This document shows positions 1-64,000 of a DNA stretch of 64,000 bases, piece after piece. Below the pieces are notes generated by a model. The model had not been told where the DNA came from. It saw only the letters and a list, made by a program, of their open reading frames with translations, and did no database searches. Numbering within the stretch: the first letter of the stretch is position 1; each line of letters opens with the position of its first letter. A program made the position numbers and the translations under genes. The stretch spans positions 930,001 through 994,000 of the forward strand of contig NEEC01000018.1 of assembly GCA_002189035.1 (NCBI GenBank), written 5' to 3'. Source of the DNA: Utricularia gibba. Taxonomy: Eukaryota; Plantae; Magnoliophyta.

Positions 1-1294
1 TCAGAGAACGATTAACCATATCCGATTTGTACCCCATCAACCTATTATTTAGATTACACATGTGTCAAAGTTCAAATAAAATAAAATAAAAATTTTAATA
101 ACCTTCATTACAAAATCATTTTATGATAAAAAAGAATTGGAGTTTCAATTACCTTCAATCTTATTTGGATTGAATGTGATCTCCAATAAATTTTTATTAA
201 ATACAATGATAATATTATAAAAACTTACTCAACTCATCATTTTCAACTTACATGTCAAACATCTCATGATATTAACTTCGAATAAATTACATTTACATAT
301 TAAACATGAATTATTTTTTAAATATTTAAAGTATATTTATATACATCCAAATTAAGTAAACCAAAATTCCGACCCAACACATTAACTAAACTACCCGTCT
401 CTATTTAAATATAAGCATTAGTCAAGGTTAAGCAAGTCAAAAAAAGTGTCATAAGCCCAGAGTCATAATCTCTAGAAAAATCGTATATTTTATATTAAAA
501 AACGGTATTTTCTTATGGTAGATTGGAACCGCAAGTACGGCCGGCATGGAAAATGGTTTTTTTAATTAATAAAGTAAGAGTTATAAGAAGCAACTCATAA
601 GTTATTAAAGTGATTTTCTTTAATTTTTGAATAATATAATTTTTAAACTTCAACTTACATTTTTGTAAACAATTTATTCCTCAACTTATGAAATTACATA
701 TTTAACCTTCCATGCGTAAGTTTTCATTTAACTATTTTGACAATTGTTTTGATTTATATATATATATATATAAACCTTTCATTTTTAATTTATCATTTTT
801 AGGTATTCGTTACATCCTTAATTTTTCATGTTTGATTCAATTTTTAAAAATTGTTTGGGTTTTCATTAAACCGGTTATGACAAATTGAAGTATATTTTTT
901 GTAATTTTGAAATTTGTGGATTAGACTTTTTATACTGACTGAAAATTGAGTTGTTATTTTTGTAATTTTCTCTAATCTTAAAATTGAGTATATTTTACAA
1001 AGCATAAGTTAAAATTAAATAAGATGGATGAGTGAGTGACCACCGAGGCCCAGCCGTAGTAGAGAGGTGGGGGTGTGTGTGCCCTGAGATTTGAAGTGGC
1101 CCGAGAGGGGGGCGACGCGGTTTTAAAGATAAGGGAGGGAGGCGTCGCACGTGCGGTCCTGCATTGCGCACAACTGTACGACGCCACATGTTGAGACTGA
1201 TCTTTTGTTTTCTTTGTTCCCCCGCTTCCCCTCATATTCCTCCCACCTTCCTCCCTTTCTGATACCCCCCAAATTCCCTCCCACTCCGCCTCTC

Positions 1295-1302
1295 TATATA
1301 AA
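1295..1302 (+). promoter_or_regulatory. TATA box of the ARM-repeat gene
   Basis: TATATAAA follows a pyrimidine-rich stretch immediately 5' of the coding region. Confidence 0.6.
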
Positions 1303-1317
1303 TAGCTGCTCGCCGCC

Positions 1318-2728
1318 ATGGCCACCAGCTTCTTTTCTGTTCTGCACCAGCAGCAGCATAGGATGGAAACGAGTTCGCTTCCTCCTTACTTGGCCGCCGG
1401 CATCAGCAACGATTCTTCCTCCGCCTTCAGCGACTGTAACAGCGATGAATCCACCGACTTCCAGACGGCGTCATCTCAAGAGCGCCGCCGGGTGTTGCTT
1501 GCCACAGCTGCTGCGGACCCGGACGACCTCATCATTCGCCTCGTCTCTGACCTTGAATCTGGTGACATTGATGTACAGAAGCAGGCTGCAATGGAGATAC
1601 GTCTCCTTGCCAAGAATACGCCTGAAAATCGAATCAAAATCGCCAAATCCGGCGCGATCAAGCCCCTAATTTCCCTCATTTCTTGCAATGATCAGCAACT
1701 CCAGGAGTACGGCGTCACCGCGCTTTTGAATCTGTCCCTCTGCGACGACAACAAGAAGGAAATCGTCTCTTCGGGGGCGATCAAATCCCTAATCTGCCCG
1801 CTCAAGATCGGTACCTCAACGGCCCGCGAAAACGCCGCCTGCGCGCTCCTCCGCCTGTCCCAAACCCAGGAGAACAAAATCGCAATCGGCCGATCCGGCG
1901 CGATTCCCCCGCTGGTGAATCTCCTCGAGCACGGCGGCATTCGCGGCAAGAAAGACGCGTGCACGGCGCTCTACTCACTCTGTTCCGAGAAAGAGAACAA
2001 AGTGAGGGCACTGAAGGCAGGGATAATGAAGCCATTAGTAGATCTGATGGCCGATTTGGGTTCCAGCATGGTGGACAAATCCGCCTTCGTGGTTAACTTG
2101 CTGGCCTCGACGGCGGAGGCTCGCGCGGCGCTAGTGGAAGAGAGCGGGATCCCGGTGCTGGTCGAGATCTTGGAGGAGGGGACGCAGCGGCAGAAGGAGA
2201 TCTCGACGGAGATACTCTTGCAATTGTGCGAGGACTCAGCCAGCTATCGCGCAATGGTGGTCAGCGAGGGCGCCATCCCCCCGCTCGTGGCTCTGTCCCA
2301 GGCCGGAACCACCCGAGCCAAACAAAAGGTTAGTGACCCGGACGAGTTTCTATCCTCTACATCATTCCCCACTCCTTACCCTGCACACGCACACGCATTA
2401 TTGATCCATCCATCCCCATAGCTCTATCCTTCTAGTAGGTAGGACGTCCTAATTTCACCCCCGGTCCCTTTTTTTCGGTATCATGTAGTTTAGCTTCAGG
2501 AGTGGGAATGGGGTATTTTTGAAAACTAACTATTCTCATCTTTTCTTTCACACATTAATACCAAAATTTTACATATAGGATAAGTATTTTTGACCCTTGT
2601 GATTACTTTTCAATAGTTGAGGAAGTAATTGTTTGATTCTGTGATGCGGACAGGCAGACGCATTGGTAGGAGTTCTGCGGCAGCCCAGGTGCAGGAACCT
2701 TGAGGCGAACTACATTCATACACTATAG
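1318..2728 (+). CDS. Armadillo-repeat protein of the plant PUB/ARM family, no U-box visible; 2 exons (1318 or 1363..2328, 2654..2728)
   Basis: Tandem ARM repeats (GAIKPLISLIS, GAIKSLICPL, GAIPPLVNLL, GIMKPLVDLM, GAIPPLVALSQ) and an N-terminal SSAFSDCNSD motif. The phase-0 GT-AG intron 2329..2653 joins ...RAKQK to ADALVGVLRQPRCRNLEANYIHTL*. Confidence 0.9.
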
Positions 2729-4299
2729 AGTCTCTCCCTCCCTCCGGCTCTATCCAAAGGGATAGACGGAAGTGGAGACATTCCCAAATACTGATAGGGG
2801 AATAAAGAGAAAAACAAGCGGAAAAAGAGTCCAGGCTCCCTCCCTACTTGTAGATATGGACAAAGGTGCTGGCTGACTTTTACTCCCGGAGAAGCCCCGG
2901 CAGTCCACAGTGAGGAAAGTAAGACCTGGAACGCTCTTTTCCGCGATTCATTTCTTTTCGCTTGTAAGATACGGATTGGTAGTGGGTGCGTGGGAACCCT
3001 CTCCCCCCTTTCGGTTTGTGCGGGGTTGCAGGAAGGTCCACTCTGTTATCATATCTGGTTTTGTGCAATTTCAAATCAATGGGTCTCAAATTCTTCTTCA
3101 TCCCACGGCACCCATGGCATCCATGGATGGTCCCTACTGCAAATGCGCGTCACCCAGAAAACGAAAACCATGATAGGATTCAACTCAACCGTATCATTCG
3201 GAGCATTCCCGCCCCTGCGTTGGGTCGCACATTGCACCTCGTGTGGTGTGATGTAGGTCAACGCTGAAATGATTTCACCGCTGCCAACAAGATGGGGTTA
3301 TTGAAGAATAATACCCACTAACAAATATTGTTTTTTTTTAAAAAAAATCTATTATTCATTAAAATTAAATATATAAATGTAATTATTTATCAGTTTCAAC
3401 TAAAAATTTAATGTATGTAATTAAAAACTTCGTTATACTGTTTTATGTGGTAAAAGAATTTTTTTATTTATCTTATTTGTTTGATATTATTTATTTTTAC
3501 TATAAAAATAATTTTTTAAATTTATTAAATTAAATGTCTTGTGTTAAATATAAATCTTGAAATTTAAAAACGATTTTATCATCATCTAGTAGGTGTGCTA
3601 GGTGGACCTGCCCAATCCTTATGCTTCTATCTCAATACGATGCATGTGATTAGAAGAGTATTGCAGCTCGAGATTGGATTTTTGTGTATTAAATTAATTG
3701 TTAGTTGCGGAATGGGTTTTCTATTCTTATTTGTTTATCCCATCTTCATCTTCTATGTATGTGGTGAAGTAGAGGGTGTCATGTTTGGTCATTTCCACTT
3801 GTAATGATGAGGTTCATTACAAGGTGTAGTGTCAAGAGTTTCTTGAAACCACAAGGTTTTTGCTTTCTCTTCAATTGTCACACTAAATAGTGTCTTGAGG
3901 ATGTTGTCCAACATATTTTGAAGAGTTGGGAGTCCTTAAAGATTAATCAAGTATAATTTCATCACCACCACCAAGACATTCATCATTAGTTGGTGTGGTG
4001 AAACTAGAATCATTAGTTAATTAAGTTATGGTTTTGGAAAATTATTAAAATCTGTTTTTATTTTTTCTAAATTATTTTAAAAAATTAAAAATAATTGATA
4101 GAAATAGCAATAGATTGTAATTGTTCTAGAAAACTATAAAAATAAGATGTAAAAGTAAAAATAAGAAGTAAAGCAACATTTTAGAAAATTTTTACTATCT
4201 ATTTCTATTTTTTTCAAAATTAATTTAGCAAAATATAAATAATTAAAACACTTAATCAAGGGTGATCATTTTTTTAACACACTCGACTGATTTTCCTTT

Positions 4300-5150
4300 G
4301 CCTCCAGTGCCAAATGTATAAGAGCTAAAGAATTATATGTCTGTTGATCTAGAAAGATAATCTTGTATCCAAAGTATAAACAAATGAGAGACCACTCATG
4401 GGATGATAAAGATATAATTACTTTATGATTTATACAAAAAAGATTTTTCAACCAACACAATATGCTGTGAAATATGTGAATTGTCTTATTGAAAATTCAT
4501 AATATCAATATCCTTATGACTTTCACTATATTTAATGAGACACACATAAATAAATTTTTGGGAAACTCATGTTTCTTAGTGACTCATGTATATGAGAAAC
4601 ATTTTGATCCAAATATTATGCAGATAGCATAATTTTGATGTAACTTATAGAAAATAAAGAAGACTCCTTTTTAAGTGAAGGTGAATGCATTTGATTCTGG
4701 AGATAAACAAACATACTCAATAATTCATCTCATGTTCTCAAATTGTTCTATTCTCCTTTTAATCATTCCCCCATTTGTTCTAGAAGTGCTAATTTATATT
4801 GCTTTATTATTGATGAGGCTATTCTAATTATAGGTAATATTGTTCGATCATCGACTAATCGCTCCATCATGCCCTATGTCACAATGAACTCGATGAAATA
4901 CATATTTTGTGATTAGTAACTCATGTATCAACTATCCACACTATCTCAATTAGAGAATCATCAATCTTTAGGGATGCTAGACCTTGAGAAAGTGTATTTT
5001 GGTAATTTTTTAAAAAGAAAATTAGTGTGTTATTCAATAAATTTTGTGAAGTTGGCCAATTGATTTCACAATGCATAACGTTGTTCCTCAAATTTTTGGG
5101 GATCAGCATCAAGTGGGGGAGAGAGATGCTGCTATTTCATGCTAAAATTA
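4300..5150 (-). mobile_element. Highly degenerate LINE (non-LTR) reverse transcriptase remnant
   Basis: Minus-strand peptides VMHCEINWPTSQNLLNNTLIFFLK and YIKIMLSA*YLDQNVSHIHESLRNMSFP resemble the plant L1 RT motifs NxTLIxLIPK and IKxDxxKAYDxxxWxFlxxxLxxMGFP, in the expected order. There are many stops and frameshifts, and the boundaries are approximate. Confidence 0.4.
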
Positions 5151-5953
5151 AGGGTAAGGAGTCATTTCAAATGGTGCCCATGAGGCCTACGTTTTGTTGT
5201 AAATCAAACACCAAGAAGAAGAAAAGATTTAAAAATCTCAGATACGTAAAACGCTATTCTAAAGGATTTCACCACCCCCTTCTAGGATTCAAGAGGCTCT
5301 TCGAGAACTAATCTCACAATCTAGAGATTGGGCCACACACACTTGAGATGCTTTTTGGGGTGGGTTTGCACCCCCCCCCCCCCTACGCGTAGCCATTTTT
5401 GGGTTTTGAATCCCTCCAAAATCCCAACCTAATCTAATATATTAGAATCTTGTGTGTACATGAGGCCCAGCTCACTCTCAAGACTATGAAAGATATTGGG
5501 TTGCGCTTCCATAAAAACTAGTTGAAATGACTTTAAACTAGCAATGTTGGATTGCCAATCCCTTTTTCCAATACATTATTCCAACACGTTTTATAAGTCC
5601 ATTGTGTGCATTCAATGGTTTGTGACACTCGTCGGAACTCTTTGTGTAGCAATGATGGTACAAACTGCGTGAAGTGACCAATTGCTATTTGCTTACATAA
5701 ATGATATAAAAAATGCAATTACTTTTTAAAACATTACTCTCCCAACTAAGGATATTGAACAAACAAAAAAATAAAAATAAAATATTCAACAAATGCTTTA
5801 AAAAAAGGGTATTTAGCAAAAAACTTTTTGTAATGAGGTACTTTGAAAAAAAAAAATCCTCATCCAAATACAATGAATAAATTAGGAACACAAACACTAA
5901 ATTGTATTGGTGATCTTCAGGTTGAATTAAAAACTTGGATATGCATTAGACAT

Positions 5954-6424
5954 TGTTGAGGTCGAAAATCTATTCTGTAGGGTTTGACCGATTTACCGAG
6001 TTGCGAGTGCAATCTGATGGATTCCGGTTCATGATATACCGATTCTGGGATAATGTTGATAACAAAAGAAATGCAAAGACATGAGGATTTTTACGTGAAA
6101 ATCGACATAAGACAAAAAAAACCATCGAGCAATCAAAGCTCGATGGAAGAACGATTTCATTAATAGTGGGGGAAATAGATACACGTGGGAGAGTAGAGAG
6201 TTCAACCTTTTTTTCCTCAGATTTCCTTATATTTATAGGAGAGGTCGACCCGACCAAACTTTGAATTCTATAGGTGTTGACTGTTTTCTATGTCTATTAG
6301 CCGTACTGTAGTCTTGATGAATAATAGTAGGTTGCTCTGACATCCTTGTAAATCGGTTATTTTTCAGATTGTCAAAACGGTTGCCGTTAAGCTATGACAC
6401 TTATCGGTCTATCGTATTATAACA
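5954..6424. mobile_element. Possible solo-LTR or LTR remnant
   Basis: Starts TGTTG and ends AACA. It contains GATTTTTACGTGAAAA...AAAAAAACCA and TATATTTATAG segments typical of copia LTRs. No target-site duplication was found. Confidence 0.3.
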
Positions 6425-7326
6425 GCTTTTCAATATAGCATCTAAGCCCTTGAATCAATTGATTTGGTTTGTAATGAGTCAATTTCGCTATTTATGTACC
6501 CACCAATTTGCAAACCTCTTCTTTACCCACCTCCATGTGGCACTAGCGAATTTTGAGCCCCATGATCATCATATACATAAATTAAATTTCTTGATTAAGT
6601 ATATGAGCGATAAAGTTACAATGATCAATTTTCTAAATGACCCATGATTTTCAAGATTTAGATCATATTTGGTATATTGGACGACATCAGTTTTCGTTAA
6701 TTAGAAAATTTATATGATATATTTGGTAAAAATACATTTTAATCTTGGATGGATATAAACCCAATATTTTCAATTTACATGGATTTTTTTGCAAACCCAT
6801 AAACATGCCAGGTTTAAAGAAAAATATCTTTTTATTTTTTTAATTTTTTATGTTTCATTAATTAAATATGAGAAATTTCTAAACCATATCCATTAAATAT
6901 TCTAGCTTAATTTAAACCAATTATTTCGTTTTCAAGCCATTAATTTGAACATGGCTATTGGTTTATTGCCATATTAATTGATGAATTAATTCTTATAATT
7001 TTATAGGATCATTTACAAAAGTAATTATCCATGTACTTTATTTCATATACTAAATTAAAAAATTTATATTATGAATAACCAATTTTCCCAAATAATATCT
7101 CAGACATGACTAGATTTTTAATTCATCTAATCCATCCTCCTTTTACATATGCAGATGAGTGGGATAGATCATAATACTGTGTGTATCCCAGAATTAGGGG
7201 GTCAATCTCCTTATTAATCTTCTAATTATTTCTATTCACCTTATTTCCACCCACACTTTTTTTCAACACGTGCAAAATGGTATAGTAAGGTTCTCTTCTA
7301 TCCATTCATTTTTCATTTGGTTAAAC

Positions 7327-8947
7327 TCAGTTCCAATGGATTCTCCTTGAAACTACAGTGCTCGCATCTGCAACCCTGGACCTAGTTTCTGCCAGTGCCA
7401 CTGCGTTTCTTATGCGCTCTCCAGGCTGTAACTCCCCCGGGTTTCTTCTACAGAACTTGATCGAAGCTTAGCAGGCGGAATGAAACAGTCCACTGACAAC
7501 CCTGGAACGTTGAACGCCACTTCCTCGATTGTCCATGACTCTTCCATTCTTGTTTTTGTATGGCTCATTGCGTCCTCACCGAACCGGAAAAGTGTAACCA
7601 CCGATCTGCCTGAGTGTGCTATCATGATCCCATCGACGGCCCTGTAGTCATGCATGAAGGAGTGGGTAGTAGTCTCCCAGTACACAGCATCACCACCGTT
7701 GTTCTGGATCCGGGTCAAGTGGGAGTCTTCTAGATGCACCAGAAGCCCTGTTCTCTGGCTGAAGTATCCGAATAAAACGTGTCTTATGATCTCCGCAGGT
7801 CCTTCGCTTCTGGCTTTGAGGGTATGTGGATCAGCAGACAGTTTGAGGACAAAACAATCCTCTCCGTTGACGCGCTTCTCTCCCATGCATCGAGCATTGA
7901 TGAACATGTTTGCTGTTGTTCTTGGATCAAGTCCCTGAGAATACATCAATGTTCATCAGTTCAGAAAGCGCGGTGGCCATGTTAACAGTGCAGGAAAACT
8001 ATGCAATCCTTACCTGAAGTGCGCGGCGAAGAGGTCGAACAGGTCCTTTGGCAGTATGAGCGCCAAGCCAGGGAGTATGGCGCCACACCAGTTTTCCATT
8101 GCAACCGGCATGAATCTTGCTGCCTCCTAGAGCCAGTTCCACGTACCACATATCAGGATTCATTTGCCACAGCACGAATCCACCAGATTCAGCGGCTCTG
8201 GTTGTGTTCTTGCCTTTGATAACTTTCATCGCAGTTCCCGTGTCAGATGCGGACAACTTAACCTTCCCCATTGCATAGGCATTTTGCACTGAATTATGAA
8301 GCATTTGCCCACCTGAAGCCGCTAGGTATTGCTGCAGTATGTAGAGAGCAGAAGAAGTCTCCTGTGTAATAGCCAAAACATCAGTTTCTCAAACAGGGGG
8401 ACGAAACTATACAGCACAACACAAAGGCAAGGACCACCAGGGGCTAAATCAAACAATTATTGAAGTGATGAATACGCACGAACCAAGAGACGCGAACTAC
8501 CAAGACAAGAAGCAGTAAAGGAGAAATGGAGAATATACTCACAATGGGGGTGTCCTTAATGGAGAGGTGAGGCAGACAGTAGTGGTTGCTGAGTTGCACC
8601 GGCGCTAGTGGTGCACCGAGGACGCCGAGGAGGAGCCTCAGATCGGACCGCGAGTAAGCCGGCACCACAACAGAACCGGGTGTCCGACAAAGCCAGTTGG
8701 CCCACCCATCGCTCTTCGGGTCACGCGAACCCGTCCGGCTCGGATCCGGACCTTCCCTCAATGGCGACAGCGCCTCCACCCCCCTTCTAGCGACGACAGT
8801 CTTCGGAGGACCCACACTGTTCCTCCGCCGCGTCCGCGACCCAGAACGAGACGGCGATTCCTTCCGGCAACTCCTGGACCTCGCCGGCGACAAACCCCGA
8901 ACTACTTCCTCCTTCAGGGAGGATAAGAAACCCCGATTCTGCTCCAT
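7327..8947 (-). CDS. DUF620 family protein; 3 exons (8947..8543, 8361..8014, 7934..7410 as assembled, or ..7327 after restoring one base at 7434-7438)
   Basis: Motifs LRLLLGVLGAPLAPV, DTPI|ETSSALYILQQYLAASGG, LVWRHTPWLGAHTAKGPVRPLRRALQ|GLDPRTTA and TKTRMEESWTIEEVAFNVPGLSVDCFIPPA; all introns are GT-AG. Confidence 0.9.
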
Positions 8948-9547
8948 GGAGGGCGCGGGAGTGCAAGCGTGAGTGCAAAATGGGCGTCCTCGAGGTGGCG
9001 TCAAGTGCGAGGCGGCGCAGACCAGAAAGGACAGAATATTACAGAAGCCGAATGAGTAGCCTGCCCCCCGTCCCTCATTATTTATTTCTTTTCGAATTCC
9101 CCTGGGCGTGAAATATCTGTAAAACGAGGAAATTGGAATTATATCTTGTCACTTTCCTTGCACATGATATGTTTTCATTACAACGGGAAACTGTATATTA
9201 ATAAAGTATTACATATATAATAATAATAATAATATCATTTAAATTAACTAATAAATCATTTTCTAAATATTAAAATATAAAATATATATATTTAAGAGAA
9301 CTATCATAATAAAAATACCTTATTTTATTAAAAATTTAAAATGGGTTACGTCATAGAAATTAATTTTTTCCCCTATTTCTGGTGAAAATACTCAAATTTC
9401 ATCACATTCAAATAAATTCGAATTACACATATAATTTAAAATTAAATTCTTTCCCATGTATACCCTACTATGGGTATTACGGTTGCGTGATTTACATATT
9501 TACTTAAAACCCCCCATTGGCGGCGCGGCCCAAATCCGGCCACCACC

Positions 9548-9632
9548 CACGTGACGTGTTTTCATCCCTCAGAAGCGAGTGAATTGTCACGTGAGAAAAA
9601 CATTTCTTACCGCTGAGTCACTGCCGGCCAAT
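9548..9632. promoter_or_regulatory. Cluster of bZIP/bHLH-type sites between the divergent DUF620 and ERO1 genes
   Basis: CACGTGACGTG (9548-9558), TCACGTGA (9587-9594), TGAGTCA (9614-9620) and CCAAT (9628-9632) lie in a GC-rich island within AT-rich DNA. Confidence 0.45.
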
Positions 9633-10946
9633 AAAAGCGGCTTGCCGGTGCATTCAGCCATCACGTTTTTTTTTTTATTCTTTTTGCATTTGATTTTTTT
9701 TATTTTACCTTTTTTAGGCATAAAAACATATGAATAGGGTACTTTAATCAATTATGTAATTAAATTATCTTATTTAGACAAATATACATTGTAGGACTAA
9801 ACTTAATAATATATTTTAATATATAATTTTATAAATATATATTTAAAATAATATTATTTTTGGAATATAGATTTAGAATGTATTAAAAAAACCAAATTTC
9901 ACTCGACTAAAAAACTCACGTGAATGATTGAAATTCTTTTAAAACTATTTATAAAATATATTTACATATAAGAAAATGAAAAATATATTTATCAAAAAAA
10001 TATAATTCTTGAAACATATATGTTTATTAAACAAACATTTTCAATAGAATATAGCATGCATGAATGTCATAAAATAAAACTAACAACCAAATATTAGCGA
10101 AAGTGAAATTTATCAAATTTTTTGGCATATTCCATAACATAATGGATTCATGATATAAAGAGGATCATTTCGAAAAGTGATTATTATCATATTCTCTCAC
10201 ACACATTCAAATAAAAATTTTTAATTAAGGATGACCAATTTTATTAGACACTAAAAATAGGATGATCAGATTTATAATACATTCTGCAAAGAGGTATGTG
10301 AGATTATGTCATAAGCAGTCACCATGCCTAAAAGTCTTTTTACAATTTCGATTTAATGTGCACATTTAAAAAATGGTGATTTTTTTTCACTTGAATATCA
10401 CATGCAAGACAAAAATGGCACGTGTATGCAAATATGGGACCACTATAATCTTTCCCTTAACCATCATTTCTTCAAATAAATGATGAAGTGCCACGTAGGT
10501 GCGTGACCACAAAGAATATATGATTATTATCAATCAATATTTGTAGAATTCGTTCACAACATTTAAGTTGAAATAAAAATTAAGTAGTTTATTAATTTTT
10601 GCCCAAATTTTTAGTATATGATGCTGATAAAAATCTCGACATTTACTCTGTAAATGCAAAATTTAATCATCATGTCATGGCTGCATGGCACTTTATTTTA
10701 ATTATTATCATTATAAAAATTAAATTCCGGTATTATTATGAAGAATTTATTTTTATATCGACGTTCTAACTCATTATTAGTGACGGCCGGACAATGGTCG
10801 GAGAAAATAAAGATCAATTTTACCAAATTATTAAACTATGGGGATTAAATTTATTTGGTTTTAAAATATTAAGAAAAAAATTATAAATGATATTTAAAAA
10901 ATGAGGATAAAAAATGAGTGAAATAAAAAAATTGAAGATTAAAACA

Positions 10947-11174
10947 GTATTTTAGAAAAATTTTAAAACCTATTTCTATTTTTCAAAAGTAAAAATAATT
11001 TTGTTTTAAAACAATTTCAATTATAAAAGTAATTTTATCAAAAAATACTTTCAAAATTATATTGTAAAAATTATTTTTGAAAAAGTAATGAGTTGTTTAA
11101 TTTTACTTCTTATTTTTATTTTTTTAAAATAATTTTAAAAAGTAAAAGTACATTTCAAAAATTTTACAAAATAC
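10947..11174. mobile_element. AT-rich MITE-like element, degenerate relative of the copy at 52240
   Basis: Imperfect terminal inverted repeats (GTATTTTAGAAAAATTTT / AAAATTTTACAAAATAC). The interior aligns by eye with 52240..52417. Confidence 0.45.
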
Positions 11175-11720
11175 TATTTAAATATGCTAAGTTTCTCAAA
11201 AATTGGGAACAAAAAATGACAAGCACTTAAAATTTGGAGATTATGTATATTAATGGGGAACTATTTATGTTATTTTCATTAAATATTGAGAACTAATCGC
11301 AATAATTTTAAAAATCTTAGTTATTTTTGCAGTTGAGTGCCCCATTATAATCTTATTCTACATTTTAAATAGAGTGAAAAAGAATCAAAAAATAGGGCGG
11401 TGCCCTTCCTAGTTTGATTAGCATGGGCCCAACGGACCCAATGTATAATGAGGCCTTAGAAATCCATTTTCTTGGCCCACACTTAACTTCGGAGGTCGGT
11501 TGTAAGTGGTCAACGCGTCGTCTCGAAGTCTCTGACCTGCCGTTAATTTTGAAGTTTTCTTCCTAAACATCACCGATTTGAGCCCGCAATTTTCCGTTGA
11601 GTCGCCTCTTTTTCCATCGTCAATCGCTGCCAACTGCTCTTGTGTACTTCTCCTTTCCGCGAGAATTAGCTCAAATTTTTCGTATGAATATTGTTTTGAT
11701 TCGTGAGAATTGTATGAGAA

Positions 11721-14037
11721 ATGGCGCAATCGGAGAAAGGTGAAGAGAAAACGAAGCGTGCCAGTCCGTGGACTTGGAGCGTCGTTGGCGCTGTTATTGT
11801 TCTGTTACTTGGTATTGGACTCGTGCACAGGCATTCTAATGTGAATTCTTTGATTCATCGCATTCAAAGCTGCTACTGCCGTCAGGTAGAAATGCGAATA
11901 TGATACCTACTAATCCATATTTCTTTTAAATCCACCTTAGGCATGTATCTATTGTTTATATGTAGGAGGGATTTGAATATAGTGGAGTTGTTGAAGACTG
12001 TTGTTGTGATTATGCGACTGTGAATCGCATCAATTCTGAGGTTTTGCATCCAGTTCTTCAGCAGCTAGTGAAGCACCCCTTTTTCCGGTATTTTAAAGTA
12101 TGATGCGGTTTCAGGATTCTTGTTTTTTTGAGCTTTTTTTTTTTTGTTTTTGTGCCCTGCATTCATTTTTATAAAAATTAAACGTTTCCCGTAGGTAAAA
12201 TTACACTGCGATTGTCCTTTCTGGCGGGATGATGGTATGTGCTTTTTGAGAGACTGTAGTGTGTGTGAATGTCCAGAGCATGAGTTTCCAGAAACGTTTA
12301 GGAAACCTTCCGGAACGGGGCTTTCTCCAGCCGATCTCATATGTCAGGGGGAGCACCTGAGTCTGCTTTGGATCGTACAATCGATGCAAAAGCTTTTAAA
12401 GGGTGGATTGATGTCGATAACCCATGGACAGCTGACGATGAGAGAGATCATGGTACTTATTAGCTATGCATTACTGCTGGGGAAGGGTCAATTTAAATAT
12501 GCAAGCATGCACACTAGTGCACTTATAATTTTCCCTGCATTTGATTGCTTCTAGTTTCACTTCCATTCTCTGCTTCATATCCTTGCTGCATGTATCAAAT
12601 TTCTGTAATGGATTTATGTATCTATATTTTCGGCCAAATCTATTTTGGCAGCTGAAATGGTGTATGTGAACCTGCAACTTAATCCTGAAAGATATACTGG
12701 GTATACTGGTGCATCAACCAAGAGAATATGGGATGCTGTTTACTTGGATAACTGCCCAATGTGTGAGTACTTCCTTTCCTGGCGACTACCATGGCTAGTC
12801 TGAAGAATTTTCATTAAACCTTTTGAAAGTGACCATTCCTTTGTTTTTAGATCCGTCTGAAGAGTGCCAGGAAAAAAGAATACTTTACAAGTTGATCTCT
12901 GGTCTTCATTCCTCCATCTCTGTTCACATTGCCGCTGATTACCTGCTAGATGAGAAGACAAACACTGTATGGTCTCAATTTCATGCCCTTTTTATGCATT
13001 TAAGCTTATGGATTTCAATATTATGAGCTTTTTTCTGCTTTAGTTATTGCATCTGATTATCACTTCAGTTCATTGATTCCTATTTGTTTTCAAAGAGACT
13101 GTCGTATGATCTTACAATACAATTGCATTTCATTCTATTATGATCATCAATGCATTCCTTGGTCTCTCATGCAGTGGGGTCCGAATCTATCTTTATTGTA
13201 TGATCGTGTCTTGAGATATCCAGCCCGCGTTAGGAACTTGTACTTCACTTACCTTTTTGTTCTCCGATCCGTGATGAAGGTGAGTGGCCTTTTTAGTGAA
13301 CATTCCTGTGTTGTAATTTCTCTTCTTGATTTGCTCTCCTCCTTGGATATATGCTAGGCTGCAGATTTTTTAGAGCAAGCTGACTATGATACCGGTAACC
13401 AACTGGAGGATCACAACACCAAGCTGCTGATTAAGAAGCTACTTCATGATCACAAACTCCAAGCTTCATGTCCAAAACCATTCGATGAAGGTAAACTTTG
13501 GAAAGGTCAAAATGGGCCAGAACTGATGAAGCAAACGCAACTCCAGTTTAGAAATATAAGGTTTGTGTTTTCTCCTACATGCACGCTATGCTATTTCCTG
13601 TCCTTTTCTGCCTCCAACATATGCAGTTCTCTAACATAAGCATCAAATGTGGGCCGCGTTAACGCAATCTCAGCGCTATAATGGATTGCGTGGGATGTGA
13701 AAAGTGTCGTCTGTGGGGAAAACTTCAAGTTCTAGGTCTTGGAACTGCATTGAAAGTTTTGTTCTCTGTGAATGGGCTTGAATCATCACCTCCCCAGGTG
13801 TGTTCTCAATCATCATTCCTTTCCCATCCCATACCATTTCGGAACTCTAATTACTCCATTGTTTCCGATGAAACCTCACAGCTTCAACTTCAGCGGAACG
13901 AAGTCATCGCATTGGTGAATCTGCTGAACCGCCTTTCTGAATCCATCCAATTTGTTCATGAGATGGGAGCCTCAGTTCAGGCCAAGTTTGGGCGTGCCAT
14001 TGGTGCCCCTGGAGATGAAGTTAGCCACCGAATTTGA
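11721..14037 (+). CDS. ERO1: Endoplasmic reticulum oxidoreductin 1; 9 exons, with an apparent 1-nt deletion at 12347-12351
   Basis: N-terminal hydrophobic segment, then [53 protein letters not shown] and the active-site region [16 protein letters not shown]. All introns are GT-AG and the stop is at 14035-14037. Confidence 0.95.
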
Positions 14038-15090
14038 AGCCTGAACCCTGTGATGTGAAAACCAGATGCATATGGATTGGGTTGAATGTTACATGAGTTG
14101 TAACATTTTGTTTTGGATGGGTCCACAGACACACAGAATTTTAAGGGCTGTTGCCAGCAAAAGAGTTGGCCTTTTAAAAAGTCATTTGACCAAGCAAGGT
14201 ATTGTGGGAAGTGTGAGTCTCATGATGGGGTTGGTCTTCTAAAATAAAGATAGTTTTGGTTATAGTACTTCAAAATAACTTTTGAAGGTATCTATAATAA
14301 AATAGACATCGAGATTACCTTTGGCTATCCTTCTTTTAAATATTGATTAATTATGGATGATTGATAATATTGAATTTTATTATATAAAATATTTTGATTA
14401 TAATGAATTTTTTATGATTAATTTAGGAAAACGTTTGAATATCATTTTTAACAAAAAGAAGTTGAAGGCCTGTAATTTATTTCTAAAAAATATTTCTTAA
14501 TTTTTACTTTTTTTAAAAAAAATTGAACATGTTTTATGAACATAAGTTAATTTTTAAGATACCTTTTTAAAAAACAAAAGTTATTATAAACCAACATGTT
14601 TGATAGTTAATTTAAGATTTTAATGTATAATTTAAGATAAAATATATTTTATATTTTTAAGATAAACCAATAATTAAATCATTAAACCAAATAATATTTA
14701 CTCAAAATCTATGATGCACATGTGTAGGTTCAGAGGATACACGAATATGAGCATGATAATTTATGAAATTTAGATGTATCCATATTTAAAATAAAATTAT
14801 TTATTAAAAATACATAATTTTTTAAAAATTATATAACAACAAATAATTCATTTGATATTCAAAAATTTAAAATTTAATCATTAATAATAAAGTATTAATC
14901 AATATATAAATATTTAAATATAATATTAATAAAATGTAATATCAGAAATATTTTATTAGATAGGTATACATGAATCCCTATATATTCGTCAATTATCGAG
15001 TACGTAAATTTGAATGAAACAACTAAAAAAGATTCAATATTCTCTTTGAGTGATGGGAATGTACAAATAGAGATGCCTTTGAATTCTTAC

Positions 15091-18000
15091 TCAATACTTG
15101 TCGATGTCATAAAACTCAATGGTCTTGTATTTCTGAGAAATGATCTCAGCTTCAACTTTCCTAGCCGTATCTGTTGCACATCCCACAAGAATGAGCACAG
15201 AAGTTCCTGCGAATCCTCTGAAGGCCGTGAGATGTGTAGCTTGTTCTATCACAGCAGGACCAGCTGCAAGAATCGCCAAAAAACCCGAGCCAAGAACTGA
15301 TATTCGGCTTAGAACCTAATGATCATGCGCCACAATGTGGATATAATGTTCATAAATAGCCAAAAAGGAAAAGGGGTGACAAGAGAACTGCATTCCTGCT
15401 AGTGACAAACGTACCGTTTTGATTAACAATGCGGTGCTTTTCCCAGGGCGTGTGAGGGGGATTGAGGCCCCTTGTCTCTTCAACTGCTCACTAACTTCAT
15501 CAGGGTCCAGTTGGAGAAATGTGTAGTAGTAATTGAAGAAGGCTATCAAGATAACGTTTGTTGTCAAGTAATAGGGACCTGAAATCAAGTGGGAGAAACG
15601 TATAGTAGTAATCAGATCTTCTAAGAGGTGCCAGTGGAAAAATTGGTTAGGTGTTGTGATGTGCATTGTGTATGATTTCCACCAAAGCTCATTTAGTACA
15701 TACCCCCCGGATTGAGACCCAAGGCAGCCTTCTTCAGAAATTCCAGACCAGTGAACCGAGCAAGAGTTCCTGGAAGAGCCAAGGATGAAGTAGAGAAGAT
15801 GATGGGCATCACTCCCGAACTGTTCACCTGCTCACCAACAACATAAGTTGCAAAATTTACAAAAATCTATGCAAAGTTGGTTTGACCAAATGTCAACTGG
15901 AAACTGTACAAAAAGGTACTACTCGGGGCAGAAAACACATGAAACTCAGTAGGGACTACTCCTCACAGGAGTAGGTCTCCTGGAAGTAAATAGGAGCAGA
16001 AGAAGAGATTGATCTTTTCTACAGGTAGGTCTCGCAGGAAGTTAACTTAGGAGAAAGTATTTTGGATGACGTACATACCAAAGCAACCACAAAAAGCAGT
16101 TAATTTTATGACCGCAGGGATGCAAGATATAGAGATCTGTGTATTCGGGAAAACAATCAGTTAATTTTATAAAACAGGATCAACACCTTAAACGGTAAGT
16201 AAGCGGATTTCTGAAGTCCAAGAGAACCAGCAGTGTACCGAGAGGCATAATTAATGGGAATTTTTCTCTCTGCTTCCTGATACATAGGAACGAATTCAGT
16301 TGACTTTGTTAATGACAATATTAGGAAAACTTAAGGAACCGTATCAACACTAACCTGAACGTATACAATTCCAAGAACCAGTAGAAAGAAGGAAACAATG
16401 ATTCCAGCAAGTCCAAGATAGTTACCATCTTGAAATGCTTGTGCAATGGTCCTCCCAAGGGATGCAGGTAGGTAAGAGATTATGTTTGTAAATATCAAAA
16501 GAGATGTTCCATTCCCAAGTTTTAGGTCAGTAATCCGTTCACCGATATAGGTTGTGAAAAGAGCTCCACCAGTCAGCAGAATAACAGACGTAACAACCCA
16601 CTCTGTACTGAAGTCATTGACATAAGGACGGAGATATAATACCTGGCCAATTGCCTGCAAGGAACCGTAATATAAACCGACACAAACTTTCAAGTGCACA
16701 TGACTTTGTTGAAAATATAAGCCAAGCACTCGCACTCAATCAGGTGATCAATGAGCAAAATATGCCACCTACTATGCGCTCTGGTCTGCTCAAGTGGTGT
16801 TTGAAAAAAAAAGAATTTGAACAAGCAAGAAGCTCAAGAGAGTAAACATTTTCAAGTTATGCTGAAAAAGGGCCTAGACATAGATCATTTCATTTACCTG
16901 CACCACAGCAAAACCAACAGAGGCATAGCGAGTATACTGGAGTACTTTCTTCCTCCCAGCCTCGCCTTCTCTTTTCTGAAGCTCTTGCAGCTTAGGATAT
17001 ATCTGAGCAAGAAGCTGAAATACAATTTGCGCATTGATAAAAGGCACAATGCCTAGAGACCCTATACCAAGCCTACCGATACCCCCTCCAGAAAATGAGT
17101 CCAGAGTACCCAAAAGGCTATTTTGGTCGAGATTACCCACAAAAGCCTCCTGATTCACACCTCCAAGGGGTATGTATATACCAAGTCGTGACAGGGCTAA
17201 ATAGCCTAAAAGCTTGAGAAATTTCCCAGGAAGTGGGCCTTTGAAGAAATCCCCAATTTCAATGCTGGTATCTTCAATGGAGGCTGGACAACAGAAAAAA
17301 AAAAAACTAAAATTAAGGAAGCACAGCAAATACAAACTAGAAGAAGTCATTAAAACAAAAAGGGCAGTGCAATCCCAACCTGCAACCCTCCTGGGGATGA
17401 GGACTTCTGATTTCTACTTCCTGATGCACTGAGTATTTGCTTAAATAATGCACTAACACTTTCCAACGCAGTGTTAAAACTAGAAAGCCCATCTTGACTC
17501 GTACAAGGAAGATCAACAACATGGCCCTCATTTCTGAGAAAAATTTCATTCAGAGATGAGTCTTATAAAGGAAGCTGAATACTAGAGTTGTCCGGGAGGC
17601 ACCAATGCATAAAAGAAAACTCGATTCCTTGGCAATGCCACTACTAGTTATACACACTGGAACCTATTTATAAAAGAAAAGGTGAAAGCATGGTCATTAG
17701 CTCCTTGCACGCTTGCATAATGTGATTTTCTACTAACTCCTATGGTCATTAGCATGGTTACTATAACACAAATAACATGGAACAAAATTTATGCATGCCT
17801 TAGTGTGAGCAGATTGCGACTACACTTTCTACGGTACAAGATAGCATGATGGCTCACAAATTTAAACATCCCAATCAATATGAAATTTCAAGAAACAGAA
17901 GCACAAATAAATTCAACAACAATCTGAGAAATAAGAGTCCCCCGTTACCTTCGATTGGAACCGCTTATACTGTAGTTGCCGGATATCTTGAAAGTGGCTC

Positions 18001-18121
18001 CTCCTCGACGAATGAACCTCTCATACCTTACGGAAAAACGACTGCTCTGCTTCGAAACAGGGAGACCGCCTCTCAGGTCGAAGCAGTGAGCTAAGGAAGC
18101 TGAAGAGCAAGGAGAAGCCAT
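15091..18121 (-). CDS. SCY1: Chloroplast preprotein translocase SecY subunit; 8 exons, with an apparent 1-nt deletion near 17386-17396
   Basis: Ser-rich transit-like N-terminus (MASPCSSASL...) and SecY motifs LGIVPFINAQIVFQLL, GERITDLKLGNGTSLLIF, ERKIPINYA, VNSSGVMPIIF, LKRQGASIP..RPGKST and GTSVLILVGCATDT. Confidence 0.93.
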
Positions 18122-18845
18122 CTCCGAGCAGAACGGATATCACCATAAAGAAAAAGAAAAGCTCAGACAGATATAAATGGGCCTATTTCCTAGCAGGCTT
18201 GCTTCTGGGTCTGAGACCCTCCTAAAACTAAACATATTTTGGGCTGAGCCCAGTTTCCTAGCAAATATCATTATCTTTTAAATAATAATTTTAGTTAATC
18301 TTCAATATTTAAAAATCGAATATATTAAATTTCTAATTTTTTTCGATCATGCTCATTGGCAACCGGTTACTAATATGAAAATTGAATTAGGAAAAAAATA
18401 GGATTTATAATTAGAAATCAATCATATCATTTATATATATAATAAAATTTTGTTTTTGTTCGATTTTCAAATATCAAGAATCAATTATAAATAATGTTGA
18501 TACATCAGAAATTAAAATATTATTACATACTATTTATGAGATCAACAGTAATCTCACAATCTCTCTATTGATCAATGTCTCTTATTTCGTGTGTTTGTTT
18601 CCTCCATTGACACCATTCATGGCTATGGGAAAAAAACACTCTCCATCATACATTCAGTGCATTCTTAGATGTAACATACATACCATATCTATAGCTACAC
18701 ATACGGGTAAAAGCATTCATTTCGACCTAAAAACCATATAAGAAACTTAATAAACAGAGAAGAGTCAAAACGCTTCACTTCTAGGCTTCCATGGGCTTGC
18801 ATGTAGGAAGCCAGCTCGTGTTCTGTACTGAGTTTTATTGGAAGA

Positions 18846-22911
<4,066 letters not shown>

Positions 22912-23506
22912 GGCTTGGAACTGAGTACACTCACTGCTCAAAATATCTGCGAGAATTCGTTCAGAGAGTCTCTCCCTGTCTCCCCTGAAGGATTCCTCAA
23001 TGCAAGAAGCTGGGGTGGGGGGAGAGGCTCTCAACTTGATGGGAAATCAAATGAATGAATGAATGAAAGAATACTAGCGGTCAGAGGCTATGAGAAACCC
23101 ACGAGTTATAAGGAACACAGAAACTAAACCGCCCACTGAAAACGAAAGAGATAACAACAACGCCCACCAAACCAGACCGATGGCGGTGGTAGCTTGACCA
23201 CCTACCACAAGGAGGCGGGCCTTGTGAAATCCCAGGAATACCCTTCCGCGCCTTTTCTCTCAACAGAAAAAAAAAATGCATTTGCATGCCCTCGTGGGCC
23301 GCGAGTGTTCATGGGATTTATTTGATTCCTTTCGGTGCAACGTGGCGGTCATTTAACGGTACCAAATATGAGTAGTGGCCTTAAAGCCCTTGCCCAAGAC
23401 GCAAAAAAACAAATCGAAGGCCCACCGACGGGCCCAAATTGAATTCCAACCCCACGAGGAAAACTCTCACCATTTCCTCGAAGATTCTTGTTACTCATTA
23501 AAAAAT

Positions 23507-23526
23507 TATATATATATATATATATA
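23507..23526. repeat. (TA)10 microsatellite
   Basis: Read directly from the sequence. Confidence 0.9.
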
Positions 23527-26500
23527 TGAAGTTTTGGAGTATATCCGATTATCTTAGCATGTTAAGACATTTTTTAGAATCGATTGGTACAATCACGTCA
23601 CCGAAGATGTGCATTCATATATTTGTCATTCTTTCTTAACTTATTTATTATAAAATATATAAAGGTATAGGTACAACAAAGATATACCATTTTAAAAATA
23701 ATAGAGTTGACAATCTTTAGTAAACAGAATCATACTTTTGAGATTCAAAAATAATTTTTTGGATCAATTTAATTCTCTATTAAGATTTTCATGTAACATA
23801 AAAAATTTGAGAGAGTATATATAATTACATCCAAAGTAATGTAAATCAAACACTTACATTATATAGATACGTAAGTTTGCATAAATTAATTTTAAATACA
23901 AGCAAAGTTTTAAAAGTAATCATCCCATAAAAATTAAAGGTTTTAAAAAATAAGAAATAATTCTAAATTATTTTTTTTAAAATGGAATTCATTTCGTATG
24001 TAATAACAATTTTTTTTTAAAGTATTCATATGAAAAAAGACATTTGAGATAGACGCTTAATGTGATAAGTGTGTGTTTGACTTGGGTCATTGTTTGATAG
24101 CAATTCAAAATGGATTTCCATAACAAAATCAATGTTCATGCACTTGATCCAGTCCTCAGACATTGTGGTGTTCTCGTGGTATTCTTGAGATGGGCAATTG
24201 GGGTGGAGTAGCTCATTTTTTGTTTGAGTTGACTCGAACCCAATTCATGACAAATCGAACTCATGGGTTGGACTCGAGTCAAAAGCACAAACCAGATTGG
24301 GTCTAACTTTGTATGTCTGTGTCACTACAAGATTGCAATTGGACTGCTTAATTAGCATTTGAAACTGAGGGGAAAATAACCCACCAAGGAGGGGACAAAG
24401 AGAGAGGCATCTGAACTTCCAATCTCAATTGAGCATCCCCAAGTACAAGTGTAGAAATACTTGTTAAATTTCTATGGCCAAGTTGAACATGTAGAGAAAA
24501 TGAGTGAAGATAAGTTTCGATAGTATGAATGCTTTGTAATGGTAATGTGAAGGACTTAAGGTGTGTTTGATAGGTGAAAATATTCATCGCTACTAGAAAT
24601 TTAACGATTGTTTCTATACTTGTGTTTCCTTTCATGTAAATGTTGAAGAAAACACCAGAGATAAGTGCTTGGAAATAGATGAAGATTCGTATAGTTGCTA
24701 AAAATAAAATGTATAGTTGCTAGAGAAGAAGTAAAAAGGAAGGATAGCAGTTAACCAAATAATGTTCAAAATTGGGTAACCAAGTCACATACTAGGATAA
24801 TATAAAATGAAGTAACTTGTTAAGTGCTATTTTCTAATTATTTATTAGGTGTTAATCTAATATTAAGTCGTCTAAATTAGGAGTCTTATTATTAAGTATT
24901 TTATTTTTATTAGAAAATTCTTATTTTCCAATTTTGCATATATTTTCTGTCTTTTTTTTCACACTTTGACCGAGACATATCATGAGACTATTGTGGAGTG
25001 TTGCAGAAGTATTACAGGTGGTCAGACTCTGAGTTTTCGTGCCTTGTACGTAAGTTGGAACGATTGTGGGCAGAAGATTGACATTGGTCAAGGCCCCTAA
25101 CTTACGGCATTTCAGAGTCTGCAACAATGATTGGGCGCTAACTTGCACGCAAAGGAAAGCTGCTGGCGCACGTAAGACAGAAGGAATGATGGGAAGGAGA
25201 CACAAATGAGTTAATGCACGTGGGGAGTGATATAAAAACCACTTGGAGCACTTAGTTTCGAACTTTTTCGCATTTTTAACTTGGTACTTAGAACTTTTAG
25301 ATTCTTCTTCCTCCCCAAGGAGGAAGAACACTTAACTTTCAATTTCCTTTCAGTTTTCATGGTCCTTTCGGGCTAAAAACCTTTAGTTTCTGGGAAGTAG
25401 ATGAAGTTTCCTTTCAAGTCCTGAGCAATACACTCGGTTTTTCGTTGAATTCACTCCGGATTATGCATACTTCCAAGCATCTTGTTGCAGTCTTTCTATA
25501 ACAACTCTTAGTCAAGGTCCATGAGTAGTAAGCCACTCCTCACAGATTTTGGTGAAGATCAAGGTGAAGAGCACCAACTCCAACCCTACCGGTTTGAGGA
25601 AAGTAGCGGATTGTTTGTGGCCTAGGTATCGCGACAGTGGATAGCTTGTGACCTCGGACCTGCCACTGGCCATTGGCAACAGCTGGGCACACGCGCGCAA
25701 TTCGGTTTTGAAGACAATCGAAGGCAATCCTCTTGTCTTCCTAATCATCCAAAGGGGAATCACATGAGGCTATTCCCGTGCCTCCTTGTCAATCAGAGTG
25801 TAAGAGAGAGTAGACTATTCCTTGCTCCTATAACCGGCTATTCGGAAGAAATCAGTGAAAACTGAGCAAGAACGCACAAAGGAAGGAGATGAAATCTTAT
25901 TTCCAGGAACTGCGTCCCGTAGTCAAGGCTAATCACTTATATTGTAACTTTTATTTTTGCATCTTAAAAACCCCCTTTTGCAAAACTATGACATTTTGTG
26001 AAAGTTTCTTGCAAACACTTTTCACGAAAAACAACTCCCTGAGATTGATACTCGTACTACGCTTTTTTATGTTTTACATTTTATAAATATTTAAAATTTG
26101 TTGAGGAAAACGACAGGCAACAGAACATTACTATTTTTGTGTTTATGAAGACGCAAACTTGTGGATCTTGCACTACAAAGATAAAAATCAGTCTTTCTTA
26201 GATCTACTTCATTCGATTTATTGTTTTTAATGTCTCTTCATGGTATTAGATCAATGCGATCATGATCTATTATCTTATCTAAAAAGTTAGTATTATACAA
26301 TTTTGTATGAATACTTCAAATTTGTCTATTGTAAATCCCTAAGGAATACCTTTGTCATAAGCCACAAGCAATCATTCATAAGCTAACTTAATGAAGTCAT
26401 TCTTGAGAATGAAAAATCTATGGTATTGGAACTTACAGATAAACCTACTCGAAAAAATATAAGACAATATGAAATATTTACATAATACAAGTATGCTATA

Positions 26501-26730
26501 ATGATGCATTCAAGTTCTCTATACTTACAAAATTTCAACATGCATCTCAATGAAGTAGTCCAAAGCAAATTTGGGACAAGTTATTCGAACTTTCCATAGG
26601 AGATGAAAAGATGAGAAAAATTCACATTAGGAACAAAATAGTTGAGTTTAAAAGGAACAAAATACTCACAAGGTGAAACACTTTAAGTTCATTATGGTCA
26701 TTAATAAAAATTGTACACATTTAAAACTAA

Positions 26731-27312
26731 GGGCTCGTTTGGTAGAAGGTGCTAGATGGTGTTGTATTAAATAACACATCATAATCATTAATTTGGTGCA
26801 TAGTGTTATATAACACTATGAATTACATATCCTAACAAATTTTTTATTTAGCACATTATCTATAGCGAAACACAAACCCATCTATCACATGGGTTTATCA
26901 ATCACATGATAATAAAAGACAATAGTACCCTTTTATTTTACAAAAAAGTTTTTACTCTAATAATTATATTTGTTCCTTTTTTGTCAATAAATTAGGATTA
27001 GTTCTTTTATTAGCCTCATACTTTTTTGTATGTAGCTAAGCAGTTCGAAAATCTGATGTCACAGAATGGAGTCAACAAAAGGAAAGAAAACATCAAGATC
27101 ATCAACGGAAAACAACGTTCATAGTCCTATAGGCATTTAAGTAATATCATATATAAATCAAATTATAAAACTTTCAACCAAACACATGTTAAATAATCCA
27201 ATGCTATTTAAAACTTTCTACCAAACGATGTTGATGTTTTTCAATCACTTATATAAAATAAGCCTATTATATTTAAAGCCATGTAAACTAAAACATACTA
27301 CCAAACGAGCCC
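26731..27312. mobile_element. Tourist-like (PIF/Harbinger) MITE, 582 bp
   Basis: Perfect 15-bp TIRs GGGCTCGTTTGGTAG / CTACCAAACGAGCCC, flanked on both sides by TAA (26728-26730 and 27313-27315), the PIF/Harbinger target-site duplication. No coding capacity. Confidence 0.88.
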
Positions 27313-27946
27313 TAAGATTTCAGATGTCATATACTATGATTATTGACAAAGTTATGATGAGTCTTTCCAATCCATTTGAAATAAAGTTGTGTATATTAAA
27401 AGCTGATGGAAGTTACTAAATTTTGAAGAGTAGATGACTTTCTTGTAGACTATTCAAGGTTTTAAAAAAAAAGGATGGTTGTGCATCAAGAAGAAGAACA
27501 TGAGTGTAATAAGTCAAAAAAAACACTAGTAGTGAAAGGAAATAATATAGAGAGTAACTCATCTAAAATAAAAGAAAAGAGATGATAAGAAAAAACTTAC
27601 ATAATTTAGTGAATAATGGAACCAAATTTGAAGAGAAGTGCAAAACTTGTGGCAAATTAAATCATAGACGTGAGAGATGATTGTATCATATCTATTCCGC
27701 TCATTCTCTGTTGAAAGGTAAAGGTGCAAGTGAAATAAACTTATAGCATCAATAAAGGCCCCAACCATAAAAACCCCAAAATCACAACAACAGGAAATGA
27801 AAGAAGAAAGTAATGAAAGAGTTGGGGCTAATAATTTTGGATGTATCTAAAAAAGAAAGAAAGTCTATATTGGTAAGCCCAGTTCAAGTAAATTATCAAA
27901 TAATATAATAGTGAAAAAATCAGAAGATTCTTCACAGCTATGCATA

Positions 27947-28270
27947 TGTTGAAAATGTTTATGTAGTTGTTTTGAGTAACGTAGCACCTTGTACTTCTCA
28001 TGAGAATTCAAATACCATCAACCGTTTACAACAGGTTTGAGAGATATTTAAAACAATACAAAGGGCCATAGTTGACTGTTGAGACATCTAGTAGTGGGCC
28101 TGAGTGGTTTACTTCGGTTTGGGCTTTCCTATAGCTAGTGTTGGACCTTGCTGTTTAATTGATCCAGTAACTTTCCTTGTCCACAGTTGTTCTATCATCG
28201 ACAACTGCTGATGTGCGGAGACGACAACAGAATCCTACCTGTTCGACAGCATAAGCAGCAGTCTTCAACA
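27947..28270 (-). repeat. 3' LTR of the copia element (324 bp)
   Basis: TGTTG...CAACA termini. Direct repeat of 32301..32616, preceded on the minus strand by the purine-rich tract AAGGGAGTG. Confidence 0.92.
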
Positions 28271-31200
28271 CACTCCCTTGCTACGAAGTCTTGGGTTCTT
28301 CTGAGGGGTATTCGTTCATTCCAATTTTCTCTCTCCAATAGGCAAATCATTTCAGCGGTAAGAATTTGGTAAGTAGGTCTGTGACTTGTTCTTTAGACCG
28401 AACATGCTGGAGCGTAATTTCTCCATTTGCTACAAATTCTCTGATGGCATGATACCGCACTTTGATGTGTTTACTTCTTCCGAATTGGGTTGGATTTTCT
28501 CCTAGTGCAATAGCTTACTTGTTGTCTATCCACAAGGTAGTGGCCTTGTCAATCGTTATGTCAAAGTCTTCTAAGATTTTTCTCCGCCAGATTGCATGTT
28601 TTGCAGCTTCTACACTAGCAATGTATTCTGCTTCTGTGGATGATAATGCGATGATGCCTTGTTTTCTTGAAGCCCAACTAAATGCTACTGATCCAAATGA
28701 AAACAGGTGTCCACTTGTGCTCCTTGAGTCTTCAATACTTCCTACATAGTTAGAGTCAGTGAAACCAATTAAATGCATACTTGTGCCCTTTTTGAAGGCA
28801 AGACCATAGTTCAGTGTTGAGTTGAGATATTTGATGATATGCTTTGCTTCTTCCATGTGAATTTTGTGAGGTTTTTGCAGATATCTGGAGAGGTAGCTCA
28901 CAGAAAAACAGATATTGAGTCTGGTGGCTGATAAGTACGTAAGTGAGCTTATTATGCTGCTGAAAGTTTTTGCATCAACTGCTTCTACTTCATTTGTTCA
29001 ATCAAGCTTGATTGTTGGTACACTGATAGGCCTTGCATTACTCATATTATGCTTCTGGATAATATCAGTTGTGTCTTTTCTTTGGCTCAAGTAAATATAG
29101 TCAGGAGAGTATCTGATTTCTACCCTAAGAAATAATTCATCATCCCTAGATCGGTCATTTCAAATGTGAGCATGAGTTGCTCTTTTTCTTGTGCAAGTAG
29201 ATGATGATTGTTTCCAGTAAGGAGTATGTCATCGACGTAGAGAGACACAATAAGGTATGTTGTTTCTTTCTTTAGTGTATAAAGTGTAGTGTCATTTGTG
29301 CTTCTCTAAAAACCTCCGGACTGAAAATATGAGTCGATACTTGTGTACCAAGCCTTTGGCGCTTGTTTGAGATCATATAGGGCTTTGTGAAGTAATAATA
29401 CTTTGGTTTCTTCTCCTTGCGTGACAAAACCAAGGGGCTACTGCAGATACACTTCTTCATGTAAGTACCCATTTAGGAATGCGCTCTTGACATCAAGGTG
29501 GAAAATATCCCAATTGTGATAGGCAGCCAAGGCAATCAGCAGTTTAATAGTATCCAAACGTGCAACAGGCGCAAACGTCTCGTTGAAATCTATGCCAAGT
29601 ACTTGAGAATATCCTTGTGTAACAGGGCGTGCTTTCAGCTTATTTATAGTCTCATCCGCATTCAATTTGGTTCAAAAAATCCATTTCACGCCTATTATTC
29701 TTTTGTGAGGTGGCTTGGTGACTAGTTCCCATGTTTTATTTCGTTCAATGGACAGGATTTCTGATTTCATAGCTGCTTTCCACTTGGGGTCTTGGTAGGC
29801 AATGCTCAATTAGTGGGTTCTTGAACTATTAGGCATCGGGCATATATTTGACTTATGTCTTGGTAGCCTTGTACATCAACAAGCGAATCAGAAACATCAG
29901 CTTGATCAAGTGAGGGTTCATCAAGAGGTGAGGCAGCCTGTTGTTCCTCAAGTGTCGGAAGATCATCTGCACTAGGAAAGGGCTCACGGAAAAGATCGTT
30001 CCATGAGTAGGAGGAAGGTATGTTATCTGGTGTCCATTCCCAGCATATCGACTCATCCATCAATACATCCCGGCTGATCACTATTCTCTGCGATGCTAAG
30101 TTTAGTGCTCTGTATGCCTTTGAAACCTCGCTATAACCTAGGAATATACCAGTATCTGCCAACTTATCCAGTTTGCCGCTCCGCCTCTCCTGTGGAACAT
30201 GGATAAAACAGAGGCTCCCAAAGATCCTCAAATGATGGACCCGAGGGATTTCACCATGCCAAGCTTCATACGGGGTTTTATTCGATAAGGAAGAGGTAGT
30301 GCATCGACTCAATAGATACATTGAGGTATTTATACCTTCTCCCCAAAAATAGCTTGGTAGATTTTTTTTGAAATAGCAAGCATCTACTCACATTCATGAG
30401 GGTCTGATTTTTTCGTTCAAAGATCCCGTTTTGCTGGGGTGTATTTGGCGCTGTAAATTCGTGCTTTATACCGTGAGTGTTGCAGATTTCAATCAGTTCA
30501 GTTGGTGAGTATTCACTACCATTGTTAGTGCGCAGCTTAAGAATTTTTTCTTTGGCTTCATTTTCCACTAGGATCTACGTTTTAGGAGAAATATCCACCC
30601 ATATTTGATGAAGTCGTCAATGAACAGTAGAAAATACCGATTCCCACTTGGTGTCGTGCAGCTCATATGTCCACACACATCTGAGTGGACCAATTCCATT
30701 TTTTGAGTGCTTTTCTAGGTGTGTGAGGCAAAATGGAATCTACTCATTTTTCCTTATTGACAGATGGAGCATACGTTGATCGACTGTTTTAAATCTGATA
30801 ACCCTTCAACTAGATGATGTCTCTGCATATGAATAAGTGTTATTTGACAGAAGTGCCCACACCGCTGATGCCAGGTATGTTCCTTCATTAGACTGTTCAT
30901 ACAGAGGTCATTACTTGATTCTATGGAAAATACAATAGGATATACTCTGTGATATCTCTCGGGTTTGAACAATACATTTCCAAATTGATCTCTAACAATA
31001 ATGGAGGTACTGTCATGAGTGTAGAGAATGTCTTGATCTTGTAGTCGGCCATAACTGATCAAATTGTGATGAGCTGTAGGCACATAGTACACGTCCCTAA
31101 TTGTTTTTCCAGATATCAAGATATCACCGATTCCCTCTAGAATTAATTTTTCTTGTCATGCTGCTTGCAAGATTTTTGTTTCTAGAAGAGGTTTCAATAT

Positions 31201-32288
31201 CTTGAAGAATGTAATGTCATATGCCATATGTCATATGATTGCTACACCCCTGTCTAGGTACCAATGTTTATCCTTTGAGGGTGTTCTTTCAGTAGCAGAT
31301 AGTCTAGTATGAGTATCAGTAACTGCCAGCACCATGTCGCTCATATTTTGTGACATTTTTGAGATTCCAGCAGCAACTAACAACTCTTTGACTTTTCGTT
31401 TTTCAGGGCAAACACACTCAATATGGCCTGTATTTGAGCAGTGTGAGCATTTGTTTGAGGGATTCCAGAAGCAATCTTTACTCAAATGATTTTTTCCTTT
31501 GTAGAATTGACAAGGGGGATAGGGTCCCTTCTTTTCCTTTCGTGTCCCTTGGTTTTGACTTGATATGTAAGACATGTATGAGCTTGTAGAATTGTTTCTT
31601 GAGGTTTTTCTTGTTCTTCAAGTATGTTGATTCTTTGTTCTTCTCCTCTAGCATGTTCAACACTTCTAATGGCGAGAGGTTTGTTAAGCTTTTTGGTAGC
31701 AATGAGCGCACTTACAACAAGGCTGAACTTGGAGGGCATGTTGGCACATATCTTGTTTATGACTCGCTCATCTTCTATGATTCCTCCTAGTAGCTTAATC
31801 TTGTTTATAGGCTTGTTTAGCTTATCTGCAAATGATTGAATGGTGTCTGAGTTTGACATTTTTACCAGGTCAAACTCTCTCCATAGGTTCAATCTTTCTG
31901 CTTGTCTTGAGTTTTCAGGTCCAAGCCTCTCTTGCAGTTTCACAATTTACTATCATCAGGAAGATCTCATCAGTGAGAGACCCGTGAATAGCTACCAGAG
32001 CCTGTGAGTTTATCATAGTTTCTTCTTTTGTAAGTTCTCTCGTTTTTCTTTCTTTGTCTGTTGGTGGGTCCTTGGTCACTATGACCCATAAACCCAAGGA
32101 TTGCATGTAGCACTTCATTTTCGCTGCTCAAATGAGATAGTTCTTTCCATCTAATTGTGGAGGTTGTAATGGTATGAAATTGTTGGATTTGTTGCTCATT
32201 TTTTTCCTGCATGGTTAGTAAAGATACTGGTGTATATAGAAGTATGCAGTATGATATGGGTTATACCTGAATCAGTGCTTTAAACCTT

Positions 32289-32300
32289 GCTCTAATACCA
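32289..32300 (-). other. Primer-binding site for initiator Met-tRNA
   Basis: Minus strand reads TGGTATTAGAGC directly after the 5' LTR; the canonical TGGTATCAGAGC with one C>T change. Confidence 0.88.
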
Positions 32301-32616
32301 TGAAAATGTTTATATAGTTGTTTGGAGTAACAGCTTGTACTTCTCATGAGAATTCAAATACCATCAACCGTTTACAACATGTTTGAGAGATATTTAAAGC
32401 AGTACAAAGGGCCATAGTCGACCATTGAGACATCTAGTAGTGGGCCTGAGTGGTTTACTTTGGTTTGGGCTTTTCCATAGCTGGTATTGGACCTTGCTGT
32501 TTAATTGGCCCAATAACTTTCCTTGTCCACAATTGTTCTATCATTGACAGGCGCTGATGTACGGAAACGACAATAGAATCCTTACTGTTCGACAGCATAA
32601 GCAGCAGTCTTCAACA
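32301..32616 (-). repeat. 5' LTR of the copia element (316 bp)
   Basis: About 92% identical to the other LTR (~26 substitutions and 3 small indels by manual alignment) and adjacent to the PBS. Confidence 0.92.
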
Positions 32617-33542
32617 TATGTGACTGCCTTATTTGAACGATCTTATTTTATGCTATATAGACAAATAGAAATCTTGTACAAATAAGCATGAAAAAACTTC
32701 TTTTCTGAATATTCATATCAATACATCATTCTTTTGAACACCTCATATCATACTTTACTCTCAATTGCTCATAGTTTCTCTACGTGTTTGCACTAGAAAT
32801 GTAACCATTATTTCTATACTAGCGCTTACCTCATATAAACCTAGACACCTAACGTGTGGTAATGGATTTAATTCTGTCAAAGTGCCGGTTTTTGCAAGAA
32901 TTCCGAGCACCCAACCAAGAGAATGATGGGCACTTAGCAGCATGTGGGAGGTGCAGCGTGCGGTGTCGTGCCTTCTTTTGTTGGTCCACGACACATCCTT
33001 ATCTTTCTGGACAACAAGTTGCAGTAGTTTTACCAACAAAAATGAATTCCAAATATCTTACATTGGAAATGAAAGTAAAACCCAATATGAGTCATGATAA
33101 TTGTATATAGGTAAAGATTTGTCACATGGTATTTGTTGAAATTAAGAATTCAATAGAATCAGACAAGCAAATCAAGTATATAAAAAAAGTGAACCATATT
33201 AAATAAAATTAGATTAAACTGTTTATTACTGATTTATAGTTCTTTATATACTTATTTGATTTTTATGTATGAATATGATATTATTTGTTCTAATACTCAT
33301 GATCGTTCGTGGACTGAGAAGTGAGCTCGGGCAATGGGGGGATGATGGAAGGGTGCCCCCTCCACCTGTAACTGCGATGCATACGGTTCGTTATAATGAA
33401 GCGAAACAGTAGGATGGGAAGGGGAAGCTTATAATAATATTAGCCGACAGCATACAAATGCAAATTGGAGTTGCCAATTTTATCTCTGCAACTCCACAGA
33501 GAATCTCCCCGGGAGCGTGGTGCTCTTTCTCTCTAAGAGGAC

Positions 33543-35775
33543 ATGGGTTCTTCGCAGGAGCACCAGAGCTGGCTGGACTTCTCCCTTACCAACAACAATC
33601 ACCTCTCTTTCTCCTCACAGTCAACCTGTGCTGCTGCTGCTCCTGGTTAGTTCACCTACAGGATTGCTGGATTAGGGTTTGGTTATCTTAATCTTTGAGT
33701 TGGCTGATCAAAGATAGTTTTTGTGATTAGTCGGGGGCTATCATCATCGTTTCTCCAACCTGGAGGAGTACCTCAACGGTGGCTCTGGCTCCAGCTCCGG
33801 GGTGGCGACGGATGGGATCTGCGGTGTCAACTTGTACGTCGACAGTGATGATTTGGAGGTGAAGAGAATCGGTGGAGCTGGAAACTGCTGCTTGGATGAT
33901 GACCAGAAGCAGATCACTGCAACGCCCCCAGAGGAGCCGCCGGCTAAGAAGATGGCGGTGGCGGCGGAGAACTTCGGCCAACGGACCTCTGTTTTCCGGG
34001 GGTCACGAGGCACCGCTGGACCGGGAGATACGAAGCTCATTTGTGGGATAACTCCTGCAGACGCGAAGGTCAAACCAGAAAGGGACGACAAGGTATGTTC
34101 TTACACCACATACCGCATCTTGTCGGATTAGGGTTTTCTATTCCCTCTTCTCCCTCGTGACCCTACCTCCATTTTTTCCCATGGAAAACCAACAAATGGA
34201 ACTCGAACAACTTCAGTGTATTTAGGTAAACTTAAACAGCAAGGCTTTGCTTCTTCTTCTCCTTCTTCTTCTTCTTTTCTTTTGTTTTCTTCAAATTTTG
34301 ATTTGGTTCGCTTTACTGCATCAAGGTGGATATGACAAGGAAGAAAAAGCTGCGAGAGCGTACGACCTCGCAGCCCTCAAGTACTGGGGTCCGGCCACCA
34401 CCACCAACTTTCCGGTGAAATGAACACCATCAAACCCTTAAGATCAGTAACACTGAACATCACCCTGATTAACTTACATGATCAATGCGTTACAGGCGTG
34501 TGAGTATGAGAAGGAGATGGAGGAAATGCAGCATATGACTAGACAAGAATTCGTAGCTTCTCTCCGAAGGTAGGGATTCTGATACCAAATCACCAGTAGA
34601 TTCATCCTTTCATTTGAATGCAAATGACGCCCAAGGTTCGTTGCAGAAAAAGTAGTGGGTTTTCTCGGGGTGCCTCCATTTACAGAGGAGTCACCAGGTA
34701 TTCCATTCCAAGTTCAATGTTAAATTCATCGTAACCAGCTTTCCTCAGGGTTTAAACCCATTTATTATGAAGGCACCATCAGCATGGCCGGTGGCAGGCG
34801 AGGATCGGGAGAGTCGCCGGAAATAAAGACTTGTATCTTGGAACTTTCAGTAAGCGAAAAACACAAATCTTTTCTTTTTTTTTCAATGTTTGGTTGGGGA
34901 AGCAAATCTACTAAATTCATTAATAGGGATGAGGACAATTTCTTGAGTTAGCCTCATAATCTGAACATGGTTGCCATTGGCTTGCCTGAACGGTGGCCAG
35001 ATGCAAAACAACCACTCTTATCTTGTCCTAATTCTCCCATGTGGCACTCCGCCATTTGCCCTCCGTGACGGTGCTGAAAAAAAATAGAAAGAATAGAACG
35101 TGGGTGTTTCGGATCCCGGGCTTAGATCCAAGCACCATCTTCTCCATTCTTTTAGCTTCAATTTTATGGTGTTTTTTTGTTGCGAACTGTGGTCTCCTTT
35201 TTCATTCTTTCTAACAATTTAACGAATGGGTAGGGGAATGCACTGGTGAAAATTGCTTGTCCATGTGTTTTTTCATTTGTGGGTTGCCTGCAGGCACACA
35301 AGAAGAGGCCGCCGAGGCTTACGACATAGCGGCCATAAAGTTCCGGGGAGTGAACGCCGTGACCAACTTCGACATAACTCGCTACGACGTCGAGAGCATC
35401 ACGAGCAGCCATCTTCCGATCGGCAACAAGGTGAAGGCAGTCGAAGAGAACAAAATGGTGCAGGAAGGCCAGCTGATCACCAATAAGCAAGACGAGTCCT
35501 CGTCGAGTCTGCCACTGTGGGCAGCGCTGGGCTTCCAAAACCCGACACCCGGCCCGGACCCCATGTTCCCATCAATGATGATGATGGCTCATGGCCATAC
35601 GCCAACTTATGGAATGGGCTTGGGGTTGGAGTCCTCATCTGCGAACAGCAATCACCATCATGCTTTCTACGTCCCTGGTTCATACTCCTCCTATCATGGC
35701 CTGAGCTCCAATTTTATAGCCGGGGAAGATAACGGCACGGCGGAGCCACCGGGGAAACAGCCATCCGTACTGTAA
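33543..35775 (+). CDS. euANT-lineage (AINTEGUMENTA-LIKE/PLETHORA) double-AP2 transcription factor; 8 exons, with an apparent 1-nt deletion at 33998-34002
   Basis: N-terminal SWLDFSL motif. After restoring one G it reads [65 protein letters not shown], then linker [54 protein letters not shown] and [18 protein letters not shown]. Confidence 0.93.
34217..34225 (+). other. 9-nt micro-exon (V-Y-L) in the first AP2 domain
   Basis: CAG|TGTATTTAG|GT restores RQ-VYL-GG. A VYL micro-exon is an established feature of ANT/WRI-type AP2 genes. Confidence 0.9.
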
Positions 35776-36695
35776 TTGTGGAAATGTGGGTTGTGGTGGA
35801 CGTGAACCAGAGGTTTGCTTGTAGTCATTTGCATGAGTTGGAGGGGAATCCAGCAGGCGTTTGGTTATTTGGAGCCTGTGCCCCTCCTGTGTTGGCTACT
35901 CTGTTCTGCTGCTATTTTGGTCACCAGTTTTGCCTATAAAATTACCAAGAATTATTACACGCTGTGGCCTAGTTATCAGGTGCTGCCAACTTGGAACCTT
36001 GGCTCGTGTGACGGCTGTTGACTAGGGCAAGTGGCTCTGACCTGAGGCTCCACAATCTCCACACAGTAGACGGACGTTCGTTGCCCTCCCTTGGAACAGG
36101 GCGAGCTATCAATTGTGTGCACCAAGGCTCACATTTTGCTCATTTCCTGGAAAAAGGTTTTAAGTAAAAGCTCAAACTTCAGTGACATGTCAGCTTAACT
36201 CCAAGATTATAAAACTCAAGATCCAACTCGATTTATCAACTCCAAGATCAACGAACTCCACAGCATGAAATTGTGAGTCAGAGTCAAATATAAAGGGTTC
36301 ATATGCTGTCTGTGGAGACGACTGCTATTCGCCTCAGACATGCATGCCAAAAAGAGGCAAAAGAGCAAGCACTTTGAGGCAGAAGGGCACGTTATTGAGT
36401 TCAGATCTCCAACAAAAAGTCCACTGCATAAATTCAGAGAATGGATTACCTGCAAAACAGTATGAATCAAGAGACATGAACTATGGTTTTAATAAAACAA
36501 GGAGGCTATGGATTTACTATCGAGTTGCAGTAATCTTTTATGTAGTGCAACAGCTGAATCTACATGCATTTTGAGACAACAATTTAAAATCGCTAACATG
36601 CAAAAGAACCAGATCATTTATGCAAACTAAAGGGTAAATCAGTGAATGAGGGAATATAGAAAAGAGACATACCTGCTACGAGGATGCATAAAAAA

Positions 36696-39115
36696 TTATC
36701 TGCCTTTCAGAACTCTTTGAGGATCAAGCTGCCCACTGCAGTAACTAGACGGCACAACAGAAAGTTCCTGTCTTCCTCTCCATTCTTCACCAGGCTTCAG
36801 AATGATGGGTTTCTCAATAGCAGCGGACTCAATGCAGAGCATATGCCTATATTCAGTATCCCCAAAATCAGGCAGCGCTTTTGCCTTCTTATCCCAAGGA
36901 TTCCACACAACTGTGAATAAAAATGAAGAACAAAGTTAAAAACAACTCTAGAAATTGCTGTGTCCTATCCTAGTGTTTGTCCAGAAATGGATGAATATGT
37001 GCCTACACATGGTTTAGAAAAAGTTAGTCAAGATCTTTAAGAAAAGCCAGCTTGACAATTCTAGATCTAGAAAAGACGAGGCATCTGCAAAATCCCAGAT
37101 TTAAAAAACGCACTATGAAGGTTTGAAAATATTGTATTCATGATTTGGAACTACAACTTGTGTATGCCCAATCAAACTCACCTGCATCTGGAAGGCCGTC
37201 TTTACGAATGACAAAGGTTCGCTTTTTTTCATGATCCAGGATAGCAATCTTTGTAGGAGTGCTGAGGTATATTCTATCCACCTAATGGAAATGGAGAATC
37301 TCAAGCGTAATGGCTTACATTCGAACATTTAGAGGGTTACGAGCATCAATTTCATGAACTCACCTCATCCTCAAAGGTGATAGCATCTCCTTGTTCAGTA
37401 AATCGTTGTCTATTCTGTAGGTTATCTAAATAATCCAGCGTCTCCAGTCCTTCTACACGAACTTCACTGAATGATGTGTTCATAAAAAGATAGTAATGAA
37501 CCAAATATCCATCCAACACAAAAAATGTACAATTCAGAAAGGAATTATCACTAGCAATATCGAGCCAGATATTTTTTTTAAAGAAAATCATATGCAAGAC
37601 AAATATCATTAATACTGACAAAGTACCTGATGTCGGAAACAGAGAAATATGTGTGGTATGCAAAAGTAAAACTAAAAGGCTTTCCATCAGTACTTGTGTT
37701 TCTGACACGAGACGTCAACATAAGATCTCCTGATGGCCCTAGAGTTACTCGCAAACGGAACTCAAAACTGTAAGGGGGATATAGAGACAGAGAATTAAAA
37801 GAAGTTCATGCAACAAAAAATCATTTTTGAAACAAACGAGAATCTTCTAAGTTTTCACCTATGAGGCCACAATTTAAGGTCTGCTTCACTCGGCTTTAGA
37901 AGCAAGTCTACGAATGCCTTATTAGTAGAAGGTGTTGCAAAAGGTGGTGGGGAAGGATCGATTATCCATAACCTATTCCTAGCAAAACCGTGGCCTTCCA
38001 GTGGACCAAAGTTTGAGAACTAAAAATACAAAGCAGTTTAAATACCATGGCGGATGTTGAATGAAACACAGAAGGAGGTGATCTTACTTGAGGAAAGCAA
38101 AGAGGGATGCCCCCACGAATCGGCTTTGGTGGTTTAAAAATGGCCTGATGTATAAGGATTGTATGGTCAACATATTCAAATAAAAGAAAATAATTTTTGA
38201 AATGAATAACAGGTGATGAGATTTGAGATCTACAGCAAGAAATACATCATTTATTCGATCCCAAATATGTTAACGAATGTCTTGAAAACGAATACATATG
38301 CTAAGCATCCCAAGATATAATTCAAGTACTCTTCCTTATGCACGTAAAGAATGAAGACAGTCTCGAGGAAAAGATCACTTGTTTAATCCAAAGTATGCTG
38401 AAAAATTTATTAAAACCGAACATAGAGTAAGCATCTCATATTTTTATCCAACAACTCAGAATCGAAAATTGGAATTTTAGATACCAAGAAGAGATACCTT
38501 ATTACTGACAAAAAGTAATTCTTCTCTACTCTCATTCTTCCATGATGTTACATGAGCTCCATACAAGTAGATCTGTAAAATAAATGACGAATCCATATTT
38601 GATCTGGAGGTTTAGCAAAATAAATATAAGATAGACGGAATCAGATTCTTGCAAATCATTTTCACAATATCATCAAGGAGGACCCATAAAACTCTACTTG
38701 TAAAGTGAAATCCATAAGCATGATCTGCAGAATGTATCAGACCCCTGTCGTTTACACCAAAGCATATCAATTGCACAAAGTTCCAAATTACATCACAATC
38801 TCTTGCCAAATCATGCCGTCATGCATATAACTACGGCGTAAGCACCAGGAAGCTTTTCAGAACATAGCGTGAAAGAGTGGAATCAGGCGTGCGCCTCCCG
38901 AGTTTCAAAAAAAATTCAGCTAGAAATACAGATCAAGTGATTCGCCAGTGAAAAATCAGAAACCGAAAGGTCAATACCTCAACGGAATTGCCTCGAATGT
39001 CTCCTAGGATAATCTTCTCGAGGCCGTTAACGCCCTTCGTTATATGGTAGGGAGGAGCATCGGCTTTCGCATCCTGCTCTGCCGCCGACGTTGCCGGTAC
39101 CCCTGCCGAAGACAT
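36696..39115 (-). CDS. Putative glucose-6-phosphate 1-epimerase (aldose 1-epimerase / galactose mutarotase-like family); 8 exons
   Basis: Exon 1 (39115..38978) ends GNSVE. Later exons read IYLYGAHVTSWK, IRGGIPLCFPQF, HGFARNR, FTFAYHTYF, VDRIYL, DGLPDA and VVWNPW...MLCIE; all introns are GT-AG. Confidence 0.93.
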
Positions 39116-39274
39116 GTTGGATCACCGGAGATTTGTGCAAAAGCAAAATTATATTCGTATTCTGTTCTGTTCGTTCCCCCAATATCTGAATTCCGAACCG
39201 AATTTTACGTTTTCCCATCGAAAATGCTTTTTCCATTTCGAAAATATTATTGGAGTATAATATAAGTTTTTGAG

Positions 39275-39345
39275 TGGGCCGGGCCGAGATGGGCTGGTTG
39301 ACTATATATAGACAAGTTATATTGGGCCAGAATCAATTTAGCCCA
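39275..39345 (-). promoter_or_regulatory. Core promoter of the epimerase gene: Site II (TGGGCY) cluster around a TATA-like TATATATA
   Basis: TGGGCC at 39275 and 39323, TGGGCT at 39290, AGCCCA at 39340, TATATATA at ~39303. Three of the four Site II-type motifs and the TATA-like element are retained in the copy at 61380-61433. Confidence 0.55.
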
Positions 39346-39461
39346 AGAAATGCATGGCTATTGGATTCAACAAGGATGGTCAAAACAAGGCTGTTTCAGA
39401 GGCAGCAACTTCTAGACTTTTGGGGCACCTGAAGCTCTCCTGTTCCTCGGCCCTTCTCTAG

Positions 39462-42101
39462 TTACCTCACCAGAGGGATAAGCAAGTACTCGGCATAGAA
39501 CAGCTGCAACCGCACAAAGGGAAAGCGAAAAATTCCAGCACAAGTTGACAGAAGAATTCAGACCAGAGAGAGGATGGGGTGTAAACTTACCTTCCATATG
39601 AACATGTAAAAGGAAGTAATCGCAGCCTTGCTCTTCAAGTCGATGGATTTAGCCCGGTTCCATAGCAGTCCGCCCAGTAACAAATGGCCGAGGATCTATA
39701 GCAAACATGAAGGTGAGGGTGTGTGTTGATAATTTATCAGGAGGGAAGCTTGGAGATGTGTGTTGTTACCATTGTGCACTTGCTCCAGAGGCATGTGGAT
39801 GTTGCTCCTACAAGCAGAGCAACGGTGTAGGCTATTTCGAGAAGATAGATGCAAATCCAAAAGACCTGCAGTGTATCAAGTTCCCAGAATTTGGTCAGGA
39901 AGGCAATGCAAGATGGAAAGGTGAAAAGAATTTGGACAATGAGAAAACTAGCCTTCTCCTGGCCGAGCCGGACTGTGAATGATTGAATACCGTAAACTCT
40001 ATCACCAACAATATCGGGTATGTCCTGCATCCAAGAGTTTGCGGAAGTTGATTTCTTTAGAGTAATGCAATCCTGGTATGTATCCATGAAGGAGTTATTT
40101 ATACCTTGAACAGGGCTATGACAACTGAGAAAAAGCTCATGAAAGCTGTTGCGAAAATCAATGGCTTTGTGAAGATGGTTGGCCTTCCAAAGACATAAGT
40201 CTGGAAAAAAGAAAGGGGTGCAGTATTCATTAAATTTCTCGACAGATATTCCTTCCGGAGTTGGTGAATTATAAGGGAAAAGGATTAGGTTAAACCTGGA
40301 CATGCAAATAGAACGCTATCTGGACAATCACTGCTCGCACAGCCAAGATGCACGTAGCTGCAATGAAAGCAAACCTCTTCCATCTCAAAAATGGAAGCTG
40401 GAAAGGCAACAAATGTTAGAGTTGTAAGTCCAATGGGGCAGTCACTGGAAACTTTTGGGATACAGCTAAACCTCATAGTGCCATGAAAAATTTAATCCAT
40501 GGATGAGAGACAAGCAAGACACCCAAACTCAGGTGGCTTGTCCAATATCAAATCAACAGCAACCAGATAAACTTACATCAATGGAATAGGCAGTTCCGAG
40601 AACAAAGCTGACAGAGAGAGCCCAAAGCAGTGGTCTGGAACCAACGTGCAAGCCAAGCCAAAAACTCTGCAGGTGGTTTAAGAGAGGATAATGAAAATGC
40701 GTGTATAACCATCTAACATGAATTATTCCACTATATGAGATGCTCAAGGGGAGGGCTTCGAACAGAGGGGGCACCCTTATAAGAACACCATGTGCAAACA
40801 TATAAAACAAAAAGTGAGGGAGAAGGCAATGGAATCATATACAGACCAAGGCAGCAAAGAATGAGACAATCATCAATCCAGTTGTGAGCGAGAATTCCCC
40901 AGATGCCAATGGCAGATACGGTTTGTTGACCTGAGAAGTGGCCCCTCATGTCACTCCTTGAGTTATTTTGGTACAGGAAGACACAAGAGCAACAAAGATA
41001 GGCTTCCATCCATCATGTTCAATCCATAAAATTTTAATCAGGTTCATTTAGTAGGAAGAATGTACTCAGTAAATATCCAATTTAACCGTAATGGTAATTC
41101 TCATCGTTATAAACCATGCCACACTCCCACACCATTTCAATGTTCTTGACTAACTTCAGGGAGTTACATTCTTAAACTAACCTTGTCGATGTCAATGTCA
41201 GATATTTGATTTAATCCAACAATGTATATGTTCATAAATAGGGCAGCAACAACAGCCTGGAAATCGATTAAATTAAACCACTTGCATGGCCCAGCATAAA
41301 TCATATTAAACAAGATCTGAGACTAGATGTTGCAGTACCTGGGAAACCCCAAACAAAAATGCTGGAGAAAAATCTGATAGCTTCTCTACCGCAAGAAGAG
41401 AAACTGAAATTATGCTCAATACCTGCATACCAGGGTAGATAGATTAAGACCAACAGCATATACAAATGCATGTAAATATTTTCAAATTTAACAGTTCCTC
41501 TTAACAAGATTTCAAACGCAACTGTTCCTATAACGGTGTGGGGCCGCGAAAATCTGTAGAAAGCATCAAAAGCTCGTAGCATTGATCCCAAGGGTCGGTT
41601 AGAAGGTTCAGATTCAAGAGAGCCATGCGAAACTGAGTTTACTATAACGCCTGAACTCCGTTTTGGAATTGTCGCCAAATGTTTTATGCCAAAACTTTGG
41701 TTATGAATCTGCTTCAACGTCAGCCTCTCTATCCGTGACCTCAACGATTTGGTAGAAGAGAAATCACTACATCTCGAAGAATAAGCTGCCACAAATGAAC
41801 CCAAGATTATCAAGACCAGAACTTTCCAAAACCCACAATATTATAAACCCAACCACTTAGAATTTTCTGAAAACAATACAGAGAGAATTCACCAAAATGA
41901 TAAATTTCACTTCCAGCCCAACAGATTCAGCTACAACAGCAACGAAAAAAGGTTTGCAAAAACAAGATCTCACATTTTGTTCATGAAACCAAAAGAAACA
42001 GCAATTCTCATACCCGGGACGCGTAAAACTAACTCAGCAGTAGTCTTGGCAGAGAGTAGAGACGAAGTTCCAGGAGAGCACCCGGAAAGCATGAACACCA
42101 T
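39462..42101 (-). CDS. HPT1: Homogentisate phytyltransferase (tocopherol pathway); one GC-AG intron
   Basis: Motifs [65 protein letters not shown] and [20 protein letters not shown], with a Ser-rich transit-like exon 1-2. Confidence 0.95.
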
Positions 42102-43623
42102 TTTCTTCTCTGTCAGTACCTAACACCGGTTTCACGAAACGCGTAGAAGCAAATTAAGAGGCATGCAACGCGACTGATTCCCCTAGCAGTATCAGATCTC
42201 CCATTATATTAATAAAGGACGAGTGAATGCATTTATAGAAACTCTACCAGTAAAATATTCAAGCACCCACCCACGCATGAACAGTAGTTTCAGTTTTCAC
42301 CGCCCTCCTCCACCCCTCCCCACCCCCCCATGAATTCGAACCCTTCAAAGCAAACACACCCAGAGCACATTCCGTAATCCGATAAACTGCAGGAATTCAA
42401 GCAATGCAGGTTAAAAAAACCCTACCGCGCGATGCTCTGAGGGAGAATTGCAGTGGCAGCAAGATGCCCACCTTCTGTTCGATTCAATTCCATTTCTTTT
42501 TGTTTTGTTTCCATTTTCATGTTTATTTAAACTGCTATACGAGTCAAAATCAGTGCATGGGTTTCCCGGGATGGCGACAAAGCAGCATACTGGTTTAAAA
42601 CCGGGTCCAAATGCGGGTCACAACTTGGACACCCTATATGGCCACAAACCTCTGTAGCTTGATTCCTTTTCATGTTTCTATGGACACCAGCCGAGTGGGT
42701 CCCATAGGCACGGCTTCATTCACTCGCTACATTTAATAACTTTGGGATAGGTTTGGTCGGTGGTTATAATAATATTTTATTTTTAATAAATGCTTTTTAG
42801 GTAATTAGATTTAACCCAAACTATAGGGTAACATGATTCTATTTAAAAAATATGTATTCATGTTAATAGTACCATTTTTAAGTACATAAAAATATATTAT
42901 TATAGGTATTGAGATTGAGATTCCATCCCATTTGTAGTACGCATTCATTATTTTAATAATATTTTATTCATAATAATAATTTAAGTTTATAATTTTTCTT
43001 AAAAGTATAAAAAAAGAACGAGATCGGCTCATGGGCTTTCGATTTGTTAATTTTGAGGGTTTTAATTTGAAATAGTAACGCGAACGAATGGTGAATATTT
43101 CAACTTGAGAATCCTATGATCCTATATAAAATCGCAGTTAGCTAATGTTTTAAAATTTTAAAATATAAGGTAAGTACACTCTCTTGAAAACCAATGTCCC
43201 AAATAAAATCAAATAAGATGGCACCATAGGTAAATAAAGAACATGAAACCAAAATAACAATAACTTACATTAATAATCCTAAAAAAAATAACAGGGGATA
43301 TGGTCAGAACTTCATAATATATTAAATGTTCAGAAGGAAATTACTACTTTACCCCTATCTCACCACTGTCGTCTGTCGCCTAGTTTTGCGGGTCGGAATA
43401 CTGGAGCGTCGGGACTGGGCACCTGGCGTGTCAATTAGAAAACACCCAATGTCACAAAAACTATTCACAAAATTGCAACAGTGTGTATTAAATTTACGAA
43501 ATTGTACTTTCTTTAATGTGTATATAAATATTTTATCATAAAGATTATAATTTGTATTTTTATAATACTTAATAATAATTTTCAGTAAAATATTTTTAAT
43601 AAATAATTTTTTATATTTTTCAG

Positions 43624-43897
43624 AAATTATTGTGATCTTATAAAATATATATTATTAGTATTAAAATTATTTAAAAAATATTTTTTAATTATAAAAACGA
43701 GTTTTTTTTAGATTAGAAATTATTTTGATTTAATGAAATATATATTATTAGTATTAAAATTATGTTAAAAATATTATTTATTATAAAAACGAGTTTATTT
43801 TAGATCAAAAATTATTTTGAACTTATGAAATCTATATTATTAGTGTTAACATTATTTATAAAGTATTATTTATTATTAAAAACGAGTTGATTTTAGG
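43624..43897. repeat. Three diverged ~92-bp tandem units flanked by imperfect inverted repeats (43445-43510 / 44005-44087)
   Basis: The unit core AAATTATT..GA....TAT.AAATATATATTATTAGT.TTAA.ATTAT...AAAAACGAGTT....TTAG recurs three times. The flanks share AATTTCGTAAA, AATACACAC and TTTTGTGACA in inverted orientation. Confidence 0.65.
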
Positions 43898-44639
43898 TGA
43901 TGATTTTTGAATAAAATTTTTTTTACTAAAAATCATTGTTAAATATTATAAAAATACAAATTATAATATTTGTGATACAATATTTACATACATATTAATA
44001 AAGGGTAATTTCGTAAACTTATACACAATAATCACACATAATACACACAGTGGTTAATTTTTTAAACATGTTTTGTGACAATGGATACTTTTAAAAATTA
44101 CCCCCATCTGGCTAGTCATTCTTGGATGCTGAAATTACTCAATACTACCCGGATTATTCTCTTACAATTACGCTTCTGCCCTTATGATACTTTTCTTGAC
44201 AGCTTCAGTTAGCACGACAAAGTGAGTTGGCATTTGGCAATGCACCTAAATTTGGTAAATGCATGTTTCAAAGTAGATAGATTAGCAAAATACAGTAAAT
44301 TTTTATTTTATTAGTGTTTTTCATAGGTTACAATGACAAAATTTGAGAAATGCATGTGTCACATTACATTTATTTGCAAAATACTAAAAGTTTTTCTTTA
44401 TTTTAAAAATTATATGTAATTTAAGTTTTCATTTACGAACTATCGTACTTTTTTATTTTTTAAATAAAAAAAAACTTATGGGGGGTATATCTTTACTTCA
44501 GGTAGGTGAACGATGAATAAAATAATCTTTACTTGAAAACAAAATAATCTTAAATATAATGTTTTTAAAAACTATATTAAATAATGCAATTCATTATTAA
44601 TAATGATATTAATAAAACTATACTAGTAAACTAATTAAA

Positions 44640-46045
44640 AAATTTTACAAAAATGTAATATAATAAATTATATAAGTTATTTAAGAAATAATAATTTAAT
44701 AATTTATTTTTATATGATTATAAAATATTTATATTTATAAAATATTTTTATATAAAAGTAACTATTTTTTACTCAAAATTATAATAAAAAATAGTTTTCT
44801 TATATTTTAAAATGATTTTTTAAATAATTAAAATCAATTATCATATTGAAATTGATATCAATTTTTATTTTATATTAATTACTAGAATTTTTCAATTTTT
44901 TGTGATTTTTACTTATTAATTATTTAACATACATGTTTAATATCATTTTACATTAACTGGAAGTATTCAAAATTTTTTTGTAATTCAGTTTATCATTTAT
45001 TCATTTGCAAATTATGAATTGAAAAATGATAACAATAATTAAGAATTTTTGAAAGTATTTTACAAAATTTTGAAAATGTTATATATGATTTTAAAATTGG
45101 AATACCATTAATTTACAAATAAATTTATAAATATAATGTATTTTACAAATAAAAAAAATTAGAGTAATTTGCAAAGTAAAGCAAAAGTTCCTACAAAATG
45201 CAAATAAACAACACTGACACATGCAAAATACTAATTATCTCTTGGACTAAATTAGGATTTTGCATGTGACATTGTTTTTTATTGGCATTTTACTAGAACT
45301 TTTGTTTTAATTTATGAATTACTTGATTTTGTTATATTTATTTATAAAATATATTATATTTATGAATTTGTATGCAAAATAATGGTACTTTAATTTTAAA
45401 TTTTTACAAAAATGTAGCATAATAAACGATATAAGTTATTTATGAAATAAAAAATTAGTAATTAATTTTTATATTATTATAATTTATTTATGATTATAAA
45501 ATATGTTACATAAAAGTAACTCTTTTTTTAATTTAAATTGTAACAAAAATATTTTTTGTATTTTGAAATAATTAAAATCAATCATCAATTTAAAATTAAT
45601 AACATTTTTTTAGTTTATGTTAATTATTACAATTATCCAATTTTTTTTGTAATTTTTGCTTATAATTATTTTTCATATATGTTCAATATCACTTTAAATT
45701 AAATGTAAATATTTAATTTTTTTGTAATTCAATTTTTTAATTTATAAGCACCTATAATTATATTTATTAAAATATTATTTATTCATTTGGAAATTATGAA
45801 AAATGATAATAACAATTATGGATATCTAAAAGTATTATACAAAATTTTGAATATCTTATATATAAGTAATATTTAAATATGTTATATGTGATTTTAAAAT
45901 TGAAATAACATTATTTTACAAAAAAATTCATAACTCTAATATATTTTACAAACAAAAATAACAAAGTCAAGTAATTTACAAATAAAAACAAAAGTTCCGA
46001 TAAAATGCCAATAAAAAATACTAACACATATAAAACACTAATTTA
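44640..46045. repeat. Two diverged ~600-bp AT-rich direct repeats (44640-45236, 45400-46045) with a foldback hairpin at 45163-45323
   Basis: Collinear shared blocks by eye (e.g. TTTTACAAAAATGTA, AATAATTAAAATCAAT, CAAAAGTTCC..AAAATGC.AATAAA). 45250-45323 is an imperfect reverse complement of 45163-45236. Confidence 0.6.
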
Positions 46046-47629
46046 CTTTTATCTCTTGGCAATCTAACCTTCTCCAACATAATTATTAGCAAAATAGTCC
46101 CATTTGGTAATTTTTTATGTAATAGTCTTGTTATACTTAAAATAATGATTTTATTCATTATGTATTTAATTTAATATATAAACAGAGTATTTTATAAATA
46201 TAACCTATAAATACAATTATTTTTAATTGATAAAAATCATATTTTAAAGTATAACTTTTTATAAAAAATATAAATTCAACAAACAAAATTATATTACATT
46301 TTTAAATGCAATGATAACGGTGCCTTATCATATATAAAACTATGACTGCATGGATTATGTAAAATTGCATTAATGATTCTTAATTTATATATATCGAAGT
46401 ATGGATACATGCATGGATTATACTAATTATTAATCTAATTTTATGTATTAATAATTTTTATATATACATAAACTTTTTATCCATAACGATGTATCATTAT
46501 TAATTTTTATATATTTGTATTTTTTGAATATAGTTAATTATTTTTATTATATAAAATATAGTACTTTAGAGTGTTTAATAAAAATAGAGTTATTTAACAA
46601 ACAATTTTACAAAAGAAGTCTATTTTACGAATGATTGTGAAAAGGGATTATTTGACTAATAAAATTGTAAAATCAGTCTATTTTGCTAAAAAAACCCGCA
46701 CGACAAAAGCCTTCGTCGATCTTACTCGCATTCTTGTGCCGAATTCCTGTAAAATGCCAATGAATTACACGCTAATCCGCCGCTTCAGTTCTCCGTCGAG
46801 AAGAAATCGGTACGGCTTCCTTCTCCGCCGCTGGTTATGGCTCCGCCGATCCAATTGGGTAATGAGAACCCTTCTTCCATCCCTTTCTTCAGGGACGATT
46901 TTCCCATATTCCAACGCGGTGTATTTTGACGATATGCCTCATTTCCAGACTCTACGATTCTTTCTTCAATCCAAGTACCAGTGGGCATTGGATGATTAAT
47001 ACGAGAGTAATGGGAAAGTAATCAAGATTTGTACTTGCGTGATCGCGCATTGTCAAGATTTGTACTTGTGTTGCACAAATGGGGAGTAATCAAAAAAGGC
47101 AAAAAAGCCCAGGAGAAGAGCTCCTTTTCCTCCCCCACTCCATTTGACTTTAACCTCAAACCCAAGCCCACCGTTTCTTTTACTTTTAAAATATTTTTCT
47201 ATAATAGAAAATTAATTTATAAAATTAACATAAGATTCTAAATGGATTCCTACCGGTTTACATAGTTTTCTTCATGTGGTTGATATATTAGAATAAATAA
47301 TTCTATATCAGGATTTGAAATTAAAATAATTACTAATATTAAAAAAATACAAATTATCATTAATTTCTTAGATTAATTTTTTTAATATTATTTATATTTA
47401 TTATTTACTTGAATTTCATGTATATTCGTATATCTATCAAATACTTAATTTCAAATGTTTTTTTTTATCAGTAATTTAAAGTTTTGTAATGATATGTTGT
47501 GTTGTATTTCATATTTTGAAACGCATGAAAAGAATTGCCACCCAACAAGCGAGGTGATTCTATGTTCTGGGAGCATACTGTTTCGAAAGAGGTGTGTCAT
47601 AGATTTGAGTAAAAGATCAAAATATACTT

Positions 47630-47731
47630 GGTTTCTGCAAAAAGGCCGGAATGCAGCCACTGGTGCCTTCCGGGAGTTACCGATGTGTGGAACGAGTTAA
47701 ATATGCAACGTTGGTGCTCAGACAAAGTTAA
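47630..47731 (+). pseudogene. Orphan 3' fragment of a TBL5-like gene
   Basis: Encodes VSAKRPECSHWCLPGVTDVWNEL-(1-nt frameshift)-YATLVLRQS*. 47630-47677 matches 63953-64000 at 44 of 48 nt, and there is no homology upstream of 47630. Confidence 0.88.
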
Positions 47732-48319
47732 GTGAAACCAGCAACATTCTTGTATTTCTGTGGTCAGCTGCCTTTTTCTTGGGAGATTGGTCCCAAATCC
47801 ACGGTTCCTTTTTCATGCCCACATCTCTGTGCCGAGCTAAGTTAAACTCCATGAACACCTGCAACCCCCTTTGGATCCAAATCATTAATTAAACCAAGAG
47901 ATAAGACACATACAAGAACCTGTGCTTGGGATACAAGAGACTTGCCGACAAGAGCTGTTCGGAAAAGTGGGTATGATGTGAACGTTGATTGGGTACGGCT
48001 TCTGTTCCCGGAGCATCAGCCTTAGCATTATCGGCCGACTAATTAATGTTAGTGGAGTGCCGTATGAAAGCCGCTGAGAAACTGGGCGGGGCCCCATTCT
48101 CAGTCAATCTCGCCGCGGAAGCCCAAATCCTCTCGCTGTCAGTCTGCAACGGCTTCCTCTCTGTCTCTCTCTGGCTCTTTGTTTCACATGGAAATGCTGT
48201 CTCAATCCTTAAAAGGGTTTGTATTATTCCTTATTTCTCACGGTGTTTCCTTTCACTGCTTGTGGGAGAATGCTGAGGTTTTGCTTCTGACGATAATCTG
48301 AGTCCTGGTGAAGAGGAAA

Positions 48320-50576
48320 ATGTTGGGTTTCTTGAGTAGAAAGGACGTTAGAAAGATTCTTAAGCGGAAAGACAGTGATGCTGGTGAAAGAGGTTAGTGT
48401 TTTCGCTTCAACTTTTTATCCATCTCATTTCCTTACGATAAGCCTTAGCTTGTTTGCGATTGCTGTTCTTAAGTACCCAGGAAGCTTGTTTTTTTACTGG
48501 TTTGATGATTTGCAAAATAACCAAAAGTGAAGCAAGTATTCTGACTGCTCCAACCCAGTCATAAAAATTTGATTTTGCTCCTATTGGTTTTAGTATTCTG
48601 TTCCTTCACGCGCATCGCCGATCTCCAAATTGTGAGCCAAAATATCCTTCTTGTATTTTCACTGCTGATTGAAGCGATCAATGTTCTGCGGGTTTTGGTT
48701 CTCCATTGACCGACATTTTGCAAGAAATTTGATCATAACATAGTCCACGTGAAGCTCAATTATGAGTTCTTTGAAACCTGGGACTGGATTCTTGAAGAAT
48801 TATCAATCAGCGTAATCCAGTAGAGTGGATCTTGAAAGTGATTCTAATAGCTTCAGCCATCCTAGAGCATTCTGTTTTGTTGTTTCCTCGTGCTTTAACG
48901 ATCGGTAAGTTGTCTCACTGTGCTAAGAACCTTGGAAGTTGAAGATGGTGGATATGGAGTCTATATGATAGTCATGGAACAATTCCCTGTAGAGATTTTT
49001 CTCTTCCTTGTTTTGTTACCATCGCTATGCAAATGGTTCCAGTCCTTTTACAGTGAACTATATGAAACTATAGTGGACTGAGTGATGGTATCTTTAATCT
49101 CCTCACAGGTAGAGCCTTGGAGGACATACGGTCATCATTGTTCAGTAAATTATGTTTTCTTGGCGGCGCAAAACATCAAACACAATCGTTGTGGCGACCC
49201 ACTGCTGCTCTTACATTTAATTTCTGGGTTTCTGTTAGTATCATCCTGATGAACAAACTGGTAAACTGTGCCTATTTTCTCCTACATTTTGTTAGTTTTA
49301 AACTGTGTTGCTCTTAGTCTCTACTCTTTGTAATGCTCTGCTAGGTACTTGTCAAGACGGGGTTTAAATATCCCATTTTCTTGACTTTTATCCACTATGT
49401 GTTCAGCTGGTTCATTATGACAGTTCTAAAAGCTATGTCGATCATCTCTCTATCTTCCCCACAAAAGTCTACAAACTACACTTCATTGTTGTCACTTGGT
49501 GTGGTCATGTCCCTCTCCACTGGTCTTGCTAATGTTAGCCTGAAGTACAACAGGTGAACAGACGCTCAATATTAGGATTCCCCAGTTTGTCTGTCCTGCA
49601 ACTAGTTTGAAACCATGTTCCCTCTTGGCTCTCCAGTATTGGATTCTATCAGATGGCTAAAATTGCCGTCACCCCTGCCATTGTTTCAACTGAATTTGCT
49701 CTCTTCAAAAGAAGAATTCCGGCGAATAAGGTAGGCATGGATAATGATGATGATGATGATGATCAGCATCTGAATGCTGCTACTTCTGTTCCAGGTCCTT
49801 GCTCTTGCAGTAGTATCAGTCGGGGTCGCCATTGCTACAGTGACAGACCTCGAGTTCCATTTTTTCGGTGCTTGTGTAGCTGTGGCATGGATTATTCCCA
49901 GTGCAGTGAACAAGATACTGTGGTCTAGTCTCCAACAGCATGATAACTGGAATGCTCTAGCGTAAGCCTCCTCATCTGCTTCTTTCTGGTTCAGGGGAAG
50001 GAGGGCAACAAACAATAATCTGTCTGTCTGTCTGCTGGAAACCACAGGCTAATGTGGAAAACAACTCCCATCACTCTGCTCTTCCTTGTGATGCTGATGC
50101 CGTATCTCGACCCTCCGGGCTCCCTCTCCTTCCAGTGGAACCTCTCCAACTGCGTAATTATTAGCAGTTCTGCAGTTCTGGGATTCTTGCTCCAGTGGTC
50201 CGGCGCTCTAGCTCTCGGGTAAGCATTGTTGTCCTTCACAGAAAAGACGACAGGCTCATGTTGTTTTAGTTCATTCGACCATCCACTGGTCCGCCGTGTA
50301 ATGGTTGTTTGCAGGGCGACGTCGGCGACAACCCACGCGGTGCTCGGGCAGTTCAAGACGTGCAGCATCCTCCTCGGTGGCTTCCTCCTCTTCGGAGAAA
50401 ATCCGGGAGCGACGAGCATCCTCGGAGCTGCCGTGGCCCTTTCCGGGATGTCATTCTACACGTACCTAAACTTGCAACCAGGGAAGGCGTTAACGGTGCC
50501 GGGTCATCAAGCTTCCGTTCCACTGCCCAAGTCCATGCTCAGCAAAGAAAAGGTGGACGGGGAAGAACACGTCTGA
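48320..50576 (+). CDS. Nucleotide-sugar transporter (triose-phosphate transporter/UXT-like superfamily); 7 exons
   Basis: N-terminus RKDVRKILKRKDSDAGERG and motifs ALTFNF..SIILMNKL, GLANVSLKYNSIGFYQMAKIAVTP, ALMWKTTPIT, LQWSGALALGATSATTHAVLGQFKTC; all introns are GT-AG. Confidence 0.92.
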
Positions 50577-52239
50577 TCTCAAATACTCAATGTTTGTTTT
50601 GATCGAACTATTATTAAAATGAGTTGAATAGAATTTTTAATTGTTTTTAGAAAATTATTATTATTATTATTATTATTTATTAATGTTACTTCAATTTATA
50701 GTGAATATAAAAAAAATTAATTTTTTAAGTTTCAAAATTACGTTATAAATTTGTTTAATTTAATTTTTTTGTAAATAATTTATTCTCAAATTTATAAAAT
50801 TAAATATTTAAACCCATATATTAATAAAACTAATCAGTTGTGATACTAACATCATTATAAAGATACATAATTATAAATAATATATATAATTTCATTCTTC
50901 CTATTCTGATTGCCTTATTATCGTCAAACTCCAAAAAATTACGAAACGTGAACACTATATAACTCTAACAAAAGATTTTGATTGGTTGATCTTTATACGC
51001 AATTGAAAAAAAACTTCATCGCAAAATTTTGTTAGGTATGAAATTAGAGTTGGTTCATATTACCATGAACCGGTTCACTTTTTGAAAATTTTAAAAATCG
51101 TTTGGATCTTCATTCTATGATTTTGAAAATTTTATTTTTTTTTTTTACAATTTTGAATGTTGAAATTCAGATTGTTGATATTAATTGAAACATGAATTAC
51201 TGTTTTTACAATTTTTTTCATTTGTAATATATTAAAAATATTATTATAAAATATAACTATAAAAACATAACATGAAATTTATATGATTTATAAACCTAAA
51301 AATTATGTAAGGATTTGGAAATAATACTGTTTTACATGTTCAACATCAGTATCAATTAGAGGTTTCAAGATATTGAATATAAAAAATCGAACATACAATA
51401 ATTTTCAAATGAAATCAGATATAATTTCAAATCGTATCCTTCAACTTCTCTTAACCAAGTTTCATTAACCTTATTTTGGTTAAAGCATTAATCTTATGAT
51501 ATAAAAAAAAATTTGAATCCATACGCACAAATGGGATGTGTAACATAACAAAAACCAAGTATTTGATCATGTCTTCATTATTACACATTCAAATTGGAGA
51601 CAAACCGTTATTCCGGTATTACAAAGTTGGCTCCCGCCGCCATTAATACAACAAGGATTGACTTGAAATTGTTGCATCCTCGTAGAAGAAAAAAGGTTGT
51701 GGGGGTGCCCTACGTATCCCGATTGGCATCAAAACTCCATAAATTCTTGCATCCTCGTAGTCTACGGGCTGGAGCCTCGTATTTCAAAGGGCGCCCCTTC
51801 TTCACCCTACTGGGAAATTGGGGTGTCTTCCTCAACCCCAAAGTCAACTACCCATAACTAACACAACTGCAGTTTTTTTTTTTTTTCCTTTTGTTTATGG
51901 TGCAGAAGTATTTAGAACATGAATTTGATTTCGGTGGAATGTAGGATTGCGGAGCATGGTTTTTTTTAATAGAAATATTTAAATTTGATACAAATTAAAT
52001 GAATATATCTTATATAGTTTATTCAAAATAATGAATGAAAAAATTGTCTATTTGTACCAATTTAAAGAAATGAATATATTAATTTATCGCATTTGTATAC
52101 ATTTTTATAATAATTATCATAATGAATATTCAACTTATTTAAACTGTTTGTTATTTATTATATATTATAAAATATAATGAAATATTATTTAAATAAAAAC
52201 AAAATTGAATACATATGAGAAATTATTGAATATAAAATA

Positions 52240-52417
52240 GTGTTTTGGAAAATTTTTAAAATCTATTTCTATTTTTTAAAAATAAAAATATGTTTGTTTT
52301 AAAATACTTTTAATTATAAAAGTAATTCTATAATTACTTTTATTTTTATTTTTTATTTTTACTTTTCAAAAATAATTTTGAAAATTAAAAACAGATTTCA
52401 AAAATTTTCCACAACAC
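52240..52417. mobile_element. 178-bp MITE-like element with TA flanks
   Basis: ~25-bp near-perfect TIRs (GTGTTTTGGAAAATTTTTAAAATCT vs reverse complement of AGATTTCAAAAATTTTCCACAACAC), TA on both sides, and a related copy at 10947. Confidence 0.65.
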
Positions 52418-54555
52418 TAATTAAGTATACTTCTAGTCCCTTTTTTCGTAATAAAATAATATAAAATCATAAAAATCAAATAACTAAAATAAAACATATC
52501 ATATAAACAGAATGTGAAACATAACTTAGAAGATGTTATTACACGCGGACGGAGACACGTAGCATTAGCTAGAGAATCTTAAAATGATTTGATATTGAAT
52601 TCGGGTGGGTTCCGATCCATCGGATTCTTCGTCTATTTGAGAGTTATTTTTCCCAAGTTGAGATTAAAATAATTCTGGAGGTGATATGATTCTTGGTTAG
52701 GGAATCATTTTCTTGTAATCCATAAGATTGCTTTCAATCTAAAAAAGTCATAACGCATGTGACGCATTCAACCATGACCCATTCTCGATTCTATAAACAC
52801 TAACATAAATTAATTGTTTAAGATTTAATTAAGCAATCATTTTGTATTTAATTACAATTCCTAGACGCTCATTACAAGCCAGTCGTATTGAGTCGTGAAA
52901 ATGGATCGTACAATGAAAAGTTAGGTGTTCGAAAGATAACCTTATATTAAACTTTATTAGATTTTTTAATTAAATTTTATTATTTGAATCACAAAATTAA
53001 GAATGCGCGTATTAAAATGGTTGAGATTATTTTTGATAAATACAAGTATATTAAAAAGATTAAAAATTATATTTTTAAGTTATTTATATGTAATTTTTCT
53101 CATTTAAGAAAATGTTAGGTAGACAGAACGCTACACTATTCTGAATTTTTTTTAATAAAATAAATAATTAAAAAAAATCTACTCAAGTTCATGCATTTTT
53201 TTATAATGTTCACTTGGGAATATCATCTTCAAAAAGGGTTTTTTAATAAGAATTATTGTAATCAACGAATTAAAATTTCATTTAAAAAAAACAAATGATT
53301 ATGATTTCACAGTACCGTTCACAAAAGTTACATTGACCAATATTCGAAATTGGACTTCCGATTTAAACCAAAATCAAACTTTTAGTCAATTATTTTTAGG
53401 GAAAATGACCCAAGAAATTTTAAGAATAATTAATTTATTTAAAAAAACTAAAATCCAAAATTTTGACAAGATTTTGCAAGTTTATTATACGTTCCTATTT
53501 TGATGGGATTAGCATAACACTTCGAACAATAACTAGCTTAAATAACCAAGAATCCGGACTAATCTTGTATGTTCGGTTCACATAATTTCGTAAATTAATG
53601 TTTTTTAATTTCTTGAATAGATAAATCATTTTGTAGTAAAATAAAAATTTCAAATTTTACGATTAATTTCAAAAATATAAATTTTTTAAATTTTTATTTT
53701 AATTATTAAGTAAAATATTAATAAAAAATTATAGTATTTACTTTTATTTAATATAAAAATATATTTCTACCATAATATGAAAGTATATAATAATTTAATT
53801 AATTAAATTTTAAGTATATAATTTAATTTAATAAATTTTATAATATAATTATATACTATACAGTATAATATTTTTATAATCTTAAATTAATTCTATTCTA
53901 CATCATCTAAATATAGATTAATAATATAGAACACGGCCTTAATCCCACAATAAAATGATATAATGGCAATAATCGAAGGAATTTGCAAATGGTTTCCCAA
54001 TCAATATTTCTAATTTTTAGATAGTTTTTGGAGAAATATTGCACTCATTTTTACTTTTCTAAAAGTAGACACAAAATTATTCTATTCTTAAGGTTAGTGT
54101 TAAGATGAAATCTATAAAAGTAAAAATAGTAATAAGAAAAATTATATTTTAATCTATATTTAGTGTAAATTAAACATATTTTTTGATAGAAATAAAGTAA
54201 AAATAAGTTGTATTTGGTAGAAAAATAATTTTTATTTTTGGTTTAAATATTTTCCGGAAGAGTGATTTTCTGGAAATGAGAAGTTTTAAGAGTGTTATTG
54301 TCACAAAAAAATGCAAATAGTTATTAAATCAAAGCAACTGTTGTCATTATAATAATTAACACCATATAATTATAGTATAGTAACCACTAATTAATGCATA
54401 ATTAAAAATGTAAATAGATACATAATCCTCATTAGGCCCCTAAATATGCACACTAAAGTTGTGATTAATTGAGTCAGCGGGACAAATTGGTTCACTCATT
54501 ATAAAGGCGTTGGGACATCATCTTCTCGTGGGTTTCTTCTAACCATCACCAATTC

Positions 54556-55367
54556 ATGGAGGAAGACGACGAAGCACCTCTTGGTCTGGGGCTCCGCCTC
54601 GGGATCGGGGATTTCACGGCTGCCGGAAAGCCGAGGAGCGGCAAGAAACGAGTGTTCCTTGTCGATCTCCCGTTCCCGGTTCACAAAAGCAGCAGCGACG
54701 GGACGACGAGCGCCGACGATTCGAGTTTGAAGGAGGAAGTGGATGAAGGAGGAGGAGGTTGCAGCAGAAGCTATTCGAAGGATTTTGGAAGGAAGAAATT
54801 GAGGCTCACTAGAGATCAGACCTCATTGCTTGAAGATAGCTTCAGACATCAGACTACCCTCAACATGGTAATTGCATTAAGGGTGTGCTAGGTTTGTTTC
54901 TTGTCGCGTCTGGGGATTCTGATTAGGGTTTTTTGATCCACTCCAATAGGCTGAGAAACAGGCTCTAGCAGAGAAACTCAAGCTGAAGCCCAGACAAGTA
55001 GAGGTTTGGTTTCAGAACAGGAGGGCAAGGTTAGGGTGAAAGATCTCATTTTTTTATCCGTATAATGTTGATAAACTAAGCACAGAATGAGAGGAAGAAC
55101 TCAGTTCTGTTCCATGTCAGATGATTTCAATTCCATATCCTGAAATGCAGGACTAAGCTGAAGCAAACAGAAGTGGACTGCGAGCTCCTGAGGAAAAACT
55201 GCGAGAGACTATTGGAAGAGAATCGTCGACTAAAAGAGGAGTTATCGAAACTGGGAAAAGTCCTCCCGGAGTTCCTCCGGAGCTCTACGGTGCCGGAGAA
55301 GACAGGGAAACATCAACATAGGGGTGGCGGGGTGAAGCCGGCGGTGGTCCCGGAGCACCAACCCTAA
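54556..55367 (+). CDS. HD-Zip class II homeobox-leucine zipper protein; 3 exons (54556..54867, 54950..55030, 55151..55367)
   Basis: EAR-like LGLGLRLG, homeodomain [10 protein letters not shown]...LEDSF...[14 protein letters not shown] and zipper start [13 protein letters not shown]. Confidence 0.92.
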
Positions 55368-57227
55368 TGATCACCGTAGACGGCTTCAATATTACTAAAC
55401 TTACATGTATCAAATGAAGTGAATTCATAGGCCGCCCTGCCCTTAGCATGAGGATTTTTTCTGGGCTATGCCTCTGTGCTTCCACTCATTTGCACAATAC
55501 CATACAGCAAACCCTAACATTCCCAGTTCCCAATTCTGGCCATTGGAATTAATGATCTCATAACCCTGAAAAAAATGATGGCCAATCATAAGACATCAGA
55601 AAAAGAAAAGAAAAAAGAAGGAAAGAAATGTCTTAAGTATCATAATTGTAAGAGGATTGAAGATGGGAGACTTTGGTAATAATTATTTATGAAGTCGTGG
55701 GGCAATTCTTTTCCACACTAATCAATTATCAGCCATCCTGTTAGTCCAATAATTTGATTATTTTGGGGCAAAATCAGCAGAATCTACTGCCCTAGCCTGC
55801 CTGCATCATCATCCATTAAACCCTAATCCCCCACTAAGTTACCCCACATTGCAGTAATTTCAAAAAATACTGAGCAAACCAAGAGACGACGTCGTTTCCT
55901 ATTTCTGGGGCTGTGTATGCTAGGAGGAGAAAAAGACGGGTGGAGTTTGCCACCGTCACTACAATCAGTATAAGAAATTTAATCATAATTTTCAAAATTG
56001 CATCATAGTTTCCTCAATCTATTTTTTTGTAAATAGTTTACCTCTCAATTTATCAAAATTATATATTTAACTCTTCATATTATCAAAATTCATCAATTTT
56101 GATCTTAATATCATTATAACGGTGTATCCTTATGGATTTCGATTCAACTAACTTTAGATGCAAATGCAAAAAATCATAGCATGAATTGTTTTTGGATTTA
56201 AAATTAAATTCAATTTACAGTATTGTGAATCAGTTCACTTTTAAAAAATTTTAAAAACTATTTAAATCTTGGTTAACAGTTTTAACATTTTGATATGTTT
56301 TTTTGTAATTTTGAAACTTAAATATTAAATTCTTTATAATAATCAAAACTTGAAGTATTTTTATTGTAATTTTCTCAAGAAAAAGACTTATTTCAATAGG
56401 CATATTGTTGATGCTTCTTCATCTCTTCCCTGTCCCAACTGCCATTGGAATGAGTTGACTGACTGTGGCAGCCGACAAACAGAGAGGAGGGGTTACTATT
56501 ATTTGCAAACTTCACCAGTTAAACAACACCAGAGCAAGTAGAAGTGGAACAAAACTCTTAAATGCAGTTGCCAAAGCCTAGAGGCGTAGCCCCATGTTCT
56601 TCTCCTTGCCTCTTTCTCATCTAATCTACAGTACTGTACAACTGCAACCTCATCTCCATGTATTTATTGTACTACGCAGTAGAAATTATGCTACATGACT
56701 GGAGACAGATCCCATTCTCCCTTGGAGGCACGCTCTGCCTTGCCAACTGCTAGCCGACAAAAACCAGTTCAATGGAAAGGAAGAGTTAGAAGTGGATTTC
56801 TGGAAAACATAACTTGTTAGGGTGTTGTGATGAACTGTAAGAGATCTGATGTTTCTGGTAATGAGATGATCGATTACTTATGGAACTGTATCAGCCCTTC
56901 AACAAGGGTAAACAATGTTTAATGTAGTTACCAAGTGTCGTTCAAGTTAAGTCAATCTTGTGTTCCTTCTTCCAAACACATCTCGTGGAAAACCCGAATT
57001 ATGTTAGGCAAGACAGATTGATTGCATAATAACAAGTCACTGGTAAGAATAGTTCCCAGGTCCAAAGACTGGAATGCATGCAATAGCTGCGCTGTGTGGA
57101 GTCCATCACGAAAGGTGAACAGTTTTCTCATATTGCTGGAGGGAAAAATGATTGGAAATGTTGCTATGGTCGTTGCTAGGGACATTACTATCAGTTGGAT
57201 AGTAAACAGAAGCACAAGGGTGGGAGA

Positions 57228-58470
57228 TCAAAGCTCGTCCTCGTCGATCCCAATAAGCTTTGCAAGTTCTCCACTTTCGTATGCTTCCAGAGTGTCTGCA
57301 ACCAAAGAAATCCAGTTGACACATTGCGTAGAAAAATGGAATGTGGATGACCAATGAGGGTACCATCAGAGCCTCCAATGTGTTTCCCATGAACGAACAC
57401 CTGTGGGACGGTTCGTCGTCCCACGATCTCAGAGACAGCTTGCTGGATTTCAGGGCCATCATCTGAAAATCAATGGTGAAAGCATTAGCTGAAAGGTAAA
57501 CAAGTGAACTGTATATCCGGATGAACATTCATAGAATCATGAACTAGGTGCTACCCCAACTGGGAGAAAGAAAAAACTAATGAAAACATCACTGGATGCC
57601 TGTCTATCAAAGCTCCTTTGATATTTTATTGTGTGTAATTCAGGATGATTTAGAGTAATGAAAATATGAACCTTGTTCATCGAGTTCAATGATGTAAGGC
57701 TTCTGCATCAATTCCTTGAAGACTGCCTTTGCCCTTTTACAGTATCTAATTAGGGAAAACACGCCACAGTCAAGGAAGCAGAAATTCAATGGCCATATGG
57801 GGGTGGGGGAGTGGGTTGAATCACTTCATCAACAAGTTAACAGGGGGATCTAAAAAGCAAGAAAGTGCAATAAAAGAAAGTGTTCATCAACATCTCAAAA
57901 AAACACTCAATCCCATGTCCTTCAGAAAGCAAGCTTTCTTGATAAAAATCTACTTCTTTCGTATACCACGAAAAATCTGCATTATATCAATGATCTGAAA
58001 CCTCATACAGCCCCAGACATTCAACTTAATCCAGAGAGCTGGATCTAATATAAAATGGGACAGAACAGGCGGAATCGGATCCCGCAAATCTCCCAGTGCC
58101 ACAGACATAAGAAATAACCGTAAAAGCACACGATATACCAGATTCAACAAATTTGACCCAAAAAACATCGCCTAAGATTTACTTCATCGTGCATAGAAAA
58201 CCAGAAATCCTCAACACATGACCATACAGAATGCACCCATTAGCAAATTCAAGGGAAACCCAAAACGAATCAAAGAACAAGCAGTCCATACGGGCAATAA
58301 GATTTGGAGAAGATGACAATGGGGTGAGATTCAATAGTCTTCTTCACGAGGGAAATCCGCTGTTCCAGAGAGATTTCGGTGGCCACAGAAAACGATGTCA
58401 GGCATGCAAGCACCAGTAACGCCATCAATGAAATGAAACGCAGCGATGACAGCACGGTGGTCGTCGCCAT
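57228..58470 (-). CDS. GRXC4: Glutaredoxin, CPYC class, with N-terminal signal/anchor; 4 exons
   Basis: SKSYCP|YC active site split by intron 1, [25 protein letters not shown] and an acidic C-terminus DEDEL*. Confidence 0.92.
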
Positions 58471-60039
58471 CGCGGATCCCCAAGGTTTAGATGCGAATAG
58501 AAAGAGTCCTTCAAGGAGGCGAGCAACGCTTCTACTCAAGCGACATTCTTTAATTGAAGTCAACAAAATTTAGCAGAAAAAAGGAGTAAACGAAAGAAAA
58601 TATACAAAGAAAGCTACCCCTGTTTTTCATTTTAGAAAAGTGGCCATTCAGTTGAAAAAAAAATGATCAATTTATAATCTATTTTTAAAAGTAATTATCC
58701 TAACTTTATATCTTACATAATTAATTTTTTATATATATGATAATTATTTTTCTCACAGAGTAAAAAAAAAAAAGATGATTAATTTTTAAATTCATGCTCA
58801 ATAATTTATATCTAAATTTTTTGTCTTTAGTACTCAAGTGAGGAATTGATATTGACTACCAGATCAAGCTCAAGGTTATCTCATGAAAGGAGGAAGTTTC
58901 ATATCTAAGTCTGAGCTTGCAACAATGATGATGTGGATAGTTGGTGCAAAAATTGAATCAAAAAAGTGTTCAAGACATTTATTTTGAATTTGTGATTAAT
59001 TAGTCTCTTTTTTTATGGTATCTTTAGGTTTACATGAATGAATAATCAAATTTTAAAAAGTTAAAATATCATGTCAGATTCTTTATTAACATGCTGATTC
59101 AAAATAGTGCACACTTAAAATATTATGATTATACATCATTATATGAATAATTATTACTTTTATTTGTTATTACCATAAGACAATGAGTCACATATTGGCT
59201 CCCTTGAACACTCCTTTTATCAAAAGGGTGTATGTAAAATACCACTCATTTTAAAAATATTAATTAAATACCACTTATTTTAATTTTAAATAAAATAACA
59301 AACTATTATTGTGTGTGAAATTTTTGTTATACATTTAAAATAAAATAGTTTAAAATAACTATTATTTTAAATTAAATTATTTTCAAACATATTTATTTAA
59401 TAATAACAATTTTATGTATTGTATGATCATTTCTTGTGGTATTTTTACATGACTTATGTATCATAATTGACATTCACGTATTCTTCAGTGTCATCTAATA
59501 TTCCTAAAAATTACTAAAGATTATGTATCATCTGTTTAAAAATATGTGTATATAATATTATTTAATTTATTAAAAATATAAAAATAAATATTTTTCATCA
59601 AAGCATTAAAAAATATGTTTACCATTGTAATTTTGAACATATAAACATTAAATTAAAGCATTATTTAAAGTAAATATGCCTATAATTATATTTTGAAAAA
59701 AAATTATCCATTTATTTTTAATATATTAAATATGTGCTTATTTGTTATTATTTCTATCATCAAGACAGAAATACTGAGCAAATAAATAAATCAAAAAGAG
59801 GTATTCATCAAAATTTGTAAGAGGAAATATCCCCCAGCCGTCGCACAAAGAGTAGAAAAACTGATAACAACCTTGGGATGTTCGAGCGAGAGGCACACCT
59901 AATACAGTATAAAGAAGTTCGGTTTTTCGAATCAAATATGAAATCTGAAACTTTTTTGAATTTCAGCCTATCATGTACTCCTACTATTCCTAGGAAGTCA
60001 ATTGCATGAATACATCAGTGTACCAGTGGAGTGATCTGT

Positions 60040-61221
60040 TCAACCATTCTTAGTAACATATGAGATGAAGAGGTGAAGGTTTTCCAGCCCTAAAGTGAAG
60101 ATTGCACCGAACAAAAAGATCAGTACAAAGGCCAACAATATCTTCCCCACATACAGAAGAGTGAGAGGAGGCTTCTTTGGCGCTGCAGAGTCATGGACAT
60201 CACCATCCTGAAGCCACAAGTAATTGCGATCAACGCCAAGTAAGATCCATGTACCAAGATGATGATTCCATTAACCGTCACACTAATGAAAAGCTCAAAA
60301 TACATGCAGTAAAATATTGTCGGGAATAACAGGGCTTCCTATATTTGATCTGATCCTCACCAAGCTGCTTTCATGATAATGACATTAACATTTCATTATA
60401 CTAATACCAGTAATACTAACTTTTTAATTATAAAAAAATACAGTTCTACTCACAACTAATTCCAAAGGGACTGAATTCCTAAACCCAGGTCACCGAAATG
60501 TAACATTGGAATAACAAAAAAGGCCTATACCTGAGTGGCTTTCCTCCTCCTTCTGCCATGGTGTTCTTGTTTATCATCCATGCCTACCAAGGCAAAAGGA
60601 AAAGCACGAATCAGTCAATATTCAAAGAAGGGTAAGCCAAAAAATCATATCTTCACCATATGATTCAGTGGCAGCCGTTCGCAACTTCCATCCGGAACCA
60701 TAGTCAACTAGCAGAGATCTGTGGCCAAAGCTAACGGGTTCTTCTTCTCCCCTGAAAGCCTCAATGTGCGTTGCTAATAAAACATCCCCCGCTTTAGCTT
60801 CACTCAGCAATTTCTTGTTGATCAAGTCAACAGCAAAACCCGCTTCAGTTCCAGCTGAAAAGCGCCTAGTTTTCCCCGAACTCGTGCACAGTACCTCAAT
60901 AAACTAAATATTGATGCAGTAAATACAGTTAGAATAAAGTCAATCATCGAAGACTCGATTTTATTATTGAGCAACAGCTTTCCAGAACATAGCGTGAAAG
61001 AGTGGAACATATCAAAAAAATTCAGCTAGAAATCGAGATCAAGTGATTCGCCGGTGATAAATTGGAATTCGAAAGGTCAATACCTCAACGGAGTTGCCTC
61101 GAATGTCTCCAAGGATGATCTTCTCGAGGCCATTCACGCCCTTCGTTATTTGGTAGGGAGGAGCATCAGGTTCCGCATCCTCCGCTGCCGCTGACTTCGC
61201 CGGGATATCAGTCGAGGACAT
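60040..61221 (-). CDS. Predicted chimeric 201-aa gene: epimerase-derived exon 1 (61221..61084) plus three exons (60903..60657, 60583..60531, 60207..60040) of an unrelated uncharacterised plant protein with a C-terminal transmembrane helix
   Basis: All three introns are GT-AG with matching phases (0, 1, 0), and the ORF is uninterrupted to TGA. Exon 1 is 117/138 nt identical to epimerase exon 1. Exon 2 carries EVLCTSSGKTRRFSAGTEAGFAV...HIEAFRGEEEPVSFG...GWKL; exon 4 carries LLYVGKILLAFVLIFLFGAIFTLGLENL. Confidence 0.78.
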
Positions 61222-61450
61222 GTTATATCACCTGAAATTTGTCCAAAAGCAAAACCGTATTCGCAGTCTCCTCTTCCTTTTTTCCCCCAATATCTGAATT
61301 CCGTACCGAATTTTATGTTTTCTTATCGGGACTGCTTTTTCCATTTCAGAAATATTATTGGAGTGCAACCGTTTTTTAGTGGGCTGGCTAAGTATATATA
61401 GAGGATATATTGGGCCAGGATCAACGGAGCCCAAAATATGCGTAGCTATT
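60970..61450. repeat. Duplicated block homologous to 38841..39365 (epimerase promoter, 5' UTR, exon 1 and 5' part of intron 1)
   Basis: Collinear similarity from AGCTTT.CAGAACATAGCGTGAAAGAGTGGAA to ATTGGGCCAG.ATCAA...AGCCCAA.A.ATGC.T.GCTATTG; similarity stops on both sides. Confidence 0.95.
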
Positions 61451-61819
61451 GTATTTTTAAAAAAGAAAAAAATATTTGTTAAATTTTAGTTTTGGATAAA
61501 ATAATCTTTTTGTTAATTAATACAATAACATAATTTAAATACATTTTAAAATTTACAGAATGTTTGATTTCAATTAATTATTTTTTAAGGTTTGGATTTG
61601 GTTTTATTTATCTGGTTTTTTAATATTGAAAGCTCTATAAAAATTAAAAATATAATATTTTAATAGGATACATATCCGACAGTGTCGGACCGACACTCTG
61701 ATAAATCGGGCTCTTGAAAAAACAGACACGAGCTCAAGGCCCAATTAAAGCTCAGCCTATCATTAAGTAAACAGTGACTGATAACGGGTGAGTGATTAGA
61801 ATACTAATTGGTATTAGAA

Positions 61820-64000
61820 ATGAGGTTAAGTGCGTTTGTGAAGAAGGGGAAAAGGCAAGCGCCAAGACGAGAGAATGCCTCCTCCAGTTCGTCTCTGCGA
61901 ATGCGGACCTCAGATTCCGCCCCTCACCCCATTTCCAAGCGGGGGAATCGCTCCATCTTCTACGCTTTCTCTTCCTTGCTTGTTTTCCTATTTTGCGCAT
62001 TCCTCCTCAGCAAAAACGTTCTCCACCCACCAAACCTCGATTCCTACATCGATTTCATTTCTAGGAGGGCGCCTAATGATGCTTTGGAGAAATCTGGTCA
62101 GTCACAAAACCCCGCGTCTGTGGATCTTGATGAGGTAGGAGAGAAGGGAGTGGCCTCATCGTTGAAGACTGAAAACAGTGAAGAAGCAGCAGTGCCCGTG
62201 TCATCAAGTTCTGACCTTGATGTTCAGTATGATCAGAAATCAGAGGCTAGCCTGAAAACCAGCGACCCCAAATCGTCGTTTGAGGAATTTGATCTTCCCG
62301 ATTCATCAACATCGGTTATTGACGAGAAAACTGAGGGAGTACAAGGCGTACTTTACATCTATGGGGCATCTGTTGAGAAGGGAGTTCCATCAGGCGCTAA
62401 TGCGGCTGCTATTGACAATGTATTTCTCGAAAAGCTGAGGAATTGTGACTTTTATAGAGGTAAATGGATCGAGGATGACAACCGTCCAATTTATGCACCG
62501 GGCAAGTGCCCGTATGTGGATGAAGCTTTTGATTGTCAGAGCAATGGGAGGCCTGATTCCGGCTACTTGAAATGGAGATGGAAGCCCGACGAATGTGATC
62601 TTCCCAGGTTGTTCATGTATTACTTTTTGCTACTGTTCACTTATTCTTGGGTCCGGGTAATGGTGGTCCATAGCAATCCTCAATTATTATGCTTGTTCGG
62701 ACCATAATCTACTTTTTTGAGCCATTTATTGATGAGAGAGGATACATTCGTAGTATGTGAATTTTACAGCCTTAGAAAAAGATTCTTTGAGGAAGAAAGG
62801 ATTGCACTTTCCTGTAAGTATACATGAGAAAAAGTTAAAATTTAGCTCATTGTGTGATTTTGTGTTTCCTGCCAACTCTTTACGCCTGTGGTCCTTTTCA
62901 CCGTGGTTGACTGTAACGCTGATGTAGGTGTGATAATTTCGTTTCGTTTTTTCAATGTATGGTTGCTATATCAGGTTCAATGCAACAGATTTTTTGGTAA
63001 GACTTAGCGGAAGGAGGCTTATGCTGGTGGGAGACTCAATGAACCGCAATCAGTTTGAGTCTCTCCTCTGTCTCCTGCGCGAAGGGCTGCCTGATAAGAG
63101 TAGAATGGTTGAAATCCATGGCTATAAAATCACAAAGGGACGAGGGTACTATGTTTTCAAATTCGAGGTAACTGCAATCTTGTGATCAAAATTTACTTAC
63201 TCTGAAAGCTAATGTAACACACTAGTTGGTGAATTCTGTGAAGCAGGATTTCAACTGTACTGTGGAGTTTATCCGATCACATTTTCTTGTGCGTGAAGGG
63301 ATTCGTGTGAATGCCCAAGGAAACTCAAACCCCACTTTGTCTATTGACAAGATCGATAAAAGTGCTAAACGTTGGTTGAGAGCTGATATTCTTGTTTTCA
63401 ACACGGGACATTGGTGGACTCATGGGAAGACCTCCAGAGGGTATGCTCCAACATTTCTCATATCCACGTTCCGCATCTAACCCCAGTGTGATGGTGCAGC
63501 AAAAACTACTATAAAGAAGGGAGCTACCTTTATCCCCAGTTTGATGCTGTTGAAGCATATAGAAGAGCCATTCGGACATGGGCTAAATGGATCAAGGCCA
63601 ACATTAGCACAGACAAACTTGTCTTGTATCGGGGCTACTCATCTGCACATTTCAGGTATCATTTCCTCTTGTTACGCTGCATTCATGCATCACAAATGTA
63701 GAAGATTTTAGTGTCTTCCTCACGCATAAACAGAGGCGGGGACTGGGATTCTGGTGGAACGTGCAATGGTGAAGACAAGCCTGTCGTTCAAGGGGCAATC
63801 CTCAAGAGCTACCCTGAGAAGATGACAATTCTGGAGGAAGTCCTCAAGGAAACTGGCGCCCCAGTTGTATTACTGAACATCACAACCTTAACCAACTATC
63901 GGAAAGACGGACATCCGTCGGTGTACGGCAAGAACGTAACCGGGCAGAAGAAGGTTTCTGCAAGAAGGCAGGATTGCAGCCATTGGTGCCTTCCGGGAGT
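61820..64000 (+). CDS. TBL5: TRICHOME BIREFRINGENCE-LIKE polysaccharide O-acetyltransferase (TBL5-like); 5 exons, 3' end outside the window
   Basis: N-terminal TM segment, CDFYRGKW...Y..GKCPYVDEAFDCQSNGRPDSGYLKWRWKP, GDS motif (LVGDSMNRNQFES), FNTGHWW, RKDGHPS and DCSHWCLPG at the window end. Confidence 0.93.

Follow-up and report, generated by a model that had tools for sequence, protein, structure and literature searches.

Two short duplicated pieces at a Utricularia gibba locus as possible traces of one old local duplication followed by complementary deletions

Introduction

Could a gene fusion and a gene stump, standing apart on one contig, be remnants of the same event? The question is raised by a stretch of 64,000 nucleotides from Utricularia gibba (contig NEEC01000018.1, positions 930,001 to 994,000), which is called the window here and in which all positions are counted from the first letter. 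At one end of the region of interest, the 5' part of an epimerase gene recurs in front of an uncharacterised gene, X; further inside, the last codons of a TBL5 gene are found alone, and a second TBL5 gene extends to the end of the window. An earlier note on this DNA had proposed that a hidden tandem segmental duplication of ~22 kb, followed by reciprocal gene loss, accounts for both features. Chimeric genes at the joints of tandem duplications with breakpoints in two genes have been described genome-wide in Drosophila and plants.

Results

Two colinear pairs of short duplicated pieces. Self-BLASTN, a repeat finder and pairwise alignment matched positions 38851–39367 with 60976–61455 (E = 1.6e-118; 83% identity over aligned bases), and self-BLASTN also matched 47630–47677 with 63953–64000 (44 of 48 positions identical; E = 3.9e-12), the latter at the TBL5 C-terminus, where the match is truncated by the window end. 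These are the only two repeat pairs between the two regions in the window; they lie on the same strand and in colinear order, and both duplicated pieces are real. The first pair ends abruptly on both sides, with identity in the flanks down to 37–43%. The demonstrably duplicated sequence comes to ~0.6 kb out of the proposed 22 kb. Comparison of 39368–47629 with 61456–63952 revealed no common sequence, and no hidden paralogy at the protein level emerged when the window was compared with itself by tblastx; for spliced gene models, the searches were run exon by exon. Rfam and tRNA scans gave no matches, and the metagenome contigs scanned held no exact match to the window's final 34 bases. A 15-nt match at 63184–63198, adjoining the break at 47630, was attributed to chance (E = 4, no extension).

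The right-hand epimerase block is a copy. On the left, the minus-strand block at 38851–39367 consists of part of epimerase intron 1 (38851–38977), the coding sequence of exon 1 (38978–39115) and the 5'UTR/promoter (39116–39367). Its counterpart, on the same strand at 60976–61455, is made up of an intron part (60976–61083), a 46-codon copy of exon 1 with a phase-0 donor (61084–61221) and, beyond it, ~235 nt of 5'UTR/promoter (61222–61455). Exons 2–8 of the native epimerase are intact and continue leftward to 36699, and the sequence is unbroken across 38851. Since exon 1 belongs natively with epimerase exons 2–8, which follow it on the left, the right-hand copy is the derived one. The two blocks differ at 83 of 478 sites, with K2P distances of 0.14 in the intron, 0.17 in the exon and 0.25 in the promoter, and the exon 1 copy differs from its source by a dS of 0.44 and a dN of 0.10.

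The copy is joined to gene X inside an intron. The earlier note had described a junction at ~60970 with X exons on its left and epimerase intron 1, exon 1 and promoter on its right, and the alignment, together with the point at which similarity to X orthologues starts, places exactly such a novel junction at 60975|60976, between X intron 1 and epimerase intron 1. Its coordinates were right to ~10 nt, and we correct 38841 to 38851 and 60970 to 60975/6. Gene X, whose native exon 1 is missing, occupies 60040–60903 on the minus strand, with exon 2 starting at 60903, a small and weakly conserved middle exon around 60531–60583 and a tail-anchor exon at 60207–60040. Its family, uncharacterised and confined to plants, comprises proteins of ~175 aa, and the alignment with X orthologues begins at their residue ~19, exactly at 60903, after the AG acceptor. 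The junction lies within a 180-nt hybrid intron (61083–60904), 72 nt from the acceptor of X exon 2, and the copied epimerase exon 1 is predicted to splice to X in frame through its phase-0 donor. An in-frame join at the 60903 acceptor is the product expected of breakpoints in two same-strand introns, and a tandem duplication calls for a single novel joint of this kind, linking the right-hand edge of the unit to the left-hand one. These results support the junction architecture as the expected product of a tandem duplication of this kind.

One TBL5 is reduced to its 3' end. Self-BLASTN, Pfam and comparison with TBL5 identified the last ~34 codons of a TBL5 gene at 47630–47731 on the plus strand. 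The piece matches positions 260–281 of the 284 positions of the Pfam PC-Esterase profile (E = 4e-9) and resembles TBL5 only at the C-termini, with a TBL5-type tail in a shifted frame; a −1 frameshift near 47700 leaves the native stop (47729–47731) in that frame, and invariant residues are altered, among them the Asp of the DxxH motif. Three of its four differences from the intact gene over the 48 aligned positions are replacement changes, all of them away from the TBL5 consensus, and they therefore arose on the relic side. Judged from its sequence, the piece at 47630–47731 is a dead relic. No further TBL remnant was found in 39368–47629. The other TBL5 gene (61901–64000, plus strand) appears intact, with every exon present as far as the window end (~61901–62610, 62973–63167, 63244–63441, 63501–~63657 and ~63735 to beyond 64000) and the final ~20 codons lying beyond it. 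A protein database search with its exon 1 returned a Genlisea protein as the best match (46%) and no protein from the same species. Thus, the earlier description of a left TBL5 represented only by its last ~100 nt at 47630, and of a full TBL5, but no HPT, on the right, was borne out. The TBL5 piece has diverged by 8% and the epimerase block by 17% (one-sided p ~0.06, a binomial estimate), and the divergences of the two pairs are compatible with one age.

HPT is retained on the left and TBL5 on the right. The Pfam UbiA match and the translation of the N-terminal exon identify an HPT/VTE2-type homogentisate prenyltransferase at 39737–41813 (minus strand), its sole occurrence being in the stretch from the left epimerase block to the TBL5 relic. 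Right of 60976 there is no HPT-like sequence, and 61456–61900 holds no HPT relic. Most of the gap from HPT to the TBL5 relic is occupied by an AT-rich repeat block (43500–47600, ~18% GC) in which neither a gene nor a TE protein remnant was found. Between the relic and gene X lie a TPT-family transporter (48046 to ~50576, plus strand; Pfam TPT), an HD-Zip II gene (54556–55367, plus strand; Pfam HALZ) and a secretory class I glutaredoxin (~57190–58470, minus strand; Pfam Glutaredoxin). All three (48046–58566) are single-copy, and nothing paralogous to them occurs in the rest of the window; the ORF of glutaredoxin exon 1 had no match in a protein search. HPT lies ~22 kb from a SCY1-type (plastid) SecY gene, and the Arabidopsis counterparts of the pair are At2g18710 and At2g18950. 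Given this proximity to SecY, as in Arabidopsis, HPT is probably ancestral at its present site and would therefore fall inside any block that reached from the epimerase to TBL5. The presence of intact HPT on the left only, and of TBL5 on the right only, is the alternating retention that reciprocal gene loss requires.

The neighbourhood of X and TBL5 is derived. In three Lamiales, X and TBL5 are found on one chromosome, separated by 12 locus tags in Rehmannia glutinosa (DH2020_006364–006376), 11 in Salvia splendens (SASPL_108984–108995) and 24 in Phlomoides rotata (ACS0TY_025052–025076). The XP accessions of Salvia hispanica and Coffea, which differ by hundreds to thousands, were left out as not reliably positional, and a literature search found no publication on the locus tags of the Rehmannia, Salvia and Phlomoides intervals. 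The adjacency of X and TBL5 in U. gibba is therefore derived. The earlier proposal agrees with this, but the ancestral gene order that it put forward, with TBL5 placed between HPT and the transporter, implies a spacing of 4 models rather than the 11–24 observed, so that a loss of intervening genes in the U. gibba lineage is needed under any model. Within the interval 41.8–57.1 kb, a block resembling Arabidopsis chr2 (SecY to HPT) meets one resembling chr5 (GRXC4, TBL5), and the TBL5 relic lies inside this interval.

Discussion

What sequence of events could have produced both pieces? The most economical reading, and the one that we moderately favour, is one old local duplication followed by complementary deletions. 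In a single DNA-level event, a block extending from epimerase intron 1 (38851) through the promoter and HPT to at least the whole of TBL5 would have been copied, and the copy would have been placed ~22 kb downstream, in the same orientation, in intron 1 of gene X. In its simplest form, this would be a tandem duplication, head to tail, of 38851–60975, and the one new joint, 60975|60976, would by itself place X exons 2–4 behind the promoter and exon 1 of the epimerase; alternatively, insertion of a shorter copy in intron 1 of X would look no different within the window. The new copy would then have lost HPT, bringing the epimerase-derived promoter next to that of TBL5, and the old copy would have lost the TBL5 promoter and body, the last ~100 nt having stayed behind to decay. 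Whereas the relic pairs, the in-frame fusion and the dead relic are features of the locus itself, one event, its direction and the two deletions are what we infer from them.

The evidence on this reading is mixed. The colinear pairs, and the retention of HPT on the left and TBL5 on the right, agree with the duplication and reciprocal loss proposed earlier, but the right-hand copy has no HPT relic, which counts against a single duplication, as does the lower divergence of the TBL5 piece compared with the epimerase block. Furthermore, a K of ~0.2 should have left other non-coding sequence alignable; since none aligns, this reading has to invoke two deletions that complement each other exactly. 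In favour of a single duplication, neither terminal inverted repeats, target-site duplications and Helitron ends nor transposon ORFs flank the pieces. The 22-kb tandem form, with the second copy visible for its first ~3 kb and the rest beyond 64000, is a possibility to which we give less than even weight. The structure of the window would be matched equally well by an insertional duplication of smaller size or by a pair of templated repair patches.

The patches, two independent insertions of filler DNA at a locus where TBL5 stood ancestrally to the right of X, form the main rival, which we judge rather unlikely. A large deletion would have removed X exon 1 and the ten or so genes that stand between X and TBL5 in relatives, and 480 nt copied from the nearby epimerase 5' region would have closed the break. 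In a separate event, a short stretch copied from the 3' end of TBL5 would have closed the joint of the HPT block with the transporter–glutaredoxin block. Like templated filler, the two pieces are short, abruptly bordered copies of nearby cis sequence amid unrelated sequence, at sites where large rearrangements are expected, namely the X|TBL5 adjacency and the interval in which the chr2-like and chr5-like blocks meet; the TBL5 piece also seems somewhat younger than the epimerase piece. However, the two events would by chance have had to amount to a reciprocal exchange linking the same two sites, with order and orientation preserved; filler predicts neither such reciprocity nor such colinearity. 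In addition, every gene between X and TBL5 must have been lost cleanly. Filler patches are usually much shorter than 480 nt, and here the longer one would also have had to bring a promoter, an exon and a splice donor in frame, apparently a complete functional module.

Could a transposon instead have carried the fragments? Capture by a Pack-MULE or Helitron, with the epimerase 5' and TBL5 3' fragments moved independently, would explain gene fragments away from their parents and a chimeric open reading frame, and the relic borders on an AT-rich repeat block of 4 kb, in a window strewn with MITE-like repeats. We nevertheless consider it very improbable: neither piece is flanked by terminal inverted repeats or target-site duplications, with only chance-level AT-rich inverted repeats around the pieces and none framing either; Helitron-type ends are absent at 60976 and 47630; the adjoining ORFs hold no transposase or helicase remnants; and no further copies were found. 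Moreover, the right-hand block is not a captured fragment: it carries TBL5 in full, promoter included, and the gene apparently works. That a false join or a collapsed repeat created the junction during assembly is scarcely credible, as nothing specific speaks for it, the paired pieces differ by 8–17% with indels, so that an assembler could not have confused them, and the junction falls inside a coherent, in-frame gene model.

The single duplication followed by complementary deletions has likenesses to known systems. As in chimeras born from tandem duplications, the joint lies in introns of two same-strand genes, the gene at the upstream breakpoint supplies a promoter and exon 1 that continue in frame into the later exons of the second gene, and the parental epimerase is intact beside the fusion; in contrast to them, the present case is old (dS ~0.4) and heavily eroded, the presumed second copy is visible for its first ~3 kb, and an intact X with its own exon 1 would lie outside the window. 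As in reciprocal loss after duplication, HPT is found on the left only and TBL5 on the right only, beside a decayed TBL5 stump, but the duplicate here is local rather than a pair of whole-genome homeologues, and two genes can be scored, with no stump of HPT.

A fuller version of this reading can be put forward only tentatively. In it, the joint of a ~22-kb tandem duplication became a new, selectively maintained gene in which the epimerase promoter and a 46-codon N-terminus were set on the tail-anchored X protein; the duplicates were then resolved gene by gene, and the only working TBL5 came to lie beside the fusion under a shared bidirectional promoter. As all of the processes involved are well known, the value of the locus would be illustrative rather than conceptual. 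If the reading is true, the fusion gene would date to a dS of ~0.4, making it older than the neighbouring copia insertion (LTR divergence of 10%), and the locus would be a worked example of fusion at a duplication joint, alternating loss and the relocation of a gene to a new neighbour and promoter.

Two Pairs of Direct Repeats Connect the Two Parts of the Locus

The DNA is plant nuclear sequence, and the other genes named in an earlier note were confirmed by Pfam. On the minus strand these are an aldose 1-epimerase (36699-39115), a homogentisate prenyltransferase of the UbiA family (HPT; 39737-41813) and a glutaredoxin (~57190-58470); on the plus strand they are a transporter of the TPT family (to ~50576) and an HD-Zip gene with a HALZ zipper (54556-55367). 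At the right end lies a TBL gene whose nearest named proteins are trichome birefringence-like 5 (TBL5) proteins of Lamiales (top matches in Genlisea, Penstemon and Rehmannia); its variable first exon shows 46% identity and its conserved exons 85-89%. Gene X (60040-60903, minus) is a member of a plant-only family whose proteins, ~175 aa long, have a C-terminal membrane anchor and no Pfam domain, and it is ~70% identical to its orthologues in Paulownia, Orobanche and Rehmannia. No same-species protein appeared among the database matches.

Exactly two repeat pairs connect the left side of the locus with the right, as determined by a repeat finder, BLASTN, a tblastx self-comparison and a sensitive search between the two intervening stretches. 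Pair 1 joins 38851-39367 with 60976-61455 (E = 1.6e-118), and pair 2 joins 47630-47677 with 63953-64000 (44 of 48 positions identical, E = 3.9e-12), where it is ended by the window edge. Both pairs are direct and lie in identical order. The borders of pair 1 are sharp, the aligned-base identity in pairwise alignment being 83% inside the pair versus 37-43% in its flanks. A 15-nt match adjoining the break at 47630 was attributed to chance. The self-comparison thus bears out, in slightly refined form, the two duplicated pieces reported in the earlier note.

A Fusion Gene at the Junction

Read along the minus strand, pair 1 opens in its right-hand copy with ~235 nt of epimerase-derived 5' UTR and promoter (61222-61455). 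Next come 46 codons copied from epimerase exon 1 (61084-61221), followed by a phase-0 GT donor, and then a 108-nt piece of epimerase intron 1 (61083-60976). From 60975 on, the sequence is that of X intron 1, and the X reading frame opens at the AG acceptor 60904/60903, 72 nt past the junction, placing the start of X exon 2 at 60903, ~50 nt upstream of its first-glance position; the anchor exon lies at 60207-60040 (minus). Comparing one exon at a time, not a joined coding sequence, we observed that all X orthologues begin aligning at their own residue ~19, exactly at 60903. Gene X therefore lacks its native exon 1, a stretch of ~18 poorly conserved codons, and has the epimerase exon in frame in its place. 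Since the epimerase exons are complete and in order left of 38978, exon 1 is native there and the right-hand copy is the derived one. In Tetracentron sinense, a relative of gene X is a 455-aa protein with three tandem X core domains, so the core acts as a repeatable module.

The starts of the fusion gene (minus) and of TBL5 (plus) lie head to head, ~680 nt apart (61222-61900), and the two genes probably share a bidirectional promoter that is half epimerase-derived.

A Dead Stump of TBL5

The left piece of pair 2 corresponds to the end of the Pfam PC-Esterase domain (E = 4e-9) and is of the TBL5 type, its first residues being the same as those of the intact gene of the window and of Genlisea. 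It begins abruptly, midway through sequence that forms the last exon in the intact gene, and its border is therefore a genomic break rather than a splice boundary. Residues that are invariant across TBL5 orthologues are altered by three replacement differences, one of them at the DxxH Asp, a catalytic residue in this family. Furthermore, a -1 frameshift near 47700 splits the motif from the conserved tail, which in the shifted frame reaches a stop at 47729-47731. The relic is a dead stump of ~100 nt, and no further TBL remnant was found in 39368-47629.

Divergence and Repeat Content

Within pair 1, the intron part has a K2P distance of 0.14, the exon one of 0.17 and the promoter part one of 0.25. 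For the copied exon (61084-61221 vs 38978-39115), dS is 0.44 and dN 0.10, and codons 25-46 carry five synonymous differences (dS ~0.39) and no replacements, so that the N-terminus borrowed by the fusion gene seems constrained at the protein level. Pair 2 differs at 4 of 48 positions, lower than the 17% of pair 1, a gap (p ~0.06, simple binomial estimate) that is too small to separate their ages; the neutral clock of the relic may also have started later.

A degenerate Ty1/copia-type LTR retrotransposon occupies 27950-32616 (minus), with gag-, integrase- and RT-like ORFs interrupted by stops. Its ~320-nt LTRs (27950-28270 and 32301-32616) are 90% identical, so the duplication is older than the copia insertion. 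A 4-kb block of ~18% GC (43500-47600) contains ~760-800-nt tandem units (44632-45236 vs 45391-46043, 72%), ~92-nt tandem units (43582-43858) and inverted repeats, and yielded no protein remnant. Short dispersed AT-rich repeats with 69-77% identity (50726-51215, 55986-56373 and 839-972; 10931-11188 vs 52225-52431), situated downstream of the transporter and HD-Zip genes and near the window start, are probably MITE-like elements.

Gene Order in Relatives

Locus tags in protein names were used as a stand-in for gene order. X and TBL5 are 12 tags apart in Rehmannia glutinosa (DH2020_006364 and DH2020_006376, on the same 95.5-Mb contig), 11 in Salvia splendens (SASPL_108995 and SASPL_108984, on the same contig) and 24 in Phlomoides rotata (ACS0TY_025076 and ACS0TY_025052). 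In two families of Lamiales, the two genes are thus linked at a distance of 11-24 gene models, and their direct adjacency in the window is derived. By gene order, the adjacency is consistent with a duplication that put a copy of TBL5 next to X, and equally with a deletion of everything between.

A protein search with the glutaredoxin as the query gave no match. In the window, a SCY1-type SecY gene lies at 15.3-17.4 kb, ~22 kb from HPT, and a secretory-type glutaredoxin, a putative orthologue of GRXC4 or GRXC3, is close to both TBL5 sequences. The Arabidopsis counterparts are also linked, SCY1 (At2g18710) with HPT/VTE2 (At2g18950) on chromosome 2 and GRXC4 (At5g20500) with TBL5 (At5g20590) on chromosome 5. 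Because both linked pairs occur in the window, two ancient synteny blocks seem to be fused in it. These few genes suggest that HPT is in its old neighbourhood and is not a later insertion, and that the two blocks are joined somewhere within 41.8-57.1 kb, an interval that includes the relic at 47.6 kb.

Origin of the Two Pairs

Could a single event have produced both pairs? We lean toward one duplication, which would explain why the pairs are reciprocal between two shared places and agree in order and orientation. Such an event would also have copied HPT, whose position between the epimerase and the relic is probably ancestral; the new copy would then have lost HPT, and the old one TBL5. With no other sequence in common, these losses have to be complementary, as could happen had HPT and TBL5 once been arranged head to head, leaving enough space for the promoters of both. 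If 38851-60975 was duplicated in tandem, one new joint would be needed, and the fusion gene would arise automatically; a shorter block put into X intron 1 would require two. The 22-kb tandem form itself, weighed against all readings, is nevertheless somewhat less likely than not. The earlier note had proposed such a unit (38841-60970) with reciprocal loss of HPT and TBL5. Its duplication reading is reasonable and fits the two reciprocal, colinear pairs, but is only partly supported because the 22-kb unit depends on sequence beyond the window.

Alternatively, the pieces could be two templated repair patches, each sealing a large deletion or rearrangement junction. Their shortness and sharp borders, their location at likely junctions and the slightly lower divergence of pair 2 would suit such patches, but the reciprocity and colinearity do not, and a functional promoter, an exon and a splice donor would all have to come from one 480-nt patch; we consider this rather unlikely. 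Transposon capture of the two pieces is a minor explanation of much lower probability. The search around both pieces found no framing inverted or direct repeats, only chance-level AT-rich matches, the border sequences contain no Helitron-type ends, no Pfam domain was matched by ORFs of the intervening stretches, and the right-hand block holds an apparently whole TBL5 gene including its promoter. An assembly artefact at the junction is less probable still.

Fusion genes at duplication joints and the alternate loss of duplicates are both well known, and, with a single duplication as its origin, this locus would be a new instance of them.

Follow-up and report, generated by a model that had tools for sequence, protein, structure and literature searches.

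The locus at positions 60040–61221 of the window (the whole stretch of 64,000 nucleotides analysed here) raises the question of whether the promoter and first exon of one gene have become part of another and, if so, how the two were joined and whether the product is kept by selection. A copy of the promoter, exon 1 and proximal intron 1 of a glucose-6-P 1-epimerase gene had been claimed there in the first-pass annotation, and this was borne out by blastn, by MAFFT alignment and by a table of divergence along the two copies. Copy B (60976–61455, minus strand) aligned with copy A (38851–39367, minus strand), with agreement between MAFFT, blastn and a repeat finder, the last of which placed them 22,106–22,108 nt apart on the same strand (repeat families D2 and D8). 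The earlier limits were off by 2–10 nt on each side, and exon 4 of the chimeric gene starts at 60207; the copy itself is real. Identity between the copies is ∼80–85%; in ungapped columns, the intron part is the least diverged (13% mismatch), followed by exon 1 (15%) and by the promoter and 5'UTR (21%). Just past both ends of the copy the mismatch climbs to 60–69%, which is the random level, indicating that the copied unit is short and sharply bounded. It measures ∼480 bp and comprises a TATA promoter, the 5'UTR, a 46-codon exon that contains the ATG, and ∼110–125 nt from the start of intron 1. Non-coding homology to the donor reaches 234 nt beyond the ATG on the upstream side and 108 nt into the intron, and the copied non-coding DNA carries 4 indels in 339 nt between A and B. 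After copy B there is no further epimerase exon.

Two features describe the donor side:

36696–39115, minus strand: parental glucose-6-P 1-epimerase-like gene (Aldose_epim), recognized from open reading frame pieces, Pfam PF01263 on three exons and the acceptor of exon 2

38851–39367, minus strand: source copy, with the promoter, 5'UTR, exon 1 (38978–39115) and proximal intron 1 of the intact epimerase gene, from alignment and blastn

The origin of the copied exon and promoter from an epimerase gene, as proposed earlier, is upheld by the context of copy A. Its exon 1 ends GAG/GTATTG (the slash marks the splice point) and joins exon 2 at 38572 in phase 0, running directly into an Aldose_epim exon. 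Exons 2 onward occupy 36696–38596. Three epimerase exon pieces matched Pfam Aldose_epim (PF01263), two of them above the Pfam cut-off, at positions 13–42, 129–169 and 250–298 of the 299 in the profile; the gene is known here from these exon pieces and the exon 1–exon 2 link, short of a full coding sequence. Matches of epimerase exon 1 to RecA-like fragments in a protein atlas were at chance level, with recognition below threshold, and were dropped.

On the recipient side, the parts of the putative chimeric gene are as follows:

61350–61455, minus strand: copied epimerase core promoter, with a TATATATA box at ∼61393–61400 kept in both copies (alignment, blastn, divergence table)

61222–61349, minus strand: 5'UTR, epimerase-derived (RNA contigs of runs X1 and X3, without mismatch over 61084–61349)

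61084–61221, minus strand: coding part of exon 1, the ATG and 46 epimerase codons, with the phase-0 donor GAG/GTATTG (21 of 138 nt differ from copy A)

60976–61083, minus strand: proximal part of intron 1, from epimerase intron 1 (13% mismatch to 38851–38977)

60904–60975, minus strand: distal part of intron 1, with the acceptor TTTAG/TTT (identity to copy A at the random level)

60657–60903, minus strand: exon 2 (247 nt), predicted ubiquitin-like beta-grasp domain (phmmer, AF2 model, RNA joints)

60531–60583, minus strand: exon 3 (53 nt), basic disordered linker (RNA joints)

60040–60207, minus strand: coding part of exon 4 (168 nt with the stop codon), encoding the remainder of the linker, a predicted membrane helix (residues 169–187) and a 14-residue tail (Kyte-Doolittle, Paulownia homologue)

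59871–60039, minus strand: 3'UTR (reached to 59871 by the contig of run X3 and to 59966 by that of run X1)

The four coding exons (138, 247, 53 and 168 nt; 61084–61221, 60657–60903, 60531–60583 and 60040–60207, minus strand) join into an intact coding sequence of 606 nt. Its translation of 201 aa is identical to the product predicted from the letters of the locus. Each intron has GT..AG splice sites, and the three interrupt the frame in phases 0, 1 and 0. Exon 2 lacks a start codon and the first internal in-frame methionine is residue 130, so that the ubiquitin-like domain can be made only from the borrowed ATG. Upstream of this ATG, the list of open reading frames shows another ATG in the 5'UTR at 61344, opening a 38-codon uORF that ends 6 nt short of the main ATG. 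Residues 1–46 of the product derive from a glucose-6-P 1-epimerase gene, and the last 22 of them are identical to the parent at the protein level. The exon 1 peptide has no Pfam match of its own; the borrowed exon covers at most ∼12 of the 299 positions of Aldose_epim (PF01263), and the chimera thus cannot be an epimerase. The N-terminus is hydrophilic and carries no signal sequence. Hydrophobicity shows a single peak at residues 169–187 of 201 (Kyte-Doolittle 2.83 over 19 residues), followed by 14 residues. The probable tail anchor of the first-pass annotation is in line with this predicted C-terminal membrane helix, and the layout suggests a tail-anchored protein.

Whether this reading frame is transcribed was assessed with Logan contigs from four RNA-labelled runs of three studies, compared over 59000–64000; RNA support here means assembled contigs, not raw reads. 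The exon 1–exon 2 joint, 61084/60903, was present in all four runs and skips 180 nt (CT..AC on the plus strand, equivalent to GT..AG on the minus strand). The exon 3–exon 4 joint (60530/60206) was likewise found in four of four. The exon 2–exon 3 joint (60656/60582) was found in three, and in the fourth the same intron appeared shifted by one base beside a sequence difference. The predicted 61084–60903 joint and both downstream joints thus occur in RNA contigs of three studies, placing the 201-aa reading frame on a real mRNA. Introns 1 and 3 had no RNA depth, and neither did the DNA downstream of 59835 or a stretch of at least ∼300 nt upstream of 61349, as far as the neighbouring transcript. 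This last stretch, directly upstream of 61349, was bridged by no contig; its length (∼300 nt or more) varied between runs. The lack of depth in introns and flanks indicates that the material is spliced RNA rather than contaminating DNA.

The exon 1 piece of the contigs also identifies the copy from which the message comes. Over 61084–61349 (266 nt) the contigs of runs X1 and X3 show no mismatch to copy B, while copy A departs from copy B by 15% in exon 1 and by about 19% in the 5'UTR, indicating that the transcript originates from copy B. Both contigs end at 61349, ∼45 nt downstream of the TATATATA (TATA) box, which argues that transcription starts within the copied segment. Runs X5 and X6 differ from the window by a few single bases, showing that more than one genotype expresses the chimera. 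X5 also has an unmatched extension of 244 nt upstream of 61283, reflecting either another 5' end in that genotype or a misjoin in the contig.

These data bear on the possibility that the locus is an artefact of assembly in which two unlinked loci were joined. Two copies of ∼480 bp might in principle mislead an assembler, but at ∼80–85% identity they are too unlike to collapse. In addition, copy-B-specific exon 1 is joined to exon 2 in mRNA contigs from three independent studies, and independent DNA runs of the same organism contained 0.96 of the sampled words across 60800–61500, spanning the boundary. The mRNA contigs and the DNA words across the boundary exclude misassembly, an explanation to which we give next to no credence.

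The exons downstream of the borrowed one belong to an unnamed plant family, called X here, for which Pfam has no model. Pfam searches with exons 1, 2 and 4 of the chimera matched no family. An exhaustive phmmer search with exon 2 recovered 127 cluster representatives with E values down to 5e-69, and a profile search recovered 346 X-family proteins; the likeness of exons 2–4 to a conserved plant family, put forward in the first-pass annotation, is therefore real. All named matches are from plants. Their annotation reads 'uncharacterized', or 'maltase-glucoamylase, intestinal' in several genomes, the latter being evidently spurious. Typical members have 165–185 aa and begin with 'MAE'. Their leader is poorly conserved and mostly 15–20 residues long (range 10–30 among the 157 members with a delimitable leader). 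It precedes a conserved block that starts F/Y-L/V-E-V, and the C-terminus is a hydrophobic stretch followed by ..LENLP.LIL.INSS. The conserved beta-grasp motifs of the family are ..EV.C.SSGK.RRF..GTEAGFA.., HIEA.K.GEEP.SFGP and GWKLQT. Of the 52 family positions with conservation of 85% or more, the chimera keeps 46; the six changes are K97R, G99E, P107H, Q121R, P191H and S199K. The LENL residues are kept and the conserved C-terminal ...PR.IL.INSS motif is altered. The short 'MAE...' leader is absent, its place being taken by the 46 epimerase-derived residues. The chimera is an X-family member in every feature but the leader.

Structure prediction provided a view of what the family may do. An AlphaFold (AF2) model of exon 2, built with 72 relatives, had a pLDDT of 91.6 and the order beta-beta-alpha-beta-beta-beta. 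Its structural neighbours were all ubiquitin-like beta-grasp folds (ubiquitin, FERM-F1 lobes, USP UBL, TGS, MoaD/ThiS), with weak match scores (E 0.03–0.3, TM at most 0.64). The ubiquitin-like beta-grasp fold is clear in the model, which lies close to no known family. Modelled at full length, the Paulownia X protein has an unstructured leader (residues 1–18, pLDDT 56–67), a beta-grasp domain (19–97), a disordered linker (101–133, pLDDT <50) and a long C-terminal helix; the Paulownia homologue has the same 168-nt last exon, and it is there that its model forms the helix. By analogy of fold and layout, the most likely role of X proteins would be that of membrane-tethered ubiquitin-like modules for protein interaction, to which the chimera would add a new N-terminal extension. 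The MUB proteins, which are lipid-anchored via a CAAX box, differ in the anchor, this being a hydrophobic C-terminal helix in the X family. The MUBs of Arabidopsis (PDB 4x57, 1se9) resemble the chimera in having a single ubiquitin-like beta-grasp domain and a C-terminal membrane tether. They are among the weak fold matches of exon 2 (E 0.1–0.3, TM ∼0.4) and share no sequence similarity with it. In the literature, nothing was found on the X family or on an epimerase–X fusion.

The way in which the borrowed exon was joined to the X exons became apparent from canonical X genes, whose exons were mapped onto the loci of Paulownia, Erythranthe and two Fraxinus paralogues (four genes in three Lamiales species). 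In all four, the exons measure 42–54, 247–259, 56–59 and 168–171 nt. Exon 1, which ends in phase 0, encodes the leader only (∼14–18 aa, 'MAE...'); exon 2 starts at the F-L/V-E-V residue, to which the first residue of exon 2 in the chimera is homologous. The first-pass annotation had asked whether homologues possess a different exon 1, and in these four genes they do, an 'MAE...' leader, after which comes an intron of matching position and phase. A phase-0 intron at the same residue of four canonical genes indicates that the acceptor at 60903 is ancestral, and an ancestral intron at this point in turn indicates that exon 1 of an X gene was swapped by recombination inside intron 1. The breakpoint at 60976 lies within intron 1, from intron to intron, and the 72 nt at 60904–60975 are presumably a leftover of the recipient's own intron 1. 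Since the donor and recipient introns are both in phase 0, the epimerase donor site splices in frame to the old X acceptor. Promoter and intron sequence were copied along with the exon, identifying a DNA-level event and excluding a retrocopy. The donor and recipient families share no similarity. Exon 1 is integral to the epimerase frame and the epimerase motif occurs in none of 237 fetched X-family proteins, so the direction of transfer was from epimerase to chimera.

We propose that ∼480 bp of the epimerase gene were copied at the DNA level from 22 kb away on the same strand, and that the copy was joined within intron 1 of an X gene, replacing its promoter and leader exon. In the resulting gene the copied promoter drives transcription and translation would begin at the epimerase ATG; its expression pattern may be epimerase-like. 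Small templated insertion or repair, or end-joining, would be the simplest reading of the copying step. Capture by a transposon was considered and rejected: only weak AT-rich inverted matches (70–84% over 19–44 nt) and no repeated flanks were present, and no terminal inverted repeats, target-site duplications or Helitron ends flank the segment or the gene.

A different DNA-level route would make the chimera the junction of a tandem duplication of ∼22 kb, one end of which lay in X intron 1 and the other in epimerase intron 1, with later loss of most of one duplicated copy. The layout is the one that such an event predicts, the chimera lying upstream of the intact epimerase gene on the same strand at a spacing of 22,106–22,108 bp, and tandem duplications are documented as a source of chimeric genes (PMC5460883). 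However, homology breaks off at 61455/39367, ∼235 bp upstream of the ATG, no other pair of repeats with a spacing of ∼22.1 kb exists in the 64-kb window, and the upstream TBL gene at 61.87 kb has no copy near 39.8 kb. We regard a tandem duplication as improbable, and favour the copying of a short segment.

The divergence between copies A and B allowed the coding sequence to be examined for signs of selection. Exon 1 differs at 21 of 138 nt. Nine replacements fall in codons 1–24, and codons 25–46, which form the start of the epimerase fold, show five synonymous differences and no replacement. A neutral test was applied in which only the epimerase copy is constrained and copy B drifts at the non-coding rate of 0.07–0.125 per lineage. 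The chance of no amino-acid change in codons 25–46 on the B lineage was then 0.003–0.04, for a test that covers only 22 codons and has no outgroup, so that changes are not assignable to the A or the B lineage. The 606-nt coding sequence contains no indel and no stop, and the joint neutral chance of its staying open was ∼0.001–0.02. For exons 2–4, dN/dS was 0.27 against Paulownia and 0.30 against Erythranthe, compared with 0.17–0.28 among canonical genes; for this X part the ratio is an average over the periods that preceded and followed the fusion. No terminal branch in the X tree is longer than that of the chimera (0.86, against a median of 0.09). Along this branch dS doubled together with dN, suggesting a generally fast-evolving lineage rather than relaxed constraint. 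These coding patterns suggest purifying selection on the chimeric product, which is likely to be both translated and selected, with moderate evidence for the selection.

The same data can be set against the view that the chimera is transcribed but functionless, a recent neutral fusion whose splicing reflects the chance presence of good sites and whose protein serves no selected role. The six altered family residues, the altered C-terminal motif and the long terminal branch (0.86 against a median of 0.09) would all be expected of such a gene. Yet the copies have diverged by 13–21% (uncorrected) while the coding sequence has acquired neither a stop nor an indel, every change in the last 22 borrowed codons is synonymous, dN/dS stands at ∼0.3, and expression was seen in four of four runs from three studies and in more than one genotype. 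That the gene is functionless appears very unlikely to us. We conclude with considerable confidence that the chimeric gene at this locus is real and expressed, that selection probably maintains it and that it arose from a DNA-level copy into intron 1 of an X gene.

A further question is whether the event added a gene to the genome or rewired an old one. The locus may be the only X gene of the species, with its promoter and leader exon overwritten, in which case no gene was added. The window contains no second X copy. The constraint on the X part (dN/dS 0.27–0.30, like the 0.17–0.28 of canonical genes), the retention of 46 of 52 conserved residues and the match between the long branch and a doubled dS, as for an orthologue in a fast lineage, are as expected of a sole copy. 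So too is the absence of a relic of the 'MAE' leader exon upstream, where a search turned up nothing but Pro-rich matches without significance, with the top match on the opposite strand, in the epimerase-derived exon. The canonical leader is disordered and poorly conserved and should therefore tolerate replacement.

Gene order speaks against this. At four of four loci examined, in Paulownia, Erythranthe and both Fraxinus paralogues, canonical X adjoins a divergently transcribed R2R3-MYB gene, whereas the chimera has no MYB neighbour. It is flanked by a TBL gene (PMR5N and PC-esterase domains) ∼500 bp upstream and by a glutaredoxin gene downstream, and synteny with the canonical loci revealed nothing in common beyond the X gene itself. 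The absence of the MYB neighbour indicates that the locus is either a relocated partial copy or the product of a lineage-specific rearrangement, and with these neighbours a relocated partial copy fits at least as well. We consider the rewiring of an only copy a serious candidate, falling a little short of an even chance.

The age of the fusion can be bounded. The X part of the chimera was placed by the tree within the core Lamiales. The non-coding divergence between A and B (0.14–0.25) amounts to ∼15–35% of the synonymous length of the lineage's own branch, indicating that the fusion happened well after this lineage had separated from other families of the core Lamiales. Among 5.8 billion proteins, neither the chimeric product nor an orthologue with a chimeric N-terminus was found. 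A profile weighted to exons 2 and 4 of the chimera returned only canonical relatives, and a search with both exon 1 reading frames (copies A and B) gave no candidates. A Logan protein with a 56-aa N-terminus (P0004) was considered as a close relative or as a second replacement and was rejected; it is not close (dS 1.95), and its extension looks like an upstream in-frame reading of the normal leader.

The locus offers an unusually clean natural case of the replacement of a first exon and promoter. Both breakpoints are mapped to a few bases, the donor is intact 22 kb away, the ancestral position and phase of the intron are documented in relatives, and the spliced mRNA occurs in three studies. 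A fragment of the first beta-strands of an enzyme appears conserved in a new context. The locus also draws attention to the widespread plant X family, with its predicted ubiquitin-like domain tethered by a C-terminal membrane helix. A broader reading is that a recurrent process in this compact genome copies modules of promoter, exon 1 and intron of ∼0.5 kb in front of genes, where selection keeps them, and that the 22-residue epimerase segment has a role of its own beside the ubiquitin-like domain; this strikes us as rather doubtful. If the capture of promoters and first exons were recurrent in the genome, it would offer a tractable system for the joint study of expression rewiring and N-terminal novelty.

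Several known systems resemble the chimera in part. In jingwei of Drosophila, a new N-terminal exon and promoter were recruited in front of an existing coding unit, and the gene arose by retroposition of Adh. Here, in contrast, intron and promoter were copied, at the DNA level and not via RNA. Capture by Pack-MULEs and Helitrons likewise moves short gene fragments with promoters and first exons and can give rise to chimeric transcripts; the present segment differs in that it has neither terminal inverted repeats nor target-site duplications at its flanks, and no other repeated copies lie beside it. The nearest parallels are chimeric genes of rice, known to recruit promoters and first exons at the DNA level (PMC3673630), and the tandem-duplication chimeras of Drosophila yakuba (PMC5460883), which are of the same kind. 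There, as here, a 5' module of promoter and exon 1 is joined to unrelated downstream exons, with intronic breakpoints, retention of the donor parent, a transcript and signs of constraint. The present case is distinguished by a very small copied piece (∼480 bp) with two sharp ends and no large duplication visible, and by the replacement of an exon at an ancestral phase-0 intron, which left the exon–intron structure of the recipient untouched. The chimera is thus a well-defined case of a known kind, a DNA-level chimeric gene with promoter capture, and not a new kind.

The 5'UTRs of both copies, that of the chimeric gene and that of the epimerase, contain a conserved upstream ATG. The reading frames that it opens are as follows.

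61228-61344, minus strand: upstream ORF of the chimera, 38 codons, with its stop 6 nt 5' of the main ATG
39027-39236, minus strand: upstream frame of the epimerase copy, spanning the main ATG and out of frame with it

This upstream ATG may serve to control translation, as an element brought in together with the promoter. One RNA contig from run X5, one of the four whose assembled contigs were aligned to the chimera locus, extends upstream from 61283 by 244 nt that are dissimilar to the window. There is no canonical acceptor at 61283, where the contig departs from the window. Either the X5 genotype differs structurally from the window in its 5'UTR or promoter, or the contig was misjoined at a G/A-rich stretch.

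The module 3' of the phase-0 intron in the X family seems to have been shuffled repeatedly. In other plants, two or three X-type ubiquitin-like domains occur in tandem within single proteins, and the domain is also found joined to MuDR/FAR1 transposase-like domains (P0001, P0003, P0005, P0009; P0002, P0011, P0016, P0031, P0051; and AFDB matches). Some of these tandem or transposase-fused proteins may be annotation fusions. The X-family protein P0004, encoded by a Logan transcript (locus L002), has an N-terminus of 56 aa, and similarity between L002 and the window at the DNA level starts precisely at the exon 2 boundary. Its extension most likely represents an in-frame ATG upstream of the ordinary leader rather than a second exon swap. 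Members of the family are named 'Maltase-glucoamylase, intestinal protein' in several genome annotations, a name that is backed by neither sequence nor fold and that appears to be spreading through annotation transfer.

Comparison of loci L001, L003/L004, L005 and L006 revealed a divergent R2R3-MYB gene 2.8-7 kb upstream of the canonical X gene in Paulownia, Erythranthe and both Fraxinus paralogues. The MYB-X gene order is conserved across Lamiales. No R2R3-MYB neighbour is present within the 64-kb window, where the following genes lie around the chimera and the epimerase.

61808-64000, plus strand: TBL gene (PMR5N and PC-esterase), beginning ~500 bp from the chimera start site
57100-58566, minus strand: glutaredoxin-like gene (weak, sub-threshold Pfam match and CPYG-type motifs)
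54556-55367, plus strand: homeobox-leucine-zipper-like gene, identified by eye, without a Pfam match
34200-35800, plus strand: AP2-domain gene, identified by eye, adjoining the epimerase

Given the ~500 bp between the two starts, the TBL gene and the chimera may have a bidirectional promoter region in common. Other repeats are also found in the window.

27981-28270 and 32327-32616: repeat pair, 290 nt, 91% identity, 4.3 kb apart
43582-43858: AT-rich tandem array of three 92-nt units
10940-11188 and 52233-52431: AT-rich segments of 99 nt and 93 nt (82-87% identity), both of them recurring ~41 kb away

The last of these look MITE-like. Introns in the window are short (59-370 nt) and its genes closely spaced, as in very compact genomes.
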